In this document: piece by piece, positions 1 through 63,675 of the stretch | Layout of the letters: the number at the start of each line of letters is the position of its first letter | How positions within the stretch are numbered: position 1 is the stretch's first letter | From: Patescibacteria group bacterium | GTDB lineage: Bacteria; Patescibacteriota; JACPGU01 | Direction: 5' to 3' | NCBI GenBank assembly: GCA_028718745.1 | Contig: JAQULF010000004.1 | Location: 1-63,675, forward strand | Length of the DNA stretch: 63,675 nt | Position numbers and translations under genes: made by a program | The notes under the pieces: model-generated | Database searches by the model: none | The model's input: only the letters and a program-made list of their open reading frames with translations | Told to the model about the DNA's origin: nothing

Positions 1-864
1 CATGATTCATCTTTGAAAGACTTGAAAATAAGCAAAGGCGAAATCTACGAATCTTTAAGAGGCGCTGATATGGTTTTTGTAACTTGCGGAATGGGAGGCG
101 GCACCGGTACGGGCGCCGCGCCATCTATCGCCGCTATTGCCAAAGAATTGGGCGCTTTGACTGTTGGAATCGTAACCAAGCCTTTTTCATTTGAGGGAAT
201 TAGACGACAAAAAACTGCCGAATTGGGGATTGAAGAAATTAAGGACAAAGTAGATACTTTGATTGTTATTCCAAATGATAAATTACTCCAGGTAATCGAC
301 AAAAAGACTTCTTTGATTGATGCATTTTCCGTTGTGGACGATGTTTTGCGCCAAGCGGTTCAAGGCATTGCCGACTTAATCACTTACCATGGTATGATCA
401 ATGTTGACTTTGCCGATGTTAAAGCTATTATGGAGGCTTCCGGTTCAGCTTTAATGGGAGTGGGTCGTGGAACAGGCGAATCTCGCGCTATCGAAGCTGC
501 TCGCGCTGCAATAGACAGTCCTTTGCTTGAACTTTCTATCGAAGGGGCAAAAGGTATTTTGTTCAACATTACAGGTTCCCCGGACTTATCCATGTACGAA
601 ATCGATGAAGCTGCCAAGATAATTACCGAAGCTGCTGATAAAGACGCCAATATCATTTTTGGTGCTGTTATAGACGACGCAATGCAATCCGAAGTTAAAA
701 TTACCGTTATCGCTACCGGTTTTGATACCGCCAAGGCTACTAAAAAGAGAAGGATGGAAGAAGAGGAGGAAGAGGGCGAGGATGAAGACGGAGAGGGCAA
801 GAAGAAAAAGCGCGATAGCGATGAGTTGGATGTTCCGGCATTTATACGAAGGAAGATGAAATAG
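1..864 (+). CDS. ftsZ: Cell-division GTPase FtsZ, 5' end cut by window edge
   Basis: Frame open from nt 1; FtsZ/tubulin signature [19 protein letters not shown], acidic linker, C-terminal DVPAFIRRK peptide. Confidence 0.95.
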
Positions 865-948
865 GAAGGATTGTTGCAACGAATTTTGTCAGGCTTCGCC
901 TGATCAAGTGCAGCTTGAAGATAATTGAGATTATTGGGATATTTATAG

Positions 949-972
949 GGAACAGGCACGCCTGTTCCTTTT
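949..972 (+). terminator. Rho-independent terminator downstream of ftsZ
   Basis: GGAACAGG-CACG-CCTGTTCC hairpin followed by TTTT. Confidence 0.6.
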
Positions 973-1000
973 GGTTGTCGCTTTGGCAGTGGCTTTTCTT

Positions 1001-1030
1001 TAGACAGCCTTACGGCTGTCATTCCGAATT
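1001..1030 (-). repeat. Single-hairpin copy of the GGAATGAC-hairpin element family
   Basis: Reverse strand reads TTCGGAATGAC-AGCC-GTAA-GGCT-GTC; same GGAATGAC lead-in as elements at 45923-45975 and 55264-55325. Confidence 0.4.
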
Positions 1031-1048
1031 CGAACCCCAATTTGGATT

Positions 1049-1082
1049 GACACCCGTGAGGGTGTTATCTTTTGGTTTTTTG
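1049..1082 (+). terminator. Second hairpin plus T-tract in the ftsZ-nrdJ spacer
   Basis: GACACCC-GTGA-GGGTGTT followed by ATCTTTTGGTTTTTTG. Confidence 0.45.
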
Positions 1083-1286
1083 TTTTCCTAAAAAACTAAA
1101 ATCCACCAACTAAAAAGCTAGTTCATAAAGCCCCAAAAATCCTTATTGTTTTTTAGGAGTCATTTTTGATAATATGAATACGGATGGAGGTGCATTAAAA
1201 AAACAAAAGTTTTTTCGTGCTTTTGTTTTTTTAGTTGACTACATATAGGTCTTATATGACATATAAAAAATTTAAAATATACTATC

Positions 1287-3686
1287 ATGGCAAAAAACTC
1301 TTCAAACAAAAAGGTTGCGTTACCAAAGAAGCACAGACTTTTCCTATCGGATAACGCAGTAGAGATTTTAGGGAAAAGATACCTCAAGAAAGACGCCGAA
1401 GGCAATCCAATAGAGAAACCGGAAGCCATGTTTGAAAGAGTTGCTCATCATATTGCCGAAGGCGATCTCAATTTTGAAAGCTCAAAGGATAATGTAAAAA
1501 ACACCGAAATCGAGTTTTATAACACCATGGTTGATCTCGATTTTTTGCCAAATTCTCCGACTTTACGCGGCGCGGGAAGATCAATTCACCAGCTTTCCGC
1601 TTGTTTTGTCTTGCCCATTGAAGATGATATGGAAGGAATTTTTAATTCATTAAAGAATATGGCGCTGGTACATAAAGGCGGAGGAGGAACAGGATTTTCT
1701 TTCGGAAGAATCCGTCCCGAAGGCGATACCGTGGGCACTACCGGAGGAGTTGCCGGCGGGCCGCTGGGCTTTATGCAGATATTTAATACTACCGGAGGGG
1801 AGCTCATGCAGGGAGGGACTCGCGTAGGAGCCAATATGGGAATTTTACCCGTTCATCATCCCGATATTCTAAAATTCATTGACGCTAAGCAGGATAATAA
1901 ATCCTTTCAAAATTTTAATTTTTCTGTTGCCATCACCGACGATTTTATGAAAAAAATGGAGAAAGGCGAGAATTATGATTTGATTAATCCCCGCAATAAA
2001 GAAAAATGGGGGTCTTTGAATGCCAAGGATGTTTTTGAAAAAATGGTGAATAATGCTTGGAAGAATGGCGATCCGGGAATAATTTTTATCGACCGAATCA
2101 ACAAAGACAATTTTACGCCTCAACTGGGTGAAATTGAAAGCACCAATCCTTGCGGCGAACAGCCACTCTTACCTCACGAATCTTGCAATCTTGGTTCAAT
2201 TAACTTGGCTAATATGATTAAGGGCAAGAATATCGACTGGGATCATTACAAAAAAACCATTTATACGGCCGTACATTTCCTTGACAATGTCATTGAAATG
2301 AATAAATACAGAGTTCCGGAAATTGAAACAACAACCAAAGGAAATCGAAAAATCGGCCTGGGAGTTATGGGCTGGGCGGATATGTTAATTCGATTGGGAA
2401 TCCCGTACAATAGTGAAGAAGCAACCAAATTGGCCGAAAAAGTAATGAAATTTCTTCAGGAAGAGGGGAGAAAGGTTTCAATCGAATTGGCTAAGACCAG
2501 AGGCGTTTTTCCAAATTGGAAAGGGAGCGTTTGGGAAAAGAAAAAGATCAAGGTTCGCAATGCCGCCGTTACTACTATCGCGCCTACCGGAACGCTTTCT
2601 ATGATTGGCAATTGCTCGGGAGGAATTGAGCCACTCTTCGCCGTAGCTTATAGCAAAAAATCCATCTGGCAAAAAGACGGCACCGCCAAAGTGGAACAAT
2701 TCTTTGTTAATCCATTATTTGAATTTTTTGCAAAAAAAGAAGGTTTCTGGTCAGAAGATTTGGTCAAGAAAGTGGCTAAGAAAAATTCTATCCAGGATAT
2801 TGCTGAAATTCCAGCCAAATGGAAAAAGGTATTTGTTACCTCTCATGATATTGCGCCTGAATGGCATCTGAAAACCCAGGCAGCTTTTCAAAAATATACG
2901 GATAACGCCGTTAGTAAAACGATTAATTTTCCTAATGAGGCGACCGTGGATGATGTTCGGCAGGCTTATCTTCTTTCCTATAAATTGGGCTGCAAAGGCA
3001 CTACTATATATAGAGATGGCAGCAAAGATACCCAGGTATTTACAACGGAGGCAACCTATAAAGATAAAGACAAGAATCCGCCGGCTGGCGGAGAAGAACC
3101 AAAGAGAGAATTAACTCCTCGCAAAAGACCAAAAGTTACTCATGGGATTACCGAGAAAGTAAAAACCGGCTGCGGCAATCTGTATGTCACGATTAATTTT
3201 GACGAATTTGGACCCTTTGAGGTTTTTACCGCAATGGGAAAAGCCGGCGGCTGCGCTTCGTCACAGCTAGAAGCGCTTGGGCGAATTGTATCATTTTCAT
3301 TGCGCGCCGGATTGCCGGTTGCTGAAATTATCGATCAGCTGCGCGGGATTCGTTGTCCTTCGCCAATTTGGCAGGAGGGTGATCTAATTCTTTCTTGTTC
3401 GGATGCTATCGCGAAGGTTCTAACTTCTCATACCGGATCAGCAGAACAGCCAAAACTTTTTGAAAATGGAAAAAGAAAAACCGATGAAATTCCCGTAGCT
3501 AAGCCGGAAGTAGCTAAAGTGGAGCAGGATCAAAATAAATTCCTTCATGAATTAGCCACCAAGCAACCGGGGGAAATTTCTGGTGTAACAAAAACCATGG
3601 CAACCTGCCCAGACTGCGGCTCCAGCCTCGAACACAAGGAAGGTTGTTTGCTTTGCAATGTTTGCGGGTTCTCAAAATGCGGATAG
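1287..3686 (+). CDS. nrdJ: Class II (adenosylcobalamin-dependent) ribonucleotide reductase
   Basis: 799 aa; NPCGEQPLLPHESCNLGSINL active-site block, TIAPTGTLS, YRDGS, C-terminal CxxC...CxxC zinc-ribbon tail. Confidence 0.93.
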   Translation: MAKNSSNKKVALPKKHRLFLSDNAVEILGKRYLKKDAEGNPIEKPEAMFERVAHHIAEGDLNFESSKDNVKNTEIEFYNTMVDLDFLPNSPTLRGAGRSIHQLSACFVLPIEDDMEGIFNSLKNMALVHKGGGGTGFSFGRIRPEGDTVGTTGGVAGGPLGFMQIFNTTGGELMQGGTRVGANMGILPVHHPDILKFIDAKQDNKSFQNFNFSVAITDDFMKKMEKGENYDLINPRNKEKWGSLNAKDVFEKMVNNAWKNGDPGIIFIDRINKDNFTPQLGEIESTNPCGEQPLLPHESCNLGSINLANMIKGKNIDWDHYKKTIYTAVHFLDNVIEMNKYRVPEIETTTKGNRKIGLGVMGWADMLIRLGIPYNSEEATKLAEKVMKFLQEEGRKVSIELAKTRGVFPNWKGSVWEKKKIKVRNAAVTTIAPTGTLSMIGNCSGGIEPLFAVAYSKKSIWQKDGTAKVEQFFVNPLFEFFAKKEGFWSEDLVKKVAKKNSIQDIAEIPAKWKKVFVTSHDIAPEWHLKTQAAFQKYTDNAVSKTINFPNEATVDDVRQAYLLSYKLGCKGTTIYRDGSKDTQVFTTEATYKDKDKNPPAGGEEPKRELTPRKRPKVTHGITEKVKTGCGNLYVTINFDEFGPFEVFTAMGKAGGCASSQLEALGRIVSFSLRAGLPVAEIIDQLRGIRCPSPIWQEGDLILSCSDAIAKVLTSHTGSAEQPKLFENGKRKTDEIPVAKPEVAKVEQDQNKFLHELATKQPGEISGVTKTMATCPDCGSSLEHKEGCLLCNVCGFSKCG

Positions 3687-3721
3687 TAAGTAGTAAGTAG
3701 TAGGTAGTAAGTATTAAGTAG
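3684..3721 (+). repeat. Tandem GTAG-containing word array (GTAGTAA/GTAGTAG)
   Basis: TAGTAAGTAGTAAGTAGTAGGTAGTAAGTATTAAGTA begins at the nrdJ stop codon; 29/30 inverted match to 11631-11660. Confidence 0.8.
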
Positions 3722-3751
3722 GGGTTTGATTTTATCAAACCCTGTTTTTTT
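3716..3751 (+). terminator. nrdJ terminator with REP-like GTAG + palindrome architecture
   Basis: GTAG-GGGTTTGAT-TTT-ATCAAACCC followed by TGTTTTTTT. Confidence 0.7.
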
Positions 3752-3898
3752 GCCTAAGATCACCCAATAATCCTTGACGGCATCTTAAAAATCTGCTATA
3801 ATTAGCCAAAATCAAAACAAAATTTACCCCGTGAAATTTCTGAAAGAAATATTTCACCGGGGGCCTTTTATCTAAAAAGTAAACAACGGGGTAAATTC

Positions 3899-5149
3899 AT
3901 GTTTAGATTCAAAAAGGTTTTTTTTATTTTCGCTCTAACATTAATCGCGCTTTTATCAAGCTGCTCTTTTGCTGTGCCAAAAGCAAAGGGCGCGATAAAT
4001 CGCGCCCCTACAAATTATAATTATGATTTGATTTCTCAATCAGCTTATCCTTCAACCTTAGAACCGGGAGCAACCACCAATGTTTGGATAGAAGTAAAAA
4101 ATACCGGCAACCAGATTTGGCAGAAAAATGGCACTACCGCAGTAAGACTAGGTTCCGGTTCAGCCTATGGCAATCGAAACCAAAAAAGGGACTATGATTC
4201 AGAATTTGCCGGTTCCGACTGGCTTTCTGCCAATAGGCCTTCGGCTATTTCTAATGACACAGTTGCACCCGGAGAAACTACGCGGTTTCAATTTAACATT
4301 AAAGTTCCGAATAATCCCGGCAATTACAAAGCTTATTTTACGCCCGTAGTTGACGGCGTAGCTTGGATGAAAGACATTGGCCTCTATTGGCAGATCACCG
4401 TCAAGGGCAATGGCGCTAATCCGATTGATAAAAATCTTAGCCAAACCGGCACTGTAAATAGTACGGCAACCATTTATCAAACTAGCGATCTAATCAATGA
4501 TTTTGCTCCGGCAGTAGTTAAGATCGTCTGCAAAGCCAGCTCAAGATACTGGAGCCAAGGTTCGGGAACTCTTTTTCACAACTCTGATGGCGATCCGAAT
4601 CTTCCCGAATACTATATCATAACCAATCTGCATGTGGTTCAAACAGATGACGGCTCGGTTTCCAATTGCGATATCAAAATCTTTCCGGATTATAAAAATA
4701 GCGATCGCTACTTAACTTTTACAAGCCAAGGATACAAAGATTACGGCGATAATTTAGACTTCGCTATCTTGGAACCAAAGGTTCACCCCGCCACCGGCGG
4801 GGTAAATTCTAGCAAGGCCTCTGCCGGCACATTTGCCGATCTGGCGCGCTACGCAGAGGAAGATAGTAGAATAGCGGGAGGAGATCTTACTCAAGAAAAC
4901 ATTGGCGAAAGAATGATAGTTTTTGGATACCCGGAAAACGGCGGGCTTTTCGTTAGTGAAGGGAATATCGTGGGCTACGAAACCTATCAAAGTTCAGAGT
5001 ATCTGGACACTTCCGCGCTTTTGCGCCATGGCAACTCTGGGGGATTGGCGGTTAATTCTTACGGCCAAATCCTCGGCATCCCAACCTTTGTCAAAGGAAA
5101 TATTGGGATGGTTTTGGATATGGATTATTTGGCAAGCAAGGTTTTTTAA
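3899..5149 (+). CDS. Secreted lipoprotein, trypsin-like (S1 family) serine protease with N-terminal beta-sandwich-like domain
   Basis: Signal peptide with lipobox LLSSC; catalytic-triad-like TNLHVV, DFAIL, GNSGGLAV. Confidence 0.75.
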   Translation: MFRFKKVFFIFALTLIALLSSCSFAVPKAKGAINRAPTNYNYDLISQSAYPSTLEPGATTNVWIEVKNTGNQIWQKNGTTAVRLGSGSAYGNRNQKRDYDSEFAGSDWLSANRPSAISNDTVAPGETTRFQFNIKVPNNPGNYKAYFTPVVDGVAWMKDIGLYWQITVKGNGANPIDKNLSQTGTVNSTATIYQTSDLINDFAPAVVKIVCKASSRYWSQGSGTLFHNSDGDPNLPEYYIITNLHVVQTDDGSVSNCDIKIFPDYKNSDRYLTFTSQGYKDYGDNLDFAILEPKVHPATGGVNSSKASAGTFADLARYAEEDSRIAGGDLTQENIGERMIVFGYPENGGLFVSEGNIVGYETYQSSEYLDTSALLRHGNSGGLAVNSYGQILGIPTFVKGNIGMVLDMDYLASKVF

Positions 5150-5150
5150 T

Positions 5151-5262
5151 GTTGGTTCAATGCTCCCGCATTGAACCATGAATGTACAATAACGCATTAA
5201 AAAATCTTTTTAGAAACTTCAAGATGTACATATTAGGTTCAAATCAGGAGATTTGAACCAAC
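5151..5262 (+). mobile_element. 112-bp REP-doublet (REPIN/MITE-like) element, copy 1
   Basis: Terminal inverted hairpins GTTG-GTTCAATG-CTCCCG-CATTGAAC-C and GGTTCAAAT-CAGGAG-ATTTGAACC-AAC; 110/112 identical to 6689-6800; lies between the protease stop and its terminator. Confidence 0.7.
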
Positions 5263-5281
5263 GAATGACAAATACGAATTT

Positions 5282-5306
5282 GTTCGGAATTATTCCGAAC
5301 TTTTTT
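5282..5306 (+). terminator. Rho-independent terminator (protease gene), displaced by the 112-bp element
   Basis: GTTCGGAAT-T-ATTCCGAAC followed by TTTTTT. Confidence 0.7.
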
Positions 5307-5322
5307 GTGTCATATGTCTACA

Positions 5323-5350
5323 TTGCAATAAGAATTGTGAAGGGTATAAT
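5323..5350 (+). promoter_or_regulatory. Sigma-70-type promoter for thyX
   Basis: TTGCAA, 16-nt spacer, TATAAT; 27 nt upstream of the ATG. Confidence 0.5.
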
Positions 5351-5377
5351 TAAAATAAATAATACTAAATCTTTCTC

Positions 5378-6670
5378 ATGAAGATTTTCATTTATGATGA
5401 ATTCGGACCGGAAAACACGGCCATGATGCAGGCGCTTTATTCCAGAAGCGCCGAAAGTGTTGAGAAGCATGCCGAGCAGGTAAAATCCACCGGATCCGGC
5501 AAATTTATGGAGAAATTCTATGTCGGTTACGGACATTCCAGCATCGCCGATTGCGGAAGCACGACGGTTTTTATTGAACAAATAAGTATTTTGGCAGACA
5601 AAGCTTTGCAAGATTGGCCACTTTATTCGGGACAAGAAACCAGCACTCGCTATGTCGATATGGCCAAACAAGCCATCATTGACCCGATTGGTAACAAAGA
5701 ATCAAAAGAGATTTTGGACAAATGGATGGCTTTTTATGTGGGAAGCCAGGAGGAAGTCGAAAAGCATTTGATGAAAAAATATCCCAAAAAGCCGGATGAA
5801 GACGAGGCCGTTTATGGGAAAGCGATTAAAGCCAGATGTTTCGACAGTTTGCGCGGTTTTTTGCCGGCCGGAATTACGACGCAATTAAGTTGGCACACCA
5901 ATCTTCGCCAAGCCGCGGACAAATTAGCAACTTTGCGATATCATCCTTTGGCAGAAGTTAGAGAAATGGAAGAAAAAATACTTTCAGCTCTTCAAGAAAA
6001 ATATCCGAGCAGTTTCAGCCACAAGCTTTATGACGAGCAGGAAAAATACAGAAAAATGGTGGGGGAGAATTATACTTATTTCGGCGAGCAAAAGTTGGCC
6101 AAAGATTTTTCTTTCACAACGACAATTGATCCGAAAGAGTTAAGTGAATATAAAACGCTGATTGAGAATCGACCGGAAAAAACCAATCTGCCATATTTTT
6201 TGGCGGACTTGGGATTAAATAATTTTGAGTTCTATCTCGACTACGGATCGTTCCGTGATATTCAAAGGCACCGCAATGGCGTTTGCCGAATGCCACTTTT
6301 GACCACCAAATTTGGTTTTCATCAATGGTATTTGGAGCAATTACCCGATTCAGTTCGTAGCGAAGCGGAGAAATTAATTGAGGAACAAAAAACTGCAATT
6401 GCAAAACTAAAAGCTAGCAAAGAAGATTTGCAGTATTATATTGCAATCGGTTTTAATGTTGTCTGCCAAGTTTCTTACGGATTGCCGGCAACTATTTATA
6501 CAGTTGAATTGCGTTCTGGAAAAATGGTGCATCCAACTTTGCGCGTCATAGCGCATCAGATGTGCGATGCATTGACTGAAAAATTTCCAGATCTTATGCT
6601 TCACGCCGACAAATCTCCGAGCGATTGGGATATTCGAAGGGGATTGCAGGATATCAAGCCAAAAGAGTAA
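5378..6670 (+). CDS. thyX: Flavin-dependent thymidylate synthase ThyX-like, double-length (two Thy1-like halves)
   Basis: GHSSI, SGQETSTRYV (SxxxxSxRY-like) in first half; RHR motif (FRDIQRHRNG) only in second half; sits between nrdJ and tmk-glyA. Confidence 0.65.
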   Translation: MKIFIYDEFGPENTAMMQALYSRSAESVEKHAEQVKSTGSGKFMEKFYVGYGHSSIADCGSTTVFIEQISILADKALQDWPLYSGQETSTRYVDMAKQAIIDPIGNKESKEILDKWMAFYVGSQEEVEKHLMKKYPKKPDEDEAVYGKAIKARCFDSLRGFLPAGITTQLSWHTNLRQAADKLATLRYHPLAEVREMEEKILSALQEKYPSSFSHKLYDEQEKYRKMVGENYTYFGEQKLAKDFSFTTTIDPKELSEYKTLIENRPEKTNLPYFLADLGLNNFEFYLDYGSFRDIQRHRNGVCRMPLLTTKFGFHQWYLEQLPDSVRSEAEKLIEEQKTAIAKLKASKEDLQYYIAIGFNVVCQVSYGLPATIYTVELRSGKMVHPTLRVIAHQMCDALTEKFPDLMLHADKSPSDWDIRRGLQDIKPKE

Positions 6671-6688
6671 TTATAAATCATTTCCAGC

Positions 6689-6800
6689 GTTGGTTCAATG
6701 CTCCCGCATTGAACCGTGAATGTACAATGACGCATTAAAAAATCTTTTTAGAAACTTCAAGATGTACATATTAGGTTCAAATCAGGAGATTTGAACCAAC
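6689..6800 (+). mobile_element. 112-bp REP-doublet (REPIN/MITE-like) element, copy 2
   Basis: Same orientation as copy 1, 2 mismatches (A/G at two positions). Confidence 0.7.
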
Positions 6801-6844
6801 AATTAGATATTCGCAGGGGATTACAAGATATTAAAGAAAAATAA
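6801..6844 (+). pseudogene. Relic of a thyX 3' end
   Basis: 6806-6844 reads DIRRGLQDIKEK*, versus current thyX end DIRRGLQDIKPKE* (6629-6670); 25/30 nt identical in the core; in-frame TAG upstream inside the repeat; ends 2 nt before the tmk ATG. Confidence 0.6.
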
Positions 6845-6846
6845 AC

Positions 6847-7521
6847 ATGCAAAAAGGTAAATTTATTGTTATTGAAGGAACCGATGGTTCCGGTAAGGCG
6901 ACGCAAATTGAATTGTTATCCGAGAGATTAAAAAAAGAAGGTTTAGAAATAGAAACCGCCGATTTTCCTCAATATGATAATTTTTCAAGCGGTTTCGTAG
7001 CCAAATACCTGCGGGGTGAATATGGTACGCTTGATGAAGTTGGGCCATATCGAGGATCAATTTTTTTCTCTGTCGATCGTTATGATAAATCATTTGATAT
7101 TAAAAAATGGTTAGATGAAGGCAAAACAGTTTTTAGCAATCGCTATACTTCCGCCAATATGGGACACCAGACAGCCAAGATTGAAGGTAAAGAAAAAAGA
7201 GACGAATTTCTGGACTGGCTTAATCATTTGGAATTTGATATTTTTGAGATTCCTAAACCGGATTTAACAATTTTGCTTTTTGTGCCTCCGGATATCGGAC
7301 AAAAATTAGTCGATAGAAAAGAAGCGCGAGAATATACGAAAGGCAAGAAAAGAGACATTCACGAAGCTGATATTAATCATTTGAAAAAGGCCTCGGAAGC
7401 ATTTCTTTATGTAGCGGAAAAATATGGCTGGACTGTCATCGATTGCACCGAAAATGGCCAACTTCTTTCTCGCGAAAAAATCCATGAAAAAATATATGAA
7501 GTAGTTAAAAAAATAATTTAA
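6847..7521 (+). CDS. tmk: Thymidylate kinase
   Basis: P-loop IVIEGTDGSGKATQ, DRY-like SVDRYDKS, lid region. Confidence 0.93.
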   Translation: MQKGKFIVIEGTDGSGKATQIELLSERLKKEGLEIETADFPQYDNFSSGFVAKYLRGEYGTLDEVGPYRGSIFFSVDRYDKSFDIKKWLDEGKTVFSNRYTSANMGHQTAKIEGKEKRDEFLDWLNHLEFDIFEIPKPDLTILLFVPPDIGQKLVDRKEAREYTKGKKRDIHEADINHLKKASEAFLYVAEKYGWTVIDCTENGQLLSREKIHEKIYEVVKKII

Positions 7522-7526
7522 AACCC

Positions 7527-8726
7527 ATGAAAGACAAACAAATTGAGAAGCTTATAAAGGCGGAAGAGGAGAGGCAGGAAAAAACTATTTCCCTGATCGC
7601 TTCGGAAAATTATGTTTCCGACGATGTTCTGACTGCGCTTGGATCCAAATTTACCAACAAATACTCCGAAGGTTATCCGGGTAAAAGATATTATAAGGGC
7701 CAAACTTTTACCGATGAAGTGGAAAATCTTTGCCAAGAAAGAGCGCTAAAACTATTTAAGCTTTCACCTGAAAAATGGAGCGTTAATGTTCAGCCACTTT
7801 CCGGTTCACCGGCAAATCTGGCTGTTTATGTGGCGCTCGTACCGCTGGGTGAAAAAGTAATGGGTATGTCGCTCGATCACGGCGGACATTTGACTCACGG
7901 CCACAAAGTTTCGGTTACCGGAAAATTTTGGCATCAGATTCCTTATGGCGTAAATAAAGATACAGAGGTTATCGATTATGATGAAATAAAGAAAATTGCG
8001 CTAGAAGAAAAACCAAAAATGATTATCGCCGGATATACCGCCTATCCTAGAATTGTAGATTTTAAAAAATTCAGAGAGATTGCTGACGACAACAATGCGA
8101 TTCTTATGGTAGATATGTCTCACTTTGCCGGACTCGTCGCGGGAGAAGCTTATCCATCTCCATTTGAATATGCGGATATTGTAACTACTACCACGCATAA
8201 AACTTTGCGAGGTCCGCGAAGTGCTTTAATTTTTGCTCGCAAAGATAAAACTCAAACCAGCGCCAAGGGTAATGAAGTCAGTTTTGCTGATCTGATAGAC
8301 AAAGCCGTATTTCCCGGACTTCAAGGCGGTCCGCACATGAATCAAATCGCAGCAGTTGCCGTGGCGCTAAAAGAAGCAGATACACCGGAGTTTAAAAAGT
8401 ATGCTGAACAAGTTATAAAAAATGCTCACACATTGACAGATGAATTGAAAAAGTTGGGCTGGAAAATTATTTCCGGAGGAACAGATAGTCATCTTATTCT
8501 GGTAGATACATTTATGGGGGGCGAAGGAATGAGTGGGGCCGAAGCTAGTGATAAATTGGAAAAAGAGGGGATTATCGTCAATAAAAATACGATTCCAAAT
8601 GAAACTCGAAGCCCAATGGATCCTTCCGGCATTCGCCTCGGCACCGCCGGCGAAACCACAAGAGGAGCAAAAGAAAAAGATATGGTGAATCTAGCGAAAC
8701 GAATTGATGAGGCGTTAAGAAAATAA
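7527..8726 (+). CDS. glyA: Serine hydroxymethyltransferase
   Basis: SLIASENY, PLP-lysine block TTTTHKTLRGPRSALIF. Confidence 0.95.
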   Translation: MKDKQIEKLIKAEEERQEKTISLIASENYVSDDVLTALGSKFTNKYSEGYPGKRYYKGQTFTDEVENLCQERALKLFKLSPEKWSVNVQPLSGSPANLAVYVALVPLGEKVMGMSLDHGGHLTHGHKVSVTGKFWHQIPYGVNKDTEVIDYDEIKKIALEEKPKMIIAGYTAYPRIVDFKKFREIADDNNAILMVDMSHFAGLVAGEAYPSPFEYADIVTTTTHKTLRGPRSALIFARKDKTQTSAKGNEVSFADLIDKAVFPGLQGGPHMNQIAAVAVALKEADTPEFKKYAEQVIKNAHTLTDELKKLGWKIISGGTDSHLILVDTFMGGEGMSGAEASDKLEKEGIIVNKNTIPNETRSPMDPSGIRLGTAGETTRGAKEKDMVNLAKRIDEALRK

Positions 8727-8806
8727 ACTCGAGCTTTGCATATTTACAATTTGGCTGTTTTAAGCTAGAATTAAACAAAAAATCCAAGAAAGCGGGGCGA
8801 CTACCG

Positions 8807-9751
8807 GTGAAAAAAAACCTAAAGAAAGTAGTGGTAATTGCTGTACACGATAAAACGATTCACGCTGACGAAGTGTTCGCGGTAGCAATCCTGAAAATGT
8901 TGCTTAACATACTATACAAAGACGATCCGAAGAAAATCCGGATCGTGCGCACGCGTGACAAGAAGCTACTCGCCGAAGCAGATTTCCGCATTGATGTTGG
9001 AATGGAATACGATGGCTCAAACAACTGGGATCACCATCAGTTCGATACGGATAAGGGCGAAGGAGTTCGGGAGAATGGCATCCCATTTTCGTCGGCCGGA
9101 CTCCTGTGGCACATATATGGACCGCAAGTCTGTGGCGATGCAGATGTCGCGGAAATCGTCGAGAAAAAGCTGATATGGTCCATCGACATACAGGACCACA
9201 ACAAAGGCATCCCATCATTTCCGCACTACAAAAAAGCCCAGCCATTCACAGTTTCGAGCCTTATCGCGATGTTCAACCCGGTATGGAACGATGGCGGCGC
9301 AGACCCAGATAGAGACTTCGAGCAAGCGGTGCTCGTCGCGGAAACGATTCTCAAAAGAACGATCGCCTATGCCGAAGCGGTCGTCGCAGCAGATTCGGCC
9401 GTTTACATGGCCAGCCTGGAAGCAGATCGCAAGCATAAGCTCTATGTGGTGCTTAAAGACAATGTGCCATGGAGAGAAATCATTCATCGTTATGTCCCAA
9501 AAAGCATGCTCTATGTGATCTGCCGAGTCCCAGGCAAAAAGGATGAGCGCTGGGTCGCATATTGCATCGAAGACAAGGGGAAACATCGCAAGAGCTTCCC
9601 GGCAAAATGGGCCAATCGCGAAGGAGAAGCCCTGGCAAAAGTAACCGGAGTGGTCGACGCTTTATTCTGTCACGCCGGTCTCTTTACCTGCAGTGCGACA
9701 ACGCTTGAAGGTGCTATCGCGCTCGTGGAGCTCGCCATCGCGGCCGAGTGA
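8807..9751 (+). CDS. MYG1/UPF0160-family metal-dependent hydrolase (GC-rich gene)
   Basis: GTG start; HDKTIHADEVFAVAILK, VRTRD, DVGMEYDGSNNWDHHQF; 52% GC in hand-counted 9301-9360. Confidence 0.75.
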   Translation: MKKNLKKVVVIAVHDKTIHADEVFAVAILKMLLNILYKDDPKKIRIVRTRDKKLLAEADFRIDVGMEYDGSNNWDHHQFDTDKGEGVRENGIPFSSAGLLWHIYGPQVCGDADVAEIVEKKLIWSIDIQDHNKGIPSFPHYKKAQPFTVSSLIAMFNPVWNDGGADPDRDFEQAVLVAETILKRTIAYAEAVVAADSAVYMASLEADRKHKLYVVLKDNVPWREIIHRYVPKSMLYVICRVPGKKDERWVAYCIEDKGKHRKSFPAKWANREGEALAKVTGVVDALFCHAGLFTCSATTLEGAIALVELAIAAE

Positions 9752-9789
9752 ACCCGATCGAATCACCAATGAAAAATGAAACAACAAAC

Positions 9790-9816
9790 CCGGGGCCTCA
9801 AAACCCCGGTTTTTTT
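9790..9816 (+). terminator. Rho-independent terminator
   Basis: CCGGGG-cctcaaaa-CCCCGG followed by T7. Confidence 0.75.
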
Positions 9817-9843
9817 ATTTTTTAAAAATGATAAAATGTTTTT

Positions 9844-10380
9844 ATGTTAATTGTTTTCACCGGAAACGGCAAAGGGAAAACTTCTGCGGCGCTGGGAACG
9901 GCGTTACGCTCTTTGGGTTGGAATAGAAAAGTGGCTATTATTCAATTTATAAAAGGTAACAAAGCAACGGGCGAGTGGCAATTCGGGAAATTCGGGACTA
10001 ATTCGGGACAATTCGTGGTAAAACAGTTTTTTGATGACAAACAATATTCAATTTCTGAAAAAAGTATTTTAGAAAATCCGGAATACAAAAAAAGCTGTAA
10101 GCAAGCTTGGAATTTTGCCAAAGAAACAATTTTAAGTAAAAAGTACGATCTCATCATTTTAGACGAAATCAACAACGCAATTCACCTTAAGCTTTTAGAC
10201 GAGAATGAGACCCTGCATTTTGTAGAGACACACGGCCGTGTGTCTGCATTTGATATAATTATGACCGGCCGCAATGCTTCGCAAAAGCTAATCGATATCG
10301 CTGATATGGTTACCGAAATGAAAGAAATAAAGCATCCCTTTCAAAAAGGAGTAAAGGCGAAAGAGGGGATTGATTATTAA
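9844..10380 (+). CDS. cobA: ATP:cob(I)alamin (corrinoid) adenosyltransferase, CobA/BtuR type
   Basis: FTGNGKGKTSAALGTALRSLG...IQFIKG, ILDEINNA; matches the cofactor need of nrdJ. Confidence 0.8.
   Translation: MLIVFTGNGKGKTSAALGTALRSLGWNRKVAIIQFIKGNKATGEWQFGKFGTNSGQFVVKQFFDDKQYSISEKSILENPEYKKSCKQAWNFAKETILSKKYDLIILDEINNAIHLKLLDENETLHFVETHGRVSAFDIIMTGRNASQKLIDIADMVTEMKEIKHPFQKGVKAKEGIDY
9979..10018 (+). repeat. In-frame AATTCGGGA word array inside cobA
   Basis: caATTCGGGAaATTCGGGActaATTCGGGAcaATTCGtgg encodes QFGKFGTNSGQFV; same word as intergenic palindromes 17811-17913 and 41961-42044. Confidence 0.8.
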
Positions 10381-10385
10381 AAAAC

Positions 10386-10411
10386 AAGATGCCCGTTTTA
10401 AGGAGCATCTT
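10386..10411. terminator. Bidirectional hairpin between convergent genes
   Basis: AAGATGC-12 nt-GCATCTT flanked by A-run and T-rich tract. Confidence 0.45.
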
Positions 10412-10442
10412 TGTGTGTCGTCGATCGGGAAATCGTGAAGGG

Positions 10443-10853
10443 CTATGACTTAGTCCTAAACAGACTAACCCTTACAGGCCGCTTCACTTTTTCGGGTTGT
10501 CGAAGATAGACATTGGTCGGTGAAAATTGTCTCACGGATTCTCTGGCCCGTTTTGCTCTCGAATTCTCCCTTGCCCAAATAGCCCTGATGCGAGTTATCT
10601 GCTCCTCCGATAGTTTCGGTTCGAACTCATTCGTCATCATCTTCGAGAGTCCGCCACTTTTGATAGTAGCGATGTGTTTAGCCAAAATCTCCCACTCGCT
10701 TTCCGAATCTACATATTCAATCAGGCTTCTTGCAAGATTCAGAATTTTGACTCTCATGGCATCGGTCTTAACACATGCATTGCGGTACTTTGTCCATTCT
10801 TCAGTTAGGGCCGCGGATGTTTCGGCAAAAACAGTTGCCCTGTCCTTTTCCAT
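10443..10853 (-). CDS. Hypothetical protein (GC-richer islet)
   Basis: 136-aa ORF; GAGGAG 7 nt upstream of the ATG; protein-like composition, unlike the overlapping + strand ORF. Confidence 0.45.
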   Translation of the reverse strand: MEKDRATVFAETSAALTEEWTKYRNACVKTDAMRVKILNLARSLIEYVDSESEWEILAKHIATIKSGGLSKMMTNEFEPKLSEEQITRIRAIWARENSRAKRARESVRQFSPTNVYLRQPEKVKRPVRVSLFRTKS

Positions 10854-10946
10854 GGAATTACTCCTCTGTGTGGATTAAAAAACCAAGTTGTAATATAATA
10901 ATAGCACCATTATGCGATTTTTGTCAATAGAAACTAACATAATTTT

Positions 10947-11180
10947 ATGAAGATAAGTGTGCATCTTACGCCAAACGCCAAAAAATCCGAGATTCTCGGT
11001 GAACAAGACGACCTATTCGGTGGTAAGGTTTTGCGCGTCAAGGTCGCCGCACCTCCGATTGAGGGTAAAGCGAACAAAGAGCTGATAAACATTTTGAGCG
11101 AACATTTTGATGTTCCTAAAAGCAAAATCTCAATTCTTTCCGGCGAAAAATCTAGAAATAAAATCGTAGAGATAAAATAA
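10947..11180 (+). CDS. DUF167/YggU-family protein
   Basis: 77 aa; V.PNAKKSEI...LRVKVAAPPIEGKANKELI..LS..F.V.KS.I.I.SG..SR.K.VEI pattern. Confidence 0.8.
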   Translation: MKISVHLTPNAKKSEILGEQDDLFGGKVLRVKVAAPPIEGKANKELINILSEHFDVPKSKISILSGEKSRNKIVEIK

Positions 11181-11241
11181 AAGAACCCCTGCGGATTCTT
11201 TCAAAAAAAATGAAACTGGTTCGCTAGTTGTAAAAACTAGC

Positions 11242-11508
11242 TTAGAGGGTTGGAAACTTCAAGGGTTCTGCGGTTTTGATCCTTGAAGCCATTTCATCTG
11301 CAAAACTCCTCTCTTCGATGGCTTTTTTGACGCGATTGAACTCATCAAGAGTTTTAATACAAATGAGGGCTGTGCTTAGAACAATCCTTTCAGCAATTCT
11401 TTTTTGTGTTTTATCCACTACCATTGCCTGATCAACCCAATTTAATACTTCCAAAATCCTGTCCACATTGCCAGATGCCTTGCGCAAACAATTTACTAAT
11501 TCTCCCAT
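11242..11508 (-). CDS. Hypothetical protein
   Basis: 88-aa ORF; GGAGG 6 nt upstream of the ATG. Confidence 0.4.
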   Translation of the reverse strand: MGELVNCLRKASGNVDRILEVLNWVDQAMVVDKTQKRIAERIVLSTALICIKTLDEFNRVKKAIEERSFADEMASRIKTAEPLKFPTL

Positions 11509-11630
11509 GAAATGCCTCCGCAGAAGTTGGATTGTGGTTTTGGATTAACGACTTTCTATTCTACACCAAAACTCAATAAAATGCAATTGAAAAAACAGGG
11601 AAAGTGTTATATTGTAATATTGTTGTATTT

Positions 11631-11660
11631 TACTTACTACCTACTACATACTACTTACTA
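11631..11660 (-). repeat. GTAG word array, inverted copy, directly upstream of the ileS start
   Basis: Reverse complement TAGTAAGTAGTATGTAGTAGGTAGTAAGTA matches 3684-3713 at 29/30. Confidence 0.8.
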
Positions 11661-11668
11661 CCACCCCC

Positions 11669-14600
11669 ATGCCCTTCAAACCCGTCAATCCAAAAATCAG
11701 TTTTCCCGAACTTGAAAAAGACATATTAGGCTTTTGGGAAAAGGAAAAAATATTTGAGAAATCCTTGAATAAAGAAAGCCCCAAGGGTTCGTTTGTATTT
11801 TACGAAGGACCTCCAACGGCGAATGGGAAACCGGGCTTGCACCATGTTCTTGCTCGCGCTTTCAAAGATGTTTTACCTCGCTATAAAACAATGCGGGGTT
11901 TTACCGTCCCTCGCAAAGCCGGTTGGGATACGCATGGATTACCGGTAGAAATTGAGGTTGAAAAAAAGCTGGGCATTTCCGGCAAACAAGATATTGAAAA
12001 AATCAAAGCAACTCCCGAAGAAAGCATTATCGAATTTAATAAACTCTGCAAAGAAAGTGTTTTCGCTTATAAAAAGGAATGGGAGGAAATGACAAAGCGC
12101 ATGGGTTTTTGGCTGGATATGGATCATCCCTATATTACTTATGAAAATAATTACATCGAATCGGTTTGGTGGGTCGTATCTCAAGCATTTAAAAAAGGTT
12201 TATTTTTCAAAGGCCACAAAATCGTCCCATATTGCCCTCGTTGCGGGACAGCTCTTTCTTCGCACGAATTAGCCCAAGGGTACAAGGAAGTTGAGGATAA
12301 GTCAATTTATATAAAATTTGAACTTGAAGATGAGCCGGGTACTTTTTTTCTTGTCTGGACAACCACACCATGGACGCTTCCTGGAAATATAGCGTTAGCG
12401 GTAAACAAAGATATCGAGTACATTAAGCTTACTTATACAAAATGGGAGCATGGCGGACCCGAATGGGAAAATAGGGATGTTGCAAAAGGTGAAGCCACTA
12501 TAATTGCTTCTAGACAATTTTTCGAGCAACATAAATCTGATAAAAATCTTCATGACAAATATAATATGGGAGATTATAAAACCATAAAAGGTTCGGAATT
12601 GCTTGGAAAAAAATATAAACAACTTTATCCCTTTATTATCCCAGAAAAAAAAGCTTTTTATGTTATTTCCGGCGACTTCGTTAGTGATTCTGATGGCACA
12701 GGCATCGTTCATATCGCTCCGGCCTATGGCGAAGAAGATTATGTTGTTGGAAAAGAAAATGATCTTCCGGTTTTAATGACTTTGGACAAAGAAGGCAAGA
12801 TGCTTCCCGAGATTACATCTTGGGCTGGCCTTGGGGCAAAAGAAAGCGACCCATTGATCATTGAAGATCTGAAAAAAAGAGATCTGCTTTTTGATACAGA
12901 AATGTATAAACATGACTATCCTTTTTGCTGGCGCTGCGACACGGCCTTGCTTTATTATGCCAAGGATTCTTGGTTCATTGAGATGACGAAGCTCAAAGAC
13001 GAATTGGTAAAAAATAATGAAAATATCAATTGGGTTCCGGACAATATCAAACATGGGCGTTTTGGCGAATGGCTCGAGGGTGTCAAAGATTGGGCGATCT
13101 CTAGGGATAGATATTGGGGAACGCCACTTCCGGTTTGGCAGTGCGAAAAGTGCAGAGAACTAAAATGCATTTCCTCAATTGAAGAGCTAAAAAATTCATC
13201 GGACTTTGATTCGACCTATCCGTCCGATTTGTCCTTAGATCTACACAGACCTTATATAGATAAGATAACCTTTGCTTGTGATTGCGGAGGAGTGATGACT
13301 CGCGTTCCAGAGGTTATGGATGTATGGCTTGATAGTGGCACAATGCCTTATTCACAATTGCATTATCCTTTTGACCCCAGCAGTATATCCTCGCAAAGCT
13401 CGGATAACTACGGGGCAGGAAACAAAGAGATGCCTTTGGCGTTACCAAAATACTTTCCCGCAGACTTCATTTCTGAAGCCGTGGACCAAACCCGCGGTTG
13501 GTTTTATACGCTTCATGCGATTTCAACATTTCTTGGCATGGGAAATTGTTTTAAAAATGTCATTTGTCTCGGTCATATTCTTGATAGCAAAGGACAGAAG
13601 ATGAGTAAATCTAAAGGCAACATGATGGATCCGATGGAAGTTGCCAATGTTCATGGTTTTGACGCGATCCGCTGGTATATGTACACCAATAACCAGCCCG
13701 GCGAACCAAAATTGGTTTCCGATGAAGCGATTAAAGACCAAGTCCGCAGATTCCTACTTATTTTGTGGAATACTTATAGTTTTTTTGTAACATACGCGAA
13801 CATAAAAGATCTCAAAACTCAAATGTCAAATGTCAAAACTACAACTCAAAACTCAAATCTTTTTGATGCTTGGTTGATTTCTAGAAAGAACAAACTAATT
13901 AAAGAAGTTACTAATCACTTAGAGAAGTATGATATTTTTAGTGCCACAAGACGCATAGAAGAATTTGTTGTTGAACTTTCTACTTGGTATCTCCGCCGAA
14001 ATAAGAAGCGAGATGATGCGGAATTTTTACAAGTTTTACATGAAACATTGGTTGATATTGTTAAACTTTTAGCGCCTTTTACGCCTTTTGTTGCTGAAGA
14101 AATTTATAAAAATTTAACAGGCAAAGAATCTGTTCACTTAGATTCATGGCCTGAATTTGACGAGAGCCTGATAAATACTGCTCTAGAACACGAAATGAAA
14201 TTGGCGCGAGAAATTATCGAAGCCGGACACGCTATCAGAAAAGAAAAAGTAATTAAAGTCCGCCAACCTCTATCCGCTATCGAAGTGCTAAATTTCAAAC
14301 CAAAATTTGATTTGAATGATATTATATTAGACGAGCTTAATGTCAAAAAAATTGATTTTGTAGATACATTTTCCGAAGGCGGCGATTGGTTCAAAAAAGA
14401 AAAGATGCTCGGCGACTTATCTGTCCCATTAGTCTCATTGAATCTCTCCATCACCCCCGATCTCAAATCCGAAGGCGATATGCGCGAAATCGTGCGCCTC
14501 ATTCAAGACGCTCGCAAAGAAGCAAGATACGCCTTTTCCGATGAGGTAAAATGCTATTTCCAAACCGATTCACAAGAGCTGAAAGATGTCATTGCTAAAT

Positions 14601-14722
14601 TTAGCGAAGAAATAAAAAAACAAACCATCCTTTCCGATCTAAAAGAGGGGATTGAAAAAGGAGATATTGAAAAAGAAAGCGAAATAGACAGACAAAAAAT
14701 TACGATTTCTTTGAAAAAATAA
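11669..14722 (+). CDS. ileS: Isoleucyl-tRNA synthetase (type 2)
   Basis: 1017 aa; PPTANGKPGLHHV (HIGH-type), KMSKSKGN, editing domain, zinc-binding CxxC pairs. Confidence 0.95.
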   Translation: MPFKPVNPKISFPELEKDILGFWEKEKIFEKSLNKESPKGSFVFYEGPPTANGKPGLHHVLARAFKDVLPRYKTMRGFTVPRKAGWDTHGLPVEIEVEKKLGISGKQDIEKIKATPEESIIEFNKLCKESVFAYKKEWEEMTKRMGFWLDMDHPYITYENNYIESVWWVVSQAFKKGLFFKGHKIVPYCPRCGTALSSHELAQGYKEVEDKSIYIKFELEDEPGTFFLVWTTTPWTLPGNIALAVNKDIEYIKLTYTKWEHGGPEWENRDVAKGEATIIASRQFFEQHKSDKNLHDKYNMGDYKTIKGSELLGKKYKQLYPFIIPEKKAFYVISGDFVSDSDGTGIVHIAPAYGEEDYVVGKENDLPVLMTLDKEGKMLPEITSWAGLGAKESDPLIIEDLKKRDLLFDTEMYKHDYPFCWRCDTALLYYAKDSWFIEMTKLKDELVKNNENINWVPDNIKHGRFGEWLEGVKDWAISRDRYWGTPLPVWQCEKCRELKCISSIEELKNSSDFDSTYPSDLSLDLHRPYIDKITFACDCGGVMTRVPEVMDVWLDSGTMPYSQLHYPFDPSSISSQSSDNYGAGNKEMPLALPKYFPADFISEAVDQTRGWFYTLHAISTFLGMGNCFKNVICLGHILDSKGQKMSKSKGNMMDPMEVANVHGFDAIRWYMYTNNQPGEPKLVSDEAIKDQVRRFLLILWNTYSFFVTYANIKDLKTQMSNVKTTTQNSNLFDAWLISRKNKLIKEVTNHLEKYDIFSATRRIEEFVVELSTWYLRRNKKRDDAEFLQVLHETLVDIVKLLAPFTPFVAEEIYKNLTGKESVHLDSWPEFDESLINTALEHEMKLAREIIEAGHAIRKEKVIKVRQPLSAIEVLNFKPKFDLNDIILDELNVKKIDFVDTFSEGGDWFKKEKMLGDLSVPLVSLNLSITPDLKSEGDMREIVRLIQDARKEARYAFSDEVKCYFQTDSQELKDVIAKFSEEIKKQTILSDLKEGIEKGDIEKESEIDRQKITISLKK
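13811..13860 (+). repeat. In-frame word array (CTCAAAA / CAAATGT) inside ileS
   Basis: ctcaaaactcaaatgtcaaatgtcaaaactacaactcaaaactcaaatct encodes LKTQMSNVKTTTQNSNL; same words as the palindrome at 44428-44530. Confidence 0.7.
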
Positions 14723-14737
14723 TTAGATTTTTTTGTG

Positions 14738-14766
14738 TTGATATTGCCATTAAATTCTGATAAGAT
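14738..14766 (+). promoter_or_regulatory. Sigma-70-type promoter of a GC-rich islet
   Basis: TTGATA, 17-nt spacer, TAAGAT. Confidence 0.45.
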
Positions 14767-14839
14767 ATAAGCAACATAAGGTCGGCATCAGACTTTACTA
14801 CCTTAAAAATAAGCCCATTGGGCGAAAGGAGGCCACATC

Positions 14840-15565
14840 ATGTGGCCTTACATCATTGGTTTTCTGCTTCTTGTCGGCGGAATCTTCGGTTTGCGCAAAT
14901 ATCGCGAATACAAAAAAATGAAAAAGGCGATTGAGGATGAGAGGCAGGAAGTTATCAAAGAAAGAAAGATCGTGCTGGAAAACCTGGAAAACCCATCAAG
15001 GGAGGTAGTTTTATCTTCCTCTTCCAATCTGTATTCCCTTATCGGAGTTTATGATGATCCTTGCACTCCCGAATGGCACTGCTATCCCTCGTGGGTAGAC
15101 GAACTCGAAAGACGCCCATTCCGGCTCGAGTGGATTGGCACCACCCAGGAAAAACTCGTGGAATTAATAGATCGCTGGACCCGCATAAAAAACATATTCA
15201 TGAGCCTGGAAATAATGCGAAGACCGGAGGAAAGCGACGAGTGGGAAGTAGCCGAGAAATTGTTCAGGCGCGAATTGGAGATCCTCGGTTTCCCGCTCAC
15301 CTTCTTCGAAACCAGCGAAGAAGAAATTGCCAAGCTTGGCAAGAAATACAACGAATGTGAGGCCAAGAGAAATCTTGCATCCATTCGAAGATATGAGAAA
15401 AAAATTCTCGAACTCTTCGATAAAATGAGCGATGCACTGGGAAAAAGTGGCCTTGAAGAACAAGACATTGGAGTTAACCAGGTTGATATACACCTCATCA
15501 GTGCATTATCTGCAATCCAGAAGTTTCGGAAAACATACGATGAGATCAATTTGATGTTTCCTTAG
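14840..15565 (+). CDS. Hypothetical N-terminally membrane-anchored protein (GC-rich islet)
   Basis: 241 aa; AGGAGG 7 nt upstream; N-terminal TM helix WPYIIGFLLLVGGIFGL. Confidence 0.5.
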   Translation: MWPYIIGFLLLVGGIFGLRKYREYKKMKKAIEDERQEVIKERKIVLENLENPSREVVLSSSSNLYSLIGVYDDPCTPEWHCYPSWVDELERRPFRLEWIGTTQEKLVELIDRWTRIKNIFMSLEIMRRPEESDEWEVAEKLFRRELEILGFPLTFFETSEEEIAKLGKKYNECEAKRNLASIRRYEKKILELFDKMSDALGKSGLEEQDIGVNQVDIHLISALSAIQKFRKTYDEINLMFP

Positions 15566-15594
15566 GACAAAACCACCACGGAGGAGGTGATTGA

Positions 15595-15774
15595 ATGGAA
15601 CAAATGGTTTTTTGCCTTATGTTGCTCAAGGCATGGTTCTGTAATAATGCCATGGGCAATCCGGCCTTCTGGTGGATCGCCTTATGTTTGACAGCAATCA
15701 TGATCAGCGAGATCATACCGATCCGCACGAGAAGGCCACACTATTACCGAAGAAATCGGAGAAGGGTTTTTTAA
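15595..15774 (+). CDS. Small (59 aa) membrane protein with basic tail (below ORF-track cutoff)
   Basis: GGAGGAGGTG then ATG; hydrophobic AFWWIALCLTAIMISEII followed by RTRRPHYYRRNRRR. Confidence 0.4.
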   Translation: MEQMVFCLMLLKAWFCNNAMGNPAFWWIALCLTAIMISEIIPIRTRRPHYYRRNRRRVF

Positions 15775-15804
15775 CGCTTTTCTCCTGAACATTATTATAA
15801 TGAG

Positions 15805-15835
15805 AGGCTCGGTCTAAACCCCCGGAGCCTTTTTT
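15805..15835 (+). terminator. Rho-independent terminator of the islet
   Basis: AGGCTCGG...CC(G)GAGCCT followed by TTTTT. Confidence 0.6.
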
Positions 15836-15836
15836 C

Positions 15837-15865
15837 TTGACCAAAAACGGCCCATCTGATATAAT
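15837..15865 (+). promoter_or_regulatory. Sigma-70-type promoter for rplU
   Basis: TTGACC, exactly 17 nt, TATAAT. Confidence 0.65.
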
Positions 15866-15908
15866 GGTTCCAAAGAGGGCTTTTATTAATTCTTCAGGAG
15901 GAAGAAAA

Positions 15909-16220
15909 ATGTTTGCTGTTGTAAAAACAGGAGGGAAACAATATATCGTCAGAGAAGGAGATACGCTTGATATTGAGAAAATAGAGGGCAAGAAAGGCGA
16001 AAAAGCCTCTCTTGACCAGATTCTTCTGTTATCCACAGGGGATAGTATTAAGGTTGGCACCCCAACCGTAACAGGAATAAGGGTGGAAATAGAGATAGTT
16101 GACCAGTTCAAGGCCAAAAAGGTTGAGATGATCAAATATAAGAAAAAGACCGGTTACAGGAGAAAAAAGGGACATAGACAGAATAAGACTAAGGTAAAGA
16201 TACTAAAAATAAATGCTTAA
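15909..16220 (+). CDS. rplU: Ribosomal protein L21
   Basis: MFAVVKTGGKQYIVREGD start preceded by AGGAGG; 103 aa. The ORF-track start at 15837 overlaps the promoter. Confidence 0.9.
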   Translation: MFAVVKTGGKQYIVREGDTLDIEKIEGKKGEKASLDQILLLSTGDSIKVGTPTVTGIRVEIEIVDQFKAKKVEMIKYKKKTGYRRKKGHRQNKTKVKILKINA

Positions 16221-16350
16221 AATTCCTAAGTCCTAAATTATAATTTCTAATAAAATGTCAAATGATTAAAGGACTAAATGAATAAAGGATTGTTTTGATA
16301 TTTGAAATTTGGATTTTTATTAGATATTAGAGCTTAGAACTTAGAAATTC
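16221..16350. repeat. Nested intergenic word palindrome (CCTAAG/CTTAGAA, AAATG words)
   Basis: Left arm attcctaagtcctaaattataatttctaat pairs with attagatattagagcttagaacttagaaat. Confidence 0.7.
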
Positions 16351-16369
16351 ACATTATAAAACACGATTT

Positions 16370-16564
16370 ATGAAAAGAAATCCCATAACTAGTTTTCTAA
16401 AAGAATCTTTTGGTGAGCTGAAAAAAGTCGTTTGGCCAAAAAGATCAGAGGTTATCAAAAAAACCTTGATTGTGATTATTTCCATGATTGTTATCGCCGC
16501 CCTAATAGGCGCGCTGGATTATGGTTTATCAGCAGGCATAGAAGTTTTAATTAATTTAAAATAA
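16370..16564 (+). CDS. secE: Preprotein translocase subunit SecE
   Basis: 64 aa; ELKKVVWPKRSEV then a single TM helix; upstream of nusG. Confidence 0.85.
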   Translation: MKRNPITSFLKESFGELKKVVWPKRSEVIKKTLIVIISMIVIAALIGALDYGLSAGIEVLINLK

Positions 16565-16590
16565 ATCCCGCCTTGGCGGGATAAAAAACT

Positions 16591-17247
16591 ATGACGAATA
16601 GTGAACAAGACATATTAGAAACCTCTGCGGTTACAGATGCCGAAGAGGAAACCAAACCGGAAGAACAAGAACACAAAAAAGCTTCTTTGGGTAAGGTTTT
16701 GTCAGAAGATAAGGAAAGAGACGCCAATCCCCAGTGGTATGTTATTCATACCTATTCCGGTTATGAAGATCAGGTGGCGGAATCTTTGAAGCAAAGAATC
16801 GAAACCTTGGATATGAAAGATAAGATTTTTGATATTGTCGTGCCAAAAGAAAAGCAAATTGAAATCAAGGGCGGCAAGAGAAAGAAAGTGGAGAAAAAAA
16901 TCTTTCCGGGCTATATTCTGGTAAAAATGGTCATGACCAAAAACAGCTGGTATGTTGTTCGAAATACGCCCAATGTAACCGGATTTATTGGAACAGGAAC
17001 CGATCCTGTGCCGATTAATGAAGACGAGGTAGAATTAATTTTGAAGAGAATGGGAGTAGAGGAGCCGAAGTATAAGATTGATCTTTCTGCCGGCGATCCG
17101 GTCAGAATCAATGATGGACCATTCAAAGATATGGACGCGGTAGTTTCCGACATCGATCAGGAAAAGGGCAAAATCAAAGTTTTGGTCAGCATTTTCGGCC
17201 GTGAAACACCGGTAGAAGTAGATTTCTTACAAGTAAAAAAAATATAA
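16591..17247 (+). CDS. nusG: Transcription antitermination factor NusG with acidic N-terminal extension
   Basis: WYVIHTYSGYE, FPGYILVKM, KOW motif GDPVRINDGPFKDMDAVV. Confidence 0.93.
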   Translation: MTNSEQDILETSAVTDAEEETKPEEQEHKKASLGKVLSEDKERDANPQWYVIHTYSGYEDQVAESLKQRIETLDMKDKIFDIVVPKEKQIEIKGGKRKKVEKKIFPGYILVKMVMTKNSWYVVRNTPNVTGFIGTGTDPVPINEDEVELILKRMGVEEPKYKIDLSAGDPVRINDGPFKDMDAVVSDIDQEKGKIKVLVSIFGRETPVEVDFLQVKKI

Positions 17248-17347
17248 GGGTCTACAAATTACGAATTTATTACGAATGTACGAATTTTTTTCCTAATAAT
17301 TTTCTCTTATCTTATTCGTATATTCGTACCTATTCGTAATTCGTAGA
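17248..17347 (+). repeat. ~97-bp TACGAAT palindromic element, copy 1
   Basis: GGGTCTACaAATTACGAAT...ATTCGTAATTCGTAGA; outer 16 nt form near-perfect inverted termini (one mismatch in this copy). Confidence 0.8.
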
Positions 17348-17383
17348 ATATAAAATATTTAGAAAAAATTAAACATTTCAACT

Positions 17384-17809
17384 ATGGCTAAGAAGGTAAA
17401 GACGATAATTAAATTACAGATTCCTGCCGGCAAAGCTAATCCTGCGCCACCGGTTGGTTCCGCATTAGGACAACATGGTGTTAATATCATGGAATTCTGT
17501 AAGGCTTTCAATGAAAAAACCGCTCAACTGGGAGATAGTGTCATTCCGGCTGTTATTACCGTTTATGAAGATAGAACATTTTCGTTTATTACCAAACAGC
17601 CACCCATGACCGATTTGATCAAAAAGGCTTTGAAACTGGAAAAAGGTTCCGGTACGCCCAATAAAACCAAGGTGGGCAAATTGACCAAGGCGCAGATGGA
17701 AGATATCGCAAAAGCAAAAATGCCCGATTTAAATACGGAAGACTTGGCTCAAGCGGTAAAAATTGTCGCAGGGTCTGCAAGGCAAATGGGAGTGGAAGTA
17801 GAAAAATAA
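17384..17809 (+). CDS. rplK: Ribosomal protein L11
   Basis: [34 protein letters not shown]. Confidence 0.97.
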
Positions 17810-17810
17810 A

Positions 17811-17913
17811 CTCCCTAATTATCCCAAATTAAACCCGAATATCCCGAATTTTCGGAAAAATATTTTGTACTATTAGGGAAAATTAGGGATAAATTAGGGA
17901 ACATTCGGGAAAA
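17811..17913. repeat. Intergenic word palindrome (CCCTAATT / CCCGAAT words)
   Basis: ctccctaattatcccaaattaaacccgaatatcccgaatt ... attagggaaaattagggataaattagggaacattcggga. Confidence 0.75.
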
Positions 17914-17932
17914 ATACTATAAAAATAACTAT

Positions 17933-17962
17933 GTGGGAGGTTGCGAAAACCGTTAAGACCAC
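17933..17962 (+). promoter_or_regulatory. Hairpin with GNRA-type loop upstream of rplA (possible L1 autoregulatory site)
   Basis: GTGG-GA-GGTT-GCGAA-AACC-GTTAAGA-CCAC, 14 nt before the rplA ATG. Confidence 0.25.
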
Positions 17963-17975
17963 AAGGAAACATTTT

Positions 17976-18671
17976 ATGTCAAAGAAGCATGGTAAAAAGT
18001 ACCGCGAAGCAATCAAGGAATTAGATCTTAAAAAAACTTATACGCCCGAAGAGGCGATAGGGGTTCTAAAAAAAATTCAAGTTACCAAATTTGACCCCAG
18101 CGTTGAAATTCATCTCAAATTAGGAATTGACCTAGCCAAACCGGAGCAAAATGTTCGCTCCACTGTTGTTTTACCCAAAGGAACAGGCAAAGTCTTAAAG
18201 ATTTTAGCTTTTGTCAGCGATAAAGATGAAAAAGCAGCGAAAGAAGCGGGCGCTGATTTTGTCGGACTGGATAATATGGTAGAAAAAGTTCTGAAAGGCT
18301 GGCTGGGTTTTGATATTGCCATTGCCACTACCGAAGTAATGCCCAAAATTGCCAAAGTAGCCAAAGTTTTGGGAAGCAGGGGATTGATGCCAAATCCAAA
18401 AGTCGGCACCGTAACCAACGACATTGCCAAAACCATCGCAGAATTCAAAAAAGGGAAAATAGAATTTCGCTCTGATTCACTCGGTGGAATTCATGTTGCG
18501 ATCGGAAAACTATCTTTTTCCCAAGAAGATTTACTGGAAAATTTCTTAAAATTTTATAAAGCGCTAACAGCTATTAAACCATCTACTCTTAAAGGCATCT
18601 ACATCAAATCCGCCCACATGAGTTCTACAATGGGACCGGGAGTGAAACTGGACTTATCTAAAGTTAAGTAG
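17976..18671 (+). CDS. rplA: Ribosomal protein L1
   Basis: Starts MSKKHGKKYREA (typical L1 N-terminus); the ORF-track start at 17931 is upstream. Confidence 0.93.
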   Translation: MSKKHGKKYREAIKELDLKKTYTPEEAIGVLKKIQVTKFDPSVEIHLKLGIDLAKPEQNVRSTVVLPKGTGKVLKILAFVSDKDEKAAKEAGADFVGLDNMVEKVLKGWLGFDIAIATTEVMPKIAKVAKVLGSRGLMPNPKVGTVTNDIAKTIAEFKKGKIEFRSDSLGGIHVAIGKLSFSQEDLLENFLKFYKALTAIKPSTLKGIYIKSAHMSSTMGPGVKLDLSKVK

Positions 18672-18679
18672 TTTTCTAA

Positions 18680-18800
18680 TTTTAAAATTAAAAATAAAAT
18701 ATCAAAAATAAAAAACACAAAGTAAAAACTTAAAAATATCTTTGTTTTTATATATCTAAGTATTTATTTTTTATCTTTTATTTTTCATTTTTTATATTGT
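18680..18800. repeat. A-run/T-run intergenic palindrome
   Basis: aaaattaaaaataaaatatcaaaaataaaaaacacaaag ... ctttgtttttatatatctaagtatttattttttatcttttattttt. Confidence 0.6.
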
Positions 18801-18837
18801 TTTAGATTGCATCTTACCAAAAGGAGCGTGATGAACC

Positions 18838-20463
18838 GTGAGAAAAATCATCTTAGCGACGGTTTTGTTTTTGTTTGTCTTTACATCTGTCTCTCTGGCG
18901 ATCGAGGGGATTCCCATCGCCGTCCACGCGCATGTAAATTTCGCGGATGACGGCTGGAACTCGCCGCGAAAAACAATTCAGTATTTGAGATTGCACTACA
19001 AAGGAACGATTTTTACTCCGCACAATGACCTTGTCATGGAGAAGGGAAGTGTTGCTGATTGTCAAAAAGTTCTCGAATCTCTGGGCGATGATAAATTCAT
19101 CGTCATCGGCGGAATGGAGATTGCTGTGGCGAAATTAAATCCCGAAACAGGGAAGCCGTTTTCAACGCTCTGCCACATCGGCAATTTTGGAATTACTTCG
19201 CCCAATCCCTACACTTACGACCCCAAGAAGGATTGGAATCAAGGCTGGTCAGTGGCCGGAACTCTGCGGTATGAGGGATCAATCAGTGTCATAAATCACA
19301 TCAAAGACTGCCGAGACTGGGAACAGTTTGTAACATATTTCGATGGGTTTGAGCTCTTCAATGATTTCTCCATCAAAGGAGAATACCATCGAAACTATGT
19401 TTATCAAAGAGATGTTTACCTCAATTCTCTCAAAAGCGGAGTGAGGCTCTTCGTAACAGCCGGAATCGACCTGCATTTGCTGGCGCAAGCCTTCGTCGGT
19501 CAAGTAACTACCTTTGTGTTCGCGGATTGCTTTTCCAGAGATTGCATCCTTGATGCGATTCGGCGCGGCAGAACTGTTGCGGCCAGCAACATTGAAAAGC
19601 TGTCTCTCAACATTTCTCCGTCAATTGAAACCAATCGGCTGACAAGCGAGAAATTCAAAATAGATGGATTCGTCAAAACCGTGCAAGGACACGCGCCGCC
19701 AAAAGAAGTGATTATTTACAAAGACGGCGTGAAATACGGGTCCGTGCCACTGAAAAGCAAGGAAGCGTTGCGCGGGTTTTTTCGAGATTTCTCTTTCTCT
19801 TTCGAGGATGTCGCTGAAGATTCGGCGGCTTGCTACACATTCGAAATTGAAGAGTTCATGGTTTCGTCTCCTTTTTGCTTTATGAAGGAGATTGAGGGCA
19901 TAAAATCTTTTCCGAAAAAAACTTTTCCGGTTGTCGGAGTGAAGGAAAATGCATACGGCTATCTGGTTAATAAAGGCGGCGTCAGCAAACCATTGCCCGA
20001 CTCGTTCGAATACTGCTTTGAGAATTTCCTCACAAACTCCGACGGGTTCGTCATCGGCTGCCGGGACCCGATCTTGGTAACCGATACATACCAAGGAAAA
20101 GAAGCCGGAACGATTTATCTGCCCCCGGAATGGGGAAATAAAAAAGAAAAGCAGAATCTCTTGGCAAAGCTCTACCGAAGCATCGCCTTTGCCAATGCGG
20201 AAGGGGAGTACCGGTGCGTGAAAAATAGCATCCCGCAACCATCTTTCTGCACAATCATTTCCAGCCAAGAGATTGGCTTCGGAGATAGGTTCGCGCTCTG
20301 CGATCCGAATCAACCGCTGAAAACGGATGCGACAGGCGCAGTTGTTAATTGCACAACCGTCTGCGAGGGCACAGCCGATTTGCCGTATGCAAACGGCCAC
20401 CCAAGCTTTGTGCCCGGCTCCGCGTGCCCAAAGTTCCCATCAACCTGGCTTCTGCGCAATTAA
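18838..20463 (+). CDS. Secreted protein, N-terminal PHP/CehA-like metal-dependent phosphoesterase fold (tentative), Cys-rich C-terminal half; GC-rich islet
   Basis: GTG start after AAGGAG; signal peptide ILATVLFLFVFTSVSLA; HAH, TPHND, GGMEI, CHIG, IDLH, ILDAIRRGRTVAS. Confidence 0.5.
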   Translation: MRKIILATVLFLFVFTSVSLAIEGIPIAVHAHVNFADDGWNSPRKTIQYLRLHYKGTIFTPHNDLVMEKGSVADCQKVLESLGDDKFIVIGGMEIAVAKLNPETGKPFSTLCHIGNFGITSPNPYTYDPKKDWNQGWSVAGTLRYEGSISVINHIKDCRDWEQFVTYFDGFELFNDFSIKGEYHRNYVYQRDVYLNSLKSGVRLFVTAGIDLHLLAQAFVGQVTTFVFADCFSRDCILDAIRRGRTVAASNIEKLSLNISPSIETNRLTSEKFKIDGFVKTVQGHAPPKEVIIYKDGVKYGSVPLKSKEALRGFFRDFSFSFEDVAEDSAACYTFEIEEFMVSSPFCFMKEIEGIKSFPKKTFPVVGVKENAYGYLVNKGGVSKPLPDSFEYCFENFLTNSDGFVIGCRDPILVTDTYQGKEAGTIYLPPEWGNKKEKQNLLAKLYRSIAFANAEGEYRCVKNSIPQPSFCTIISSQEIGFGDRFALCDPNQPLKTDATGAVVNCTTVCEGTADLPYANGHPSFVPGSACPKFPSTWLLRN

Positions 20464-20489
20464 GAAGCCTTGGAGAAGATTAACGAACG

Positions 20490-20520
20490 CCGCTCCACGC
20501 AATAGGAGCGGTGTTTTTTT
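20490..20520 (+). terminator. Rho-independent terminator
   Basis: CCGCTCC-acgcaata-GGAGCGG followed by TGTTTTTTT. Confidence 0.75.
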
Positions 20521-20529
20521 AAGCGAAGC

Positions 20530-20559
20530 TTGACAAAAAAAGGCTTAACATGCTAGAAT
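20530..20559 (+). promoter_or_regulatory. Sigma-70-type promoter
   Basis: TTGACA, 18-nt spacer, TAGAAT. Confidence 0.6.
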
Positions 20560-20627
20560 AATAGGGTCTAACAGACGCCTCTCTTCGGAGAGCGCAACTT
20601 AAAAAAATCCAACCCGGAGGTGGTTGC

Positions 20628-21167
20628 ATGAGATATAGCTGTTTTTGTGTGAAAGAAGGATCGGTTCCAGATTCAACCGCAACAAGAATTTCCCTGAAAA
20701 AAATTCAGCGAGAAATAGTCGAGCGCTACTCCGCTGACAAAATAAAAAAAGAATCGCAATCTTTCTCATCATCCTGGTGGTACATGTCTATCAAAGAGAT
20801 TTGTCACCGCCTTGATCTTAATAAAAATGATTTAATCATGACAATTGACGGAAAGAAAGATGGCATTGGTCATTACCGAATCCTCGGCATCCATGTAAAC
20901 TCCATCAATGACGAACTCCTAATGATCTTTGAGATGGAGTTCGAGATGGGTGAGACAAAGATCAAAAACACCACAGAAAAAGGCGCATTCTATGCCGCCA
21001 CTTATTTCATCAGAACGGGGAAATTGTTGAGTTTTCTGGGAAGGGTTCTGGGAATAGACGGGAGGTTCTCAAAAATGACCTTTCCGATTTACTGCCCGAC
21101 AAAACTCGACTTTCTGGTTCCCACCAAAACTGCACTACCAACCATTCACATCGGAAGGGGGCTCTAG
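20628..21167 (+). CDS. Hypothetical protein (GC-rich islet)
   Basis: 179 aa; GGAGG 7 nt upstream of the ATG. Confidence 0.5.
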   Translation: MRYSCFCVKEGSVPDSTATRISLKKIQREIVERYSADKIKKESQSFSSSWWYMSIKEICHRLDLNKNDLIMTIDGKKDGIGHYRILGIHVNSINDELLMIFEMEFEMGETKIKNTTEKGAFYAATYFIRTGKLLSFLGRVLGIDGRFSKMTFPIYCPTKLDFLVPTKTALPTIHIGRGL

Positions 21168-21170
21168 CCC

Positions 21171-21410
21171 ATGAAGCCCATGTGGTTCGTCAGATATTAC
21201 GATGACACGATGGTAGAGGAATCGCTCAAGGAAAAGATGGGCGAGAAGGTGAATGACTGCCGCGAAGAAGCGCTTGCGGTCGAGATGGCGCGAACCTTCA
21301 TCGAAGAGCACAATCTGAAGCTTACCGACGAGGAAAAAAGGAACGGCATGGAAGTTCGTCGGTACTTCGTCATTTTCAAATTAAGCTTTACGCTTCAAAA
21401 TCGGACATGA
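21171..21410 (+). CDS. Hypothetical protein (GC-rich islet)
   Basis: 79 aa; starts 3 nt after the previous stop; followed by a strong terminator. Confidence 0.45.
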   Translation: MKPMWFVRYYDDTMVEESLKEKMGEKVNDCREEALAVEMARTFIEEHNLKLTDEEKRNGMEVRRYFVIFKLSFTLQNRT

Positions 21411-21426
21411 ACCCGATATTATCCAT

Positions 21427-21464
21427 CAGCCGCCGCGGCTCACCGCGGCGGCTGAACTGTTTTT
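21427..21464 (+). terminator. Strong GC-rich terminator
   Basis: CAGCCGCCGCGG-CTCA-CCGCGGCGGCTG (12-bp stem) then AACTGTTTTT. Confidence 0.8.
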
Positions 21465-21479
21465 AAGAGCTTTTTAGAA

Positions 21480-22028
21480 CTATAAAATCTTCTTAATTAC
21501 TTCGTCTATTTGAGAAAATAATTCCGGTTTTTCGCCTTCATTTATAACTGTGAAGTCCGACATGGCAATCGGCCCGGCTTGGTGGATGTTTTCAATCTGT
21601 GCATAGTCGCGGCTTTGCGCCTCTTCTTCGGTCAAGGGCCTCACAGCGCGATTAGACAGTCTAGCATAGCGCGTTTTTGGTGATGAATAAATCGCGATGG
21701 TTATAAAATCCTTACCAAACTTCTCTTTAAAACGAAGAAATTCCTCCCACGAATAGAGACTTTCGACTAGAATAAAATCTGAATTGATCTTGTCAATTTT
21801 TTTGATAACTTGATTAGCGTAATGCAAATTGCCGTGTTGCGCCCGCAGGTCTTCTCGACAAACTCTTTCGTTTTTCTCGCTAACTTCCAAACCGCGTTTT
21901 TTTAATTCATCAAAAGTAACCTCGCCAAAATATACTTTTGGCCAAGAATGTTTTTCCATCAGATATTCGATGACTTCGGTCTTTCCCGACCCAGCAAGCC
22001 CGGGGAAGGCGATTATTTTCTTACTCAT
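21480..22028 (-). CDS. P-loop nucleotide kinase (dNMP-kinase / dephospho-CoA-kinase-like)
   Basis: IAFPGLAGSGKTE Walker A; tightly coupled downstream of the dCMP deaminase gene. Confidence 0.6.
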   Translation of the reverse strand: MSKKIIAFPGLAGSGKTEVIEYLMEKHSWPKVYFGEVTFDELKKRGLEVSEKNERVCREDLRAQHGNLHYANQVIKKIDKINSDFILVESLYSWEEFLRFKEKFGKDFITIAIYSSPKTRYARLSNRAVRPLTEEEAQSRDYAQIENIHQAGPIAMSDFTVINEGEKPELFSQIDEVIKKIL

Positions 22029-22034
22029 AATTGT

Positions 22035-22511
22035 TTATTTCATATCTTCATATTTTTGCAATTCGCTATTTAATAAAACAAACTCGACCCCGGCTTCTTT
22101 GAAAATTTCTTTGCTTCGACCGCCGCCGTGATAATCGAGATTCGCCACCACTCTTTTTATCCCGGCATTAATTAACATCTTGGCGCAAGTATAGCAGGGC
22201 GTCATGTGAACATAGATGGTTGCGCCATCAGTAGAAACACCCGACCTGGCCGCGTTTGCCAAAGCATTTTGTTCCGCATGCGATGTGCGAATGCAATGAC
22301 GAGATTGCGTGCCATCTTCCTGAACAACCGTATGCATTTCATGGCCGGCATCATCACAATGAGCAGTGCCGGCCGGGGATCCGACATATCCGGTAGATAA
22401 AATTCTTTTATCCTTTGCAATAATACATCCGGATCTCCCTCGATCGCAAGTAGCTCTACCTCCAACCACTTCCATGATTGTGACAAAATACTCATCCCAG
22501 GTATATCTCAT
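22035..22511 (-). CDS. Deoxycytidylate (dCMP) deaminase
   Basis: HAEQNAL and PCYTCAKMLINAGI zinc motifs; start set at MRYTWDEYF (AAGGAG 5 nt upstream) instead of the ORF-track start at 22538. Confidence 0.88.
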   Translation of the reverse strand: MRYTWDEYFVTIMEVVGGRATCDRGRSGCIIAKDKRILSTGYVGSPAGTAHCDDAGHEMHTVVQEDGTQSRHCIRTSHAEQNALANAARSGVSTDGATIYVHMTPCYTCAKMLINAGIKRVVANLDYHGGGRSKEIFKEAGVEFVLLNSELQKYEDMK

Positions 22512-22699
22512 ATAATCTCCTTGTTTGGTTTTTTTCATAGATTGGTTTTATTGCTCTTGATTGAATTTTATCAATTTCAAGCCTTTTTGCAATCTTGCAT
22601 ATTGGAAGAAAGATGGTGAAATATGTAGCTCTCTTTTCCTCTTGCATAAATACTATTAAAACTGTAAATTGTTTTTATAATAACAAGCAATAAGAATTT

Positions 22700-23050
22700 A
22701 TGAGTTTTTTTATTCAGGATAAAACATCGTTGATGGTCGGAATTGTTACTTTGACTTTAATTTTATTGCAGTTAGCTTTTGGCTTTCTGATGAAAAAGCG
22801 CAAAGAAGATTTTAAAAAATATCACCAGACACTGGGAGTTTTTATTTTTATTGTTATCTTAATAAATATCCTCGTTTTCCCCGTCAATTTCATAATCAGT
22901 ATTTTGGTTCTTCTGGCGGTTTTGGCGCAAATTATCATCGGCTATTTTGTCGCGAAAGGGAACCGAAAACTTCTCAAATATCATCGTCCTTTGGGAGTAT
23001 TCATCTTCATCTTAGCCATCGCCAATCTAATCCTAATTTTCCCGAGATAA
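22700..23050 (+). CDS. Small integral membrane protein with internal duplication
   Basis: KKYHQTLGVFIFIVILINILVFP and LKYHRPLGVFIFILAIANLILIFP repeats; 4 predicted TM segments. Confidence 0.5.
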   Translation: MSFFIQDKTSLMVGIVTLTLILLQLAFGFLMKKRKEDFKKYHQTLGVFIFIVILINILVFPVNFIISILVLLAVLAQIIIGYFVAKGNRKLLKYHRPLGVFIFILAIANLILIFPR

Positions 23051-23056
23051 AAATCC

Positions 23057-23085
23057 TTGACGCATTTTATTTTTTAATATAAAAT
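23057..23085 (+). promoter_or_regulatory. Sigma-70-type promoter for rplJL
   Basis: TTGACG, 17-nt spacer, TAAAAT. Confidence 0.55.
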
Positions 23086-23092
23086 AGTTACA

Positions 23093-23170
23093 GTTTCCAA
23101 AGACCATTGGTAGCGTAAGCGTAAAACCAGTGCAGGAGATAAAACGAAAGTTTTATTTTGGTCTGGAAAC
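23093..23170 (+). promoter_or_regulatory. Structured rplJ 5' leader (L10-leader-like)
   Basis: GTTTCC-AA-AGACC ... GGTCT-GGAAAC closing stem encloses CATTGGT/ACCAGTG and ATAAAAC-GAAA-GTTTTAT hairpins. Confidence 0.45.
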
Positions 23171-23196
23171 AGATCATTTTTTATTAAAAAAACGAC

Positions 23197-23709
23197 ATGC
23201 CTAAAAGCAAACTTCAAAAACAAGATACTTTAGAAAAAATTAAGCAAAAGGTTGCGAACGCCAAAGCGATTGTTTTTGCCGATTATAAAGGAATGAAAAT
23301 GATCGACTTGCAGGCTTTGCGAAAGGGGATTAAGGCAAAAGGCGGAAGCTTTGAAATTGCAAAAATCACTTTGGTAACCCGCGCTTTTGATAACCCAAAG
23401 GTAAAAGAAATTGCCAACAAAGCTTCTCTGGCTATTGGTTATTCAAATGAAGACGAGGTTGGCGTGCCAAAAGAAATCAAAACCTTCGGCAAGAAAAATC
23501 CAAACATCAAGATATTGGGCGGATTTTACGAAGGAAATTTTATCAGCGCCGAGGAGATGGAAAGGCTTGCCGACATTCCTTCAAAAGAAGAATTGATTGT
23601 GAAATTGCTGGGAACGCTAAATGCGCCACTTTCTAAGATGATGAATATATTGGGCGGACAAGCGCCGAAATTAGTTAGAACATTACAGGCGATAGTGGAG
23701 AAGGGATAG
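23197..23709 (+). CDS. rplJ: Ribosomal protein L10
   Basis: 170 aa; position upstream of rplL; AKAIVFADYKGMKM, LRK...GG.F.I.K.TL. Confidence 0.93.
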   Translation: MPKSKLQKQDTLEKIKQKVANAKAIVFADYKGMKMIDLQALRKGIKAKGGSFEIAKITLVTRAFDNPKVKEIANKASLAIGYSNEDEVGVPKEIKTFGKKNPNIKILGGFYEGNFISAEEMERLADIPSKEELIVKLLGTLNAPLSKMMNILGGQAPKLVRTLQAIVEKG

Positions 23710-23710
23710 A

Positions 23711-23792
23711 GGGTAGTAGGTAGCATGTATTATGTAGTAGGGGAAATACAGAAATAAAAATTCCATGCTACCTGCTACTAACTACATGCTAC
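23711..23792. repeat. GTAG-word palindrome between rplJ and rplL
   Basis: gggtagtaggtagcatgtattatgtagtagggg ... catgctacctgctactaactacatgctac. Confidence 0.75.
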
Positions 23793-23854
23793 AAAAACAT
23801 TTTAAAAACTATAAATAATAAATCTAAAATAATCATTTAGAAAAGGAGAAAACA

Positions 23855-24259
23855 ATGTCAGACGAAAAAAAGGAAGTTAGCAAAGAAGTTGAGAAATTGG
23901 TTGAAGAAATCAAAAAGCTAAAATTGACCGAAGTTGCGGAACTGGTTTCTGCGCTTGAGGAAGAATTTGGCGTATCCGCTGCTATGCCTATGATGGCTGC
24001 GGGAGCTGCACCAGCTGCAGGAGCAGGGGAGCCAGTCGAAGAAAAAACATCTTTCAATGTTGAATTAACCGCTTCCGGAGACAACAAGATTGGTGTTATT
24101 AAAGCTGTCAGAGAAGTAGTGCCGGAATTGGGATTAAAAGAAGCAAAAGACCTGGTTGATGGCGCCCCAAAGATGGTTAAAGAAAATGTAAAGAAAGAAG
24201 AAGCCGAAAATATGAAGAAGAAATTAGAGGAAGCAGGAGCAAAGGTTAGTTTGAAATAA
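23855..24259 (+). CDS. rplL: Ribosomal protein L7/L12
   Basis: Ala/Pro hinge [11 protein letters not shown]; C-terminal domain [25 protein letters not shown]; AAGGAG RBS. Confidence 0.97.
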
Positions 24260-24376
24260 TAACCATTATTACAGGTTTCTCTGAATTATTCATGAATTTT
24301 TATTCGTAATTATTTGTGAAAAATTTGTAGCGATTTGTAAATTAGTTATCGCACCTTGTTTCATTAAACAAAAAAT

Positions 24377-24400
24377 TCCGGGCAACCGGGTTTTTTGTTT
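24377..24400 (+). terminator. Weak hairpin plus T-tract after rplL
   Basis: TCCGG-GCAA-CCGGG followed by TTTTTTG. Confidence 0.45.
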
Positions 24401-24437
24401 ATTTCAAATTTTAAATTTAAGTTTTAAAATTTAAAAT

Positions 24438-25637
24438 ATGTCATTCAAAATACTAAAGCGCGACAAACAATCTAGTGCCCGCACCGGTATTCTAAAAACC
24501 ATACATGGCGACATCCGCACTCCCGTCTTTATGCCTGTGGGAACCCTTGGTACCGTAAAAACAACCACGCCCAACGAACTGAAAGAATTAGGCGCTGATA
24601 TTATATTGGGAAATACTTATCATCTCTATTTACGACCGGGGGATAAGGAAATCAAAAAACTGGGCGGATTGCATAATTTTATTAACTGGGATCGACCGAT
24701 ACTTACAGACTCGGGAGGCTATCAAGTGTTCTCATTGGCAAAAAATATTCGTCCTATTATATGTTCTACCGGTCATATTCGTCCTAAAAATTTAGTCAAA
24801 ATCACCCCCGATGGTGTTCACTTTCAATCCCATTTGGATGGGTCGCGACATTTCTTCACTCCCGAAAAAGTTGTCGATATTCAGCGCAATCTTGGTAGCG
24901 ATATCATGATGGTTTTGGATGAATGCACGTCATATCCTTGTTCAAAGAAATACGCAATAGAGGCCATGAATAGAACACACAATTGGGCGGAAAAAGCGAT
25001 AGAGCATTTTCATAAAACCGTAGGGGCACGGCGTGCCGTGCCCAAAAAGAGCCTGTTATTCGGTATAGTCCAGGGTTCCACCTTCAAAGATCTTCGCCAA
25101 AAATCTGCAAAATTTATTTCTTCACTCCCATTCGACGGCATCGCCATTGGTGGCGTTTCGGTAGGGGAGGGGAAAAAAGAAATGTACAAAGTCCTCGATT
25201 GGACAATCCCGCATATTCGTCCTACCGGTCCTATCCGTCCTATATATCTCATGGGTGTCGGCACCCCCGAAGATCTTCTCGAAGCTGTTGAGCGCGGCGT
25301 CGATATGTTTGATTGCGTCCTACCAACCAGACTCGCTCGCCACGGAACAGTTTGGTACTACGAAAAAACTGGAGGAAAATTAAATCTTTTAAATTCGTCC
25401 AATAAGTCCTATTCCGGTCCTATTATGAAAGATTGCCAATGTTACGCCTGCAAAAATGGTTTCTCCCGCGCTTACATTCATCATTTATTAAAAGAAAACG
25501 AAGTGCTTGGCATACGACTAACTACTTTGCACAATTTACACTTTTTACTTGATTTAATGCGACAAATAAGGGATAATATAGATAAAGGGACTTTTTTGAA
25601 ATTCAAAAAAGAGTTCCTTAAAAACTGGAAAATCTAG
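24438..25637 (+). CDS. tgt: Queuine tRNA-ribosyltransferase
   Basis: TPVFMPVGT, LTDSGGYQVFSL, YLMGVGTPEDL, zinc site CQCYAC...HHL. Confidence 0.95.
   Translation: MSFKILKRDKQSSARTGILKTIHGDIRTPVFMPVGTLGTVKTTTPNELKELGADIILGNTYHLYLRPGDKEIKKLGGLHNFINWDRPILTDSGGYQVFSLAKNIRPIICSTGHIRPKNLVKITPDGVHFQSHLDGSRHFFTPEKVVDIQRNLGSDIMMVLDECTSYPCSKKYAIEAMNRTHNWAEKAIEHFHKTVGARRAVPKKSLLFGIVQGSTFKDLRQKSAKFISSLPFDGIAIGGVSVGEGKKEMYKVLDWTIPHIRPTGPIRPIYLMGVGTPEDLLEAVERGVDMFDCVLPTRLARHGTVWYYEKTGGKLNLLNSSNKSYSGPIMKDCQCYACKNGFSRAYIHHLLKENEVLGIRLTTLHNLHFLLDLMRQIRDNIDKGTFLKFKKEFLKNWKI
24743..24790 (+). repeat. In-frame ATATTCGTCCTA word pair inside tgt
   Basis: aATATTCGTCCTAttatatgttctaccggtcATATTCGTCCTAaaaat encodes NIRPIICSTGHIRPKN, between the conserved FSL and GVHF blocks. 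Confidence 0.65.
25020..25043 (+). repeat. 24-nt REP-like GTAG + GC palindrome in frame inside tgt
   Basis: GTAG-GGGCACGGC-GT-GCCGTGCCC, codon-aligned, translated VGARRAVP. Confidence 0.8.
25212..25247 (+). repeat. In-frame (C/G)GTCCTA word run inside tgt
   Basis: catATTCGTCCTAccGGTCCTAtcCGTCCTAtatat encodes HIRPTGPIRPIY just before YLMGVG. Confidence 0.55.
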
Positions 25638-25652
25638 TCCCGGGAGGACAAA

Positions 25653-25781
25653 ATGAAAATGGCACTCTTGGTGCTTTTTACAATTGTCGGAATTATATTA
25701 TATTTCCGGATCGTGCTGGGCTCTCAAGGCAGGAAACAGAAAGAAATCGAAGCGCAATCAACCAACCCGCGAAAGAGGTGA
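25653..25781 (+). CDS. Small (42 aa) single-pass membrane protein (not in ORF track)
   Basis: GGGAGG 5 nt upstream; MKMALLVLFTIVGIILYFRIVLG then a basic/polar tail. Confidence 0.4.
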   Translation: MKMALLVLFTIVGIILYFRIVLGSQGRKQKEIEAQSTNPRKR

Positions 25782-25784
25782 GAA

Positions 25785-26132
25785 ATGGGAACCTACATAA
25801 TAGGTAAGAATCTCCATGTTGAGGTCGGGATTCATGAAAAAAAGCGTTCCTTTTATCTCTTCCTTGTGCCCCACAATAAAGAGGGGCAGGAAAAGGTGAG
25901 ATACATCCTCACAGCCCCTTCCTTCAAGGAAGAAGTGGCAAGAGCCGGTCGGTGGATTAAGATAACCACCACCATCAACAGTTACTGCCGTATGAAAAGT
26001 AATAGAGTTAAAATTCGGGTCCAGCTCAAAAATGACAAGTTCCGCGAATCTATCCTCAAAGAACTGCTGAAAACCATCACGACATGGCTCGACTTCTGGG
26101 ATGAAAAAATCGAGCTGGAGGAAGCCTCATGA
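25785..26132 (+). CDS. Hypothetical protein (GC-rich islet)
   Basis: 115 aa; GAGGTG upstream; stop overlaps the next ATG (ATGA). Confidence 0.45.
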   Translation: MGTYIIGKNLHVEVGIHEKKRSFYLFLVPHNKEGQEKVRYILTAPSFKEEVARAGRWIKITTTINSYCRMKSNRVKIRVQLKNDKFRESILKELLKTITTWLDFWDEKIELEEAS

Positions 26133-26290
26133 ACCACATCATCGGCATCGGTCTTCTGGTCTTGCGTACGATTGTCGCCGTGGGAAGATATGTCTGGCGG
26201 CGATACACACGAAACCAAAGCCCCGCTCCCGAGAAAAAGGGTAAAACGATCACACTCGGACCCGCAAGCGGTCCGCACCTAAGAAGATGA
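26129..26290 (+). CDS. Small (53 aa) single-pass membrane protein (not in ORF track)
   Basis: ATGA overlap with the previous gene; MNHIIGIGLLVLRTIVAVG then RYVWRRYTR basic tail. Confidence 0.35.
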   Translation: MNHIIGIGLLVLRTIVAVGRYVWRRYTRNQSPAPEKKGKTITLGPASGPHLRR

Positions 26291-26318
26291 AAGCAATAAA
26301 AGTTGTTCTCTTTTTTTG

Positions 26319-26402
26319 CCCCAGTCAAATTTGAAAACTATTTGACAGGGTTTACCCTAGTCAAATCCCAATGCAGTTGGGAGCGAAGCTATTTGACAGG
26401 GT
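26319..26402. repeat. Alternating AGTCAAAT / ATTTGACAGGG word palindrome, overlapping the U32 stop
   Basis: cccAGTCAAAT..ATTTGACaggg-ttt-accctAGTCAAAT..ATTTGACaggg. Confidence 0.7.
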
Positions 26403-27894
26403 GAATTTTCTTTCTCAAAATAGATCGCTCCGGGATTTCTTTTTTCCTTGTCCCGGGTATTCCCGAGGGAGCATCAAATGTAACCCAAACTTTTTCTTGT
26501 GGTTTTAAAATTTCTTCTAATTCAGGTCCGGGTGAAAAATTTTGCGCCCCTATGTTTTTTCTAATTTCTTTAATCTTTGTTTTTATAATCTCATCCGGCG
26601 TTATAATTTCAACTTTATCGCCAACTTTAAATTTATTTTTTACTTCAACTAAATACAAATATGTTGGTTCCGAGTTCAACTCGGAACCTTGATGCGAACT
26701 AACAACCGAGATAATTTGTCCAATTGGAATTACCGGCGGCCTGAAAGCCGCTACATTATATTCCTGTTCGTAATCGTGGCGGCCAAGTAGAAATCCATGA
26801 CTGTAACCTCTATGCTGAATCATATTTAATTCTTTATAAAGATCTTTGATTAATTTTTGATATTTTTCTCTGTTCTTATCAAAGATCCTTGATTTTCTGT
26901 TGGGTACAACAGAAGCTCGAGGATGACAATATACATAATATGCATTGATTGCCTTGCGATAAATGCGGGTTACAACTGCTAAATAATAAATGCTCTTTGC
27001 TCGTCCTTCAATTTTTAAAGAATCAATTCCCGATTCGATAAATTTATCTAATATGTCGAGCGAACAAATCTCTTTTGAATTCATAAAATATGTACCATTC
27101 TCATCTTCTTGTACCTCAACCAAATCTCTCGGACGAGTTTCTTCTTCAAGAAAACATTCTTGAAGTCCGACATCAAGATTAATCTTGATGTCGGACTTCG
27201 GAACCATCTTGACTTTGTATTTCCAGCGACAGCTTTGCGCGCAATCACCAAGATTCGCTTCTCGGCCGGTAAAATATTTTGACAATAAACATCTCCCCGA
27301 ATATGCCATACACATCGCGCCATGGCCGAAAACCTCTAATTCAGGTATGGTCCCGATGTTCAACTTAGGGGAATCCCCTAAGTTGAACATCGGGGATTTG
27401 GCCATTCTCTTTTTAATTTCCTTAATTTCTTCCAGCGTTGTTTCTCTCGCTAAAACCACCCTCTGCGCACCCAGCTTACCCCACATCATAACCCCTTCAG
27501 AATTTAAGGTATTCGCTTGCGTAGAAATATGAATCTCAACTTTGGGTAGATATTTTTTAACTAATGAAAACATTCCTAAGTCTGAAACGATAACCCCATC
27601 AGGAGAGGCCTGTAATTTTATTTTAATTTCTTTTAGCGCTCTTTCAATTTCCTTGAGTTGATTTTCATGCGGAAAAACATTAAAAGTTAGATAAACCTTC
27701 ACCCCTCGCTCATGCGCAAACTTAATTCCTTCCTTCAAAGTTTTCAAAGTGAAAGTAATTTCACGGGGATTTCGCAAACTCCAAGAGGGGAGTCCGCAAT
27801 AAACCGCATCCGCGCCAAAAACAACGGCTGTTTTTAGCCGTTCTAAGTCTCCGGCTGGACAAAGAAGTTCAATTTTTTTAATAGCTTTTTTCAT
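26389..27894 (-). CDS. Peptidase U32 family protein
   Basis: ELLCPAGDLERLKTAVVFGADAVYCG, EVFGHGAMCMAYSGRCLLS; carries three in-frame repeat insertions. Confidence 0.88.
   Translation of the reverse strand: MKKAIKKIELLCPAGDLERLKTAVVFGADAVYCGLPSWSLRNPREITFTLKTLKEGIKFAHERGVKVYLTFNVFPHENQLKEIERALKEIKIKLQASPDGVIVSDLGMFSLVKKYLPKVEIHISTQANTLNSEGVMMWGKLGAQRVVLARETTLEEIKEIKKRMAKSPMFNLGDSPKLNIGTIPELEVFGHGAMCMAYSGRCLLSKYFTGREANLGDCAQSCRWKYKVKMVPKSDIKINLDVGLQECFLEEETRPRDLVEVQEDENGTYFMNSKEICSLDILDKFIESGIDSLKIEGRAKSIYYLAVVTRIYRKAINAYYVYCHPRASVVPNRKSRIFDKNREKYQKLIKDLYKELNMIQHRGYSHGFLLGRHDYEQEYNVAAFRPPVIPIGQIISVVSSHQGSELNSEPTYLYLVEVKNKFKVGDKVEIITPDEIIKTKIKEIRKNIGAQNFSPGPELEEILKPQEKVWVTFDAPSGIPGTRKKEIPERSILRKKIHPVK
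26530..26553 (-). repeat. Degenerate 24-nt REP-like palindrome in frame in the U32 gene
   Basis: Gene strand ATAG-GGGCGCAAAATTTTTCACCC translated IGAQNFSP; compare VGAQNFAP at 36474-36497. Confidence 0.6.
26881..26929. repeat. 49-nt hairpin element in frame in the U32 gene
   Basis: aaagatccttgattTTCTGTTGggtaCAACAGAAgctcgaggatgacaa; 46/49 match to intergenic 35126-35174; translated CHPRASVVPNRKSRIF. Confidence 0.8.
27352..27394. repeat. 43-nt perfect palindrome inside the U32 CDS
   Basis: CCCGATGTTCAACTTAGGGGA-A-TCCCCTAAGTTGAACATCGGG (21-nt arms), translated within SPMFNLGDSPKLNIGT. Confidence 0.85.
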
Positions 27895-27905
27895 AAAATT
27901 ATAGA

Positions 27906-28000
27906 GGGTCTACGAATTACGAATTTATTACGAATGTACGAATCCTTTTCTAATAGTTTTCTCTTATTCGTATATTCGTACCTATTCGTAATTCGTAGAC
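27906..28000 (+). repeat. ~97-bp TACGAAT palindromic element, copy 2
   Basis: Near-identical to 17248-17347, same orientation; in the divergent U32 / VirD4-like spacer. Confidence 0.8.
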
Positions 28001-28023
28001 TTATTATACCAGAATTCTTTCCC

Positions 28024-28052
28024 TTGCTCAAAGAGGAAGAGTGTGATAAATT
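28024..28052 (+). promoter_or_regulatory. Candidate extended -10 promoter for the VirD4-like gene
   Basis: TTGCTC, 17-nt spacer ending TGTGA, TAAATT. Confidence 0.4.
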
Positions 28053-28077
28053 TAACATAACAAAATAAACATAAAAA

Positions 28078-30591
28078 ATGAACCCATACGGCGGTAATTT
28101 AACTACAACCGGTACTGATACTTTTGGTGGGTTTATGTTGGCCATTTATTTGATCCTGGTAGCAATAGTCATTATCTCGGTGGCTATTTTATTTTACCGA
28201 TTTTATAAGGAAATGGCGTATGAAAAATCTAAAATTCCCAGATCTTTAAATATGGTTTTGCTCAAAGTTTTAATTACCAAGGGCAGTATGAAAGAAGGGG
28301 AGGAGAGCAAAAAAGGCGTTAAGGAATTTGCCGCTCGAGCCTCCCAAATGTTTTCTTCGCTTTATGCAATTCGCGATAATAAAATCTCGGTTTTTAATTA
28401 CGCTAAGGGAGGATTTCTTTCTTTTGAAATAGTTTCTCACGACGAAAAAATCGTTTTTTATGTCGGCATCCCGCGCCAACTTTTGACACTGGTTGAAAAA
28501 CAAATTTATGGTTTTTATCCTGATGCATCACTAGAACTGGTTGACCGCTATAATATCTTTGAAAAAAATAATAATTATGCCGCCGCGGAATTAAAATTGA
28601 CTGAAACACCTTCGCTGCCTCTAAAAATATATAAGGAGTTTGAGGAAGATACTCTTAACGCTATCACCTCGGCTCTGTCAAAATTAGCCAAAGAAGATGG
28701 TGCGGCGATACAAGTCCTAATTCGTCCGGCCAGCAACAAGTGGCAAAAAAATAGCGAATTTTATATCAAGCAATTACAGGAGGGAAAAAGCTTGAAGGGA
28801 ATAGATTTGTCCTGGAAAAAAGTAGGGGAGGAGGCCTTGAAATTTGGCGGGGAGTTAGCCCGCGCTCCTTTTCAAACTGACAAGGAAAAAAGACCGGAAG
28901 AAAAACCCAAGGGACCAAAGCCTTTGGGAGAACAGCAGATTAAATTGATTAATGAAAAACTGGCTTTTGTCGGGTTTGAAACTATAGTTCGCATAATTGT
29001 CAGCGCGCCCGAAAAAGCGACTGCCAAAATGCATCTTTCCAACATTTTGAGCACCTTCACCGTCTTTGGCCACGCTGTCGGCAACAAACTCATTACAAAT
29101 AAAAATAAAAGTGAGGACAAAGTTGTCGAAGATTTTATTTTTCGCCATTTTCCTTATGATGCCCGAAACAACATTTTGAATTCCGAAGAATTGGCTTCCG
29201 TATTTCATTTTCCTAATCGAACCATTGAGACGCCAAACATACTTTGGCTGCTCGGCAAACATGCGCCAGCACCCCCAGAGGTGCCAAAAGAAGGGCTTTT
29301 TCTGGGAATTAATACTTACCGAGGTGTTAAAACTCCGATTTATCTTAAACCTGAAGACCGCCTCCGCCACACTTATGTCATCGGTAAAACTGGTTCCGGT
29401 AAATCAACACTCCTCAAAGAAATGATTTTGCAGGATATTAAAAATGGAGAGGGGGTTTGCTTTATCGATCCTCATGGTTCGGATCTGGAAGATATTTTGA
29501 AAAGAATGCCCAAGGATCGAATTGAGGATGTGATTTATTTTAATCCGATTGATATGGAGCGCCCCATGGCTATTAACATGCTGGAAAATGATCCCAAAAA
29601 TCCATTGCAAAAAACGCTGGCGGTAAATGAACTTTTAAACATATTTGACAAACTTTATGATTTGAAAACTACCGGCGGGCCGATGTTTGAACAATATTTT
29701 CGTAATGCCGCGCTCCTTGTTATGGAGGATCCCGAAAGCGGTTCGACAATGCTAGAAATTCCTAAGGTTTTGACGGATGAAGATTTTCGCGCTTTTAAAC
29801 TCTCAAGATGCAATAATCCGATTATAAAAAATTACTGGCTCAAAGAAGCCGAGAAAGCCGGAGGGGACGCCGCGCTGCAAAATGTCGTTCCTTATATTAC
29901 CTCGAAGATGACGCAATTTCTAGCTAACGATCTGATGCGACCGATTATTGCCCAGCAAAAAAGTTCTTTTAATTTTCGAGAGATAATGGACAATAAAAAG
30001 ATTTTGCTGGTGAATTTGTCCAAGGGGCAAATAGGGGAGATGAATATGAGCCTTTTGGGACTGCTCATTGTCAGCAAAATTTATCTGGGCGCTATGAGCC
30101 GATCGGACGCGCCGAATATCCGCGATCTGCCGCCTTTTTACCTATATATAGATGAGTTTCAAAACTTTGCGTCCGAATCGATTGCCGGAATACTGGCCGA
30201 GGCTAGAAAATATAAATTGTCTTTGAATATCGCGCATCAATTCATCGGACAATTGGATAAAATTGAACTTGTAAAAAAAGCTATTTTTGGTAATGTGGGG
30301 ACAAGGGTTATTTTCCGCGTGGATGTGGAAGACGCCGAATTCCTGCAAAAAGGCTTTGAACCGGTTTTTAGTGCCAACGATATTGTTAATCTTAGCGAAT
30401 TTTCTTCTTATGTTTCATTACTGGCTAACGGAATAAATGTTAAACCTTTTTCGATGTATTCACGGCCCGATTTTGATAAAATAAATGCGGAGAAGAGCGA
30501 AAAAACATTCCAGGCCGTAAAAGAATTGTCCCGCATTAAATATGGCCGAGACAGAGAGACGGTAGAGAGGGAAATTAGGGAAAGAGCATAG
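28078..30591 (+). CDS. VirD4/TraD-like coupling-type ATPase (FtsK/HerA superfamily), membrane-anchored, paralog 1
   Basis: N-terminal TM; Walker A GKTGSGKST, IDPHGS, Walker B FYLYIDEFQNF, RKYKLSLNIAHQ. Confidence 0.8.
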   Translation: MNPYGGNLTTTGTDTFGGFMLAIYLILVAIVIISVAILFYRFYKEMAYEKSKIPRSLNMVLLKVLITKGSMKEGEESKKGVKEFAARASQMFSSLYAIRDNKISVFNYAKGGFLSFEIVSHDEKIVFYVGIPRQLLTLVEKQIYGFYPDASLELVDRYNIFEKNNNYAAAELKLTETPSLPLKIYKEFEEDTLNAITSALSKLAKEDGAAIQVLIRPASNKWQKNSEFYIKQLQEGKSLKGIDLSWKKVGEEALKFGGELARAPFQTDKEKRPEEKPKGPKPLGEQQIKLINEKLAFVGFETIVRIIVSAPEKATAKMHLSNILSTFTVFGHAVGNKLITNKNKSEDKVVEDFIFRHFPYDARNNILNSEELASVFHFPNRTIETPNILWLLGKHAPAPPEVPKEGLFLGINTYRGVKTPIYLKPEDRLRHTYVIGKTGSGKSTLLKEMILQDIKNGEGVCFIDPHGSDLEDILKRMPKDRIEDVIYFNPIDMERPMAINMLENDPKNPLQKTLAVNELLNIFDKLYDLKTTGGPMFEQYFRNAALLVMEDPESGSTMLEIPKVLTDEDFRAFKLSRCNNPIIKNYWLKEAEKAGGDAALQNVVPYITSKMTQFLANDLMRPIIAQQKSSFNFREIMDNKKILLVNLSKGQIGEMNMSLLGLLIVSKIYLGAMSRSDAPNIRDLPPFYLYIDEFQNFASESIAGILAEARKYKLSLNIAHQFIGQLDKIELVKKAIFGNVGTRVIFRVDVEDAEFLQKGFEPVFSANDIVNLSEFSSYVSLLANGINVKPFSMYSRPDFDKINAEKSEKTFQAVKELSRIKYGRDRETVEREIRERA

Positions 30592-30595
30592 TAAG

Positions 30596-30711
30596 TTGAA
30601 AATTGAAAAATCAAAATGTAAAATGACAGATTAAAGTCTTAAAATGTTTTTAACTAATAATTTTTACATTTTACATTGACATTTTGATTTTTGATATTTG
30701 ATTTTTACATT
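30596..30711. repeat. Intergenic word palindrome (AAAATGTAAAATG / CATTTTACATT)
   Basis: ttgaaaattgaaaaatcaaaatgtaaaatgaca ... tttttacattttacattgacattttgatttttgatatttgatttttacat. Confidence 0.75.
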
Positions 30712-30723
30712 AAAATAAAAGAT

Positions 30724-32790
30724 ATGAAAAACATCAAAAAACTAGTTTATATTTATTTGGCCTTAATTCTTCTGGTTTATCTTTTTGTTCCTTTAACCGC
30801 AAGAGCCGCGAATTTCGGCAGTGTTAATTTGGTCGGTGCAACTTCAGCAGGAATAAATGTAGGGCAAAGCTACAGTTTTCAATTAGCAGTGAATGATGGT
30901 TCTCCGGCTGATTTTAAAATTGATAATATAACCGAAATTGATTTATATAAAAAAGAAGGATTAAGCACACAATCAGGGTTTGGCGGCCAGCAATTAATCA
31001 CCAGCGTTACGGGTTTATCCAGCGCAGATAAGGATGTCAAGGCGCGATTCGAAAATTTTTCAGCTGTTGTCGTGTCGGGATCCCAAGTCAGTAGTGTTCA
31101 AATTTATGCCGTAATAAATTATCTTACTCTCGCTTTTCAACCGGCCAGTTTCACCACCAACTCAACTACTTACCAAGTCGGTAGTGTTCAAACTCCAACT
31201 ACCGGAGGCAGCACTTTAACGCCGCCACCGGCGACAACCGGCGGAAACACCGTTGTTAACCCCAATCTAAATTCAACCCAGCCAACAATCTCTCTCGGTA
31301 ATTTTTCCAGTTATATTATAGGAGGTTCTTGCAGTGCAGGTATAATTGCCTGCTTATCAGATAGGGCTATTAGATTATTTATAGCCGTTGCCTCAATCGG
31401 TTCTATTTTTATGATTATCTGGGGCGGTATTTTACTCATCACTTCAGCTGGAGACACAAAGAAAGTTGCCACCGGCCGATTGGCCATAACCGGAGCGATT
31501 ATTGGCTTGATAATAGTTTTGCTTTCCTATTCTATTGAACAGTTCGTAGAAAAAACTTTCACCGGGCAATCCACCGGAATTACTTCCATAGGAACGGGGT
31601 CAGGTGAGACAACTATGGCTAAATCATTATCCAATACGGCCACAGTACCGGGCAATGTTAATTATGATGTTATTTATACAAGAACCGGAACGCTCATATC
31701 AGCCGCGCAGGCAAAAGATAATGGCAGCACTTGCAACACTGTTACGATCGAAGGAAAAACCCTGCCTTGCGGGGGTATTAGAAGCGGAATAAAAGACTAT
31801 TATCCTGATGTGCGTGGGATAAATTTGAATTCAGACGGCAAAATGGAAGTCTACTATATAAAAACAGCCGGCTCCGCGCAGATATTCTACGATACTTGGA
31901 CACCCGCCTTATCAGCGCCAATCATTGCGCCACCACCTTCGACAGCAGGCGGAACTGGTCAGGAAGGCTCTTCCGGTTCCGGCGGAGGGACAACAGCATT
32001 GCCAAACATCCAAACCATTTCTTATAAAAGCGGAACTTATATAGGACAATTATCCGGTGGTGTTCCAAATGGGCAAGGGAAATATGAATTCGCCGGGCAA
32101 TTGATTTATGATGGACAATGGAGAAACGGGGTGATCAGCGGACAAGGGATTTACTATGGAAAAGGAACAAATACCAAACTTCAAAATTTTGTACAGGCTG
32201 CCTCAAATAATTCCTATGGGACGAGTGTAGCCTTTGAAAATCCTATTTGCGAAGCCCGAGGAGGTGGAACTTATGAATCAGATCCAGATGCTTGGGGAAT
32301 ACCAAGGGATCTTAAAAATATAATAGCTAACCCAGCCATAGGAAGCGCTTATTCTATTTTTTCTCAATGTTATTTAAAAAAAATAGACGGACTTCAATTA
32401 TTATACGGAGCTGGAACGGGATTTACGCCTTTTTCAAAAATTATACAGGCACATCGTACTTGCGGAGTTTTAAAAGGAATTATAGAAAGTGATTTTGAAC
32501 AAACTGGCAACTTTAACGAAGGAGGTATTTTTCAAGGAGGGCAACAAATTGGCACTTGGGAGCCATTGGGTTATGACATACAACCTCAATACATAAAAAC
32601 CTATTATTCTATGCCAAATAAGAAGCCTGACGGCTCATTCCAATATATATTATTAGAGAAGGATTGGAGTTATAATAATGATTGCTGTGGCTCTTATTTC
32701 CTTAGCAAGTGGGCTTATGTAAAAATATTTTCCAATGATAATGAAAAAAATGCTTATAGAATGACAAATTGCTCGGGTCTACCATATTAA
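30724..32790 (+). CDS. Large secreted/membrane protein: N-terminal domain + T4SS-pilin (TrbC/VirB2-like) two-TM module + C-terminal MORN-repeat region
   Basis: Signal peptide; IFMIIWGGILLITSAGDTKKVATGRLAITGAIIGLIIVLLSY; YIGQLSGGVPNGQGKYEF..YDGQWRNGVISGQGIYY. Start moved to ATG 30724 because 30691-30723 is repeat-encoded. Confidence 0.7.
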   Translation: MKNIKKLVYIYLALILLVYLFVPLTARAANFGSVNLVGATSAGINVGQSYSFQLAVNDGSPADFKIDNITEIDLYKKEGLSTQSGFGGQQLITSVTGLSSADKDVKARFENFSAVVVSGSQVSSVQIYAVINYLTLAFQPASFTTNSTTYQVGSVQTPTTGGSTLTPPPATTGGNTVVNPNLNSTQPTISLGNFSSYIIGGSCSAGIIACLSDRAIRLFIAVASIGSIFMIIWGGILLITSAGDTKKVATGRLAITGAIIGLIIVLLSYSIEQFVEKTFTGQSTGITSIGTGSGETTMAKSLSNTATVPGNVNYDVIYTRTGTLISAAQAKDNGSTCNTVTIEGKTLPCGGIRSGIKDYYPDVRGINLNSDGKMEVYYIKTAGSAQIFYDTWTPALSAPIIAPPPSTAGGTGQEGSSGSGGGTTALPNIQTISYKSGTYIGQLSGGVPNGQGKYEFAGQLIYDGQWRNGVISGQGIYYGKGTNTKLQNFVQAASNNSYGTSVAFENPICEARGGGTYESDPDAWGIPRDLKNIIANPAIGSAYSIFSQCYLKKIDGLQLLYGAGTGFTPFSKIIQAHRTCGVLKGIIESDFEQTGNFNEGGIFQGGQQIGTWEPLGYDIQPQYIKTYYSMPNKKPDGSFQYILLEKDWSYNNDCCGSYFLSKWAYVKIFSNDNEKNAYRMTNCSGLPY

Positions 32791-32825
32791 GCGAAAGATC
32801 TAAAAATCACTCTAAAAATCTATAT

Positions 32826-32869
32826 TAAACCTCTTTATAAATAAAAACTATTGCGCTATTATTATTTTT
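32826..32869 (+). repeat. 44-bp direct repeat, left copy (flanks the RAYT unit)
   Basis: TAAACCTCTTTATAAATAAAAACTATTGCGCTATTATTATTTTT, identical to 33652-33695. Confidence 0.85.
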
Positions 32870-32930
32870 ATTGCAAGCAATCCTAAAAACAAACAATATG
32901 CCAAGAAATACAAAAATTATTGTAAACTGT

Positions 32931-32957
32931 GTTGGCTCCATGCTCCTGCGTGGAGCC
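32931..32957 (+). repeat. REP hairpin, left flank of RAYT
   Basis: GTTG-GCTCCATG-CTCCTG-CGTGGAGC-C; exact reverse complement at 33559-33585. Confidence 0.85.
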
Positions 32958-33001
32958 TAAATGTTCAATAAAGCATTAAAAACATTTTAGACAAAAATAA
33001 A

Positions 33002-33541
33002 ATGCCCACACCAAGAGTAAATAAAGAAAATGAAAGTTTCCCTCATTTTGTAACTATAACTACCATTGAGTGGTTGGATATTTTTACCAAAAAAGAATAC
33101 TTTGAGATTATGATAGATTGTCTGAAATACTGCCGAGACAAATTAGGTCTTTTGCTTTATGAGTATGTCTTTATGACCAATCACATTCACTTAATAATCC
33201 AATCTAAAGAAGGATATAAACTATCTCAAATAATAAGCAGTTTCAAACAATTCACCAGTAAGAGAATATTAGACGAATTAGAGAAAGATCATAGAAAATA
33301 TATTTTAAAAATAATAGAAAATAGCTTTAGCAAAAAGGAAGGAACACAAATTCAAATCTGGCAGAGAGAAAACTACCCGGAGGTTTTAGAAACGGAAAAA
33401 TTTATGGATCAAAAGATTGACTATATTTATAATAATCCAGTTAAAAAAGGTTATGTAGAAAAACCGGAAGATTGGACTTATTCTTCGGCAAGAAATAAAT
33501 TTTTAGACGACAACAGCGTTATTACTCTAGATGATTTTTAA
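33002..33541 (+). CDS. REP-associated tyrosine transposase (RAYT; IS200/IS605 Y1 HUH family)
   Basis: HUH motif FMTNHIHLII; catalytic-Tyr block IDYIYNNPVKKGYV; 179 aa; flanked by inverted REPs. Confidence 0.85.
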   Translation: MPTPRVNKENESFPHFVTITTIEWLDIFTKKEYFEIMIDCLKYCRDKLGLLLYEYVFMTNHIHLIIQSKEGYKLSQIISSFKQFTSKRILDELEKDHRKYILKIIENSFSKKEGTQIQIWQRENYPEVLETEKFMDQKIDYIYNNPVKKGYVEKPEDWTYSSARNKFLDDNSVITLDDF

Positions 33542-33558
33542 TACCCATGGTGCATTTT

Positions 33559-33585
33559 GGCTCCACGCAGGAGCATGGAGCCAAC
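33559..33585 (-). repeat. REP hairpin, right flank of RAYT
   Basis: GGCTCCACGCAGGAGCATGGAGCCAAC is the perfect 27-nt inverted copy of 32931-32957. Confidence 0.85.
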
Positions 33586-33651
33586 ATCCGGAAAATTAAA
33601 AAGGGAGGATTGTTAGTAGGTATTTTAATTAAAATGATTTTAATTCAGTCC

Positions 33652-33695
33652 TAAACCTCTTTATAAATAAAAACTATTGCGCTATTATTATTTTT
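33652..33695 (+). repeat. 44-bp direct repeat, right copy
   Basis: Identical to 32826-32869; here it continues into a TATAAT box. Confidence 0.85.
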
Positions 33696-33705
33696 GTGTT
33701 ATAAT
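33677..33705 (+). promoter_or_regulatory. Sigma-70-type promoter partly contained in the duplicated 44-mer
   Basis: TTGCGC, 17-nt spacer, TATAAT; the left copy of the 44-mer has the -35 but no -10. Confidence 0.55.
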
Positions 33706-33742
33706 CATTACTACGAATGGGCAGGGGAGGGGACATGCTGAT

Positions 33743-33780
33743 TTATTCGTATATTCGTACCAATTCGTAATTTGTAGACC
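33743..33780 (+). repeat. Right-arm-only remnant of the TACGAAT element
   Basis: tttattcgtatattcgtaccaattcgtaatttgtagacc matches the right arm of the 17248/27906/54846 elements. Confidence 0.6.
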
Positions 33781-33863
33781 TTTTGTAATTTGTGAACCTA
33801 TAAAATATTTTAGCTAAAACAACACAAGAATAACAATAAAATATAAAGTAAAAGGAAATAAAA

Positions 33864-34418
33864 ATGATAACAAACAACAAAACAGCGGGGGACTCAAACC
33901 TCGATATTGTGCGACATTTACTGGAATCGGCTGAAGCGCAAATCAGAAGCGCAAAACAGCTTTTGGATGGCGGAGCGACAAAAGGAAAAAGATTAAAGAA
34001 AGCTGATCTGGAACATAAAATTTCGGAATTAAATATAATCTCTGAAGGCAGAATCATCGAAGGTATTTTTGATGGTGAAATGATGATTGGGCCGGAAAAA
34101 AAGAAATATCCGGTACCGGCAAACTACGCTTCAAAATCCAAATTTGTAGCTGGAGATGTTTTGAAATTAACCATTGAAGAAGACGGTTCTTTCGTTTATA
34201 AACAAATCAAACCAATTGACCGCAAACGCCTTGTAGGCTCATTATTGTACGAAGATGGCCAATATAAGGTCCTAGCCGGCGGAAAGGCCTATAAAGTGCT
34301 ATTAGCGTCGGTTACATACTTTAAGTTAAAGCCCGGCGACGGCGTTACTGTAGCCGTACCGTCCGAAGAAGATTCCGACTGGGCAGCAATAGAGTCCGCA
34401 GCGATAAATGAGGAATAA
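33864..34418 (+). CDS. Hypothetical protein
   Basis: 184-aa ORF with core-genome (AT-rich) composition, downstream of the promoter at 33677. Confidence 0.55.
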   Translation: MITNNKTAGDSNLDIVRHLLESAEAQIRSAKQLLDGGATKGKRLKKADLEHKISELNIISEGRIIEGIFDGEMMIGPEKKKYPVPANYASKSKFVAGDVLKLTIEEDGSFVYKQIKPIDRKRLVGSLLYEDGQYKVLAGGKAYKVLLASVTYFKLKPGDGVTVAVPSEEDSDWAAIESAAINEE

Positions 34419-34424
34419 ATAAAA

Positions 34425-34476
34425 GTAGTAAGTAGTAAGCATGTAAGTAGTATGTAGGGGCGCATTGCATGCGCCC
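34425..34476 (+). repeat. GTAG word array ending in a REP-like GTAG + palindrome
   Basis: gtagtaagtagtaagcatgtaagtagtat-GTAG-GGGCGCAT-TGC-ATGCGCCC. Confidence 0.8.
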
Positions 34477-34538
34477 AGAAAGTTTGTTCTTTGAAATAAA
34501 AGAAATATACTCATCAACGGATGAAAGAGGTGAAAAAA

Positions 34539-34817
34539 ATGGCAAAAAAGAAGGAGAAGGAGGGGGAAGATGCGAAAAGTATACATCTACTACATCCGGA
34601 AATTGTAGTATTTTCGGAAACACCACGGGAGACACTGCTTCAATCATTTCAAAGGGTTCGTTATACCCCGCCAGAATTAAGAAATATTTCGACAGTCGGC
34701 GGTGGTATGCCGAGATCAAAAAGTCTCCATGTAGGTGTTGGGAATGAAGAATTCTTAAATGCAATAAAAGAACTCTCCGCGGCAGGATATACAAGAAAAC
34801 CGAATAAACGCCGCTAA
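34539..34817 (+). CDS. Hypothetical basic protein (GC-richer islet)
   Basis: AGAGGTG 6 nt upstream of the ATG (MAKKKEKEGE...); ends 30 nt before the terminator. Confidence 0.45.
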   Translation: MAKKKEKEGEDAKSIHLLHPEIVVFSETPRETLLQSFQRVRYTPPELRNISTVGGGMPRSKSLHVGVGNEEFLNAIKELSAAGYTRKPNKRR

Positions 34818-34847
34818 CTTCAAAGACGCCTACAAAATATATGGCGG

Positions 34848-34882
34848 CTCGACTGACAACAAAGGTCGAGTTTTTGTTTTTT
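34848..34882 (+). terminator. Rho-independent terminator
   Basis: CTCGAC-11 nt-GTCGAG followed by TTTTTGTTTTTTG. Confidence 0.65.
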
Positions 34883-35006
34883 GAACATTTTTCCGCGCTC
34901 AAAATACAATCTCAATGATCAAATACTCATCAAAATATAAAAAATTGATTGTGGCGCATTTAAATGCGAAATAGCTATTTTACAGGTTCAAAACCACTTT
35001 TAACTG

Positions 35007-35174
35007 TCATCCTCGAACTCTATTTCGTCTTTACTTTAATTATATATATAAAAAAGACGAAAAGAATATCAAGGATCTATTATTAGTTTGCTATAAGTTA
35101 TTTTGAAACCTTTTCGCATCCTGCCAAAGATCCTTGATTTCCTGTTGAGTACAACAGGAGCTCGAGGATGACAA
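35007..35174. repeat. Nested inverted-repeat complex built from GGATGACA and AGATCCTTGAT boxes
   Basis: TGTCATCCTCGA...(TTTCGTCTTT/AAAGACGAAA hairpin)...ATCAAGGATCT ... AGATCCTTGAT...TCGAGGATGACA; right half is the 49-nt element also present in the U32 CDS. Confidence 0.65.
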
Positions 35175-35203
35175 CTTCTAGAACGCTCGAGCACAGGAAT
35201 GAC

Positions 35204-35243
35204 AAGGGAGGAGGAAAAGAGGGGAGGCGAGAGAATAGAAAAA
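35204..35243 (+). repeat. Polypurine tract
   Basis: AAGGGAGGAGGAAAAGAGGGGAGG (24 uninterrupted purines), then CGAGAGAATAGAAAAA. Confidence 0.7.
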
Positions 35244-35427
35244 CACAAAATAGCATACAAACCTAACGGAAACGGAAAAACCAGTTTTAAAAAGAGCCCA
35301 TCTTGTTGAGTCGCATAACATACATTGTGCGACGCAGTAAATCTTATACCCTATCTCCAAATATCCTTGTTTTTTTGCTTTCTTGTTTTGTTGCTTTTTT
35401 GTCTTCTCCCCCACTTTCACTAGTCCC

Positions 35428-35459
35428 CTAAAACCAAAAAATCAGCCTTTTGCTGATTT
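35428..35459 (-). terminator. Rho-independent terminator (minus strand)
   Basis: Minus strand: AAATCAGC-AAAAG-GCTGATTT followed by TTTTGGTTTT. Confidence 0.7.
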
Positions 35460-35728
35460 ATATATTACAACATATTATAAAATATGTGTCAAGCTAGCCA
35501 AATGGAAAGGGAGGAGATGCCAAAAAACGACACTCTCCTCCCTGGAAATGCTTTCCCATGCAGTCCGTAGCTCGCCCTTGAGGACCTATTTGTTGCCCCA
35601 AGAACCGGAGTAACTTTCTTTTTCGCCCTTTTGGGGCTAGAAGAAAAATCGGGAAGATAGATTATACCGTTCCCGAGACTGCATCCGCCCGTGCTGCTCG
35701 CCGCTTTTGGCGGTTGCGGCACGAGAAA

Positions 35729-35812
35729 TCACGGACCGGCGCGCGACTGAAACAGCGTGGCGATGTTACCGGTATTACCCAGATAATGCTCGCTTAGCGT
35801 GTGCTGCTGCAT
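35729..35812 (-). CDS. 27-aa small ORF MQQHTLSEHYLGNTGNIATLFQSRAGP
   Basis: GGAGG 9 nt upstream of the ATG; no homology recognised. Confidence 0.3.
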   Translation of the reverse strand: MQQHTLSEHYLGNTGNIATLFQSRAGP

Positions 35813-35861
35813 TCGTCTTCACCTCCTTTGTTGGTGGGATGGGATTGGAATTTGTTTACCT

Positions 35862-35890
35862 ATTTTAATAAAAAAATAGCTAATAGTCAA
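35862..35890 (-). promoter_or_regulatory. Sigma-70-type promoter (minus strand)
   Basis: Minus strand TTGACT, 17-nt spacer, TAAAAT; begins 10 nt after the stop of the upstream gene. Confidence 0.55.
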
Positions 35891-35899
35891 TGATTTTGG

Positions 35900-36226
35900 C
35901 TATTTATTTTTGAATAAGTCCAAAACAATATAAGCATCACTGGATATTTGTGCCTCAAGATTACCACCAAAATAAGTTGCGGCTCCATGTTCTTTTAATG
36001 CATCACGAATCGCTCTCTTCGCCCTAAGATAATCATATTCTTTACCTCTCGAATCCGGGAACTGATGGTCATTATGTAAAATCATTGCGGCTTCTTGCAA
36101 TACATCATCCCGGCTAAGCTTGATCTCACGAAATTTATCATCCTTAACAATATAATAATTTTTCATTTTTTCATCAGTTTTCATTTCTATCGATTCTGGT
36201 TGCTGATTTATTCTTCCTTCATTCAT
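35900..36226 (-). CDS. Hypothetical protein downstream of VirD4-like paralog 2
   Basis: 108-aa ORF with AT-rich core composition, same strand, 52 nt after the ATPase gene. Confidence 0.5.
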   Translation of the reverse strand: MNEGRINQQPESIEMKTDEKMKNYYIVKDDKFREIKLSRDDVLQEAAMILHNDHQFPDSRGKEYDYLRAKRAIRDALKEHGAATYFGGNLEAQISSDAYIVLDLFKNK

Positions 36227-36278
36227 ATATTTTAGTTATTTATAATTATTCGTCCTAAATTAGTGGCGATTCGGATAT

Positions 36279-39185
36279 TTACAGTTCCACACTCTCCCCC
36301 GGTTTGATGACATTATCATCCTCTTCGCCAACAGGGAAAACAAGATCTTCGGCCACCCCTTCACCGATTGGGATATCTTTAATCGTTTCCTGATCGGGCG
36401 CGATGAATCGCGCCCCTACATTCTCTTCGATAGGGCTAATACTTTCACTAGAAACATTTTCCGCAACATTCTCGGGCGCAAAATTTTGCGCCCCTACGGG
36501 TTCTTCTTCATTTTTAATTTTTACCCCGTCAAATTGCGAAGCAACATTTGACTGGGGTGACTTTTGACTTTTTCTAATGTACCACACTCCCCCTTCTTTC
36601 CCTTTTACCTCTCGATAACCTTCACCGGATTTTTTAACTGGAATAAATTCTTGCGCTTGCCCTGGCGTATCAGGAGAAAAACTGCCCCTCTCTCCTCCTC
36701 TGACGGGGTTGAGCGAGTTTTGCGCGATAGATTCGCTCCAGGTGAGAATAGCTTGCTCGACATCCGCTCTTGGAATGGCGTATTTCATTCTTGATTCATC
36801 AATAATTTTTTGTCCCAGATTATATTTTTCTTTAAAATACTCCCAAAACTTTATTGTAGTAGCCGAAAATGCCGGATAAACGGTATTGTCGATCATCATT
36901 TTTACATAAATCTGAAATGTGCTTAAATTTAATAAGTCGTTCTCATCAAACACCGGTTCGAAAATCTTTTTTAGAGTTGGCGGATCGTCCGGACCAACGC
37001 GAAAAGCGATGATATTTCCGGCATTACCCAAAACGGAATCTCGAATATCAGGATCCAATTGAGCAATATATTGATGCGCAATAATCAGGTTTAATTTATA
37101 TTTGCGAGATTCTGACAAAATGCTGGCGAATGAAGAAGTGGCAAAATTCTGAAACTCATCCACATATAGGTAGAATGGCTTCATCTCCTCATCGCGCCTT
37201 CCCGCTCTCTCCATGATTGTAAGGTAAATTTTAGTAATAATCATGGCTCCCAAAAGCCTCATATTATCCTCTCCAACCTCACCTTTGGAAATTTTTACCA
37301 ATAAAATTTTTCCATTGTCAGTGATGTCTTTAAAATCAATCGTTGATTTCGGCTGGCCAACCATATTGCGAATTGATGGAACGGAAAGAAATTGTCCGAT
37401 TTTATTTTGAATTGGAGCAATCGCCTCAACAAGAAATTTCGGACTGGCTTTTACCTGCGCTTCAAATTCCTCAATCCAAAATTCGCGAACCGAAACATCT
37501 TTCACATTATCGATAATCATCTTGCGATATTCTTTGTTAACCAACATTTTTGAAGCTGAAAGCAAGGTAGTCCCCGGAGTTTCGAGCAGTGCCAGAATCG
37601 TATTTTTTAAAATATGCTCCATGCGAGCGCTCCAAACACCCGGCCAGATTTTGGTAAAAATGCTCATGAGAGATGAGGCAATCAAGTCTCTTTTATTCTC
37701 ATCGACATTTTCCAGCAAATTAAATCCCGGACAAAATTCCCTATCCCCCGGATTGAGAATAACCACATCTTTAATCCTATTTTCCGGAATATAATCCAGA
37801 ATGGTATCGATAAATTCTCCGTGCGGATCGATAATTGCCAGTCCCCTGCCCTCTCGAATATCGTCCAGAGCTTGGATTTTCATCACGGTTGATTTACCGG
37901 TACCGGTTTGTCCGATGATATACATATGCTGAACACGGTCTTTCATTTTAATACCAAAGTTGGTGATCTTATCGCGGAAATTGGTTTGGCCAAAAACAGT
38001 CAGTTCCTCTGCGGGAACTTCACCTTCTATCGGCAATGTTGCCGGCGGCTCGCCTTTTTTACTGCCCGACCAATCAATGGTTGGAGTTTCAACCGTTATG
38101 GTTGGTAAGTGATAAAGCGAAGCTAATTCTTCAATGTTTAAAATATAACCGTCCTCCTCAAAATTTCTGGTCTGAAAAGCGTTCAAAAATTCATAATCAT
38201 CGTGATAATATCCTCTGTTTATAAAGCCATTAAGATTGGAAGCATTATATTGTTTGAAAGCACCCACGATTGACTGCACTTTTATTTTCATGGCTTCATT
38301 GCTTTTGGAAGACAAGAACATCAAGCGAATTTTGGCTTCATAGCCAAGCTTGGTAGATTTTTCTTCGATGGCTTTAACCGCCTGCTCCATAGGCCCGGAA
38401 AGCTTTACCGCTGTCGCACCCTTCGATCCGACAGAGGGTTCGGGAGCAAAAACCAGTTTTAAAAATAAGAATATATAGTAGAAGATTTTAAAAATGCCAA
38501 TCGCAGCATCAGGTACTCTCTTGCCGCTTTTGATATTATTTATGTAATGAATGGCTTTATTTTGCCATTTGTCGCTGACGGGACGAGCCAACATTTGAAT
38601 CCAAATTTGTTCTCCTTCATCTAACTGCGACAAAACTCCGGTAATGCTGGCCAAGGGATCCACTTCGAAGTTTAAAAATGTTTTAATAGGGAAAAAGTCG
38701 CGCCTAATCAAGGAAAGCTCGGTACCAACAAAGTGACTCCCCTCTTTTCTTTTTTCCAGCGTATAGTCGCCCGCTTCGGAAATATCCACATTGGGATATT
38801 GCGCGTAGACCTGTCCGGTAACAAAATCTTTTAGATGAACCGGCGCGAAGATATAGAAACGAATGTATTTATCAGTAGAGACAATCTCAAAGCTCAAATG
38901 CTCTTGGAAAGAACCTTCTTCCAATTTCTCACGGGCTGATTTATAAATGCCATGCAGTGAAGCAAACATCAATTGAGCGGATAAAGGTCCTTTTTCATTA
39001 TTTCTCGGCACGCGAACCAGAATGGTGGTATATTTCTGCTTGGTAATCCAGAGCCTTTTGCGTCTTTTACTGTAAGCTTTGAGCACCAGATAGATACCAA
39101 AAATCCAACCTGATAAAATCAGGATGTAAATCAGATAGCGCACTACTTCATAGGCAATCGTGGCAAAATCGATGGGGGTGTTCAT
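36279..39185 (-). CDS. VirD4/TraD-like coupling-type ATPase, membrane-anchored, paralog 2, with long low-complexity C-terminal tail
   Basis: Walker A GQTGTGKST, IDPHGE, Walker B FYLYVDEFQNF, RKYKLNLIIAHQ; N-terminal domain alignable to paralog 1. Confidence 0.8.
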   Translation of the reverse strand: MNTPIDFATIAYEVVRYLIYILILSGWIFGIYLVLKAYSKRRKRLWITKQKYTTILVRVPRNNEKGPLSAQLMFASLHGIYKSAREKLEEGSFQEHLSFEIVSTDKYIRFYIFAPVHLKDFVTGQVYAQYPNVDISEAGDYTLEKRKEGSHFVGTELSLIRRDFFPIKTFLNFEVDPLASITGVLSQLDEGEQIWIQMLARPVSDKWQNKAIHYINNIKSGKRVPDAAIGIFKIFYYIFLFLKLVFAPEPSVGSKGATAVKLSGPMEQAVKAIEEKSTKLGYEAKIRLMFLSSKSNEAMKIKVQSIVGAFKQYNASNLNGFINRGYYHDDYEFLNAFQTRNFEEDGYILNIEELASLYHLPTITVETPTIDWSGSKKGEPPATLPIEGEVPAEELTVFGQTNFRDKITNFGIKMKDRVQHMYIIGQTGTGKSTVMKIQALDDIREGRGLAIIDPHGEFIDTILDYIPENRIKDVVILNPGDREFCPGFNLLENVDENKRDLIASSLMSIFTKIWPGVWSARMEHILKNTILALLETPGTTLLSASKMLVNKEYRKMIIDNVKDVSVREFWIEEFEAQVKASPKFLVEAIAPIQNKIGQFLSVPSIRNMVGQPKSTIDFKDITDNGKILLVKISKGEVGEDNMRLLGAMIITKIYLTIMERAGRRDEEMKPFYLYVDEFQNFATSSFASILSESRKYKLNLIIAHQYIAQLDPDIRDSVLGNAGNIIAFRVGPDDPPTLKKIFEPVFDENDLLNLSTFQIYVKMMIDNTVYPAFSATTIKFWEYFKEKYNLGQKIIDESRMKYAIPRADVEQAILTWSESIAQNSLNPVRGGERGSFSPDTPGQAQEFIPVKKSGEGYREVKGKEGGVWYIRKSQKSPQSNVASQFDGVKIKNEEEPVGAQNFAPENVAENVSSESISPIEENVGARFIAPDQETIKDIPIGEGVAEDLVFPVGEEDDNVIKPGESVEL
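36396..36419 (-). repeat. 24-nt REP-like GTAG + palindrome in frame in the VirD4-like tail
   Basis: Gene strand GTAG-GGGCGCGAT-TC-ATCGCGCCC translated VGARFIAP. Confidence 0.8.
36474..36497 (-). repeat. 24-nt REP-like GTAG + palindrome in frame in the VirD4-like tail
   Basis: Gene strand GTAG-GGGCGCAAAATTTTGCGCCC translated VGAQNFAP. Confidence 0.8.
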
Positions 39186-39228
39186 AATTACTGTTTTTTA
39201 TCTTTGTCTTATTATAGAACAAAATTTT

Positions 39229-39294
39229 AAATGAATAAAGGAATAAATGATTAAATGACTACAAACCCAATCCTTTATTCATTTATTCCTTATT
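39229..39294. repeat. Intergenic word palindrome (AATGAATAAA / TTTATTCATT)
   Basis: aaatgaataaaggaataaatgattaaatg ... cctttattcatttattccttatt. Confidence 0.75.
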
Positions 39295-39339
39295 AAATTT
39301 TTAGAAAGAGATCAAAACCCCTCCTTAAAAATAATTTTT

Positions 39340-40482
39340 TTAGTTTGCTAATATATATCCTTCCGAGGTCTTTTTAAACTTCGGTGAATTTTGCAGATTG
39401 ATTAAAATTGTAGCTTTCTTAACTTTCTTCTTTTTCATTACTTCCTCAACAACACTGTTCTGATCCAGTGGTGCTTTGTCTTTTAATACTTTTTCGATAA
39501 CGCCCTCGACTGTTCCGCCTTCAAATCCCCAGTTATTTAGAGCATAAAGACCTCTTCCGACCAGAACAAAACGGTTGTCGGAAATCAATTCATTGTGGAT
39601 AGTTTGAATGGTAGCTTTTTTATTATCAAAACTTGACTGCTCAATCGCAGTGGCAATTTCGGAAAAGTGCATCGGTTCATTTTTCTTGGACAGTACAAAA
39701 AATATCTTGTCGCGAATAGTTCTGGGTTTTACCCAAGACCAGGAGGTAAGTCCCCTCTTGCCATCTTCAGTTCTATGCAATTTCTTAGTCATATCAATAG
39801 AAGATTTCAAAAATTCCGGGGTAGCCTTGCCCTTATATTTTTCAACAATTTCATGTTTGGCTGATTCTAAAAGAATAGCTTCGTCCTCCAAAACCTCTCC
39901 TTTGGATTCCAAAATTTGTGAGAACATCTTAACAATATCTTCGATCATTTTCTTGTCGAGACTGGTCAGATGCCAACCGGCATTGATGTTTTCGCTCTCT
40001 TCAATCCCCGCGATATCTTCATTTAAAAGTAAAATAAATTTTAAAATCTTGGTAATTTCTTCTTTTCTACTTTGGTCCAGATCTATAATTAATTCTTCAA
40101 CAAGAGCGTCTTCATTGATAATTCCACCTCGTTCCCCTAAAATAGCTTTGATTTTTTCAAATACCGGCTTATTGTGGTCAAGAACCGATAATTTTCTAAG
40201 ACGATTTAACGAAGCAGCCTCAATCTGACGAACTCTCTCGCGAGTTACTCCAAATTCCTTACCGATGGCGTCCAGAGTCAATCTCTTTCTACCGGACAAA
40301 CCAAAACGATGCAAAATCACTTTTTGCTGTTTTTCCTTGAGATTTGAGATAAGATCTCTGGCAAACTGGGAAAAATGAGCATCTTTGATCTTGTTGCTTT
40401 CAATCTTATCGATAATTTTTGCGGCCTTTTCACTTGTCATATTTTTGGTTAAAAAAATAAGCTTGTTTAGCCCCTTTTTCAT
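39340..40482 (-). CDS. Sigma-70 region-4 HTH protein with C-terminal HARE-HTH-like domain
   Basis: LHRFGLSGRKRLTLDAIGKEFGVTRERVRQIEAASLNRLRK; C-terminal MHFSEIATAIEQ...LVGRGLYAL. Confidence 0.65.
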   Translation of the reverse strand: MKKGLNKLIFLTKNMTSEKAAKIIDKIESNKIKDAHFSQFARDLISNLKEKQQKVILHRFGLSGRKRLTLDAIGKEFGVTRERVRQIEAASLNRLRKLSVLDHNKPVFEKIKAILGERGGIINEDALVEELIIDLDQSRKEEITKILKFILLLNEDIAGIEESENINAGWHLTSLDKKMIEDIVKMFSQILESKGEVLEDEAILLESAKHEIVEKYKGKATPEFLKSSIDMTKKLHRTEDGKRGLTSWSWVKPRTIRDKIFFVLSKKNEPMHFSEIATAIEQSSFDNKKATIQTIHNELISDNRFVLVGRGLYALNNWGFEGGTVEGVIEKVLKDKAPLDQNSVVEEVMKKKKVKKATILINLQNSPKFKKTSEGYILAN

Positions 40483-40564
40483 TACCCCTATATTATACTA
40501 TGCATTTGAAATACTGTCAACAGTTTTTATATTTTAACACGAATCCCCACGAATTTAGGACAAA

Positions 40565-40620
40565 CCCTCCAAAATCGGAGGGTAAATATAAACAAAAGAG
40601 AGCTTCGGGAGATGCTCTCT
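40565..40620 (-). terminator. Tandem hairpin terminators after the GC-rich islet
   Basis: Minus strand AGAGAGC-10 nt-GCTCTCT + TTTGTTTAT, then CCCTCC-gatttt-GGAGGG + TTTG. Confidence 0.55.
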
Positions 40621-40654
40621 TTATGGATACTAATTTATGTGAGGTTTCTTAAGA

Positions 40655-41077
40655 TTAGCCCATTCTTTTTGGGCCCAGAACGGAGCGAGTCAATTCCCTG
40701 CCGGCAATCTCAAGCTCTGCCCATTTTTTGTTCAGCAGGAAATTGAGCCACAAATCGAAGCCATCGTGGCCAGCAAGGGTATTCATGCCCGGGACAAGAG
40801 TGAAACCCAAGCTGAATAGTGGCTTTGAGGTGTCGTGGCGATATTTTTCATCTTCACCCGGCATTATTATTCCTCTTGAAACATCGGTGGCCACCGCAAT
40901 GAGACCGAGTTGTTTGATGGTTTCCGAAGTTTTATCGCATACTTCAATCTGGTTGAAGTCAATGAAATTTAACATCGGCAGGCTCGGCACCATTTGCTTT
41001 AGCATCAGATGGGTCATGAGATTTTCGAGGTGCGCTGTTTTAGATACTGCAGAGCCACAAAAACGCCCGCAGAGCAC
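40655..41077 (-). CDS. Hypothetical protein, possibly the 3' part of a frameshifted gene (GC-rich islet)
   Basis: 140-aa ORF; its frame is open from 41131 and overlaps the upstream same-strand ORF by 64 nt. Confidence 0.4.
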   Translation of the reverse strand: MLCGRFCGSAVSKTAHLENLMTHLMLKQMVPSLPMLNFIDFNQIEVCDKTSETIKQLGLIAVATDVSRGIIMPGEDEKYRHDTSKPLFSLGFTLVPGMNTLAGHDGFDLWLNFLLNKKWAELEIAGRELTRSVLGPKRMG

Positions 41078-41415
41078 ACCTTTGCAAAAAGAGCTGCGGG
41101 GCAGCCAAGTCGCATGCCATTGCAGGAATTCGACTCACCGTAAAAATGAATGTACTTGCCACAACGATAGAGCATGATGCTGGTCGTGTCGATCATTCCT
41201 TTGGGTGATTTGTAGATCAGAGATCCCCAATGTTTCAGATTGAAACTGCGGATGTCTGTGTGCATTTGCTCAAACTGGCCACCGAAAGTGGCCCGCACTT
41301 TCTGAAAATCACCGGTCATTCCTGGCTCGTCGGTCTGGTAAGGCTGTAAGATTACGATTCGCTCTTCTTCCCTGCCGGCTGGTAAATCTGTGTACCTTGT
41401 TTCTCTCTTAGACAT
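41014..41415 (-). CDS. Hypothetical protein, possibly the 5' part of a frameshifted gene (GC-rich islet)
   Basis: Start set at MSKRETRY (AAAGGGG upstream); overlap region contains two T5 runs. Confidence 0.4.
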   Translation of the reverse strand: MSKRETRYTDLPAGREEERIVILQPYQTDEPGMTGDFQKVRATFGGQFEQMHTDIRSFNLKHWGSLIYKSPKGMIDTTSIMLYRCGKYIHFYGESNSCNGMRLGCPAALFAKVCSAGVFVALQYLKQRTSKIS

Positions 41416-41595
41416 AATAAACCCCTTTGCCCATGCAGCCGTCAAGTGACCTGCACCCGGGCATTTTTTATATTTGCCATGCAGCCATTCTCTAAAAATT
41501 CAGAGAATCCGCATCCAGCAGCTTTGTGAAAGAACATTTGGCTTTATAATGAATTGTCAGTTTCACGAAGTATAGGGTTCTAAAAAATAATAGTT

Positions 41596-41955
41596 TTATT
41601 CCTTAATCTTAACTTCTTTATCAAAAAATCTTTTAAAATAAAAATCTCTTAGAACCGCTACTTTCTGAATGATTCTAAACATAAAAACTACCGTAACGCC
41701 GAGATATAAATCCAGGTTAAGTTTATCGCCGAGATAGACAAAAAAAGCTGCGATGAAAACATAAAAAAGCAGGCCGGTTATAAAATTAGCCACATTAAAT
41801 TCCTTCTTTGTTTGAGCGCCAATGGCGCCAATCAAAGAATCCAAGATAGCTAAAATCGCCACCGCTGTATAGCGGGAATATTCTGGAGCTATATTGAATG
41901 GAAGAAAAGCCCCTAAAATAGTTCCTAAAAAAATACCAAGAATTGCGTAAAGCAT
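41596..41955 (-). CDS. Small basic membrane protein, DUF1290/Sbp-like
   Basis: MLYAILGIFLGTILGAF...YSRYTAVAILAILDSLIGA...; the ORF-track N-terminus (41956-41982) is encoded by the repeat. Confidence 0.55.
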   Translation of the reverse strand: MLYAILGIFLGTILGAFLPFNIAPEYSRYTAVAILAILDSLIGAIGAQTKKEFNVANFITGLLFYVFIAAFFVYLGDKLNLDLYLGVTVVFMFRIIQKVAVLRDFYFKRFFDKEVKIKE

Positions 41956-41960
41956 AATTT

Positions 41961-42044
41961 CTCCCGAATTATCCCAAATCATTCCCTAATTTTCCCCAAT
42001 TCCCATTCGGGATATTCGGGTGTAATTCGGGATAATTAGGGATT
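41961..42044. repeat. Intergenic word palindrome (CCCGAATT / CCCTAATT), second family member
   Basis: ctcccgaattatcccaaatcattccctaattttcccc ... attcgggatattcgggtgtaattcgggataattagggat. Confidence 0.75.
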
Positions 42045-42045
42045 C

Positions 42046-42936
42046 TTATATCTTGACTTTCCTATGCCATAGAACCATTACAACTGATGCGACAAAGATT
42101 GATGAATAAGTACCAATGATTATACCGACAACTAGAGCAAAAACGAACCAGAAAATTGAAGCTCCTCCAAATAGCAATAGGGCTAAAAGCGTGAACAATA
42201 CTGTAGCCGAAGTAGTAATCGATCGACTCATGGTTTCATTAATACTTTTATTGGCAATGTAAGTGAGATCGCCGGAAGTGGTTTTTAGATTTTCCCTGAT
42301 TCTGTCAAATACCACGATGGTATCGTGAACTGAAAATCCAAGTACGGTTAAAAGCGCTGTGATAAATAGTGTGTCAATTTCAACATGCAAGAAGTGGCCA
42401 AGAATTGAGAATATACCGATAACTGTTAAAAGATCGTGAGCTAGAGCGATAACGGCTGAAACACCAAACTTCCAAGAAGAAAGCGGCTTGGGAACGGAAC
42501 GAAATGCCCAAGCGATATAAAGAATAATCATGATGGACGCCAGAATCAAGGCTTCGATAGCTTTGGTTGTCAAATCGCGGCTAACAGTCGGACCAACTGT
42601 TTCAAAACGAAGTTCTTTGCTCTCCCCTATCTTGGAATTAAAATCAGCTCGAAGCTGTTTATACTTTTCGTTGTCGATAAAATGTGTTCGAGCTAAAAAT
42701 GAATTGGCAGAAGTCATTGACACTTGGATATTCTTTAAGCCTTCTGAATCAAAAACTTCCCTAATTTTTTCAACCTGAACCTGCTGTTGAGCCGGAAATT
42801 GCATCTCAATCAGTGTCCCACCGGCAAAGTCGATACCGAAGTTTAGTTTAAATAAAAACAAAGAGATAATGCCGGGAATGAGGATCAGCCCTGAAATAAT
42901 GAACCACACCTTCCATTTTTCTATTATACGAATCAT
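42046..42936 (-). CDS. secF: Protein translocase subunit SecF
   Basis: FGIDFAGGTLIEMQF; 6-TM layout; follows secD. Confidence 0.93.
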   Translation of the reverse strand: MIRIIEKWKVWFIISGLILIPGIISLFLFKLNFGIDFAGGTLIEMQFPAQQQVQVEKIREVFDSEGLKNIQVSMTSANSFLARTHFIDNEKYKQLRADFNSKIGESKELRFETVGPTVSRDLTTKAIEALILASIMIILYIAWAFRSVPKPLSSWKFGVSAVIALAHDLLTVIGIFSILGHFLHVEIDTLFITALLTVLGFSVHDTIVVFDRIRENLKTTSGDLTYIANKSINETMSRSITTSATVLFTLLALLLFGGASIFWFVFALVVGIIIGTYSSIFVASVVMVLWHRKVKI

Positions 42937-42970
42937 AATGTTCTAAAATTATTTATAATTGATAGAAGTC

Positions 42971-43053
42971 AATGAATAAATGATTATATGAATAAATGAA
43001 TAAAAAAGTTTAAGCTATTTCTAATCATTTAATCCTTTATTTATTTATTCATT
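42971..43053. repeat. Intergenic word palindrome (AATGAATAAA family), between secD and secF
   Basis: aatgaataaatgattatatgaataaatgaataaaa ... atcatttaatcctttatttatttattcatt. Confidence 0.75.
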
Positions 43054-43062
43054 TTGATCTAT

Positions 43063-44346
43063 TTATTTCCTCACTTTCTTTCCTAAAAATAAGAAAAGTA
43101 GGTTTCGTGTTACTGTTATTGCTGTAAATAAGCTAACCAATATACCAACTGCCAGCGTTAAGGCAAATCCTTTTACTAGGCCTGTGCCAAGGAAAAACAG
43201 GATTGCGCAAGTGATGAGCGAAGAAGCATTTGAGTCGCGAATAGAAGTCCAAGCGCGATTAAATCCGGCCTTAATAGCGGAACTATAAGCTTTCCCGCGC
43301 CGTAATTCCTCTTTCATTCTTTCAAAAATAAGGATATTGGCATCCACAGCCATACCTACCGAAAGGATAAATCCGGCGATACCGGCCAAAGTCATAGTAA
43401 CCGGAATTAATTTGAATAAGGCAATTACAATCAATGCGTAAACCGCTAAAGCGATTGAAGCGATCAAACCGGCAAATCGGTATCGGAAAATCATGAAAAG
43501 CACTACAAATAAAATTCCGATTAATCCGGCAATAAAGCTTTTGTGAACAGAATCTTGTCCCAAAGTCGCGCCGACATTTCTTTGTTCTACCAGATTAATC
43601 GGCACGGGAAGCGCTCCGGCATTAAGTTGCAAAGCTAATTTCTTGGCCGCGTCCATAGTAAATTGTCCGGTAATCACAGCGTTCCCGCCATCAATCGCTT
43701 GATTGACCCGGGGAGCTGAAAGCAATTCTTTATCCAAAAATATAGCCAGAGGCTTGCCTACATTTCTTCCCGTTACTTCAGAAAAAATCTTGGCGCCTTC
43801 ATCATTGAAAGTGATTGAGATCTCCGGCTCATAATTACTTTGACTGACTTGAGCGGTAGCTTTTTTAAATAATGATCCATTAAGTCCCACATCTTGCCAG
43901 TCATCGATTAGAATAGATTTAAGCTGACCATTTTCTAATGATTTTCCCTCTATTCCCTCTCGAAATTCCAGTTGAGCCGTTTGCCCAATCATGGCAATCG
44001 CTTCATCAATGTTTGTAATACCGGGAAGCTCTACGAGAATCTTGTAGTTATTCAAACCTGAAGTGGTTTGAATTACCGGTTCAGAAACTCCAAGCGCGTT
44101 AATTCGGCGATCAAGGACGGTTTGAACTCCTTCCAAAGCGCTATCGCGATCCTTTGCGGCAACTTTGCTCATATCAGCTTCATAAACCAAATGAGCTCCG
44201 CCAAGAAGATCGAGACCTTGTTGGATCTTTAATTCTTTATAATAGCTCCCTATTTTCAAATTGGGACCCTTTGGCCAGTCAACAATCCCTGCTAAAACAG
44301 AGATAACGATGATGACAAAAAACATTATCCAGATTTTCTTTCGCAT
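43063..44346 (-). CDS. secD: Protein translocase subunit SecD
   Basis: GLDLLGGAHLVYEAD, GVSEPVIQ, C-terminal 6-TM domain. Confidence 0.93.
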   Translation of the reverse strand: MRKKIWIMFFVIIVISVLAGIVDWPKGPNLKIGSYYKELKIQQGLDLLGGAHLVYEADMSKVAAKDRDSALEGVQTVLDRRINALGVSEPVIQTTSGLNNYKILVELPGITNIDEAIAMIGQTAQLEFREGIEGKSLENGQLKSILIDDWQDVGLNGSLFKKATAQVSQSNYEPEISITFNDEGAKIFSEVTGRNVGKPLAIFLDKELLSAPRVNQAIDGGNAVITGQFTMDAAKKLALQLNAGALPVPINLVEQRNVGATLGQDSVHKSFIAGLIGILFVVLFMIFRYRFAGLIASIALAVYALIVIALFKLIPVTMTLAGIAGFILSVGMAVDANILIFERMKEELRRGKAYSSAIKAGFNRAWTSIRDSNASSLITCAILFFLGTGLVKGFALTLAVGILVSLFTAITVTRNLLFLFLGKKVRK

Positions 44347-44427
44347 GGTAAATGAGTTAGTTTAATAGTCTATAAAAATCATTTTAAACTAAAAAAATCA
44401 TTTCTGCAACTAGAAAATTTTATATTA

Positions 44428-44530
44428 TCTCAAATGTAATATGTTAAATGTTAAAGCCATATGTCAAATGTCGAAGCTGTCTTTAGCTAAATAGTTTTAA
44501 GATTTGGTTCTAACATTTAACATTTGAGAT
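44428..44530. repeat. Intergenic word palindrome (CTCAAATG / GTTAAATGTTA)
   Basis: ATCTCAAATG pairs with CATTTGAGAT and GTTAAATGTTA with TAACATTTAAC (perfect). Confidence 0.8.
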
Positions 44531-44730
44531 TTAAGATATTATTTTTTAAGCTTTGACATAACCATCTATTATTTATCAAAAAACCCTTGACAGTATCTAC
44601 AAAATATGCTATATTTAATGTGTAATCTAACAGGTATTTAATCCTCTCCCAGTTTATGATAAAATTGAGAGAGTGGACTTTGACAATAAAATCACGGATA
44701 CCAATCCGTATGTCGAGGAGAAAAGATGTT

Positions 44731-44907
44731 ATGAAAAAACATCAAGTGGTGGTATCGGCAGTAATCTTAGGCATCATAATGGGATTGGCAGGAAGATTAA
44801 CCCACAAGGATATAGCGTGGGCGGCCGAGATGGCAACACTTTCAACCGTTCTTATCGGCGTATGGAGAGTTGTTGATCTCCTGAAGCAAATCAAAGAGAA
44901 ACTGTAA
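44731..44907 (+). CDS. Small (58 aa) two-helix membrane protein (GC-rich islet)
   Basis: MKKHQVVVSAVILGIIMGLAG...LSTVLIGVWRVV; GAGGAG upstream. Confidence 0.4.
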   Translation: MKKHQVVVSAVILGIIMGLAGRLTHKDIAWAAEMATLSTVLIGVWRVVDLLKQIKEKL

Positions 44908-44961
44908 AACCCCGCCAATCACGCCAAGCGTGAGCGGGAATTGCCAAAGGAGGCAAAAATC

Positions 44962-45849
44962 ATGAAACGGATACTCGTAATCGCGATCCTCGCGATCGTG
45001 GCAACATTCGTCAGCTTCATCGGCATCGCGCAGGCAGAGACAATGTATCTGAAAGAAGTGGCCTGCACGACATTCATCAAAGAGATGAAAACGAATGTCT
45101 GCTTCGCCTATCTGGCGAATCAGCCGAATTCCGCCGGCATTTACGACTCGGCACTCGAGTTCAATGAAGGCGGATGCGCCGATCCCCAAAGAACATCGGC
45201 CATGAGTAAGTCGTTCGTCGCCAATGGTGAAAAAGTACAAAGACTCGCTCTGTATGTGCCGAGACTGGATAAGTGCTTTTCCCAGACATTCGACGGCACA
45301 CCGATTCAAACGGTGAACGACAATGTCCGACTGGGAAATCAGTACGCCGCAGACACAAACGCAACTGCTCATGAAATTCAGGACAGCGCGACTCTCGTCG
45401 CGGCTTGCAAGAGCCGAGTCAACGCGAAATACCGGAAAACATTTAACTCCGGTACGACCTACGACTTTGCTCACGCGATCGCCGCCGCAACCTGCAAAAG
45501 CAGCAGCTGGTGCCCATATGTCGTTGCCGGCAGCGAGTTCAAAGCCGACATGCAGGACAGGAAATGGGCCATGGCAATTGTGGATTGCGAGAGTAATCCC
45601 GGTCCCATGACAGGCAACGAGCAAATGTACGCCGGCGCTCCGACAACACCGCCACCTTACTACTCGGCGCCCGCCGCGCCCATCTACTACCCGCCGGCAC
45701 CGAACTACGGCAGCGGATATGGCTACGAATATCCGCCGTACCCGCAAACACAGCGCGCGCCCGGCTCACGCCATATCTTCATGAACAACTGCATGCAGAG
45801 ATTCAACGACAGTGACTACTGTCATTACGCATACGAATACAACAGGTAG
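44962..45849 (+). CDS. Secreted hypothetical protein with Pro/Tyr-rich C-terminal region (GC-rich islet)
   Basis: AAGGAGG 8 nt upstream of the ATG; signal peptide ILVIAILAIVATFVSFIGIAQA; 50% GC in hand-counted 45001-45060. Confidence 0.55.
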   Translation: MKRILVIAILAIVATFVSFIGIAQAETMYLKEVACTTFIKEMKTNVCFAYLANQPNSAGIYDSALEFNEGGCADPQRTSAMSKSFVANGEKVQRLALYVPRLDKCFSQTFDGTPIQTVNDNVRLGNQYAADTNATAHEIQDSATLVAACKSRVNAKYRKTFNSGTTYDFAHAIAAATCKSSSWCPYVVAGSEFKADMQDRKWAMAIVDCESNPGPMTGNEQMYAGAPTTPPPYYSAPAAPIYYPPAPNYGSGYGYEYPPYPQTQRAPGSRHIFMNNCMQRFNDSDYCHYAYEYNR

Positions 45850-45882
45850 AACCAGACCTGCTGTGCAACAACGCAACAACTG

Positions 45883-45911
45883 GGGCGGACTCGAAAGAGC
45901 CGCCCTATTTT
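45883..45911 (+). terminator. GC-rich terminator of the islet
   Basis: GGGCGG(A)CTC-GAAA-GAGCCGCCC followed by TATTTTC. Confidence 0.65.
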
Positions 45912-45922
45912 CATGTCTTGCA

Positions 45923-45975
45923 TTTGGAATGGGACGATAGTCCGTTACTTTTGACACACTATCGTGTGTCACTCC
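45923..45975 (+). repeat. GGAATG...GTCACTCC double-hairpin element, copy A
   Basis: TTTGGAATG-[GGAC-GATA-GTCC]-gttacttt-T[GACACAC-TATC-GTGTGTC]ACTCC; overlaps the rluD-like stop codon. Confidence 0.75.
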
Positions 45976-46682
45976 AGGAGCATTTTCAAATCACTTGGTA
46001 ATTTTGATTTAAAATCCAACATCTCGCCGGTTTTAGGATGTTTAAATGATAGTTCAGATGCATGTAGGAACTGACGACGAAGTCCTATTTTTTTTGAGAA
46101 AATTTCCGAATCGCGGCTTTTATAAACCGGATCCCCCACCACCGGAAATCCAATCGCAAAAAAATGCGCGCGAATTTGGTGAGTGCGGCCGGTCTCGATG
46201 ATTACATCAATATAAGACAAATCGGGCATATGGGACGAATGTAAATACTTTTTAACTTCGTAATGCGTGATAGCTTCTCTCCCAAGGGCGTTATGTATAA
46301 CGCCCCTACAACTCACAAAACGGGTCCGATTTTTTGGGTCTCTTTTCAAGGCGATATTGATCGTCCCTTTTTTTGGTTCCAGTTTACCAAAAACCAAGGC
46401 TTCATAAATCTTTTTAACTTGGTGAGAGGCGAACTGGTTTTGAAGGTTAACCAGCGCCTTTTCATTTTTTGCCACAACCATCAGCCCCGAGGTATCGCGA
46501 TCCAAACGATGAACAATCCCTCCGCGGGGCAGATTGATTTTGTATTCATTAATTAAAATTTTTTCCAATGTAGAGACGCTACTCCTCGCGTCTTTTTTAT
46601 CAGATTCAACGACTAAACCTGAAGGCTTGTTTATTACCAACAAATCATCGTCTTCAAATATGATCTCGAAATATTTAGACAT
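45969..46682 (-). CDS. RluA/RluD-family pseudouridine synthase (no S4 domain)
   Basis: LLVINKPSGLVV, HRLDRDTSGLMVVAKN, GRTHQIRAH; start set at MSKYFEI because upstream codons are repeat-encoded. Confidence 0.88.
   Translation of the reverse strand: MSKYFEIIFEDDDLLVINKPSGLVVESDKKDARSSVSTLEKILINEYKINLPRGGIVHRLDRDTSGLMVVAKNEKALVNLQNQFASHQVKKIYEALVFGKLEPKKGTINIALKRDPKNRTRFVSCRGVIHNALGREAITHYEVKKYLHSSHMPDLSYIDVIIETGRTHQIRAHFFAIGFPVVGDPVYKSRDSEIFSKKIGLRRQFLHASELSFKHPKTGEMLDFKSKLPSDLKMLLE
46286..46309 (-). repeat. 24-nt REP-like GTAG + palindrome in frame in the rluD-like gene (different frame)
   Basis: Gene strand GTAG-GGGCGTTAT-AC-ATAACGCCC, read as (C)RGVIHNAL. Confidence 0.8.
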
Positions 46683-46815
46683 AAAAATATCCAATGTCCA
46701 ATACTCAATACTCAATCAATTCTCAATAACCAATATCCAATGGGAAATAATACTAATTGGGTATTAAAAATTGGATATTGATTGGATATTGAATATTGGT
46801 TATTGGGTATTATGT
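46683..46815. repeat. Intergenic word palindrome (CCAATA / CTCAATA versus TATTGG / TATTGA)
   Basis: atatccaatgtccaatactcaatactcaatcaattctcaataaccaatatccaat ... attggatattgattggatattgaatattggttattgggtatt. Confidence 0.8.
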
Positions 46816-46816
46816 A

Positions 46817-47476
46817 TTATTTCCTCTTTCTCAACTTCTTATGCAAAAACTTATACGCGTCTTCCGCATTATTAAAAACCGCCATGAGATCCAAGTCCTT
46901 TTTTTCCAAAGTTTTATATTCTTTAACCAGTTTTTGTTTCAAAAAGACCAAAAAAGGAACCCAGAAATCTTTACCGATTAAAACAATCGGAACTTTTTCA
47001 ATTTTTTTCGTTTGAACCAAAGTTACAATTTCGAAAAGTTCATCGAGCGTTCCAAATCCACCCGGGAAATAAACAAAGGCATTGGCCGAAAAACTCATGC
47101 AGACTTTGCGCGTAAAAAAGTAATGAAAAGCCATCGAGCGCTCAACATAAGGATTAACTCTTTGCTCTTTGGGAAGTTGAATATTTAATCCTACACTATC
47201 CCCCGGTGTTCCGCCAAAAGCGCCTCGATTAGCCGCTTCCATTATGCCCGGACCGCCTCCGGTAACTACATGATGTCCGGATTTTGACAGCAAATGAGCT
47301 AATTTTTGCGATTCTTTATACCATTTATTGTCCTCATCGAATCGTGCCGAACCGAAGATTGTAACGGAATTTTTCAGTTTGGAAATAAATTCAAATCCTT
47401 CCGTGAACTCCCCCATTATTCGAAACATCCTCCACGCCGGGTTATCAGAGTAATTAAATTTTTGTGGTGAGCGCAT
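46817..47476 (-). CDS. LOG-family (TIGR00730-type) nucleotide phosphoribohydrolase
   Basis: VTIFGSARF, GGGPGIMEAANRGA, PGGFGTLDELFE. Confidence 0.88.
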   Translation of the reverse strand: MRSPQKFNYSDNPAWRMFRIMGEFTEGFEFISKLKNSVTIFGSARFDEDNKWYKESQKLAHLLSKSGHHVVTGGGPGIMEAANRGAFGGTPGDSVGLNIQLPKEQRVNPYVERSMAFHYFFTRKVCMSFSANAFVYFPGGFGTLDELFEIVTLVQTKKIEKVPIVLIGKDFWVPFLVFLKQKLVKEYKTLEKKDLDLMAVFNNAEDAYKFLHKKLRKRK

Positions 47477-47499
47477 TTTTGTTTTTTTAATTGTATTTT

Positions 47500-48924
47500 T
47501 TATTTTCTAGCGTCATTATTAGGATTATAGAATACTGCCGTGCTAGATGAAAGGATATAATTATTATTTTGAACATCTATTATCTTAACTCCTTGTTTCT
47601 GAATCTTTGTCCTAAGTTCATCTGATTTAGAATAGTTATTAGTTTCTTTTGCCCGCTTTCTTTCCTCGGCATCTTTTTTAGCTTCTTCCGGAACCATGCT
47701 CTTTTTTTCTACAAATTCTTTTATTTGCAAACCTAAAACTTTATCAAAATCAAATATTGTTTCGAGCATATCTGGTATAGAAATTAATCCTGCCGATTCT
47801 GTTTCAAGCAGTTCAAAAATAATTGAAAGTGCTCCTGATAAATTTAGATCCTCATTAATTTTTTCAAGGAACTTTTCTTGATAATCTTTTAATATACTTC
47901 CTTTGGGCTTACCCTTACTTTGATCCTTCGCGATTACTAAGATATCAACTAAACTCTCAATTGTATTCGCAGCAAATTTCAGTGCTTCCCAAGTAAAATT
48001 TTGTTTTTGCTTATAATGAGTTTGAAGGCATAGATATCGAAATGCCATTGGGTTAAAACCTTTGTTAATAATATCTTGCAAAGTATAAACATTGTTCAAC
48101 GACTTACTCATCTTCTGACTGTCTACCATTAGCATTTCGTTGTGCAGCCAATAATTAACAAATTTTTTATCATTAGCCGCTTCGGATTGAGCAATTTCAT
48201 TTTCATGATGCGGAAAGATTAAATCAATTCCACCGGTATGAATGTCAAAAGTTTCGCCGAGATTTGCCGATGACATTACGGAACATTCTATATGCCAGCC
48301 GGGTCTCCCTTTTCCTAATTCCGTCTCCCAAAACACATCTCCATCTTTTTCATCCCAGGCTTTCCAAAGCGCAAAATCATGCGCTTCTTCTTTGGCATAT
48401 TCATCATTATCAACACGAGATTTGGAGTCTCTCTCAAAATCAACTCCGGATAATTTCCCATAATCTTTGAATTTGGAAATAGCAAAATATATAGATCCGT
48501 CTTCTGCTTTGTAGGCAAAACCTTTATCCAAGAGCTTTTTTATAAGCGCTACCATGCCCTGGATATTTTCTGTGGCGCGCGGGAAAATATATTCATCTTT
48601 GTTTATATTTATCTTTTCCAAATCCTCAAAAAAACTGGCCGTGTATTTGTCAGTAAAATCTTTTAGACTTATTCCCGCAGCTTGTGAATCGCGAATAGTT
48701 TTGTCATCGACATCGGTTATATTCATTACATGCTTTACTTTGTAGCCATTATAAGCAAGAACTCGATGAAGAGTGTCGGCAAAAATATATGAACGCAAAT
48801 TTCCTATATGAACAAAATTATAAACTGTCGGGCCGCAGGAATAAATGCCAACCTCCCCTTCTTTAATGGGTTTGAACTCTTCTTTCTTTTTTGTAAGCGT
48901 ATTGTGGAGAAAAATCTTTTGCAT
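47500..48924 (-). CDS. cysS: Cysteinyl-tRNA synthetase
   Basis: YSCGPTVYNFVHIGNLRSY (HIGH), CSVMS zinc site, KMSKSLNN. Confidence 0.95.
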   Translation of the reverse strand: MQKIFLHNTLTKKKEEFKPIKEGEVGIYSCGPTVYNFVHIGNLRSYIFADTLHRVLAYNGYKVKHVMNITDVDDKTIRDSQAAGISLKDFTDKYTASFFEDLEKININKDEYIFPRATENIQGMVALIKKLLDKGFAYKAEDGSIYFAISKFKDYGKLSGVDFERDSKSRVDNDEYAKEEAHDFALWKAWDEKDGDVFWETELGKGRPGWHIECSVMSSANLGETFDIHTGGIDLIFPHHENEIAQSEAANDKKFVNYWLHNEMLMVDSQKMSKSLNNVYTLQDIINKGFNPMAFRYLCLQTHYKQKQNFTWEALKFAANTIESLVDILVIAKDQSKGKPKGSILKDYQEKFLEKINEDLNLSGALSIIFELLETESAGLISIPDMLETIFDFDKVLGLQIKEFVEKKSMVPEEAKKDAEERKRAKETNNYSKSDELRTKIQKQGVKIIDVQNNNYILSSSTAVFYNPNNDARK

Positions 48925-48950
48925 AAAATTATTATAACCTTTTTTAAAAT

Positions 48951-49005
48951 AAAAAAAAGAGGGGTACCTGTTGCAAGAGCTTTTGACTCTAAAGTACCCT
49001 CTCTC
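48951..49005 (-). terminator. Terminator of a GC-rich islet gene (minus strand)
   Basis: Minus strand GAGAGGGTAC...GTACCCCTC (imperfect) followed by T8. Confidence 0.5.
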
Positions 49006-49038
49006 ATTGATTCATGTTAGTGGGACAACTTTCACGGG

Positions 49039-49425
49039 TTACCGCCATTTACTGTAGATTGAAACAACCTTGCGGCCTTCCTTCTTCGACCCCCAGTAGT
49101 TGATGCCTCCGCCTTTGATGACTGTCAGCCGAGGTGAATCCTTGTGGTAGCGAAAATAGTATCCGCCGGCTGAAATCATTGCGCGAAGCGCGAAAACAAC
49201 CGCAAGTACAGATACGACGCCCGCGGCAAGAAAACACCACGCGAACATTCCCTGCCAGCCGACCATGCGCAGGCAGAACAGCACGAAGAACACATCGAAG
49301 ACGGCGAGACAAAAAAGCCGCTTCTGATCCGGTGAAGAAGTCCGCCAGAGGAATGTTAATTCAAACTGAATGACATCTTTCCGCTGACGCATTGCGTTTA
49401 CCAACTTACTTAACCGATTTTTCAA
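49039..49425 (-). CDS. Hypothetical membrane protein (GC-rich islet)
   Basis: TTG start after AAAGGGGA; two TM helices (LFCLAVFDVFFVLFCL, FAWCFLAAGVVSVLAVVFAL). Confidence 0.45.
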   Translation of the reverse strand: MKNRLSKLVNAMRQRKDVIQFELTFLWRTSSPDQKRLFCLAVFDVFFVLFCLRMVGWQGMFAWCFLAAGVVSVLAVVFALRAMISAGGYYFRYHKDSPRLTVIKGGGINYWGSKKEGRKVVSIYSKWR

Positions 49426-49488
49426 AGGCCGAAGTCCCCTTTCCTTGTTTTGTTTCTTGGCTTATTATACTATTATTTTACAAAATTG

Positions 49489-50091
49489 TCAAAAGCTTTT
49501 TCGTCCTTCCAGCGCTTTGGATAAGGTTACATCGTCCGCGTATTCTATGTCTCCTCCAAAAGGAATTCCGCGAGCAATGCGAGTAACTGAAATCCCCAGC
49601 GGTGAAATTAGTCTTTGAATGTACATAGCCGTCGCTTCACCTTCGGTAGTCGGATTGGTCGCTAAAATTATTTCCTTAACTTCATTGCCAGCCCCTAGAC
49701 GAGCAAGTAATTCTTTTATTTTTAAATCATCCGGACCGATGCCATCAACCGGAGAAACAGCTCCATGCAAAACATGATAAAGGCCTTTGTAAAAACCGGA
49801 GCGTTCTAATGCTAAAATATCCAGCGGTTCCTCAACCACACAAATTGTAGATTGATCACGACTGGCATCATCGCAAACCAAACATTTCTCCCCTTCTGAA
49901 ATGTTTTGGCATTCCGGACAAATGGAAATCTCTTGTTTCAAACCGGTTATTGCCGCGCCAATATCTTCACTGAATTTTTTATCCTTTCGGAGCAAATAGA
50001 AGGCCAGTCTCTGGGCGCTTTTTGGCCCAATGCCGGGAAGCGATGCAAATGCATCGACAGCTTTTTGAATTGATGAGGGAAGTTTGTTCAT
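49489..50091 (-). CDS. recR: Recombination protein RecR
   Basis: LPGIGPKSAQRLAFYLL, C4 zinc finger CPECQ...CLVC, Toprim domain. Confidence 0.95.
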   Translation of the reverse strand: MNKLPSSIQKAVDAFASLPGIGPKSAQRLAFYLLRKDKKFSEDIGAAITGLKQEISICPECQNISEGEKCLVCDDASRDQSTICVVEEPLDILALERSGFYKGLYHVLHGAVSPVDGIGPDDLKIKELLARLGAGNEVKEIILATNPTTEGEATAMYIQRLISPLGISVTRIARGIPFGGDIEYADDVTLSKALEGRKSF

Positions 50092-50110
50092 AATTTTTAC
50101 ATTATAGAAT

Positions 50111-50157
50111 AAAAAAAGGCAAATTAAAAGGGCATCTCGAGTGTTTCAAGACGCCCT
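50111..50157 (-). terminator. Terminator of a GC-rich islet gene (minus strand)
   Basis: Minus strand AGGGCGTCT-11 nt-AGATGCCCT, then TTTTAATTTGCCTTTTTTT. Confidence 0.55.
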
Positions 50158-50159
50158 GT

Positions 50160-50774
50160 TCATTTTTTCCTGCGGAGAATGCGTTCAGTGCGGTAGACAC
50201 CGGAAGGAAGTTTTTCCTCTTCTTCGGGATCAGGATTACCCGGGTCTTCGTCTTCACCCGGATCTTCATCTGTGAACATAAGCCCGGTTTCAATGCCCTC
50301 ACTATCTTCCGACAACTGTCGCATGATGTCTGCCTTGCCATGGATAGGCTCCACCCAAACCCTGATGTTGCCCATAGGTTCGAGACCTTTCGCATAGGTT
50401 GGATGGCGGACATTCTCCTGGATCCAATGCCGAAAGGATGGGGTACGGCTTTGGACAAAAATCTCTTTGCCATAAAGAGAACATGCCGGCCCTACCATCA
50501 TCCTTAAAAAAGAAACGAGTCCCACTAGAACTTCTTCAGGATGCCCACCGGCCTCATCAAGAGCTTGAATGTCGATTCTGACAATCCCTTCCTGACTGAA
50601 TCCTTTGTTATGAGCATTCAGTGCCGCGCCAAGAGCAGCGAGGTACTTGCTCGTAGATTCCAGACTTGGAACAACAGAGGTCCCCGACCTCATTTGGAGA
50701 TAAAGAATATTGACTTCTTTTCTCTGAACATTCCAGTAAGTCTTGTATGACTCCGTGAAATGCAAGGTCGACAC
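50160..50774 (-). CDS. Hypothetical protein with acidic C-terminal region (GC-rich islet)
   Basis: 204-aa ORF; AAGGAGG abuts the GTG at 50774, so a TTG at 50765 (8-nt spacing) may be the true start. Confidence 0.45.
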   Translation of the reverse strand: MSTLHFTESYKTYWNVQRKEVNILYLQMRSGTSVVPSLESTSKYLAALGAALNAHNKGFSQEGIVRIDIQALDEAGGHPEEVLVGLVSFLRMMVGPACSLYGKEIFVQSRTPSFRHWIQENVRHPTYAKGLEPMGNIRVWVEPIHGKADIMRQLSEDSEGIETGLMFTDEDPGEDEDPGNPDPEEEEKLPSGVYRTERILRRKK

Positions 50775-50858
50775 CTCCTTATGTAAACGAGCGATTTCAC
50801 ACCCTTGATTAAGGCGTGATTTAGTATATCTTAGAATAAAAATTAATAAATGTCAACA

Positions 50859-52160
50859 CTATTTTAGAAATTTGAAGGTTTGCCGACCAAGATATCTAGC
50901 CTTTTCGCCTAGTTCCTCATTAATTTCCAAAAGTCGATTATATTTTGCAATTCTTTCACTTCGACTCATTGAACCGGTTTTGATCTGCCCGCAGTTAAGC
51001 GCTACGACCAAATCCGCAATAAAAGTATCCTCGGTTTCCCCGCTTCGATGTGAAACTACAGTAGTGTATCCGGCGCGTTGCGCCATCAGAATGGCCTCAA
51101 CCGTTTCAGACAGCGAACCGATTTGGTTGAGCTTAATCAAAACTGAATTGGCTACTCCTTTCTCAATCCCCTCTTTGATTCTATTCACATTAGTTACAAA
51201 AAGATCATCTCCAACTATTTGAATCTTATCTTTAAACTCATTGGTAAATTCCTGCCAACTGATCCAATCATCTTCTGCCAATCCATCCTCAATAGAGATA
51301 ATCGGATAGTTTTTTATCATTTCACTATAAAGATCTGTCAATTCTTTTGAGCTTAACTTTTTACCTTCTAGTGTTAAATTGTAAACCCCATCCTCAAAAA
51401 ATGAGCTGGCCGCCACATCCATTCCCATAAATCCATCGACTCCCGGAATATAGCCGGCGTCCTTGATCGCTTGAGAAATTAATTGTAAAACATGGTCATG
51501 GCTTTTAAAATTTCCGGCATATCCGCCTTCGTTGCCAACATTAGTCGAGATGCCAATTTGTTTTAAAATTTTTCCCAGTTTGTGAAAAACTTCGCTTCCC
51601 ATTCTGATAGCCTCGGGAAAATTTGGCGCTCCGGCCGGAAAAAACATAAATTCCTGAAAATCAAGATTGCCATCAGCATGTTGGCCACCGTTGATAATAT
51701 TCATCATCGGAACTGGCATCAGATATTTTTCGCCTAATCCGGGATGAAAAACATTTCTTAAATACTGATACAAAGGAAGTTTGTGTGATTCCGCCGCGGC
51801 TTTCGCCAATGCCATACTCGTACCCAAAATCGCATTGGCTCCCAATCGACTTTTGTTTGCCGTGCCATCCAGCTCAATCATTTTCTTATCGATCTCGCCT
51901 TGATCGTCAGCTTCTAGGCCAACTAAAAGTTTTTTAATTTCAGTGTTAACATTATTAACCGCTTTGATAACACCAAGACCATTGTATCTTTTAGGATCGT
52001 TATCGCGCAGCTCTAAAGCTTCATGTACCCCGGTTGAAGCGCCGGATGGAACTGATGCAATGCCTTTTGAACCATCTTCTAAAAATACTTTTACTTCAAC
52101 AGTTGGATTGCCGCGAGAATCCAGAATTTCGCGAGCATGGATGTCTACAATTTTACTCAT
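50859..52160 (-). CDS. eno: Enolase
   Basis: [39 protein letters not shown]. Confidence 0.97.
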
Positions 52161-52176
52161 ATTATTCTAATTTTAA

Positions 52177-53184
52177 TTATAATTTATATTGCATTAATAT
52201 CTCATGTTCTTCGCAAGTCGGACAAAGTCCATAAACCTCAACATTGGCATCGCATATTTTTTGCAATCTTTTGATAACCGCTTTTCCTTCTTCTGATTTA
52301 AAAAGATGCTTGTATCGATCTTGCAACTTCAAATATTCTTCAATTTTTGGTTTTTGATCAGGAGTTTTTAAAACTTTGGTAACGACACCATTAATAATTT
52401 CCAAAACCGGATAAAAACCGGTGGTAGCAGCCAAGCGCGCTACTTCAACGGTTTTATTTGTTTCAATCCCCCATCCCGGAATGCAAGGAACTAAAATCTG
52501 AATATATTTCGGGCCTTGAAACTCTAGCGCTTTTTTTATCTTTTCCTCAACATCTTTCGGATAAGCGGCTGTCGAGGTAGCAACATACGGCACTCCTTGA
52601 CTAACCGCAAAAGCAATCATGTTTTTCTTCATTTTATCATCGCCGGTAGAATCTTTGCCTGACGGTGTAGTAGTAGTGTCCGCACCCAAGGTTGATGATC
52701 CTGAAGCTTGCGCGCCGGTATTTTGATAGCCTTCGTTATCAAAACAAACATAGAGAATATTGTCTCCCCTTTCAAACATTCCGGCTAGCAACCCAAAACC
52801 GATGTCGAATGTGGCGCCATCACCGGCAAGAACGACGACATTAGGTAGCGACGCCCGAGGTCCGACCTGGGGGTACTCCCGCTGGTCATACCTCGAGACT
52901 TTTGATAAAGTCGCGCCTAAATTTTTATTTTTGAAACTCAATCCCGCTAAAATGCCTGTTGCTACTGCCGCCGAATTCTCGAAGAGTGAATGTATATAAG
53001 GTACTCCCCAAGCGCTTTCCCCAAACTTGGTCGTAGTAACCTCTAAACAACCGGTTGCTCCCACTACAATCGTATTCGGCCCCAAAGTATTAATGACATG
53101 TCGAGCCGTCAAATTTTGTCCGCAACCCGAACAAGCGTTATGGCCGGGATAAAATAAAGTTGGTTTTTTATACTTTTGTAGCAT
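52177..53184 (-). CDS. porB: Pyruvate/2-oxoacid:ferredoxin oxidoreductase beta (TPP-binding) subunit
   Basis: GHNACSGCG, GDGATFDIGFG TPP motif. Confidence 0.88.
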   Translation of the reverse strand: MLQKYKKPTLFYPGHNACSGCGQNLTARHVINTLGPNTIVVGATGCLEVTTTKFGESAWGVPYIHSLFENSAAVATGILAGLSFKNKNLGATLSKVSRYDQREYPQVGPRASLPNVVVLAGDGATFDIGFGLLAGMFERGDNILYVCFDNEGYQNTGAQASGSSTLGADTTTTPSGKDSTGDDKMKKNMIAFAVSQGVPYVATSTAAYPKDVEEKIKKALEFQGPKYIQILVPCIPGWGIETNKTVEVARLAATTGFYPVLEIINGVVTKVLKTPDQKPKIEEYLKLQDRYKHLFKSEEGKAVIKRLQKICDANVEVYGLCPTCEEHEILMQYKL

Positions 53185-53710
53185 TTCTTTTTGCTTTTAT
53201 TTTTTCGAGAATTTCATGTAATTTTTTTGTATCTAAAAGAAGACCGCAAAGACTAATTATGCCATCGATTTTCCTAAGATTTATATCCAAATCCGTAAGC
53301 TTCATATCAGCTCCTGCTTTTAGCATGTCTAAACACATTTGATCGCTATCAGAAAAAACGCAGATAATCGGTCTATCTTTATCGGGAACCATTTCGATTA
53401 ATTTTTCAACTAATTCCGGTCCATCGATAGAGCATCCTTTTTGAGGATTTCTTAAATCACCGTCCGCAAAAAGAATGTCGGGAGTTTCCTTGTCTTTCCC
53501 TATCGCTTCAAGAACACTTTCACCAGAAGGAAAAAACCTTACACTTAGGTCTTCTGACTCTCCAAGACAATCGTCAAGAAGATGTGGTATATCCCGATCA
53601 TCTTCTGCAAACCAAATTTTTGTTTTAGGAAGCCACTCCTTTTTTTCAACATTCCCTCCATCGTGATTTGAGTGCATGCCCTCCATGCCGTTCCCCATAT
53701 TCATGTTCAT
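53168..53710 (-). CDS. Stand-alone CheY-like receiver-domain protein embedded in the por operon
   Basis: FAEDDRD acidic pocket, ILFADGDL candidate phospho-Asp, VFSDS, GADMKL; overlaps the porB start by 17 nt. Confidence 0.55.
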   Translation of the reverse strand: MNMNMGNGMEGMHSNHDGGNVEKKEWLPKTKIWFAEDDRDIPHLLDDCLGESEDLSVRFFPSGESVLEAIGKDKETPDILFADGDLRNPQKGCSIDGPELVEKLIEMVPDKDRPIICVFSDSDQMCLDMLKAGADMKLTDLDINLRKIDGIISLCGLLLDTKKLHEILEKIKAKRNATKV

Positions 53711-53730
53711 AAGTTTAATATTACTTGTAT

Positions 53731-54831
53731 CTATACTAAATTTACTAATTCTTCTACCCTAATATCTCTCCCTCCCAATCCAATAATCTCATCTTGAATT
53801 TCTATTTTATGTTTTCCGTATAAGGCTTTTTTAATTTCGGTGGTTAAAATGCCTTCGGTTCCCAGAGAAATAGCGCGATTCAAAACTATGATTTTTTTGG
53901 TGCCTTTTAATTTTTTAACAATCTCATCGTCCGGAAATGGACGCAAAAGATTGAGATTACAAATCCCCACTTTCTTACCTTTCAATCTTAACAGATCAAC
54001 TGCCTCGCGGGTAGTGCCAAATATCGAGCCGGTGGAAACAAAAACGGTTTTGGCATCTTTCAATTTGTATTCGCGAGTTAAACTTAATTTTCTGCCAAAA
54101 ACTTTTTCAAATTCTTGCATTGCTTTTTTGATTTCTTGGTTTTTTGCTTTTTTGATTTTTGCATCCAGCTGCATGCGCATGTCTTGATATTCTTTTGGCG
54201 TTGCCAGATATCCGAATGTTTTGGGATTCTTAACATCTAGGAATGACCCGAGGTCTCGGGATTGCTTTTTTAAAAATTTATCTACCAATTTCTGATCCGG
54301 AATATCTACTTCTCCAACCGTATGAGTCAAATAAAATCCATCCATATTTACCATAACCGGTAGTCCAACTGATTCAGCAACTTTGAAAGCAAGAATGTGA
54401 AGATCGACCGCTTCTTGAATATCATTGGCAAAAAACATAATCCAGCCGGCATCGCGAACGCTGTAAGCGTCCTGCTGATCATTCCATATATTTATTGGAG
54501 CGGAAACTGCGCGATTGGCGCAAGTTAAAACCACCGGCAGATTCATTCCGGCGATATTATAGATAACTTCCGTCATTAGGAGTAGTCCTTGAGAAGTGGT
54601 CGCGGAATATGCGCGAACGCCAGTTGCGGATGCGCCAAGAATCACGGAAGCCGCCGCGAATTCACTTTCGGTCCGCACAAATTCAAAACTCGCCTCTCCA
54701 TCAGCAGCGATCTTCGCCAAATCCTCGACGATGTGAGTTTGGGGCGTAATCGGATAGGCAGAAATAACTCCCGGCCGACAGAGATTTACAACTTGCGCGA
54801 TAGCTTGTGAACCCTCAAGTAATTTTTTCAT
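53731..54831 (-). CDS. porA: Pyruvate/2-oxoacid:ferredoxin oxidoreductase alpha subunit
   Basis: LEGSQAIAQVV...ISAYPITPQT. Confidence 0.88.
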   Translation of the reverse strand: MKKLLEGSQAIAQVVNLCRPGVISAYPITPQTHIVEDLAKIAADGEASFEFVRTESEFAAASVILGASATGVRAYSATTSQGLLLMTEVIYNIAGMNLPVVLTCANRAVSAPINIWNDQQDAYSVRDAGWIMFFANDIQEAVDLHILAFKVAESVGLPVMVNMDGFYLTHTVGEVDIPDQKLVDKFLKKQSRDLGSFLDVKNPKTFGYLATPKEYQDMRMQLDAKIKKAKNQEIKKAMQEFEKVFGRKLSLTREYKLKDAKTVFVSTGSIFGTTREAVDLLRLKGKKVGICNLNLLRPFPDDEIVKKLKGTKKIIVLNRAISLGTEGILTTEIKKALYGKHKIEIQDEIIGLGGRDIRVEELVNLV

Positions 54832-54845
54832 TTTGATAATCTTAT

Positions 54846-54942
54846 GGTCTACGAATTACGAATTTAATACGAATATACGAATTCTTTTCTAATATATTTT
54901 TTTTCTTATTCGTAAATTCGTACCCATTCGTATTTCGTAGAA
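54846..54942 (+). repeat. ~97-bp TACGAAT palindromic element, copy 3 (inside the por operon)
   Basis: GGTCTACGAATTACGAAT...ATTCGTATTTCGTAGA between the porD stop and the porA start. Confidence 0.8.
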
Positions 54943-54945
54943 TTT

Positions 54946-55245
54946 TTATTTCTCTAACCGCATAAATATACACTTAACCGGACACACTTCTGCGCAAAGT
55001 CCGCAGCCTTTACAATAATCAAGGTCAGCCTCATACCACTCTCCTTTTAGGCTTTCTTGCTTTCTTGCTTTCTTGCTTTCTTGCCTCTGCAAAATGCAAC
55101 CTTCGGGACAAGCTCCCTCGCAAATGGCACAATTAATGCACCGGCTCTTATCCACAACCGGACGCATGGTTCGCCAGTCACCGGTTTTGTTTTTTAGCGA
55201 ACCCCCCGGCTCATCGTAATTTTGATATTTATAATTCGTTTTCAT
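54946..55245 (-). CDS. porD: 2-oxoacid:ferredoxin oxidoreductase delta subunit (2x[4Fe-4S] ferredoxin)
   Basis: CINCAICEGACP and CKGCGLCAEVCP cluster motifs. Confidence 0.85.
   Translation of the reverse strand: MKTNYKYQNYDEPGGSLKNKTGDWRTMRPVVDKSRCINCAICEGACPEGCILQRQESKKARKQESLKGEWYEADLDYCKGCGLCAEVCPVKCIFMRLEK
55051..55084. repeat. (GCTTTCTT)x4 octamer tandem repeat in frame between the two Fe-S motifs of porD
   Basis: gctttcttgctttcttgctttcttgctttcttgc encodes part of QRQESKKARKQESLKG. Confidence 0.85.
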
Positions 55246-55263
55246 CTTTTTTGATTGATTGTA

Positions 55264-55325
55264 TTTTGGAATGACGAACGACAGTTCGTCGCTTTTATTG
55301 ACGGACTATCGTCCGTCACTCCAAA
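55264..55325 (+). repeat. GGAATG...GTCACTCC double-hairpin element, copy B (between porG and porD)
   Basis: TTTTGGAATGAC-[GAAC-GACA-GTTC]GTC-gcttttatt-[GACGGAC-TATC-GTCCGTC]ACTCCAAA. Confidence 0.75.
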
Positions 55326-55338
55326 TTCATTTTTTAAA

Positions 55339-55920
55339 TTAGTTTTTTATTTCCTTATCCCCAAAATGGTCATAAGCTTTTTGGGCTAATTCAATGTTCT
55401 TCATCACTGTCTCGCTCCCCTTCTCTGCTAATTTCTCTTTGATCGCCCTCGCAACATCTTTCATTGTAAAAAGTTTTGTTCCATAAGCAAAAGCTCCCAG
55501 CATAGCCGTATTCACGATTGGCCTACCTAATACTTCAACTGCTAATGCGGCCGCATCAAAAGCCATTATTTTAATGTCCGGATAAATTGAAAGGTATTTT
55601 CCTAAATTATCGCCGCCTTTGGCTGAATTTACAAATACAATGTCTCCTTTGTCTAATCCATTGACCACATCGCTAGCTCCAAGCAGCGTTGAATCAAGCA
55701 CTACCAAATAGTCCGGATTCCGAATATGATCACGGCGTGTAATTTCTTTGTCTGAAATTCGGATATATGATTCGGCCGGAGCACCGCGTCTTTCCACGCC
55801 AAAAGATGGAAAAGCCTGGACTTTTTTACCACTATAATAAGCCGATAAAGCAATCAGCTCTCCCAGTGTCACCGCCCCCTGCCCTCCTCGGCCATGAATA
55901 CGAATTTGTTTTAATAACAT
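55339..55920 (-). CDS. porG: Pyruvate/2-oxoacid:ferredoxin oxidoreductase gamma subunit
   Basis: IRIHGRGGQGAVTLGELIA. Confidence 0.88.
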   Translation of the reverse strand: MLLKQIRIHGRGGQGAVTLGELIALSAYYSGKKVQAFPSFGVERRGAPAESYIRISDKEITRRDHIRNPDYLVVLDSTLLGASDVVNGLDKGDIVFVNSAKGGDNLGKYLSIYPDIKIMAFDAAALAVEVLGRPIVNTAMLGAFAYGTKLFTMKDVARAIKEKLAEKGSETVMKNIELAQKAYDHFGDKEIKN

Positions 55921-55966
55921 ATATATAAAATTATAACACAGAAAAAATAAATAAAACCAAGATATT

Positions 55967-58900
55967 TTAGTAAGTTACCGCTGTTATAGTCATATCTATC
56001 GAATAGTTTCCAATTGACTGTTCTACCGGTATTTTTTGTGTTAGACCGGCTCCCGTTAAATCCCAATAACACCCCGTTGCCGCAGAGCTGTCTGATTGAA
56101 GAAGGGTAATACTATCAACAGAACCCTGAACAAAGGAGGCTAAACCGCCCTTATTGATTCCCGTAGTAGTACATCCGCTTTTTGCTGTTACGGTCGCGGT
56201 CGTTGGATTAATAGCTAATTGTCCATTTGTACATCCTGATCCTAACGAGTCATTGAAGTCAAAAGTAGTGCTGCCTGTATCCCATAAAGCTGAACTGCCG
56301 CTTGTCGCCGCAATAGAAAGCGTCCATGTTTTGGTAGCGGAATCATTATTTACTCTTATCTTTTGGCTGCTATCGCCAAGTGTTCCGGTACTTGATTGGC
56401 AATCAAACCCTAATGATGCGCTTTGTAAAGGATAAACAGGACTGACAACATGAATCCCGCTACTGTCTACTACATCAGAAAAAAGATCTCCAAAATTCCA
56501 ACTGAAATTATTCCCGCCATTTAAATTGGAGGTATCAGTTGCATTAATTGTGCTTCCACTTGAAGCATCAGAATCTTTTGCATTGGTGCTATACACAACC
56601 GGACTGCCGGAAGCGACCAGTATCCACTGCGTCGGAGTAGATGAGGAGCGCAATTGAACTCTTGTGCTGGATGATTGCCCATTAACATTAAAGTTTGTAA
56701 AGGCATAGGTAGAACCGGCATTGAAACGAATTTTTGTAGAAGCTGTTAAAGCGTTAAATGTGGTTGCGGTGGCAGATGCGGAAAATATCACTGAAGGATC
56801 GGTATCCGGATCGGTCCCTGTGTTATTTGTTATGGTTAAGGTTTCGAAAGCAGAAGCCGAAGTCATTGTCCCAGACAATGTCTGTCCCGAAGAAATTCCT
56901 TTAATAACAACTATTCCATTATTATGCGTAAATGTTCCATTATTTGTCCAATTCCCTTCTAGATTTATTGTACTGCCTCCTGCGTCTGGCGCAGCAAGAG
57001 TAGCGCTGGCGTTTATCAATATATTGCCTGCGACGGTAATAACAGGATCATTTGTTGTACCGCTGACAACTACAGCATTGGTACCGTTGCCTATAGTTAA
57101 ATCCCCTTGCATTAGAAATGAACCTCCGGAAGCGCCCAGTTGATATGTAGGAGCTCCTGCCGGATTAAGCGTTAAGTTCCCATAACCGGGGGTAGTTATG
57201 GCGGTAATAGTCTGCGCGCCGGTTTGGTTATAAATAGTTGTGCTGGTAGCGCCAAAAGTATATGTGCCAAAACCGGTCGGAAATGTTTGTGTTGTACCAC
57301 TCATACTAAATGTAGCGCTATTTTTTACAATGAATGAAGCTGTGCCGGCACCGGCAATATTTACTCCATTATTTTTAAAAATAGCAGCCGTATCAGAATC
57401 ATCACCAACTGTTATGTTGCCAGTAACATTGGTTGAGGTAATAGCCGCGGCAGGATAGGCGCCAGATACATTAGTGTTCAAAATTTGTAGATTAGCATAA
57501 GCTGCCGCTGTCCCCCACGCTACCGGAATAGATTGTCCCGCCGTCGTGCTATTAAAAGCCCATGTACTGGTTGCACCCGGAGACGAGGTGGCATTAGTTG
57601 GATTCGTAATGATACCGGAAATTTTTGCTGTTCCTGCGCCAGAAATACTTATAACTTTATTTGCGGCGCCACCAGCAGCAAAGGTGATGCCACCCATTGT
57701 TAATGCCCCGGTAGTGATATTAATAGCGCTGACAAACCCTGCCGTAGCATCTGTACCAGCCATAGTTATTGTTCCGGCCACAATTGCGCTGCCATTATTT
57801 ATATTCCAAGCCGATGTCACAGCCGCTGTCGGTTGATTTAGAGTCACAGCGCCAGACATAGTTAGAGCAATACCGCTAGCTTGAGTAAAGGTGGTAGCAT
57901 AAGCGCCCGGTGTTATAACAAGCCTTCCAGCTCCAATAGAACAGGCGGTGTTTAAAGTAATGTTTGCAACAGCTGAAGCGGAAGAAGTGATTAGTAATCC
58001 ATAAAATGGCGTTGAATAAGTCCCATCAATGACATTTGATGCGCCATTCATAGTTACAACATAGTTTCCCGTCAAAGCCGAGTCGCTGGAATTATTTGTC
58101 CAGTCGCCGGCAACAGTAAACCCGGCCGTCATAGTAATAGTACCGCTGGTTATTTTGAAATTGCCAAAAGTAATGCTACCGGTAAATGGTCTGGGATAAG
58201 AATTACCAATAAATTCAGCCGTGCTGCCGGGATCAAACACTAGATTATCTCTAACTGTAAAATCATTACCAAATTTTATGGTTTCTCCGGACATTGTGGT
58301 AAAAATCGGATCATAACCGGCTGTCACACTTCCATAATCAAGAACATTATTAAAAATAATGGTACCTGCACTAGTGATATTTTGAATCGTACCGGCTTGA
58401 AATGTTTGAAGACCATTAATAGTAATAGTGCCGGAAGTGAAACTAACAACTTGGTTGGCTTCGGTGATATCATTGGCAAAATTAATATCATTAGCAACAG
58501 TCAAAGATCCACTGGTCACAATAATCTGGGATACGCGGGCATTCGTACTTGTACCAACAAAACTGATGTAATCAGTATCTATGGTAGCTGTACCAGCATT
58601 AATATAAAAGGATGATATGAGATTATCACCTGTAGGCTGGTTCATAGTTACAATAGCGCCAGAACCGGTTATCAATAAATCAACCGTTGCATCATTAAGA
58701 GTTAAAGATTGATTACCGGCAGTGGTAGCACTAAAAATCAAATCGCCCAGACCAATGGTAGTATCCAAATTAATAGTTATATTGGCGCCATCACCAATAG
58801 TTAAACCATAAAATGTTGTTGAATAATTACCCTTGATAACCTTACTGTTACCGCTCATTACTACTGTAAAATTTCCTGCTAGAGCCGAAGCGCCGGAATT

Positions 58901-61864
58901 ATTTTCCCAGTCGCCGGCAACAGTAATTGATTTATTCAAAGTAAGAGTTCCGCTTGTGATTTTGAGATTGCCAAAAGTATTTGCCCCTGTACCACCCGTA
59001 GCGCAACTAGCGGTAAATTCTTCTGTACTACCAGCATTATATATCAAAGCGTCAGCATTTGCTGTTAAATTACCGCCATGTTTTACCAATGTCCCCGACA
59101 TGGTTGTAAAAATTGGATCATAGCCGGCTGTTGCGCTTCCGTATGCCAAAGTACTGCCAAAAATTATAGTGCCGGCGCTGGTGATATTTTGAATTGTACC
59201 GGCTTGAAATGTTTCGGCGCCATTCATAGTTATAGTGCCCGAAGTAACACTGACAACTTGGTCTGCTTCCGTTGTATTATTTGCAAATACAATACTACCT
59301 GTTGTAGTCAGCGATCCGGTAGTCACGACTACTTGAGATACGCGGGCATTGATGTTTGTACCAACAAAACTAACATTTCCACCAACGCTAGCCGAACCAT
59401 CATTTATATTCCAAGAGTTAACGATACCATCCGTAGTAGGTTGATTAATAGTAACATTACCGGTAATAGATAATGAATTAGTTCCTGAAAAAGTAAGACT
59501 GGTATTAATACTTGTTCCGGTTATGGTTAAACTTTTTATTGTAGTTCCACTCACATCAAGAGTAACAACATGTCCATTGGCGATAGTAACATCATCGGAA
59601 GATGTGGGAACATGACCGCAGGTCCAGTTCCCGGCCGTGTTCCAATTCATAGGAGTAGTATTGGATTGACACGCCGCATCTGAAGCTATTTGCCATGAAC
59701 GGGTTTCAGTAAAAATTGAACCGGCGCTAGCTGGGCCAAGAAGATAGAGCTGCGGAGAAACTTTGGGAGCAGCATAAGTATAGGTAAGAGCCATTTCTTC
59801 GCCGCTGCTAAGATTGAGATCCCAAGAAATTATTTTTTTGCCTCCAAAATCATTTAAAGATATATAGGGTGTGTCATTATTAATAGTTGGATCAACTATT
59901 TCAAAAGTACTCGGGACCTGTTCTTCAAATGTTCCTGAAAAATCCTCGCTGGCTGTAATTTTAAAAGTCATTTTGTAATTAGCTTCAAAAGGGTTGATTC
60001 TTGTAGCGCCCGCCCTTTCAACAGTTATTGGCATACTGCCTCCAACCCTAAAACTATCACTAATGGAATAATTATTATTTAGATTGGTTAATTCCATTTG
60101 GTAGACACCTACAGATCCTGTCGTAAAATAAGCATAGTAGTCCGGGTTATCGGTAACATTATCTTTGCCACACTCGGTACTGTAAAAAATACTTCCATCA
60201 GCAGTTGTTAATGTAGATACAATGCCATCAGGATCAGTTATTTCCAATTGAAGATTGGCATCACAAACCGTTGAACCATTATCATCCAAAACACCCATTT
60301 GGATATAAGAAGTTTCGTCTGAAAGATAAATCGTTTTATCTAAATTGACAGCCAAAACTCCCCAAACAAAGCTCTGGTTGGAAATTAAAAGATTTCCGGT
60401 CCCATCAGCAATTTCTATGTGAAGCATGTATTTTCCTGGTCTGAAGGATTCAGTTGGTTTGGGAAGCACAATCTTTGTTGCGCCATTAACCACATCTATA
60501 ACGGGACTTACCATCTTAACATCACCAATCATATCCGTAGTATAAGCCGTTACCACTTGAGGTGATAGATCTTGGGCATAAGCGCTGATACTTCTTAAAA
60601 AACTTAATACTTGGTCTTTTATGCTTTCACTTTCTGCCGGCTGTTCCTCTCCTGATTGATTTGCATCACTAGGAGTTATTTGTAAATCTGGAGTTGGCGG
60701 AGGAGTTTCTTCGGTTGGCATTAGACTCTCAATTGTTGGTGTTTCAGTTGCTGGCGCAGGCGCTAAATCGGGTGTGGGAGTTGGAGCGGTAGTATCTTCT
60801 TCCGCCGGTAGGCTGACTGATTCTTGATCGGGTTGTTCCTGACTAACCGAAGGTGCTGGCGATATTTGATCAATATTATCAGAAGAATTATCTTCGCTTG
60901 TTGGCGTCAAATTATTAGGCGTCAAATTATTAGAAGAATCCGTTGGGATTTGGGGATTTGTCTGGTTTGTATTTTCTGAAGAAATATCCTGTTCCGTAGT
61001 TTCAATTTTTTCATTTTTTTCATTCAAAATCGGCGCTTCAACTACAGGTTTCTCCTCTAAAATATCTTTGGGGATTATATTTTCTTTTATCACAAACTCT
61101 ATATTTTCTCCCGCCTGAAAACTGCTGCGCGGATTTTCAAAAACCTTATCTTTGCTTACTTTTATTTTTTTAAAGGAATTAAGCATTTCTGTAGTTAAAA
61201 CATCTTCCAAAACGGCTTCTAAAGAAAAACTATCAATACCAATATCCGGTGAGTCAGAAGAATTATTTATTACTGGTTCTAAAGCAATTTGCAGCTGATC
61301 TATTTCATAAGCAAATTTCAAGGGAATATTCAAACTTTCCGCGATGTCTCCGGCAAAAATATCTCCGGCTTTATACCAAATTTTTCCATCCAGAGAATAT
61401 TTTAAAATAAAAATCGGATTAGGATCACCCGGATAAATGCTCGGTTGAGCCGGAGAAGTATCGTTATTGTTTTCTAAAACAAATTTTAGTTTGGCGCTTT
61501 TTATTTTTCTCTGATCTTGCTTCTCATTTATATTAGCCTCGTCTTTTTTAAAAGCTTTACAGGCAAGCGCTGGCGAGGAATTATTTAATAAAATCACCTG
61601 ACCGTCTGAAACTCCTTGCGCTTTATCAGCATTTTCTGACCCGAAACAATCCGTTGGAAAAAAACTTTCCGATTGCGCCTTGCTGCCAAGCCTCCCCCAT
61701 GGCCCTATAACTATAACAAATAAAAAAACTATGGCTAAAGAAAATAAAATAGCATGCCAATTTTTATTCAAACAATTCCGGCAACTACAAAAACAGCTGG
61801 TATTTTTTTGTTTCGTCTTCTCGGTGGATTTCCGATGAGACAATTTTCTTTTCTTCTTTACCAT
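55967..61864 (-). CDS. Giant (1965 aa) membrane-anchored repetitive surface protein with WxL-like C-terminal domain
   Basis: Basic N-terminus + TM anchor; P/T/E-rich linker; 269-aa tandem repeats rich in G/T/N/S; C-terminus homologous to the 63189-63675 product (FDC...TWTLSIAAT...). Confidence 0.8.
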   Translation of the reverse strand: MVKKKRKLSHRKSTEKTKQKNTSCFCSCRNCLNKNWHAILFSLAIVFLFVIVIGPWGRLGSKAQSESFFPTDCFGSENADKAQGVSDGQVILLNNSSPALACKAFKKDEANINEKQDQRKIKSAKLKFVLENNNDTSPAQPSIYPGDPNPIFILKYSLDGKIWYKAGDIFAGDIAESLNIPLKFAYEIDQLQIALEPVINNSSDSPDIGIDSFSLEAVLEDVLTTEMLNSFKKIKVSKDKVFENPRSSFQAGENIEFVIKENIIPKDILEEKPVVEAPILNEKNEKIETTEQDISSENTNQTNPQIPTDSSNNLTPNNLTPTSEDNSSDNIDQISPAPSVSQEQPDQESVSLPAEEDTTAPTPTPDLAPAPATETPTIESLMPTEETPPPTPDLQITPSDANQSGEEQPAESESIKDQVLSFLRSISAYAQDLSPQVVTAYTTDMIGDVKMVSPVIDVVNGATKIVLPKPTESFRPGKYMLHIEIADGTGNLLISNQSFVWGVLAVNLDKTIYLSDETSYIQMGVLDDNGSTVCDANLQLEITDPDGIVSTLTTADGSIFYSTECGKDNVTDNPDYYAYFTTGSVGVYQMELTNLNNNYSISDSFRVGGSMPITVERAGATRINPFEANYKMTFKITASEDFSGTFEEQVPSTFEIVDPTINNDTPYISLNDFGGKKIISWDLNLSSGEEMALTYTYAAPKVSPQLYLLGPASAGSIFTETRSWQIASDAACQSNTTPMNWNTAGNWTCGHVPTSSDDVTIANGHVVTLDVSGTTIKSLTITGTSINTSLTFSGTNSLSITGNVTINQPTTDGIVNSWNINDGSASVGGNVSFVGTNINARVSQVVVTTGSLTTTGSIVFANNTTEADQVVSVTSGTITMNGAETFQAGTIQNITSAGTIIFGSTLAYGSATAGYDPIFTTMSGTLVKHGGNLTANADALIYNAGSTEEFTASCATGGTGANTFGNLKITSGTLTLNKSITVAGDWENNSGASALAGNFTVVMSGNSKVIKGNYSTTFYGLTIGDGANITINLDTTIGLGDLIFSATTAGNQSLTLNDATVDLLITGSGAIVTMNQPTGDNLISSFYINAGTATIDTDYISFVGTSTNARVSQIIVTSGSLTVANDINFANDITEANQVVSFTSGTITINGLQTFQAGTIQNITSAGTIIFNNVLDYGSVTAGYDPIFTTMSGETIKFGNDFTVRDNLVFDPGSTAEFIGNSYPRPFTGSITFGNFKITSGTITMTAGFTVAGDWTNNSSDSALTGNYVVTMNGASNVIDGTYSTPFYGLLITSSASAVANITLNTACSIGAGRLVITPGAYATTFTQASGIALTMSGAVTLNQPTAAVTSAWNINNGSAIVAGTITMAGTDATAGFVSAINITTGALTMGGITFAAGGAANKVISISGAGTAKISGIITNPTNATSSPGATSTWAFNSTTAGQSIPVAWGTAAAYANLQILNTNVSGAYPAAAITSTNVTGNITVGDDSDTAAIFKNNGVNIAGAGTASFIVKNSATFSMSGTTQTFPTGFGTYTFGATSTTIYNQTGAQTITAITTPGYGNLTLNPAGAPTYQLGASGGSFLMQGDLTIGNGTNAVVVSGTTNDPVITVAGNILINASATLAAPDAGGSTINLEGNWTNNGTFTHNNGIVVIKGISSGQTLSGTMTSASAFETLTITNNTGTDPDTDPSVIFSASATATTFNALTASTKIRFNAGSTYAFTNFNVNGQSSSTRVQLRSSSTPTQWILVASGSPVVYSTNAKDSDASSGSTINATDTSNLNGGNNFSWNFGDLFSDVVDSSGIHVVSPVYPLQSASLGFDCQSSTGTLGDSSQKIRVNNDSATKTWTLSIAATSGSSALWDTGSTTFDFNDSLGSGCTNGQLAINPTTATVTAKSGCTTTGINKGGLASFVQGSVDSITLLQSDSSAATGCYWDLTGAGLTQKIPVEQSIGNYSIDMTITAVTY
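57600..59500 (-). repeat. Tandem ~807-nt (269-aa) coding repeats inside the giant gene (approximate bounds)
   Basis: Landmarks ACCGGCTTGAAATGTTT at 58391 and 59198, and GATACGCGGGCATT at 58530 and 59337, are each 807 nt apart; a third degenerate unit lies downstream. Confidence 0.7.
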
Positions 61865-61955
61865 AATCTTATTCTACACAAAATTTTTCTACAAAAGAAG
61901 AGCAAAAAAAATTCGCCTGTTGGCGAATTTTTTATTTTTAAAAATCCTAAAGACC

Positions 61956-63146
61956 CTATCTCTTTATCTTTGGTGGAACCAATATCTCTGTTCCCGATTT
62001 CAACATGTAGGGCGGTTTCAATTTATTTATTTTTGCTAACAATTTCCAAGAAACGGTGAACTCGTTAGCTAATTTATCAATCTCATCCCCATGTTTTACT
62101 TTGTAACCCTTCCAATGTTTGACAATCCATTTCCTCTTCTTCTTTTTCAAAATGATTAATATTATCAAAAGAATAATTAAAAACGAAACAACAATTTCAA
62201 TGATTAATTCTGTAAGACATGGCATCACAAAGAAAGACACCGTGGGTCCATCTAGGTGTGTCATTGGTATATCGCCGGTAACGATGTTTTCATCTACATT
62301 CGGATCGGAGTTATAATCCACTGTCATCTTAGCTTTATAAAAACCTCCCCAGGGAAAATCTGTATTGGAAACTTCAAAACTCCAATCCGAGGCTTGTCCT
62401 CTTAGGGTTAAATATTTTCCTCCGTAATAAAAACTTTTGCCGTCTTTTAATAATGGTAAAAAACCAAATAGCGAAGGGGTTATTCTAACATTAGCATTGA
62501 TTGAGGTATTGCCCGTATTTTTTATTTTTGGTTTTAAAAACCTTTTGCCATCCGGGTTTTTTATAAAATCCAGACTAACTATTTCTATTTTTTTAATTAG
62601 ATCCCCCGGTATAGTTATGGAAACCCTAAGAGCGGAACGAAATGAAAGCGTCATTCCACTGTTTTTGGTATCTGCTTTGGGAGCAGTATTTTCTTGAATA
62701 ACTATGCAAGCCGAATGTTCTCCGACAGATGCATCCTGCGGCACATTTATGGTGAAGGGCACTATTTCCGAAGTCATTGAATCCAGGGTCAGGTTCGTTT
62801 TGGAAAGATTTATCCAATTGCCGGTTTCTTTTATAGAATCGGCTTTTTGAGCGCAGGCAAAAGCCCCGCCGGATGAAACCACTGAATCCACCGCATAGAC
62901 TAAAATGTCTTTATTGTCAGCAGTATTATTGATTACTTTAACGCCATCATTGATCGTCTGCCCGGCAGGAGATGTCCAAATAAAAATATCCGCGCTTCTT
63001 GGATTATCTGTCCTCGGATACGCTGGTTTCCCGCCTAAACCGCCGTATTCAACAGCAAAAGCTGGGGTAGAAGAAAATAAAAAAATAAAAAAATAAAAAA
63101 ATAAAAAAATCAGGGTTAGGATGTTTTTAGATCTTTGTTTAAGCAT
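61956..63146 (-). CDS. DUF916/DUF3324-like (WxL-interacting-protein-like) surface protein with C-terminal TM and LysM domain
   Basis: Signal peptide; ...ADIFIWTSPAGQTINDGVKVINNT..LVYAVDS...NWINL...VPFTINVPQDASVGEHSACIVIQ; TM; LysM YKVKHGDEIDKLANEF...GTEILVP. Confidence 0.6.
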   Translation of the reverse strand: MLKQRSKNILTLIFLFFYFFIFLFSSTPAFAVEYGGLGGKPAYPRTDNPRSADIFIWTSPAGQTINDGVKVINNTADNKDILVYAVDSVVSSGGAFACAQKADSIKETGNWINLSKTNLTLDSMTSEIVPFTINVPQDASVGEHSACIVIQENTAPKADTKNSGMTLSFRSALRVSITIPGDLIKKIEIVSLDFIKNPDGKRFLKPKIKNTGNTSINANVRITPSLFGFLPLLKDGKSFYYGGKYLTLRGQASDWSFEVSNTDFPWGGFYKAKMTVDYNSDPNVDENIVTGDIPMTHLDGPTVSFFVMPCLTELIIEIVVSFLIILLIILIILKKKKRKWIVKHWKGYKVKHGDEIDKLANEFTVSWKLLAKINKLKPPYMLKSGTEILVPPKIKR

Positions 63147-63188
63147 AATATTGGTTTTTTATTTTTTAGTTTTTTATTTTCTTATCCC

Positions 63189-63675
63189 CTATAATGCTGT
63201 CGCGGTCAAAGTAAAGCTTAAAGTATAAACTGCCGGCGCTTGCTCTGCGGGAATGGTATTTTTTATATCTATTCCCTTAAAATAGCCTCTCCAGATATCG
63301 GCGGAGCCCGCAGTTGCAGCTACTAATGTGATACTATCTTTTACCCCCTCCGCAAAAGCATCAGCTGATTGCAAAGAAATGCCGGTAACATCGCTTCCTG
63401 AATAATCCGTTGTAATTGACCCGACTGTCGGGTCAACGGTCATCTGTCCGGCAACCAAATCTGCATCTGCGCTATCTGTGCACCCCGAACCGGTCGGGTC
63501 GTTAAAATCATACGAATTGCTCCCGCCATCCGTCCAGACAGCCGTTGAAGTAGCCGCCATAGTAAGATTCCAGGCGCCGCTTACCGCATTTGGATTATCA
63601 ACATAAACTCTCTGCGTATTTGTCCCCAATGTACCATCTGACCTATTGGCGCCCGTCAAACAATCAAAAGAAAAG
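63189..63675 (-). CDS. WxL-like surface protein, 5' end beyond window edge
   Basis: Frame stays open to nt 63675; (F)DC..SDGTLG...AWNLTMAAT...YDFND..GSGC aligns with the C-terminal domain of the giant protein. Confidence 0.6.
   Translation of the reverse strand, partial: FSFDCLTGANRSDGTLGTNTQRVYVDNPNAVSGAWNLTMAATSTAVWTDGGSNSYDFNDPTGSGCTDSADADLVAGQMTVDPTVGSITTDYSGSDVTGISLQSADAFAEGVKDSITLVAATAGSADIWRGYFKGIDIKNTIPAEQAPAVYTLSFTLTATAL

Follow-up and report, generated by a model that had tools for sequence, protein, structure and literature searches.

REPIN copies bracket thyX at the joint of two thymidylate operon versions in a Patescibacteria group bacterium

The partnership between REPINs and RAYT transposases has so far been studied mainly in Pseudomonas and in enterobacteria. 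REPs lie at the join-points of chromosomal rearrangements in the REP-mediated tandem duplications of Salmonella and E. coli, the MITE-flanked integrons of Acinetobacter and integron mobilization units are examples of MITE/IS-flanked composite units, and e14 and phage 21 integrate into the 3' end of icd and bring a replacement end with them. We know of no system in which a RAYT has been demonstrated to move a gene bounded by REPINs. Bacteria of the CPR/Patescibacteria have tiny genomes and make do with a minimal complement of nucleotide genes. The REPINs described by Bertels & Rainey (2011; PMC3116915, PMC3337134) are composed of two inverted REP hairpins, measure about 110 nt, fold as whole elements, are intergenic and show no target duplication; the tags of the described REP superfamilies are GTAG or CGTC (PMC3733652). 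In such REPIN-RAYT systems, that of E. coli TnpArep (PDB 4ER8) included, the gene of a HUH/Y1 transposase of about 180 aa lies between inverted REPs of its own type. In the effector-immunity arrays of the Vibrio T6SS (PMC5361080), as in the displacement of Rhs C-termini, a new homologue is found upstream of the displaced 3' end, which is kept in front of the coupled gene; neighbouring genes show mosaic relatedness, and homology-facilitated illegitimate recombination is the proposed mechanism.

In this work we analysed a 63,675-nt stretch of a metagenome contig assigned to a small, uncultured Patescibacteria group bacterium (the window), in which an initial annotation had noticed direct repeats on either side of thyX and what appeared to be the 3' end of a second thyX. 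The features on which the analysis rests are collected in Table 1.

Table 1. Positions of the elements, genes and gene remnants discussed in the text, numbered from the first letter of the window.
Feature	Position	Strand	Remarks
R1, REPIN (REP doublet)	5151..5262	+	GTTG and hairpin 5151-5177; inverted hairpin and CAAC 5236-5262
R2, REPIN	6689..6800	+	Second copy, 110/112 identical to R1
Intrinsic-terminator-like hairpin and T run	5282..5306	+	Scan; hairpin 5282-5300; kept in L001 directly upstream of the thyX promoter
thyX promoter-like site	5323..5350	+	Scan; TTGCAA-16-TATAAT; conserved in L001
thyX	5378..6670	+	430 aa, Pfam Thy1
C-terminus of the present thyX	6629..6670	+	DIRRGLQDIKPKE*; counterpart of the relic
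Relic of a second thyX	6806..6844	+	Last 12 codons and stop, DIRRGLQDIKEK*; in frame with thyX
tmk (thymidylate kinase)	6847..7521	+	77% identical to L121 Tmk, there directly after thyX
glyA (serine hydroxymethyltransferase)	7527..8726	+	5 nt after tmk
MYG1-family gene	8807..9751	+	GC 51%; last gene of the island; G+C-rich terminator hairpin 9789-9809
Block missing from syntenic relatives L126, L128 and L129	5150..9809	.	4.66 kb, between protease and cobA/ileS
REP upstream of RAYT	32931..32957	+	GTTG-GCTCCATG-CTCCTG-CGTGGAGC-C; homologous to R1/R2 ends
RAYT gene (REP-associated tyrosine transposase)	33002..33541	+	179 aa; HIH and YIYNNPV motifs; NF047646, Y1_Tnp
Inverted REP downstream of RAYT	33559..33585	-	Same REP homology

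R1 starts 1 nt past the protease stop codon and lies 115 nt upstream of thyX, while R2, which has the same orientation, lies 18 nt beyond the stop of thyX. The direct repeat reported earlier is real: the copies are 98% identical, the two mismatches falling at element positions 28 and 41, and the longest uninterrupted identical stretch (71 nt) covers positions 42-112. Each copy opens with GTTG and the hairpin GGTTCAATG-CTCCCG-CATTGAACC and closes with the inverted hairpin and CAAC, and the inverted hairpins already noted at both ends turned out to be part of a 38-nt imperfect terminal inverted repeat (in R1, arms 5151-5188 and 5225-5262, 76% complementary). The terminal hairpins have stems of 9-10 bp, and as single-stranded DNA the element folds into three hairpins (-25.3 kcal/mol, z = -7.4); no T run follows the hairpins of R2. 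The end pattern of the element was observed four times in the window against an expectation of zero. By the complementarity of their arms, their hairpins and the fold of the whole element, R1 and R2 are REPINs, i.e., inverted doublets of a GTTG-tagged REP hairpin, and they resemble the described REPINs in their length and intergenic position as well. They also resemble them in lacking target duplications. The outer flanks of the R1...R2 unit have only AAT in common, which is no convincing target-site duplication, and no flanking duplications were found at R1 or at the homologous copies in the contigs L134 and L138, so that such duplication is not general to the family. The locus differs from the known REPIN families in its tag, which is neither GTAG nor CGTC and thus places R1 and R2 outside those superfamilies, in its CPR/Patescibacteria-type host, in the bracketing of a gene by a pair of copies, and in what 63.7 kb of sequence contain, namely two copies of the R1/R2 type and the flanks of the RAYT gene; known families have many dispersed, mostly extragenic copies over a whole genome.

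The identification as a REP doublet, proposed at the outset from the letters, gained weight from a RAYT gene with homologous flanking REPs in the same window, 26 kb from the thyX repeats. Its product scores 104.9 bits against NCBIfam NF047646 (curated cut-off 80) and 36.9 against Pfam Y1_Tnp (cut-off 23), the translated ORF contains HIH and DYIYNNPVKKG, and the region of the catalytic tyrosine aligns to TnpArep 4ER8, its sole relative in the PDB; by both the curated model and the HUH and tyrosine motifs it belongs to the RAYTs. As in the known systems, the gene lies between inverted REPs. These align with the ends of R1 and R2, subterminal motif included, with stems that are set apart by two compensatory pair changes, and because of this difference in the stem we can only infer that this RAYT is the cognate enzyme of R1 and R2. 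On either side of the RAYT unit stands an exact direct repeat of 44 nt (32826-32869 and 33652-33695). Across the GTTG family the stems covary, and the tag is invariant in nine out of nine aligned REP ends and recurs in related families of other MAGs. Full-length homologues of the element were found in intergenic positions on other metagenome contigs (L134, 84%; L138, 78%), and full or half homologues on 11 metagenome contigs, mostly intergenic. The window also contains a separate GTAG-tagged REP family. The scan of genome contigs for the element was dominated, among the matches listed, by a Brocadiaceae REP family. A literature search found no papers describing REPINs in CPR/Patescibacteria-type genomes. 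Two other identities for the element were discarded: an integron attC site, as on inspection the ends GTTGGTT...AACCAAC run in the reverse of the R''/R' order of attC and no integrase lies nearby, and a tRNA-derived element or known RNA, as there was no tRNA and no Rfam family, the chance matches to microRNA hairpins being far below threshold.

The surroundings of the repeat pair were compared with those in three true relatives of the organism (NusG 85-88%, L11 88-92%, RNR 84-88% identical), in which the protease gene is followed straight by cobA, a PF1765-like gene or ileS. Since all three syntenic relatives lack the block, everything within it (R1, thyX, R2, relic, tmk, glyA and MYG1) is an inserted island, a patchwork of thymidylate-synthesis genes between the protease gene and cobA. 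The locus which had been taken for the resident one is therefore not native to this position, and no relative carries the arrangement of protease, older thyX and tmk, which speaks against the displacement of a resident thyX discussed below. No recombinase gene was found within 3000-9800. The canonical order of the operon in CPR genomes is dcd-AAA18-thyX-tmk-glyA, and a 14.7-kb inversion (6801-21479) would restore it in the window; this was rejected because it would break the order FtsZ-RNR-protease-cobA-ileS-NusG-L11-L1 common to L128 and L129. In the extended locus of L128 neither dcd nor AAA18 was found after L1.

The left piece of the island is a stand-alone module consisting of a terminator, a promoter of its own and thyX. 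The closest relative of this thyX is found in L001, whose GlyA is 86-89% identical, and the window is colinear with L001 from 5272 to 6658 (80% at the nucleotide level, 88% at the amino acid level for thyX). The shared block runs from about 10 nt to the right of R1 as far as the thyX stop and has different neighbours on both sides in L001. In L001 the terminator, promoter and thyX are followed directly by glyA, without repeat, relic or tmk. The independent promoter proposed for thyX is thus supported by both the scan and its conservation in L001. The hairpin that had been described as the protease's own terminator is likewise present, but its assignment to the protease is questionable, as in L001 it goes with the thyX promoter and there adjoins sequence which in L129 is downstream of RNR. 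Homology of the terminator (5282-5300) or of the spacer before it (5263-5281) to the sequence downstream of the L129 protease, or of RNR in L001 and L129, was considered and abandoned, the similarities being too short. A cargo gene with its own promoter between two small, nearly identical and non-autonomous elements of the same orientation recalls the MITE/IS-flanked composite units, with the difference that R1 and R2 are of the REPIN/Y1 type, for which no mobilisation of composites is known. Of the other marks of such a unit, neither a target duplication nor a copy of the unit elsewhere was found: an exact-protein look-up returned no other contigs carrying an identical ThyX, and among the matches listed there was no second R-thyX-R unit in another context and no thyX module flanked by REPINs elsewhere, the L001 copy having no REPIN.

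The right piece of the island starts with the relic. The earlier description of its position holds in that its stop (6842-6844) is separated by 2 nt from the tmk ATG and its nearest upstream in-frame stop, a TAG at 6749-6751, lies inside R2. Local alignment of the 46-nt spacer 6801-6846 with the thyX tail gave a score of 22, compared with 6.6 +/- 1.2 (maximum 15) for shuffled controls, none of which reached 22 in 20000 trials; the relic is also the best match to the thyX tail in the whole window (runner-up 14), and the peptide DIRRGLQDIK occurs only in the present tail and in the relic, in one frame. Chance similarity is ruled out by the shuffles and the scan, and the spacer does hold a diverged duplicate of the thyX 3' end, as had been claimed. 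No further thyX fragments were detected in the window, e.g., beside AAA18 (21168-21479). In the first ten codons all five differences between relic and present tail are synonymous and in third positions (0/20 first and second positions, 5/10 third positions). Divergence at synonymous sites only indicates that the relic derives from a second, once-functional thyX, the two homologues having diverged as functional genes. The remnant moreover sits where thyX is found in related operons: the thyX-tmk gap is 0-2 nt in L121/L122, L142 and L143, with which the relic-tmk junction is colinear, and the tight coupling to tmk suggested for the older thyX is thereby supported. The right piece is thus the tail of a canonical thyX-tmk-glyA operon with translationally coupled thyX and tmk.

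It is most improbable that the insertion of R2 merely duplicated some 40 nt of the gene's own 3' end, the downstream copy then decaying. The copy is in frame, with 177 nt between the starts of the two tails, and the exact 44-nt repeat around the RAYT unit offers a parallel, but neutral decay should have hit first and second positions too (rough P ~0.003 if a quarter of the sites changed), the R1, L134 and L138 copies have no such duplication, and the closest relative lacks R2, relic and tmk altogether. A second reading that we hold to be most improbable takes the relic for the native tail, only the present tail, the 18-nt spacer and R2 (6629-6805, 177 nt) having come in, perhaps as a circle that was imprecisely excised from a relative with a REPIN just past thyX and that entered the 3' end of thyX through one crossover. 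RAYT and IS200-type enzymes do use single-stranded circles (PMC3733652, PMC6006769), and the tail of L001 is at least as close to the relic (6/30 nt differ, same length) as to the present tail (8/30, one codon longer), numbers which are far too small for significance. This small insert is opposed by the uniform similarity of thyX to L001 up to its end; it also needs a clean loss of tmk in L001, and its mechanism is undocumented. A 3' end that is present twice, once on each side of inserted DNA, and has diverged mostly by synonymous changes is reminiscent of e14 and phage 21, but here no integrase and no att-type element accompany the duplicated end, and only 135 nt (spacer and REPIN) lie between the two ends.

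As the source is a metagenome contig, we also considered whether the assembly was threaded wrongly through a repeat common to two loci or strains, with the thyX module really belonging elsewhere. The 71-nt identical stretch is long enough to mislead a de Bruijn assembly run with a small k, and identical proteins were not found on other contigs. We regard this as very unlikely, given that each copy has flanks of its own and two positions tell the copies apart, that common read lengths and final k-mers exceed 112 nt, and that synteny on either side of the island fits a single organism; even then the relic beside a REPIN and tmk would stay real.

The relatedness of the island genes points to exchange between lineages. 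Organisms whose NusG and L11 are only about 56% identical have GlyA 80-85%, ThyX 64-77% and Tmk 77% identical; for the highest ThyX values (76-77%) it should be noted that the comparison contains no ThyX of true lineage relatives and that synonymous sites are saturated. In the close relatives L002 and L121, NusG is 91% and Tmk 24% identical. Transfer of GlyA among Patescibacteria has been reported (PMC12455944). Synonymous-site distances were dropped as a means of ordering the events, being saturated at about 50% for all pairs, and no signal of chimerism or crossover was seen inside thyX or glyA; for these reasons phylogeny cannot order the events. GC3 is 43% in thyX versus 28% in tmk and 36% in glyA, the latter two agreeing with the 26% and 34% of L121-type operons, and was abandoned as a marker of foreign pieces because tmk lies below glyA in canonical operons too. 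The composition of thyX is host-like and matches that of host core genes, with no hint of recent import, which speaks against its having arrived second.

Two versions of the CPR thymidylate operon are thus joined inside the island at the outer end of R2, no more than 5 nt from its CAAC end. Both joints of the thyX module are associated with a REPIN, and only one of the tmk piece. We give about even chances to the repeat-flanked thyX module having arrived second and displaced a resident thyX. The module may have entered with a REPIN at either end, or as a circle that held it and a single REPIN and was pasted into a resident REPIN; the CAAC end of R2 would be the position at which RAYT-type Y1 transposases nick REP substrates, and models of RAYT/REP mobilisation have been put forward (PMC3733652). 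The incoming module would have made the resident thyX redundant, and the latter would then have been lost up to the REPIN end except for its last 13 codons (stop included), which may have survived because the A-rich translation-initiation region of tmk lies there. At present tmk and glyA would probably be transcribed from the thyX promoter through R2. Like the T6SS and Rhs displacements, this places a new homologue upstream of a displaced 3' end kept before its coupled gene, among neighbours of mosaic relatedness, but it concerns a housekeeping pathway gene and not a toxin, and a mobile hairpin element ends at the joint. In having a REP element right at a new joint the locus resembles the REP-mediated duplications; those join REP to REP within one genome, whereas here two diverged gene versions are linked.

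The replacement originally proposed has stood as regards the relic, which comes from a different, once-functional and tmk-coupled thyX, but its direction is less secure: in L001 thyX leads directly into glyA without tmk, and therefore the relic-tmk piece could be the newcomer. We consider this reversed direction possible though rather doubtful. A stand-alone thyX followed by glyA would have been resident. A foreign fragment made up of the last 13 codons of a donor thyX, tmk and perhaps part of glyA would have been captured downstream of it by an illegitimate joint at the outer end of a resident R2, while homologous recombination within glyA or past it took in the other end of the fragment (homology-facilitated illegitimate recombination); R1 would be an independent recent copy of R2. 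The window would then follow from the order seen in L001 by a single step, the insertion of R2, relic and tmk between the stop of thyX and the start of glyA, and this agrees with ThyX (88%) and GlyA both being closest to L001 and with the thyX composition given above. The closest Tmk (77%) belongs to an organism with NusG and L11 only about 55% identical, and no Tmk match exceeds 77% despite lineage relatives in the database. On the other hand GlyA stands at almost the same distance from L121 (86.4% aa, 78% nt) as from L001 (88.8% aa, 79% nt), and glyA shows no internal crossover. A GC3 lower in tmk than in glyA is general to canonical operons and no mark of import, the tmk-glyA junction looks canonical, and it would take a coincidence for R1 to sit precisely where the block colinear with L001 has its other end.

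A broader view, which we think unlikely, is that REPINs of ultra-small bacteria are the boundaries of a RAYT-driven gene-shuffling system that moves or replaces housekeeping genes. In this view two adjacent REPINs would be nicked by the RAYT at their GTTG tags, the DNA between them would leave as a single-stranded circle (one REPIN and thyX with its promoter) and be pasted beside another REPIN, so that a domesticated transposase could move or replace, e.g., genes of the thymidylate pathway; one and the same process would have left both the exact 44-nt duplication around the RAYT unit and the relic beside R2.

The scar is a clear but fairly ordinary mark of gene swapping between related bacteria. 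With one locus on one contig and an ambiguous direction, it serves well as an illustration and is not a discovery. With GTTG the locus adds a third terminal tag to those of the REP families and brings CPR and anammox genomes into their range, and it is a physical scar of the swapping between lineages of genes even as basic to nucleotide synthesis as thyX, tmk and glyA. If REPIN ends are preferred joints, or if REPIN pairs move genes, REPINs and RAYTs would have a role in the remodelling of operons.

The 112-bp direct repeats on either side of thyX (R1 and R2) are identical at 110 of 112 positions, as the initial annotation had it, and its description of them as REP doublets is borne out by the presence in the same window of a REP-associated tyrosine transposase (RAYT) gene whose flanking hairpins can be aligned to the R1 and R2 ends. 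Both copies start with GTTG and a hairpin with a 9-bp stem and end with the inverted hairpin followed by CAAC; the single-stranded fold of each comprises three hairpins (-25.3 kcal/mol, z = -7.4). The RAYT ORF (33002-33541) matches NCBIfam NF047646 with 104.9 bits (curated cut-off 80) as well as Pfam Y1_Tnp, and aligns with its sole solved relative, E. coli TnpArep (4ER8), across the catalytic-tyrosine region. Its flanking hairpins have in common with the R1/R2 ends the GTTGG start, the CTCCYG loop and a subterminal AATGT(A/T)CAATAA.GCATTAAAAA, with compensatory changes at two stem positions. Inverted REP hairpins plus a RAYT gene are the defining architecture of REPIN-RAYT systems (PMC3337134, PMC3116915), whereas the GTTG tag differs from the GTAG or CGTC of the described REP superfamilies (PMC3733652). 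Intergenic homologues of the REPIN were found on two metagenome contigs, between a tRNA-synthetase gene and a YraN-like gene (L134, 399-511, 84%) and between rpsO and pnp (L138, 2063-2165, 78%), and half copies on further metagenome contigs; across this family the TCCY loop is kept and the inner stem covaries. No flanking duplication was seen at the copies of the family except at R2, and the repeat matched no Rfam family or tRNA.

Features of the thyX locus and of the hairpins flanking the RAYT gene
Feature	Position	Remark
Class II ribonucleotide reductase (RNR)	1287-3686
Trypsin-like protease	3899-5149
R1	5151-5262	between protease and terminator-like hairpin
Terminator-like hairpin and promoter-like site		between R1 and thyX
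thyX	5378-6670
R2	6689-6800	after thyX, before relic
Relic of a second thyX		between R2 and tmk
tmk	6847-7521
glyA	7527-8726
MYG1-family gene	8807-9751	followed by cobA
REP hairpin 5' of RAYT	32931-32957	GTTGGCTCCATGCTCCTGCGTGGAGCC
Inverted REP hairpin 3' of RAYT	33559-33585	reverse complement of GTTGGCTCCATGCTCCTGCGTGGAGCC

The right arm of both REPINs contains AGGAG-AT-TTG (regions 5253-5381 and 6788-6844). In R1 the TTG opens a 42-codon frame that ends as an ATGA overlap with the thyX start, and in R2 an 18-codon frame that continues across the relic and stops 2 nt ahead of tmk; both are probably coincidental, because AGGAG and TTG are spaced too closely and the TTG is part of a hairpin stem. 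The RAYT gene, both of its REPs and roughly 60 nt of additional DNA per side are enclosed by an exact 44-nt direct repeat, TAAACCTCTTTATAAATAAAAACTATTGCGCTATTATTATTTTT (32826-32869 and 33652-33695), which looks like the footprint of the insertion of this unit; its second copy forms with the downstream sequence a promoter-like TTGCGC-17-TATAAT. The RAYT region is surrounded (28078-32790 and 36279-39185) by two VirD4/TraG-like coupling-protein genes and a T4SS-pilin-like gene, which fit the type IV secretion system reported for Patescibacteria (PMC12102498).

The spacer of 46 nt that separates R2 from the tmk ATG contains the codons for DIRRGLQDIKEK and a stop; the present thyX ends in DIRRGLQDIKPKE and a stop. 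This likeness scores 22 in alignment, against 6.6 +/- 1.2 for shuffled sequences (0 of 20000 reaching 22), and the thyX tail is the best match of the spacer anywhere in the window. The relic's stop, its distance of 2 nt from tmk and the TAG that lies in frame within R2 are likewise as first described. Over the first ten codons all five differences from the present thyX are synonymous third-position changes, and the differing tail (EK-stop in the relic, PKE-stop in thyX) is a part that is also variable among ThyX homologues; R1 and R2 themselves differ at just two positions. A non-functional copy that arose in this genome would also have accumulated changes at first and second positions; the relic therefore derives from a second thyX that remained functional during nearly the whole period of divergence. 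The same synonymous-only pattern contradicts a local duplication upon insertion of R2, a minor alternative suggested by the exact repeat around the RAYT unit. Several CPR genomes have the order NusG-L11-dcd-AAA18-thyX-tmk-glyA, with thyX stop and tmk start overlapping or 1-2 nt apart (L121/L122, L142, L143). The junction of relic and tmk, TTACAAGATATTAAAGAAAAATAAACATGCAAAAAGG, is colinear with the one in L143, TTACAAGATATTAAGGAAAAGAAATAACATGAAAAAAGG, so that relic, tmk and glyA represent the tail of a canonical operon. No Shine-Dalgarno sequence is evident ahead of thyX, tmk or glyA, and the last codons of the truncated thyX were probably kept since they hold the translation-initiation region of tmk.

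Relatives were found via the fast-evolving protease. These have the order FtsZ-RNR-protease...ileS...SecE-NusG-L11-L1 in common with the window and are 84-88% (RNR), 85-88% (NusG) and 88-92% (L11) identical to it. In L126, L128 and L129 alike, the next gene after the protease is cobA or a PF1765-like gene, with ileS after it, and homology of the window to L129 restarts at about 9810, at the T run and cobA promoter; all of 5150-9809, from R1 through MYG1, is thus an island. The MYG1-family gene (GC 51% and GC3 57.5%, compared with 40% for the window; with a G+C-rich terminator 3') is probably a separate acquisition inside it. ThyX here is of the 430-aa type common in Patescibacteria. Its nearest relative, L001 (ThyX 88%, GlyA 86-89%), runs colinear with the window from 5272 up to and including the thyX stop, with the same terminator hairpin and promoter in that span; the shared block thus stops about 10 nt short of R1 and 18 nt short of R2. 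There glyA follows 25 nt after the thyX stop, and the interval contains no REPIN, relic or tmk. On its left side 60 nt are 92% identical to the stretch just 3' of RNR in L129, part of which is a repeated hairpin. A repeated hairpin element, GTCAT.C..GAGCACTGATGTA.TCATCAGTAAATC..GGA.TCCAG (L129 7745-7790 and 16818-16860, L001 1-45), has covarying outer stems and lies downstream of RNR and of L1 in the lineage relatives.

The joint between two diverged operon versions lies no more than 5 nt from R2's outer end, whichever piece came second. The initial annotation had a repeat-flanked thyX cassette replace a resident thyX coupled to tmk; this reading is supported in part, a second, once functional thyX and the canonical tmk junction being borne out. 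That the thyX module came second has, in our estimate, about an even chance: a REPIN lies at both of its joints, its neighbours differ in L001, and its GC3 is 43% vs 28/36% for tmk/glyA, the latter matched by L121-type operons (26/34%). Arrival of the relic-tmk piece second, which we consider less likely, would draw on the L001 arrangement needing one insertion to give the window, on L001 being closest for both ThyX and GlyA, on the host-like composition of thyX and on the best Tmk match (77%) belonging to a distant organism. Minor alternatives are a 177-nt insert that brought in a new tail for thyX and an assembly chimera via the 71-nt stretch identical in R1 and R2. Synonymous sites are saturated between the compared gene pairs, no crossover is visible inside thyX or glyA, and the searched collections hold no closer relative.

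Organisms whose NusG and L11 are about 56% identical to those of the window have GlyA at 80-85%, ThyX at 64-77% and Tmk at 77%; L002 and L121 are close in NusG (91%), yet their Tmk and AAA18 are 24% identical. The thymidylate-pathway genes are mosaic across the CPR, and glyA transfer among Patescibacteria has been described (PMC12455944). In the canonical operon (L121, L002, L142, L143) dcd and AAA18 lie upstream of thyX; in the window they are inverted, 15 kb from thyX, between L1 and L10 (21480-22538, minus strand), AAA18 belonging to the L121 type (63%), dcd to the L002 type (67%). The pathway is mosaic gene by gene. In L121, which has the closest Tmk, thyX falls into two ORFs of 335 and 87 aa that part at an A-rich run (7700-7740), probably a sequencing frameshift.

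Other repeats were also found. Four copies of a further REP-like family, which bears the classic GTAG tag (reverse complement TGTAGGGGCGCGATTTATCGCGCCC), all lie within reading frames: that of the protease, in its N-terminal part (3988-4012), ORF 36279-39185 (36396-36420, 36474-36498) and a pseudouridine synthase ORF, 45969-46715 (46286-46310). GTAG hairpins like these occupy the spacers between RNR and protease in L126, L128 and L129 and adjoin R-family copies on two metagenome contigs (L139, L140). A palindromic repeat of about 100 nt made of ACGAAT/ATTCGT units (GGTCTACGAATTACGAAT...ATTCGTAATTCGTAGA) occupies four intergenic sites (17249-17347, 27907-27999, 33738-33778, 54846-54941), one adjoining the RAYT unit. 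Within 35075-35174, in an ORF-poor 1.4-kb stretch (34900-36280) without a long ORF, a segment of 50 nt shares 94% identity with 26880-26929 in the U32 peptidase gene (tblastn 33 aa, 61%), a further gene-fragment relic; L134 matches 34995-35173 at 78%.

Among the matches listed (L003-L119), the Brocadiaceae (anammox) MAG CAZPUD01 has more than 90 copies of GTTGGTTCAATCGTCCACGATTGAACC, with variants in other Brocadiaceae and Anammoxibacter MAGs; in Saccharibacteria MAGs this hairpin forms GTTG...CAAC doublets about 110 nt long, and MAG JAZDFN01 has mosaics of several GTTG-type hairpins. GTTG-tagged REPs are thus widespread outside the GTAG/CGTC superfamilies. Among the parts of the locus, the REPIN-RAYT system is of a known kind (PMC3337134, PMC3116915). 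REP elements are also known from rearrangement joints. New here are its GTTG tag, its CPR host, the enclosure of a housekeeping gene by a REPIN pair, and a thyX scar that coincides with a REPIN end.

Follow-up and report, generated by a model that had tools for sequence, protein, structure and literature searches.

A putative class of resident, Shine-Dalgarno-led accessory gene cassettes between core operons of a Moranbacteria genome

Bacteroidia that lack a Shine-Dalgarno (SD) sequence show a start-region pattern with A at -3, -6 and -12,-13 relative to the start codon (PMC6847099), and further start profiles have been described as GeneMarkS-2 groups B and C (PMC6028130). We analyzed positions 8,807-50,774 of the window, by which we mean the whole 63,675-nt contig JAQULF010000004.1 (GCA_028718745.1). 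The relatives of its IleS place the organism in the Moranbacteria, and the identities of its core genes are backed by Pfam. This CPR bacterium is a tiny symbiont. A preliminary description had singled out 12 segments, or islets, which total 10,464 nt (25% of the span), and we compared them to the corresponding slots in sister Moranbacteria, using at least seven loci recovered from other metagenomes (labeled L047, L048, L098, L101 and so on). Our analysis confirmed that the window holds two gene classes, which are split by GC content, GC at third codon positions (GC3), SD sequences, codon usage, tetranucleotides, stop codons and folding of the start region. The islets resolve into the following cassettes, in which promoters, SD sequences and terminators are predicted features:

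8743..9816, + strand: cassette 1, MYG1/UPF0160 phosphoesterase (Pfam PF03690, E = 4.5e-48); promoter-like site 8743-8771, weak SD (GGGG), GTG 8807, TGA 9751, bidirectional GC hairpin 9790-9809 plus T-run as terminator
10386..10927, - strand: cassette 2, orphan of 136 aa; promoter TTGACA-18-TATTAT 10927-10898, SD GAGGAG, ATG 10853, stop 10443, terminator 10411-10386
11178..11520, - strand: cassette 3, SD-led orphan of 88 aa, GC 40%; SD GGAGG 11519-11515, ATG 11508, stop 11242, terminator 11203-11178
14738..15836, + strand: cassette 4; promoter-like site 14738-14766; orphan of 241 aa with a hydrophobic N-terminal segment (ATG 14840-15565, SD AGGAGG); basic-tailed 59-aa peptide with a single membrane pass (ATG 15595-15774, SD GGAGGAGGTG); terminator about 15806-15836
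18822..20463, + strand: cassette 5a, secreted PHP-like metal phosphoesterase of 541 aa, C-terminal half Cys-rich; SD AGGAG, GTG 18838
20530..21455, + strand: cassette 5b; promoter TTGACA-18-TAGAAT 20530-20559; orphans of 179 aa (ATG 20628, SD GGAGGTGG) and 79 aa (ATG 21171, SD GGGGG, TGA stop); strong 13-bp terminator 21426-21455
25640..26290, + strand: cassette 6, three-gene unit 3' of tgt, all stops TGA; transmembrane (TM) peptide of 42 aa (ATG 25653, SD GGGAGG); 115-aa protein (ATG 25785, SD GAGGTG); basic-tailed 53-aa TM peptide (ATG 26129, overlapping ATGA, SD GGAGG)
34521..34817, + strand: cassette 7, basic orphan of 92 aa, GC 41% (not rich); ATG 34539, SD AGAGGTG
35435..35890, - strand: cassette 8; promoter TTGACT-17-TAAAAT 35890-35862, SD AAGGAGGTG, ATG 35812, terminator 35459-35439
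40565..41445, - strand: cassette 9; SD AAGGGG, ATG 41415; open reading frames (ORFs) 41415-41014 and 41077-40655; two terminator hairpins about 40565-40650
44587..45912, + strand, opposite to flanking secD and rluA: cassette 10; promoter TTGACA-17-TATATT 44587-44615; TM protein of 58 aa (ATG 44731); secreted Cys-rich protein of 295 aa (ATG 44962, SD AAGGAGG); terminator about 45882-45912
48953..49492, - strand: cassette 11, two-TM protein of 128 aa (TTG 49425) or 117 aa (ATG about 49392); promoter TTGACA-17-TATAAT 49492-49464 (12/12 match), terminator about 49003-48953
50129..50856, - strand: cassette 12, 201-aa protein with an acidic tail; promoter TTGACA-17-TAAGAT 50856-50828, SD AAGGAGGTG 50780-50772, TTG 50765, TGA stop 50160, terminator 50157-50129

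The islet segments have a GC content of 47.1%, compared to 38.9% for the rest of the span and 40.3 +/- 1.1% (maximum, 44.4%) for random segment sets of matched lengths. The preliminary description had called all of them GC-rich, and its five hand-counted 60-nt values proved exact (0.517, 0.50, 0.433, 0.267 and 0.333); a high GC content is clear for 10 of the 12 segments (44-52%) but not for 11242-11520 (40.5%) and 34500-34882 (40.7%), both of which are still SD-led. The compositional break it had posited is seen in GC, GC3, codon usage and tetranucleotides alike. Noncoding DNA has 45.4% GC within islets and 29.9% outside, and GC3 is 0.52 +/- 0.09 in 13 islet genes compared to 0.375 +/- 0.044 in 40 core genes (p = 2e-5), with C-ending codons preferred in islet ORFs. 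Core and islet tetranucleotide profiles correlate at r = 0.70, whereas core subsets correlate with the remaining core at 0.96 +/- 0.03, and a leave-one-out codon-usage likelihood classified 38/38 core genes and 12/14 islet genes correctly. Two more differences had gone unremarked in the preliminary description: TGA stops end 7/18 islet genes versus 2/40 core genes (p = 0.0025), and the start region (-30..+30) folds at -10.4 kcal/mol in islets versus -3.4 kcal/mol in the core.

Scored as a motif match, GGAG or GAGG at -18..-5 precedes 14/18 islet genes and 2/38 core genes (Fisher p = 5e-8); the chance rate given islet composition is 0.066 per scanned interval (binomial p = 7e-14). The 3' end of the organism's own 16S rRNA, where an anti-SD would lie, occurs neither in the window nor in the sister loci. 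All 10 islet starts listed in the preliminary description are start codons with a GGAGG-type motif 5-11 nt before them. Its view that core genes mostly lack an SD was borne out, as were the exceptions it named, namely rplU (AGGAGG before the ATG at 15909), rplL and the dCMP deaminase (AAGGAG ahead of the second ATG), and the weak SD of the GC-rich MYG1 gene. The promoters and GC hairpin terminators that it placed around the islets were recovered as consensus matches about 30-100 nt 5' of islet start codons and as predicted hairpin/T-tract terminators at most islets. As consensus sequence features, the cassettes share a plan of a sigma-70-type promoter at that distance, a GC-richer structured leader, a consensus SD (GGAGG, spacing 5-11 nt), one to three ORFs and a GC hairpin with a T-tract. 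About half of the products are predicted to be small membrane or secreted proteins (9/17 have hydrophobic N-terminal or internal segments), and two, MYG1 and the secreted PHP-like enzyme, are predicted metal phosphoesterases.

Sequence comparison with the sister loci, another check that the preliminary description had proposed, showed the same two-class split in at least seven of them, where core genes (n = 84) have a GC3 of 0.33 and a strong SD in 7%. The larger islet genes have positional orthologues there, which have changed far more rapidly than the genes beside them (25-54% protein identity compared to 67-90% for flanking genes), and MYG1, the PHP-like gene and the Cys-rich gene keep the same slot and orientation. 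The strong SD is kept in nearly all islet-gene orthologues and was found in 7/7 of those scored in sister loci. MYG1 (GC 0.51, GC3 0.57) has an SD-bearing counterpart in L098 with the same GC3 and 54% identity, compared to about 78-82% for IleS. The PHP-like gene lies directly 3' of rplA, where it splits the rplKA/rplJL cluster, and its SD-bearing orthologues after rplA are 50% (L047), 34% (L048), 32% (L050) and 28% (L053) identical, compared to 76-89% for RplA in the same loci. Five orthologues share invariant H30, H32, D38, H62, E94, H113, H154, D211 and H213, and the protein has weak profile matches to the PHP structures 2yxo and 3e0f. The Cys-rich gene is the most GC-rich islet protein gene (GC 0.54, GC3 0.66). 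Its protein, the one orphan searched exhaustively (HMMER, 1.84 billion representatives), returned two relatives only, both from the same slot of sister genomes, and further slot orthologues were found in L103 and L101. Its identities (28-37%, versus 77-90% for SecD) do not track those of SecD: L099 and L103 share 51% (SecD, 80%), and the window and L103 share 37% (SecD, 90%). Family GC3 is 0.52-0.74 versus about 0.30 for the core, with orthologues at 0.66, 0.67 and 0.74 in loci whose core genes have 0.23-0.38. The orthologues have T at 0.09-0.15 of fourfold sites (core, 0.31-0.35) and C in 0.65-0.80 of NNY codons (core, 0.23-0.36). A high GC3 with a U-to-C third-base switch (U3-poor, C3-rich) persists in this family and likewise in MYG1.

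The small cassettes have unrelated slot-mates or empty slots. Cassettes 2 and 5b have no relative in sister slots, and the cassette 2 protein has no Pfam, PHROG or PADLOC match. The cassette 3 gene, transcribed divergently from the predicted ileS promoter, is absent from L047 (a 75-nt spacer), and L098 and L053 carry a minus-strand gene of 95-98 aa in its slot, and the L098 gene has its start at the matching position, preceded by GGAGG. Unrelated SD-led ORFs occupy the ileS/rplU slot of cassette 4, and other small SD-led ORFs that of cassette 6. The cassette 9 slot holds unrelated ORFs of 82-92 aa (SD present in that of L101) or is empty; in the window, its gene apparently changes frame within the 41014-41077 overlap, at a T-run. 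Cassette 11 (GC 0.50, GC3 0.60) has an empty slot in L102 and L103 and an unrelated PALP gene in L101. The 201-aa protein of cassette 12 probably has a positional orthologue in L102, given that this locus has an identical arrangement of promoter, leader, SD and TTG start, with a barely alignable protein (z = 5.1). Cassette 8 has 27 codons, an in-frame TGA (35731-35729) and 77 more codons in the same frame; it may represent a gene in decay, or else a short ORF whose 3' part is structured (RNA fold z-score, -4.7; no Rfam match).

We considered that the islets could be assembly chimeras. Independent Logan contigs (one landfill run) reach across cassettes into the flanks on either side, show 0-1 differences and have a depth of 7-11x, including a 3062-nt contig across cassette 10, a contig covering cassette 9 (36698-42020, 10x) and one joining tgt, cassette 6 and the U32 gene. 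Cassette 5b lies outside the Logan contigs examined, and an alternative junction was seen at 21039. Given that every examined junction is spanned at even depth, chimerism is excluded as far as these contigs allow.

The preliminary description had offered two alternatives: that the genes were acquired repeatedly from another donor (host, phage or plasmid), or that they form a dedicated accessory gene class. Acquisition by recent transfer is not supported, at least for the larger islets. Phage, plasmid, IMG/VR, PHROG and PADLOC searches gave nothing significant, no relatives in a donor turned up, no mobility family matched the islet proteins scanned, and no tRNA or flanking repeat adjoins any islet. 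The larger genes hold their slots even though synonymous sites are near saturation (fourfold-site identity between species, 0.39-0.46, versus 0.26-0.28 expected at saturation), so that an unselected foreign composition should have largely decayed, and the only two relatives of the Cys-rich protein in the database search come from that same slot. An ancient foreign origin is possible. In other CPR, MYG1 is encoded by an AT-rich gene that lacks an SD and lies in a different operon, which fits an old foreign origin of this clade's version, and the small cassettes lack detectable similarity to their slot-mates, so that replacement by transfer cannot be told from extreme divergence. The dedicated class is supported, given the split in the sister loci and the nearly always SD-led positional orthologues, although GC enrichment is unevenly conserved: the PHP-like gene has a GC3 of 0.34-0.42 in sister genomes versus 0.55 here, and two cassettes of the window have no raised GC. 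Both the 1965-aa protein and the por operon insert are hypervariable, yet AT-rich and SD-less; fast evolution alone thus does not explain the islet class.

Collectively, we lean toward reading the islets as a class of accessory gene cassettes that are resident in the chromosome, autonomous and dependent on an SD, neither recent imports nor artifacts, and the best reading of their history is that they are long-standing, fast-evolving residents of fixed slots between core operons. Their products may serve the envelope or host interaction in a lineage-specific way and be under diversifying pressure, with small cassettes turning over or diverging past recognition, and the high GC of the cassettes could be actively maintained by selection or local bias rather than represent un-ameliorated foreign DNA. 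An SD would be needed in the cassettes because a GC-rich, folded start region could not use an A-rich, SD-independent route. Core start regions are unstructured and rich in A, which peaks at -3, -6 and -11, and -10 boxes lie 5-10 nt before core starts in 22 cases compared to 11 expected; these regions are best read as supporting A-rich, SD-independent initiation that is partly leaderless-like. This Moranbacteria core profile resembles the A pattern of the SD-less Bacteroidia (PMC6847099) and also GeneMarkS-2 groups B and C (PMC6028130).

The break in composition between the islets and the core genes was confirmed by a quantitative GC scan, tetranucleotide frequencies, and codon usage. Taken together, the 12 islet segments (10,464 nt) contained 47.1% GC compared to 38.9% elsewhere in the window (63,675 nt, 40.3% GC overall), and random sets of the same lengths gave 40.3 +/- 1.1%. 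The five GC values counted by hand in the preliminary description were all exact, and 10 of the 12 segments listed there as GC-richer clearly were so, with 11242-11520 and 34500-34882 lying at the window mean. Non-coding DNA was also GC-rich within the islets (45.4%, compared to 29.9% outside them), so the enrichment is regional and extends beyond the codon level. GC3 was 0.52 in islet genes and 0.375 in core genes. The tetranucleotide frequencies of the islets correlated with those of the core at r = 0.70, compared to 0.96 +/- 0.03 for subsets of the core against the remaining core, and leave-one-out codon usage assigned 38 of 38 core genes and 12 of 14 islet genes to their own class. The shift at 4-fold sites from core to islets is strand-asymmetric: the frequency of T is 0.32 in the core and 0.18 in the islets, C is higher in the islets (0.31 compared to 0.245), as is G (0.26 compared to 0.19), and A is unchanged (0.25 and 0.24). 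TGA is the stop codon in 7 of 18 islet ORFs and in 2 of 40 core genes (p = 0.0025). Two simple causes of the high GC were considered and rejected. Fast evolution cannot be the sole cause given that a hypervariable 1965-aa protein gene and an insert in the por operon are AT-rich and SD-less, and high expression does not account for the C-ending codons given that the ribosomal protein genes have low GC3.

The window comes from a landfill metagenome run and has been deposited as a contig of a MAG. Pfam confirmed the core genes ftsZ, nrdJ, thyX, tmk, glyA, cobO, ileS, rplU, secE, nusG, rplK, rplA, rplJ, rplL, tgt, a U32 peptidase gene, two genes for VirD4/TraG-like ATPases, secDF, cysS, recR, eno, and the por genes. 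The nearest IleS proteins among the GTDB species representatives belong to Moranbacteria/Patescibacteria MAGs and are 50-57% identical, which indicates a CPR bacterium without a close species representative; at an IleS identity of at most 57%, these representatives are too distant for presence/absence tests of the islets.

We considered that the islets could be artefacts, in the form of assembly or binning chimeras, GC-rich non-coding RNA, or spurious ORFs. The contig derives from a metagenome, one stretch (21060-21448) is the only part that lies outside the Logan contigs read (with an alternative junction at 21039), and two of the units lack a clean ORF:

35812-35489, minus strand: cassette 8, perfect SD and ATG, in-frame TGA after codon 27, then 77 codons in the same frame, within a unit at 35890-35435
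41415-40655: cassette 9, frameshifted, with the frame change apparently in the overlap of two ORFs (41014-41077), where there is a T-run

The transcript-like unit at 35890-35435 folds far better than shuffled controls (z = -4.7) and could be a pseudogene, a gene read through its stop codon, or a small ORF accompanied by a structured RNA. Against an artefactual origin, Logan contigs assembled independently from the same run join the cassettes to both flanks with 0-1 differences and an even word depth of 7-11x. One such contig of 6,024 nt carries glyA, MYG1, cobO, the 136-aa gene, DUF167, the 88-aa gene, and ileS; others carry ileS, the 241-aa gene, and rplU; tgt, cassette 6, and the U32 gene; VirD4, the sigma-like gene, cassette 9, and DUF1290; secD, cassette 10, and rluA; and cysS, cassette 11, recR, cassette 12, and eno. 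The chimeric assembly that the preliminary description had named as a possible undoing of the islets was therefore not borne out by these contigs. The same slots are also occupied in independent metagenomes, catalytic and cysteine residues are kept across orthologues, and GC3 exceeds GC2 in islet genes, as in coding sequence. A related strain in a second sequencing run (X3, ~96% identical) has 9 of 16 differences at third codon positions. Structured RNA genes were rejected as the source of the GC peaks, given that ARAGORN predicted 0 tRNAs in the 63.7 kb and Rfam returned nothing at gathering thresholds and only chance-level matches at E < 1. We regard an artefact as highly improbable.

The Logan word depth is locally raised at two features. 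A 50-nt stretch in the U32 peptidase gene (26880-26929) recurs intergenically at 35125-35174 with 94% identity, and both copies reach up to ~40x compared to ~9x; the metagenome may contain this short element in multiple copies. Within ileS, depth spikes to ~770x at 13713-14069, with many loose ends at 13805-13841, and this short stretch is apparently common to many other organisms or elements in the sample. The ileS gene of the window is uninterrupted, while the match in several Moranbacteria and Yanofskybacteria relatives is interrupted by ~560-610 nt (loci L024, 3939-4519; L026, 11662-12224; L033, 11449-12062; L040, 11410-12014), an interruption that might reflect an insertion, an intein, or gene splitting.

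The initiation signals divide the genes along the same line as composition. A GGAG or GAGG motif was present at positions -18 to -5 in 14 of 18 islet genes compared to 2 of 38 core genes (p = 5e-8), with a chance rate in islet composition of 0.066, in agreement with the claim that strong SDs typify the islets and that most core genes have none. Every start coordinate put forward earlier for an islet gene is a start codon behind a GGAGG-type motif at 5-11 nt, and the exceptions hold as well: rplU, rplL, and the dCMP deaminase gene have an SD, and that of MYG1 is weak. The SD-led minority occupies about a quarter of the sequence in a 42-kb span, comprises 18 ORFs, and consists mostly of accessory genes, plus rplL and rplU. 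As had been proposed, promoter-like sites and GC-rich hairpin terminators accompany the islets: consensus promoter matches lie ~30-100 nt upstream of the cassette start codons, and GC hairpin/T-tract terminators are predicted at the end of most cassettes. Examples are as follows:

10927-10898: predicted cassette promoter
14738-14766: predicted cassette promoter
20530-20559: predicted cassette promoter
44587-44615: predicted cassette promoter
49492-49464: predicted cassette promoter
50856-50828: predicted cassette promoter
9790-9809: predicted GC hairpin/T-tract terminator
10411-10386: predicted GC hairpin/T-tract terminator
21426-21455: predicted GC hairpin/T-tract terminator
50157-50129: predicted GC hairpin/T-tract terminator

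Judged from these sequence elements, the cassettes would be classical units, running from a promoter through a leader tens of nucleotides long to an SD, an ORF, and a terminator. A search for RNA runs containing this organism found none. In several leaders, the SD lies in or beside the loop of a short GC-clamped hairpin (14824-14836, 20611-20627, 25637-25649, 44946-44958, and 11513-11521; examples are GGCgaaaggagGCC, CAACCcggaggtGGTTG, GTCCcgggaGGAC, and GCCaaaggagGC), which could be due to chance in GC-rich leaders or could serve SD presentation or regulation. Two annotated starts in the window disagree with the SD-supported starts: for the 128-aa gene (TTG 49425), the deposited annotation has a different start at ~49392 (117-aa product), and the SD-supported start of the 201-aa gene is TTG 50765, with a 204-aa form from GTG-50774 not on record. 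Automatic start calling struggles with two classes of start signal.

In contrast to the short GC hairpin terminators of the cassettes, the core intergenic spacers contain long AT-rich palindromes built of tandem 7-8-nt words (TACGAAT, ATTAGGGA, GTAGTAAG, and AAATGAAT). Several families recur at different loci (17249-17355, 27907-28007, 33736-33786, and 54846-54949; 17812-17915 with 41957-42042; 3683-3721 with 11631-11661; 39221-39303 with 42957-43067), and they may act as terminators of core genes or represent a REP-like element. Three unrelated coding genes (3986-4020, 36394-36428, and 46284-46318) contain a GC-rich hairpin motif (GGGCGCGAT.AATCGCGCCCCTACA), and tandem AATTCGGGA words as well as a perfect palindrome of 20 nt occur in cobO (9976-10017 and about 10222-10241). 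These intragenic hairpins look like short palindromic elements inserted in frame.

The core genes follow another pattern of initiation. Across 97 core start regions from the window and sister loci, the sequence is 50-70% A and about 7% G, with A frequencies of 0.57 at -3, 0.72 at -6, and 0.67 at -11. This profile matches the A-3/A-6/A-12,-13 start pattern of SD-less Bacteroidia (PMC6847099) and GeneMarkS-2 groups B and C (PMC6028130). A TATAAT-like hexamer, scored as a consensus match, ends 5-10 nt before the start in 22 of the 97 compared to 11 expected, with clear cases at the sigma-like gene (40482), recR, and cysS. Sister-genome core genes are likewise SD-less, with a strong SD in 7% of 84 genes and a GC3 of 0.33. 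Operon-internal core genes (rplK-rplA, secE-nusG, and the por genes) also have no SD; the SD tracks gene class and composition, not operon position. Neither a 16S rRNA 3' end nor rpsU was found within the window or the fetched sister loci. The start regions (-30 to +30) of islet genes fold at -10.4 kcal/mol compared to -3.4 kcal/mol for core genes (p = 1e-6), and we infer that such GC-rich, folded regions could not use the A-rich route and would, for that reason, require an SD. In two distant CPR loci that carry MYG1 (L104 and L105), an SD is missing from nearly all genes, and several starts are preceded by an extended -10 (TGTGnTAnAAT) whose end lies 7-9 nt ahead of the ATG. Initiation without a leader or without an SD may be common across this section of the radiation.

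Sister loci were collected by an rplA-anchored scan of metagenome contigs together with look-ups of MYG1, RecR, and Cys-rich relatives, and they represent at least seven related genomes with core proteins 60-90% identical to those of the window and conserved gene order. The larger cassettes recur in the same slots of these loci, and the small ones have unrelated slot-mates or, in L047, an empty slot. The PHP-like protein was not matched by a pattern-based contig scan, and searching from rplA led to its orthologues. These lie after rplA in L047, L048, L050, and L053 and are 50%, 34%, 32%, and 28% identical, respectively, compared to 76-89% for RplA, and all copies have an SD. GC3 in these orthologues is 0.34-0.42, only a mild enrichment; GC enrichment is not universal across the class, and the SD is the steadier class marker. 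In L098, MYG1 (54% identity, GC3 0.57, with an SD) lies between a trypsin-like gene and cobO, and in the window thyX-tmk-glyA is inserted between the trypsin-like gene and MYG1. A search of 1.84 billion representative proteins returned just two relatives of the 295-aa Cys-rich protein. The genes for these two, like the copies in L103 and L101, lie between secD and rluA and are read from the opposite strand. The proteins of L099, L100, and L103 are 28-37% identical to that of the window, the L101 copy is barely alignable, and SecD is 77-90% identical across these loci; both the window and L099 have a small membrane ORF ahead of the gene. For the 201-aa protein, the promoter, leader, SD, and TTG start are kept in L102 and the proteins barely align (z = 5.1), and it is probably a positional orthologue.

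The small cassettes, with products of 136, 88, 241+59, 179+79, 42+115+53, 92, and 128 aa along with cassettes 8 and 9, show no detectable similarity to their slot-mates in the sister loci, which are often small SD-led ORFs again. The window and L098 both have a minus-strand gene in the DUF167/ileS slot whose start, preceded by GGAGG, is at the same position; in L047 the slot is empty. For the small cassettes, replacement turnover and divergence beyond recognition would look alike in these data. Since slot orthologues are nearly all SD-led and the sister core genes are not, the proposal that the islets form a dedicated accessory gene class is supported.

Several other rearrangements were apparent. 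The normally contiguous rplK-rplA-rplJ-rplL cluster is split between rplA and rplJ by ~4.5 kb (18672-23196 in the window) encoding the PHP-like secreted protein, a small AAA kinase, and the dCMP deaminase, and it is split in all sister genomes examined (e.g., L047, 10727-15217; L048; L053). Between porA and porB, a variable gene encodes 180 aa in the window (53168-53710), a response-regulator-like protein of 166 aa in L102 (578-1078), and an unrelated protein of 242 aa in L103 (6309-7037), and is missing from L101; as this insert is AT-rich and SD-less, some variable slots do not hold GC-rich, SD-led genes. The thyX-tmk-glyA block is missing from its window position in L098 and L047. In the window, thyX is flanked by 112-nt direct repeats that are 98% identical (5151-5262 and 6689-6800), whose hairpin ends resemble the inverted repeats (32826-32963 and 33553-33695) around the IS200-like gene for a Y1 transposase (33002-33541). 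That gene is also accompanied by perfect direct repeats of 44 nt. It may be that thyX was moved by IS200/IS605-type palindromic elements.

Most islet products are orphans, no paralogy was found among them, and about half have hydrophobic N-terminal or internal segments. Two appear from their sequences to be phosphoesterases. MYG1/UPF0160 (8807-9751) matches PF03690 over profile positions 2-318 of 318, i.e., full-length (E = 4.5e-48; 164.9 bits compared to a curated cut-off of 22.1), and its best outside match is 40% identical. The 541-aa PHP-like protein has the PHP metal-binding pattern (HxH, D, H, E, H, H, DxH), with H30, H32, D38, H62, E94, H113, H154, D211, and H213 invariant in five orthologues; it had no Pfam match at E = 0.01, its profile matches to the PHP structures 2yxo and 3e0f were weak (E = 0.07-0.1), and a single-sequence AlphaFold model (pLDDT 33) was unusable. 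Such products would suit an episymbiont whose envelope or secreted functions are under diversifying pressure.

We then weighed how such a gene set could have arisen. The islets could have been acquired repeatedly and recently from GC-richer, SD-using donors, such as a host, phage, or plasmid, and have yet to drift to the AT-rich, SD-less style. Their deviant GC, tetranucleotides, codon usage, and TGA stops, their mostly orphan products, the small-cassette slots whose contents vary between sister genomes, and the empty slot in L047 all speak for import, and HGT and genomic islands are reported in Patescibacteria (PMC12455944). MYG1 here may be a xenologue given that other CPR have an AT-rich, SD-less copy in a VTT-MYG1-Obg operon, and for this gene the arithmetic would allow import long ago from a donor very rich in GC. 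Set against this is the positional orthology of the four larger cassettes (probable for the 201-aa protein) between species whose synonymous sites are near saturation: 4-fold-site identity between the window and sisters is 0.39-0.46, where 0.26-0.28 is expected at saturation, and would correspond to roughly 1.3-1.7 substitutions per site. Three diverged Cys-rich orthologues have GC3 of 0.66, 0.67, and 0.74 beside core genes at 0.23-0.38, with T at 0.09-0.15 and C at 0.37-0.46 of 4-fold sites and a C fraction of 0.65-0.80 at NNY codons. A simple decay model would need an ancestral GC3 above 1, which is impossible, suggesting that the composition of this gene is maintained. The SD is likewise conserved in nearly all orthologues of islet genes. 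No donor emerged: in the exhaustive search of representatives, which covered one orphan, the Cys-rich protein, both matches were sister-slot orthologues. Concatenated orphans gave negative or non-significant results by tblastn against INPHARED phages and PLSDB plasmids, and three IMG/VR scans, PHROGs, and PADLOC yielded nothing significant (the only PADLOC match was ZorB, E = 0.007). There is no tRNA or flanking repeat at any islet, no terminal or flanking repeat common to the islets as in a mobile-element family (the repeats found belong to other features), and no match of the scanned islet proteins to a mobility family; the only transposase-like gene (33002) sits outside the islets. Recent donor acquisition is not supported for the larger cassettes and may apply to the small ones, and we consider recent import unlikely as an explanation of the whole set.

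An alternative is that the slots are recombination hot spots, at which old, deeply diverged alleles are swapped between lineages by homologous recombination through the conserved flanks, much as at O-antigen or capsule loci, and GC-biased gene conversion lifts coding and non-coding GC alike. The slots are fixed and their contents varied, the non-coding DNA of the cassettes is GC-rich (45% compared to 30%), Cys-rich identities do not follow those of the flanking SecD, and the X3 strain differs by 3-4% in a cassette compared to 1.9% in secF, about twofold. Symmetric gene conversion, however, does not predict a fall in T with A unchanged, GC enrichment is weak in the sister PHP-like orthologues, and the taxa are too few for a real tree-discordance test. 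To our knowledge, reported effects of gene conversion in bacteria are far smaller than a GC3 difference of 0.3-0.4. Hot-spot recombination therefore seems to us quite unlikely. Taking the islets as an accessory class, we hypothesized that the clade runs two initiation regimes, an SD-independent, partly leaderless one for the core and an SD route reserved for the accessory set. The latter would consist of separately transcribed, compositionally distinct envelope or secreted genes for host interaction, their SD use and their GC-rich coding style, with C3 in place of U3, would both be selected features, and the whole set might be switched through anti-SD availability or a ribosome sub-population, for which bS21-dependent SD recognition in Flavobacteria offers a precedent. 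In this complete form, the hypothesis is a speculative one that we would not expect to hold in all its parts. Our literature search found no description of this SD/composition dichotomy in CPR.

The pattern matters given that CPR/Patescibacteria make up a large, mostly uncultured share of bacterial diversity whose gene expression has hardly been studied. If it is genome-wide, SD-led, GC-richer starts would flag fast-evolving, mostly envelope or secreted episymbiont genes from sequence alone. HGT detection based on composition, like reasoning from amelioration, would wrongly place these loci among recent imports, and start prediction with a single model will mis-call one class or the other. One may also ask from these data whether SD-independent and SD-dependent initiation could serve separate parts of a single bacterium's proteome. 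A further puzzle is that a high-GC, U3-poor composition lasts in fast-evolving genes of an AT-rich, reduced genome, which present models of mutation bias and gene conversion do not readily explain.

We classify the finding as a variant that mixes known kinds, namely, moron-like cassettes, atypical genes, and genomes with two initiation modes. Morons, as reportedly described by Juhala and Hendrix, are autonomous promoter-gene-terminator units between conserved genes of lambdoid phages. The cassettes resemble them in having one or a few genes with a predicted promoter and intrinsic terminator of their own, in lying between genes that are adjacent in relatives, and in a composition that departs from the flanks. 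Unlike morons, they sit in a bacterial chromosome (flanked by ileS, rpl genes, secDF, cysS, recR, and eno) rather than a prophage, gave no relatives in the phage searches, and, in the case of the larger ones, stay put across species while diverging. The O-antigen and capsule loci of enterobacteria and pneumococci are fixed, hypervariable, multi-gene loci of lastingly atypical GC, AT-richer, with a known biosynthetic function. Fixed slots, diverged or non-homologous contents, lasting atypical composition, and surface-related products are shared with these loci, and the cassettes differ as many dispersed, GC-richer units of one to three genes without an assigned function. The amelioration model for horizontally acquired genes is said to come from Lawrence and Ochman, and the deviant GC, codon usage, and tetranucleotides, the orphan products, and the patchiness of the small cassettes are like those of ameliorating islets. 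The cassettes have no mobility genes, tRNA, attachment repeats, or donors that we could find, unlike acquired islets, and their deviation lasts in orthologues past near-saturated synonymous divergence. Atypical genes, a class of their own in GeneMarkS-2, are also usually AT-richer than the genome (PMC6028130), whereas the cassettes are GC-richer. The putative -10 boxes 5-10 nt before many core starts, alongside SD-led genes, would recall genomes of the leaderless or dual-start type (GeneMarkS-2 group C or X; PMC6028130). In group C, the SD is used by operon-internal genes (PMC6028130), whereas here operon-internal core genes are SD-less and the SD follows class and composition. Bacteroidia combine SD-independent initiation with rare SD-led genes such as rpsU (PMC6847099, PMC7797042, and PMC9976891), and their 16S rRNA keeps the anti-SD, sequestered by bS21, bS18, and bS6. 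The likeness lies in most genes having no SD, in A-rich, unstructured starts (-3, -6, and ~-11 to -13), and in a strong-SD minority; in the present genome, which belongs to another phylum, that minority is large and mainly accessory rather than a single autoregulated gene.

What the first reader, a model, noticed from the sequence alone, without database searches (positions are those of the whole stretch)
25020..46309. REP-like 24-nt elements (GTAG + GC-rich palindrome) sit in frame inside conserved protein-coding genes
Copies: tgt 25020-25043 (GTAG-GGGCACGGC-GT-GCCGTGCCC, VGARRAVP). VirD4-like tail 36396-36419 (VGARFIAP) and 36474-36497 (VGAQNFAP). U32 peptidase 26530-26553 (degenerate, IGAQNFSP). 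rluD-like 46286-46309 (other frame, RGVIHNAL). Extragenic relatives lie at 34454-34476 and 3716-3742, where the element serves as the nrdJ terminator stem. The architecture is a conserved GTAG, then GGGC(G/A)C, a variable self-complementary core, and G(C/T)GCCC. This matches classical REPs, which carry a GTAG 5' of the hairpin that RAYT enzymes need for cleavage. REPs are extragenic by definition. Here the unit is exactly 24 nt (8 codons), lacks stops in the frames used, and recurs as the same peptide in unrelated proteins. Either the element inserts into genes and is tolerated in surface loops, or it is removed at the RNA or protein level.
Basis: partly seen in the sequence, partly recalled or inferred. 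Interest (0 to 1): 0.7.

Follow-up and report, generated by a model that had tools for sequence, protein, structure and literature searches.

The report
REP hairpins translated inside bacterial genes
A 24-base GTAG-plus-hairpin repeat of the known REP type sits mostly inside intact, conserved genes of an uncultured Patescibacteria (CPR3-like) bacterium and is most likely translated as eight extra residues in loops and tails; REPs inside genes were already known, but not in this lineage or at this density.

Summary
The window holds 9 strict copies of GTAG plus a roughly 20-nt perfect palindrome, against 0.24 expected, and one decayed copy. Eight of the ten lie inside intact ORFs: tgt, U32 peptidase, a VirD4-like ATPase tail (two copies), an RluA-like synthase (two copies), a cobA-like gene and a lipoprotein linker.

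They are insertions. Most orthologues lack them. One relative shows a clean +24-nt filled site where three others, the window included, are empty. Four different TGT loops carry copies in sister lineages. Near-identical 24-mers occur in unrelated genes. The encoded peptides fall in low-confidence loops or unconserved tails. A decayed copy with no hairpin is still in frame, which argues for translation rather than excision.

This matches GTAG-tagged REPs, and REPs inside genes were already described (PMC3733652). "Extragenic by definition" is therefore wrong.

The RAYT at 33002-33541 is genuine, but it is flanked by a different hairpin family, as are its homologues in two other contigs. It is probably not the cognate enzyme of the GTAG family. 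That second family also enters genes.

Verdict: a new member of a known kind, with an unusually high share of copies inside genes. Moderate interest.

The parts
3718..3742 (+). Extragenic GTAG hairpin (25 nt, GTAGGGGTTTGATTTTATCAAACCC) 32 nt after the nrdJ stop. A T-run follows it and a (GTAGTAA)n heptamer array runs into it in phase.
   Evidence: -12.4 kcal/mol
3988..4011 (-). GTAG hairpin antisense inside the lipoprotein/trypsin-like peptidase gene 3899-5149. It encodes KGAINRAPT just after a lipobox-like LLSSC. It matches the 36396 copy at 23 of 24 positions.
10222..10245 (+). AGAC-subtype GTAG hairpin, sense frame 0, in the cobA-like gene 9844-10380 (VETHGRVS).
25020..25043 (+). GTAG hairpin, sense frame 0, in tgt 24438-25637 (VGARRAVP, aa 195-202). 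It covers the end of a helix and a loop with pLDDT below 50.
26530..26553 (-). Decayed copy (ATAGGGGCGCAAAATTTTTCACCC) in U32 peptidase 26389-27894 (IGAQNFSP). The hairpin is lost but the copy is in frame. Three orthologues lack it.
34454..34476 (+). Extragenic GTAG hairpin (23 nt) after gene 33864-34418, again preceded in phase by a GTAGTAA heptamer array.
36396..36419 (-). GTAG hairpin, sense frame 0, in the unconserved acidic C-terminal tail of the VirD4/TrwB-like ATPase 36279-39185 (VGARFIAP, aa 923-930).
36474..36497 (-). GTAG hairpin, sense frame 0, in the same tail (VGAQNFAP, aa 897-904).
46286..46309 (-). GTAG hairpin, sense frame 1, in the RluA-like pseudouridine synthase 45969-46715 (RGVIHNAL). 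It is absent from 30 of 31 aligned orthologues; one (P0125, locus L091) has a same-length RGV... segment that looks like a decayed copy.
46570..46593 (+). AGAC-subtype GTAG hairpin, antisense in the same RluA-like gene (DARSSVST).
33002..33541 (+). REP-associated tyrosine transposase (RAYT), with HUH motif NHIHLI and Tyr motif DYIYNNP. It is the only copy in the window.
   Evidence: NF047646, 104.9 bits against a cut-off of 80; only PDB hit is E. coli TnpA_REP, 4ER8
32930..32963 (+). Left arm of the 34-nt inverted repeat that brackets the RAYT. It holds the family-B hairpin GTTG-GCTCCATGCTCCTGCGTGGAGCC.
33553..33586 (-). Right arm of the same inverted repeat (family B).
5154..5177 (+). Extragenic family-B hairpin (GGTTCAATGCTCCCGCATTGAACC), directly after ORF 3899-5149.
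6692..6715 (+). Extragenic family-B hairpin, identical to the one at 5154, after ORF 5378-6670.
26663..26688 (+). Family-B variant (GTTG-GTTCCGAGTTCAACTCGGAACC), antisense inside U32 peptidase (QGSELNSEPT). L086 carries the canonical family-B hairpin at the same site.

Best explanation
These are GTAG-tagged REP elements of the short perfect-palindrome type: an unpaired GTAG followed by an 8-10-bp GC-rich stem, 23-26 nt long and most often 24. They sit in the chromosome of a CPR3-like Patescibacteria bacterium.

They multiply by copying within the genome. By analogy with characterised REP/RAYT systems, a RAYT-type HUH/Y1 enzyme probably acts on the folded single strand; this step is inferred. 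The genome is about 87% coding and the commonest unit is 24 nt. The unit has no stop codon in two of the three sense frames, nor in the antisense frame used by either antisense copy. Many insertions into genes therefore preserve the reading frame.

The copies that persist lie where eight extra residues are harmless: surface loops, a lipoprotein linker, a disordered C-terminal tail. There they are transcribed and translated, most often as V-G-A-x-x-x-A-P, and then decay like any loop sequence.

Shown here: the family is non-random; it lies inside intact ORFs; it is absent from orthologues; one site is a clean +24 nt; different loops of the same protein are hit in sister lineages; the peptides fall in loops or tails; a genuine RAYT gene is present; and relatives carry extragenic tail-to-tail doublets.

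Inferred: the mobilising enzyme, the insertion mechanism, and translation itself.
For: - Non-chance repeat family: 5 hits against 0 and 9 against 0.24 expected.
- Copies in unrelated genes are near-identical. 3988 and 36396 match at 23/24; 36474 and 26530 at 21/24. GTAGGGGCGAACGGCCGTTCGCCC is identical in L083 (inside TGT) and in L091 (just after the RluA gene), which are different organisms and contexts.
- Host genes are intact and score strongly against Pfam and NCBIfam.
- Absence from orthologues: three of three U32 orthologues and 30 of 31 RluA orthologues.
- Clean insertion. In TGT loop 4 the window, L081 and L085 read ...TAC GAA|AAA AC., while L215 has exactly 24 extra nt, GTAGGGGCGCGGTATGCCGCGCCC.
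- Four TGT loops carry copies in different lineages, and TGT lengths range from 379 to 492 aa.
- AlphaFold places VGARRAVP at a helix end and a loop with pLDDT below 50. Both RluA peptides fall in that model's two lowest-confidence blocks.
- The VirD4-like tail is not conserved in 150 homologues.
- Intact hairpins fold at about -10 to -18 kcal/mol (the six intact intragenic GGGC-type copies at -15 to -18). The decayed U32 copy folds at -3.6 but stays in frame.
- The RAYT passes the curated NCBIfam equivalog cut-off, and its only PDB relative is E. coli TnpA_REP.
- Relatives L084 and L093 carry the same GTAG family as extragenic tail-to-tail doublets, the classical REP arrangement.
- Literature. 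The S. maltophilia REP is 23 nt: GTAG, an 8-bp perfect palindrome and a 3-nt loop. It is cleaved by its RAYT at CT (PMC8266576). Intragenic GTAG REPs are documented (PMC3733652).
Against: - The RAYT in the window and its homologues in L092 and L093 are flanked by a different hairpin family (B), not by GTAG hairpins. The cognate enzyme of the GTAG family is therefore unidentified.
- Most filled-versus-empty comparisons are not clean +8 aa. RluA is +4 aa at both sites, U32 +7, TGT loop 2 +4 to +5, and CobA +2 against Salmonella. Either the element replaced a few codons or the loops were later trimmed.
- At TGT loop 2 the window and L081 (81% identical proteins) carry different perfect palindromes at the same position, with three compensated stem changes. 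Simple insert-and-decay does not explain this. It needs turnover, conversion or selection on the stem.
- Intragenic copies are strongly biased to the sense orientation, about 10 of 12 independent events (one-sided binomial about 0.02, my count). Stop codons do not explain this.
- No expression or proteomic data are available.
- Only 64 kb of this genome was seen.
Confidence: 0.75

Rival explanations
1. The hairpins are kept because they do something as nucleic-acid structures. They could act in the mRNA (stabiliser, pause or processing site, attenuator) or in DNA (a protein-binding or uptake-type signal). Their presence in genes would then be selected, not merely tolerated.
For: - Sense-orientation bias, about 10 of 12 intragenic events.
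- All three lone extragenic copies point the same way as the upstream gene.
- The 3718 copy doubles as a terminator-like stem.
- Perfect palindromes persist at the orthologous TGT loop-2 site with three compensated pair changes between the window and L081.
- An identical copy is kept in L083 and L085.
- A pyrimidine sits at position -1 in 20 of 21 distinct copies.
Against: - Presence or absence varies between close relatives, and the positions differ between lineages.
- Decayed copies persist in frame.
- No Rfam family matches.
- The orientation bias could equally come from strand-specific single-strand insertion, because genes here run with the GC skew.
Confidence: 0.15
2. The GTAG family is a REP, but the RAYT at 33002-33541 does not mobilise it. 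That enzyme serves only family B. The GTAG copies would spread through another RAYT paralogue elsewhere in the genome, or by recombination or gene conversion between copies. This is a sub-variant of the best explanation and could hold together with it, so its confidence is not exclusive of the 0.75 given there.
For: - In three of three RAYT loci (the window, L092 and L093; 67-73% identical proteins) the gene is bracketed by inverted family-B hairpins.
- Family B is itself dispersed, both outside and inside genes.
- RAYTs flanked by repeats unrelated to GTAG REPs are known (PMC3733652).
- Replacement-like net length changes, and different palindromes at one site, fit conversion.
Against: - The heads are similar (GTAGG against GTTGG). 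Some RAYTs tolerate changes in the tetranucleotide for binding (PMC8266576).
- L093 has a GTAG doublet about 210 nt downstream of its RAYT.
- Only one RAYT is visible, but only 64 kb of the genome was seen.
Confidence: 0.4
3. The 24 nt are removed after transcription or translation, so the mature proteins lack them.
For: Nothing beyond the stable, well-defined hairpin.
Against: - The decayed copy at 26530 and the L091 relic no longer fold but are still in frame.
- Removal would leave RluA 4 aa, CobA 6 aa, and TGT about 2 aa shorter than orthologues.
- Copies of 23 and 26 nt in relatives are kept in frame by their flanks.
- Antisense copies exist.
- To my knowledge no excision of this kind is known in bacteria.
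Confidence: 0.03
4. The palindromes arise on the spot, by template-switch inverted duplication of local sequence or by convergent selection for a VGAxxxAP loop. They are not copies of a mobile family.
For: The net gain is often about 12 nt rather than 24. The gene-internal 38- and 43-nt palindromes in U32 have no second copy in the data.
Against: - The GTAG and stem sequences are identical or near-identical in unrelated genes and in intergenic DNA.
- Frame-1 and antisense copies encode different peptides.
- L215 shows a clean +24-nt site.
Confidence: 0.03

Closest known systems
GTAG-tagged REPs mobilised by group-3 RAYTs (for example the S. maltophilia REP, 23 nt; PMC8266576, PMC3733652, PMC2817692)
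   Same: Unpaired 5' GTAG. An 8-10-bp GC-rich perfect palindrome with a 2-4-nt loop. Length 23-25 nt. Dispersed copies. Tail-to-tail doublets in relatives. A RAYT gene in the genome. Some copies directly after genes, as terminator-like stems.
   Different: Eight of ten copies in this window are inside genes, and all ten are singletons. The visible RAYT is flanked by another hairpin family. The host is a small-genome Patescibacteria bacterium, not a proteobacterium.
Intragenic REPs catalogued by Di Nocera et al. 2013 (most numerous in Opitutus terrae; PMC3733652)
   Same: GTAG REPs lying wholly within known protein genes and read through as extra residues. Pseudouridine synthase genes are among their hosts. 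RAYTs flanked by unrelated inverted repeats are also described there.
   Different: [quoted passage not shown] Here single 8-aa units predominate, and the same loops are hit repeatedly in sister lineages.
Rickettsia palindromic elements (RPE)
   Same: Selfish palindromic repeats inserted in frame into conserved protein genes and tolerated at surface positions. (The general description is from my own knowledge; RPEs are mentioned in PMC3733652.)
   Different: RPE-1 is about 100-150 bp. The short RPEs carry a CGTC tag, not GTAG (PMC3733652). The lineage differs, and no RAYT link is established.
REPINs (REP doublets; PMC3116915)
   Same: GTAG-headed hairpins associated with RAYTs. The doublets in L084 and L093 look like REPINs.
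   Different: REPINs are thought to be the mobile unit, and singlets are thought to be immobile. Here singlets appear at new sites, for example the +24 nt in L215.
Small dispersed repeats and heptamer tandem repeats (STRR) of heterocystous cyanobacteria
   Same: Hairpin-forming repeats of 21-27 nt that can sit inside genes, together with abundant heptanucleotide tandem arrays.
   Different: The sequences and the lineage differ, no GTAG/RAYT link has been reported, and I did not test the comparison.

Membership tests
REP (GTAG-tagged repetitive extragenic palindrome) | Short (20-40 nt) GC-rich palindrome able to form a stem-loop | tested here: met
   Perfect stems of 8-10 bp; the six intact intragenic GGGC-type copies fold at -15 to -18 kcal/mol.
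REP (GTAG-tagged repetitive extragenic palindrome) | Conserved unpaired GTAG immediately 5' of the stem | tested here: met
   GTAG is present in 9 of 10 window copies (ATAG in the decayed one) and in all copies found in relatives.
REP (GTAG-tagged repetitive extragenic palindrome) | High copy number dispersed around the genome | tested here: inconclusive
   There are 10 copies in 63.7 kb, about 0.16 per kb. Only this contig of the genome is available. Relatives show 0-0.5 per kb.
REP (GTAG-tagged repetitive extragenic palindrome) | Predominantly extragenic location | tested here: not met
   Eight of ten copies are inside intact ORFs, and the coding fraction is about 0.875. The literature does accept intragenic members (PMC3733652).
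REP (GTAG-tagged repetitive extragenic palindrome) | Cognate RAYT gene flanked by the same REP (a REPtron) | tested here: not met
   A RAYT is present, but family-B hairpins flank it here and in L092 and L093.
REP (GTAG-tagged repetitive extragenic palindrome) | Occurrence as inverted doublets or BIME-like clusters | tested here: inconclusive
   None in the window. Tail-to-tail doublets occur in L084 (884-940) and L093 (1929-1983, 6169-6218).
REP (GTAG-tagged repetitive extragenic palindrome) | Bound and cleaved as single-stranded DNA by a RAYT | not testable with these tools
   This needs biochemistry, such as the cleavage and strand-transfer assay of PMC8266576.
RAYT (REP-associated tyrosine transposase), for ORF 33002-33541 | HUH motif and catalytic Tyr motif; passes the curated family model | tested here: met
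   NHIHLI and DYIYNNP are present. NF047646 scores 104.9 bits against a cut-off of 80. Pfam Y1_Tnp matches. The only PDB hit is 4ER8, E. coli TnpA_REP.
RAYT (REP-associated tyrosine transposase), for ORF 33002-33541 | Single gene bracketed by inverted hairpin repeats that are also dispersed in the genome | tested here: met
   34-nt inverted arms, 97% complementary. Family-B copies lie at 5154, 6692 and 26663 in the window, and inside the L086 TGT and U32 genes.
Rickettsia palindromic elements | In-frame insertion into conserved protein genes | tested here: met
Rickettsia palindromic elements | Element length and sequence family (RPE-1 about 100-150 bp; short RPEs with a CGTC tag) | tested here: not met
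   Here the element is 24 nt with a GTAG tag.
MITE | Terminal inverted repeats with a target-site duplication | tested here: not met
   No duplication is seen at any of 21 distinct junctions. There is only a pyrimidine at position -1.

The most novel reading that the evidence does not exclude
In CPR3-type genomes REP hairpins may be more than tolerated passengers. They could be aimed at, or repeatedly rewritten at, particular coding sites, by hairpin-directed templated replacement or by 'homing' to an existing copy. That would make them a steady source of protein-loop variation, and their sense-strand stems could also have been co-opted as mRNA structures.

The hints are these. Different perfect palindromes sit at the same TGT position in sister lineages. 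Net length changes look like replacement, often +4 aa rather than +8. There is a strong bias to the sense orientation and to frame 0. A pyrimidine almost always sits at position -1. And copy density inside genes (0.14 per kb) is not far below that outside genes (0.25 per kb).
Probability: 0.12. Interest if true: 0.7.

Novelty: new member of a known kind. Interest (0 to 1): 0.42.

Why it matters
REPs are usually treated as intergenic. In a genome with very little intergenic DNA the same kind of element seems to survive mainly inside genes.

This has practical consequences. It inflates and diversifies loop regions of conserved CPR proteins; TGT lengths run from 379 to 492 aa. That can mislead alignments, phylogenies and structure predictions.

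It also offers a natural map of where conserved enzymes tolerate eight-residue insertions. And it gives a tractable test of whether single REP hairpins, rather than doublets, can move, and which RAYT recognises which hairpin.

Tried and rejected
It returned only distant bacteria at about 50% identity and no CPR relatives. It was wasted.
- The metagenome scan with a lineage-specific 541-aa neighbour returned one locus (L084).
Most are high-GC, with classical GTAG REPs. A few low-GC contigs have sense, frame-0 copies in long ORFs, but nearly all of those ORFs lack Pfam matches, so I did not use them for statistics.
- Rfam and tRNA scans of the window found nothing.
- A peptide regular expression on the homologue sets was too noisy to count insertions.
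- I tested whether intragenic copies are selectively 3n. 24 nt is also the commonest length outside genes (6 of 10 outside, 13 of 17 inside), so it is a family property and not evidence of per-copy selection.
- I considered on-the-spot inverted duplication to explain the +4-aa net changes. I rejected it for the GTAG family because copies share sequence across unrelated genes.
- I looked for a target-site duplication and found none.
- I could not separate orientation relative to transcription from orientation relative to replication, because gene direction and GC skew co-vary in the window.

Full report
**What is in the sequence**

The motif is real and is not a chance pattern. GTAGGGGCRC-N(4-12)-GYGCCC occurs 5 times against 0 in 100 dinucleotide-preserving shuffles. 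A broader definition, GTAG followed by a 19-21-nt palindrome, gives 9 copies against a shuffle mean of 0.24 and a maximum of 2.

With the decayed copy at 26530-26553 the window holds ten copies. Three were missed:
- 3988-4011(-), antisense in gene 3899-5149.
- 10222-10245(+), in the cobA-like gene.
- 46570-46593(+), antisense in the RluA-like gene.

The last two belong to a second subtype, GTAG-AGAC(A/G)C...G(T/C)GTCT, which reads V-E-T-...-V-S in frame 0.

The GTAG-hairpin copies fold as RNA at -10.3 to -17.8 kcal/mol; the six intact intragenic GGGC-type copies fold at -15 to -18. The decayed U32 copy folds at only -3.6.

**Organism and host genes**

The closest relatives of the TGT, RluA-like and RAYT proteins are metagenomic proteins. 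Where they carry a name, it is 'candidate division CPR3', Patescibacteria, Microgenomates or similar. The window carries ribosomal protein genes in the same order as those relatives, so it is chromosomal.

The host genes are well supported:
- TGT, Pfam E = 5e-149.
- Peptidase U32, E = 8e-75.
- A TrwB/VirD4-like ATPase.
- An RluA-type pseudouridine synthase.
- A cob(I)yrinic acid a,c-diamide adenosyltransferase-like protein.
- A trypsin-like lipoprotein.

A greedy ORF set gives a coding fraction of about 0.875. Eight of ten copies are intragenic. That is 0.14 per kb in coding DNA and 0.25 per kb in non-coding DNA, so the family is barely depleted from genes.

**Are they insertions?**

Yes, on several lines of evidence.

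- All three syntenic U32 orthologues lack the IGAQNFSP segment and show a 7-aa gap there.
- Thirty of 31 aligned RluA-like orthologues lack RGVIHNAL. One (P0125, locus L091) has a same-length RGV... segment at that position that looks like a decayed copy.
- The cleanest case is TGT loop 4. The window, L081 and L085 read ...TAC GAA|AAA AC. there. L215 reads ...CAT CCC [GTAGGGGCGCGGTATGCCGCGCCC] AAA ACA, which is exactly 24 nt more.
- Across the close TGT relatives, lengths run from 379 to 492 aa. GTAG-type copies occupy four different loops in different lineages. L083 alone has four copies, of 24, 23, 23 and 26 nt.
- Copies in unrelated genes are near-identical: 3988 and 36396 match at 23/24, and 36474 and 26530 at 21/24. 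One 24-mer is identical inside the TGT gene of L083 and just downstream of the RluA gene of L091.

Together these show copying of a family, not independent origin.

**Where the encoded peptides fall**

- In an AlphaFold model of the TGT (mean pLDDT 85), VGARRAVP (aa 195-202) spans the end of helix 170-196 and the following loop. Residues 198-202 have pLDDT below 50.
- In the RluA-like model (mean pLDDT 90.6), the two element peptides fall in the two lowest-confidence 10-residue blocks, at 73 and 71.
- The two VirD4-like copies lie in an acidic C-terminal tail. None of the best 150 homologues aligns across the second copy (aa 923-930), and most alignments end near residue 815-850.
- The 3988 copy encodes the stretch just after a lipobox-like LLSSC.

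**Translated or removed?**

No direct expression data exist, but the sequence evidence favours translation.

- The decayed copy at 26530 and the L091 relic no longer form the hairpin, yet they remain in frame.
- Copies of 23 and 26 nt in L083 are kept in frame by their flanks.
- Deleting the 24 nt would leave the RluA-like protein 4 aa shorter than its orthologues at both sites, CobA 6 aa shorter than Salmonella CobA, and TGT about 2 aa shorter than the shortest relative.

**Details that do not fit simple 'insert and decay'**

- Most comparisons give a net gain smaller than 8 aa: +4 at both RluA sites, +7 in U32, and +4 to +5 at TGT loop 2. The element therefore seems to have replaced a few codons, or the loops were trimmed afterwards.
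- At TGT loop 2 the window has GTAG-GGGCACGGCG/TGCCGTGCCC. L081, whose TGT is 81% identical, has GTAG-AGACACGCCG/CGGCGTGTCT at exactly the same position. Three stem positions differ on both arms, so both copies are perfect palindromes. L083 has a third variant at the same site in frame 1, and L084 has what looks like a relic. This points to turnover or conversion between family members, or to selection on the stem.
- Of about 12 independent intragenic events in the CPR loci, about 10 are sense. Among sense copies, frame 0 (V-G-A) outnumbers frame 1 (R-G) by about 10 to 2 (the count is mine). Frame 2 is excluded by the TAG. The two antisense copies seen both use one stop-free frame. Stop codons therefore do not explain the sense bias.
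- Position -1 is a pyrimidine in 20 of 21 distinct copies. No target duplication is present.

**The RAYT**

ORF 33002-33541 is a genuine REP-associated tyrosine transposase. It scores 104.9 bits against NCBIfam NF047646 (cut-off 80). It has the HUH motif NHIHLI and the tyrosine motif DYIYNNP. Its only PDB relative is E. coli TnpA_REP, 4ER8.

It is bracketed by a 34-nt inverted repeat, 97% complementary. That repeat contains a different hairpin, GTTG-GCTCCATGCTCCTGCGTGGAGCC, which I call family B. RAYT homologues 67-73% identical, in two other Patescibacteria contigs (L092, L093), are bracketed by the same family-B hairpin. By the usual REPtron logic, family B is this enzyme's cognate repeat.

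Family B is also dispersed:
- Two identical extragenic copies follow ORFs at 5154 and 6692.
- A variant lies antisense inside the U32 gene at 26663-26688.
- In L086 the canonical family-B sequence lies inside TGT (encoding APCSCVEP) and inside U32.

Entering genes is therefore a property of more than one hairpin family in this lineage. Whether this RAYT also handles the GTAG family is open. The heads differ by one base (GTAGG against GTTGG), and some RAYTs tolerate tetranucleotide changes for binding (PMC8266576).

**Relatives with the classical arrangement**

In L093 and L084 the same GTAG-GGGCG hairpins occur as extragenic tail-to-tail doublets, between convergent or tandem genes. A scan of viral contigs shows the motif is widespread, mostly in high-GC contigs typical of classical GTAG REPs.

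**Comparison with what is known**

The architecture matches GTAG-tagged REPs. It is especially close to the short perfect-palindrome REPs served by group-3 RAYTs. The S. maltophilia REP is 23 nt: GTAG, an 8-bp stem and a 3-nt loop (PMC8266576).

Intragenic GTAG and CGTC REPs were catalogued in 2013. That survey included cases in pseudouridine synthase, uvrA and polymerase genes, and it discussed tolerance in loops. It also described RAYTs flanked by repeats unrelated to GTAG REPs (PMC3733652). The statement that REPs are extragenic by definition is therefore too strong, and the core idea is not new.

What is new here:
- The lineage. Two full-text searches found no report for CPR/Patescibacteria.
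- The predominance of intragenic singletons.
- The repeated use of the same loops in sister lineages.
- The co-occurrence of a second, RAYT-flanking family that behaves the same way.

**Verdict**

I file the element as a new member of a known kind. Interest is moderate. It would rise if a genome-wide census and population data showed active targeting or rewriting of coding loops.

Noticed in passing
window 3684-3721(+), 11631-11662(-), 23713-23793 (inverted pair between the L10 and L12 genes), 34423-34457(+): Tandem heptamer arrays (GTAGTAA)n occur in intergenic DNA: 13 near-matches to GTAGTAAGTAG against 0.18 expected. They carry stop codons in all three frames. Two of the arrays run in phase straight into the GTAG of the extragenic hairpins at 3718 and 34454, as if the REP head were one more repeat unit.
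   Followed up: partly
window 32826-32869 and 33652-33695: A perfect 44-nt direct repeat, 826 nt start to start, brackets the whole RAYT cassette (the gene plus both family-B arms). This suggests that the cassette was inserted or duplicated as a unit.
   Followed up: no
window 27162-27199 and 27352-27394 (U32 peptidase gene, - strand): Perfect palindromes of 38 nt and 43 nt lie in frame inside the U32 peptidase gene, encoding roughly PKSDIKINLDVGL and SPMFNLGDSPKLNIG. The first lies where two of three orthologues (L085, L088) have gaps, the second where two (L086, L088) do; in each case the third orthologue carries a different insertion at the same site. Neither palindrome has a second copy in any sequence fetched. 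The window's U32 protein is 34-59 aa longer than those orthologues.
   Followed up: partly
window 24741-24791 and 25214-25243 (tgt): Two further TGT loops are filled with I-R-P repeats built from ATATTCGTCCTA-like units, including a 9-nt tandem repeat. The unit resembles the intergenic octamer TATTCGTA, which is repeated in tandem at 17313-17345, 27965-27997 and 33744-33759 and recurs near 54868-54914. Relatives carry IRPIRP at the same loops and at others. Other recurring loop modules in relatives are ELRIKNK, NPKSPKS and IHNS.
   Followed up: partly
window, around 35 kb: Gene orientation and GC skew both switch sign near 35 kb: plus-strand genes and positive skew to the left, minus-strand genes and negative skew to the right, with cumulative skew at its maximum. 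This is compatible with a replication terminus or a large convergent boundary. The RAYT cassette lies just beside it.
   Followed up: no
window 24702-24899 (tgt residues 89-154): In the PDB search, TGT residues 89-154 also matched TAL-effector repeat proteins (AvrBs3 and others) with whole-sequence E-values down to 4e-11, yet no individual stretch passed. The region includes the I-R-P repeat insertion. This is probably a composition or repeat artefact.
   Followed up: no
L090 1184-1211 (RluA-like orthologue, 75% identical by BLASTP): The closest RluA-like orthologue lacks both of the window's copies. It carries an AGAC-subtype copy (GTAGAGACACGCAATGGCGTATCTCTAC, encoding PVETRNGVS) in a third loop of the same protein.
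   Followed up: partly
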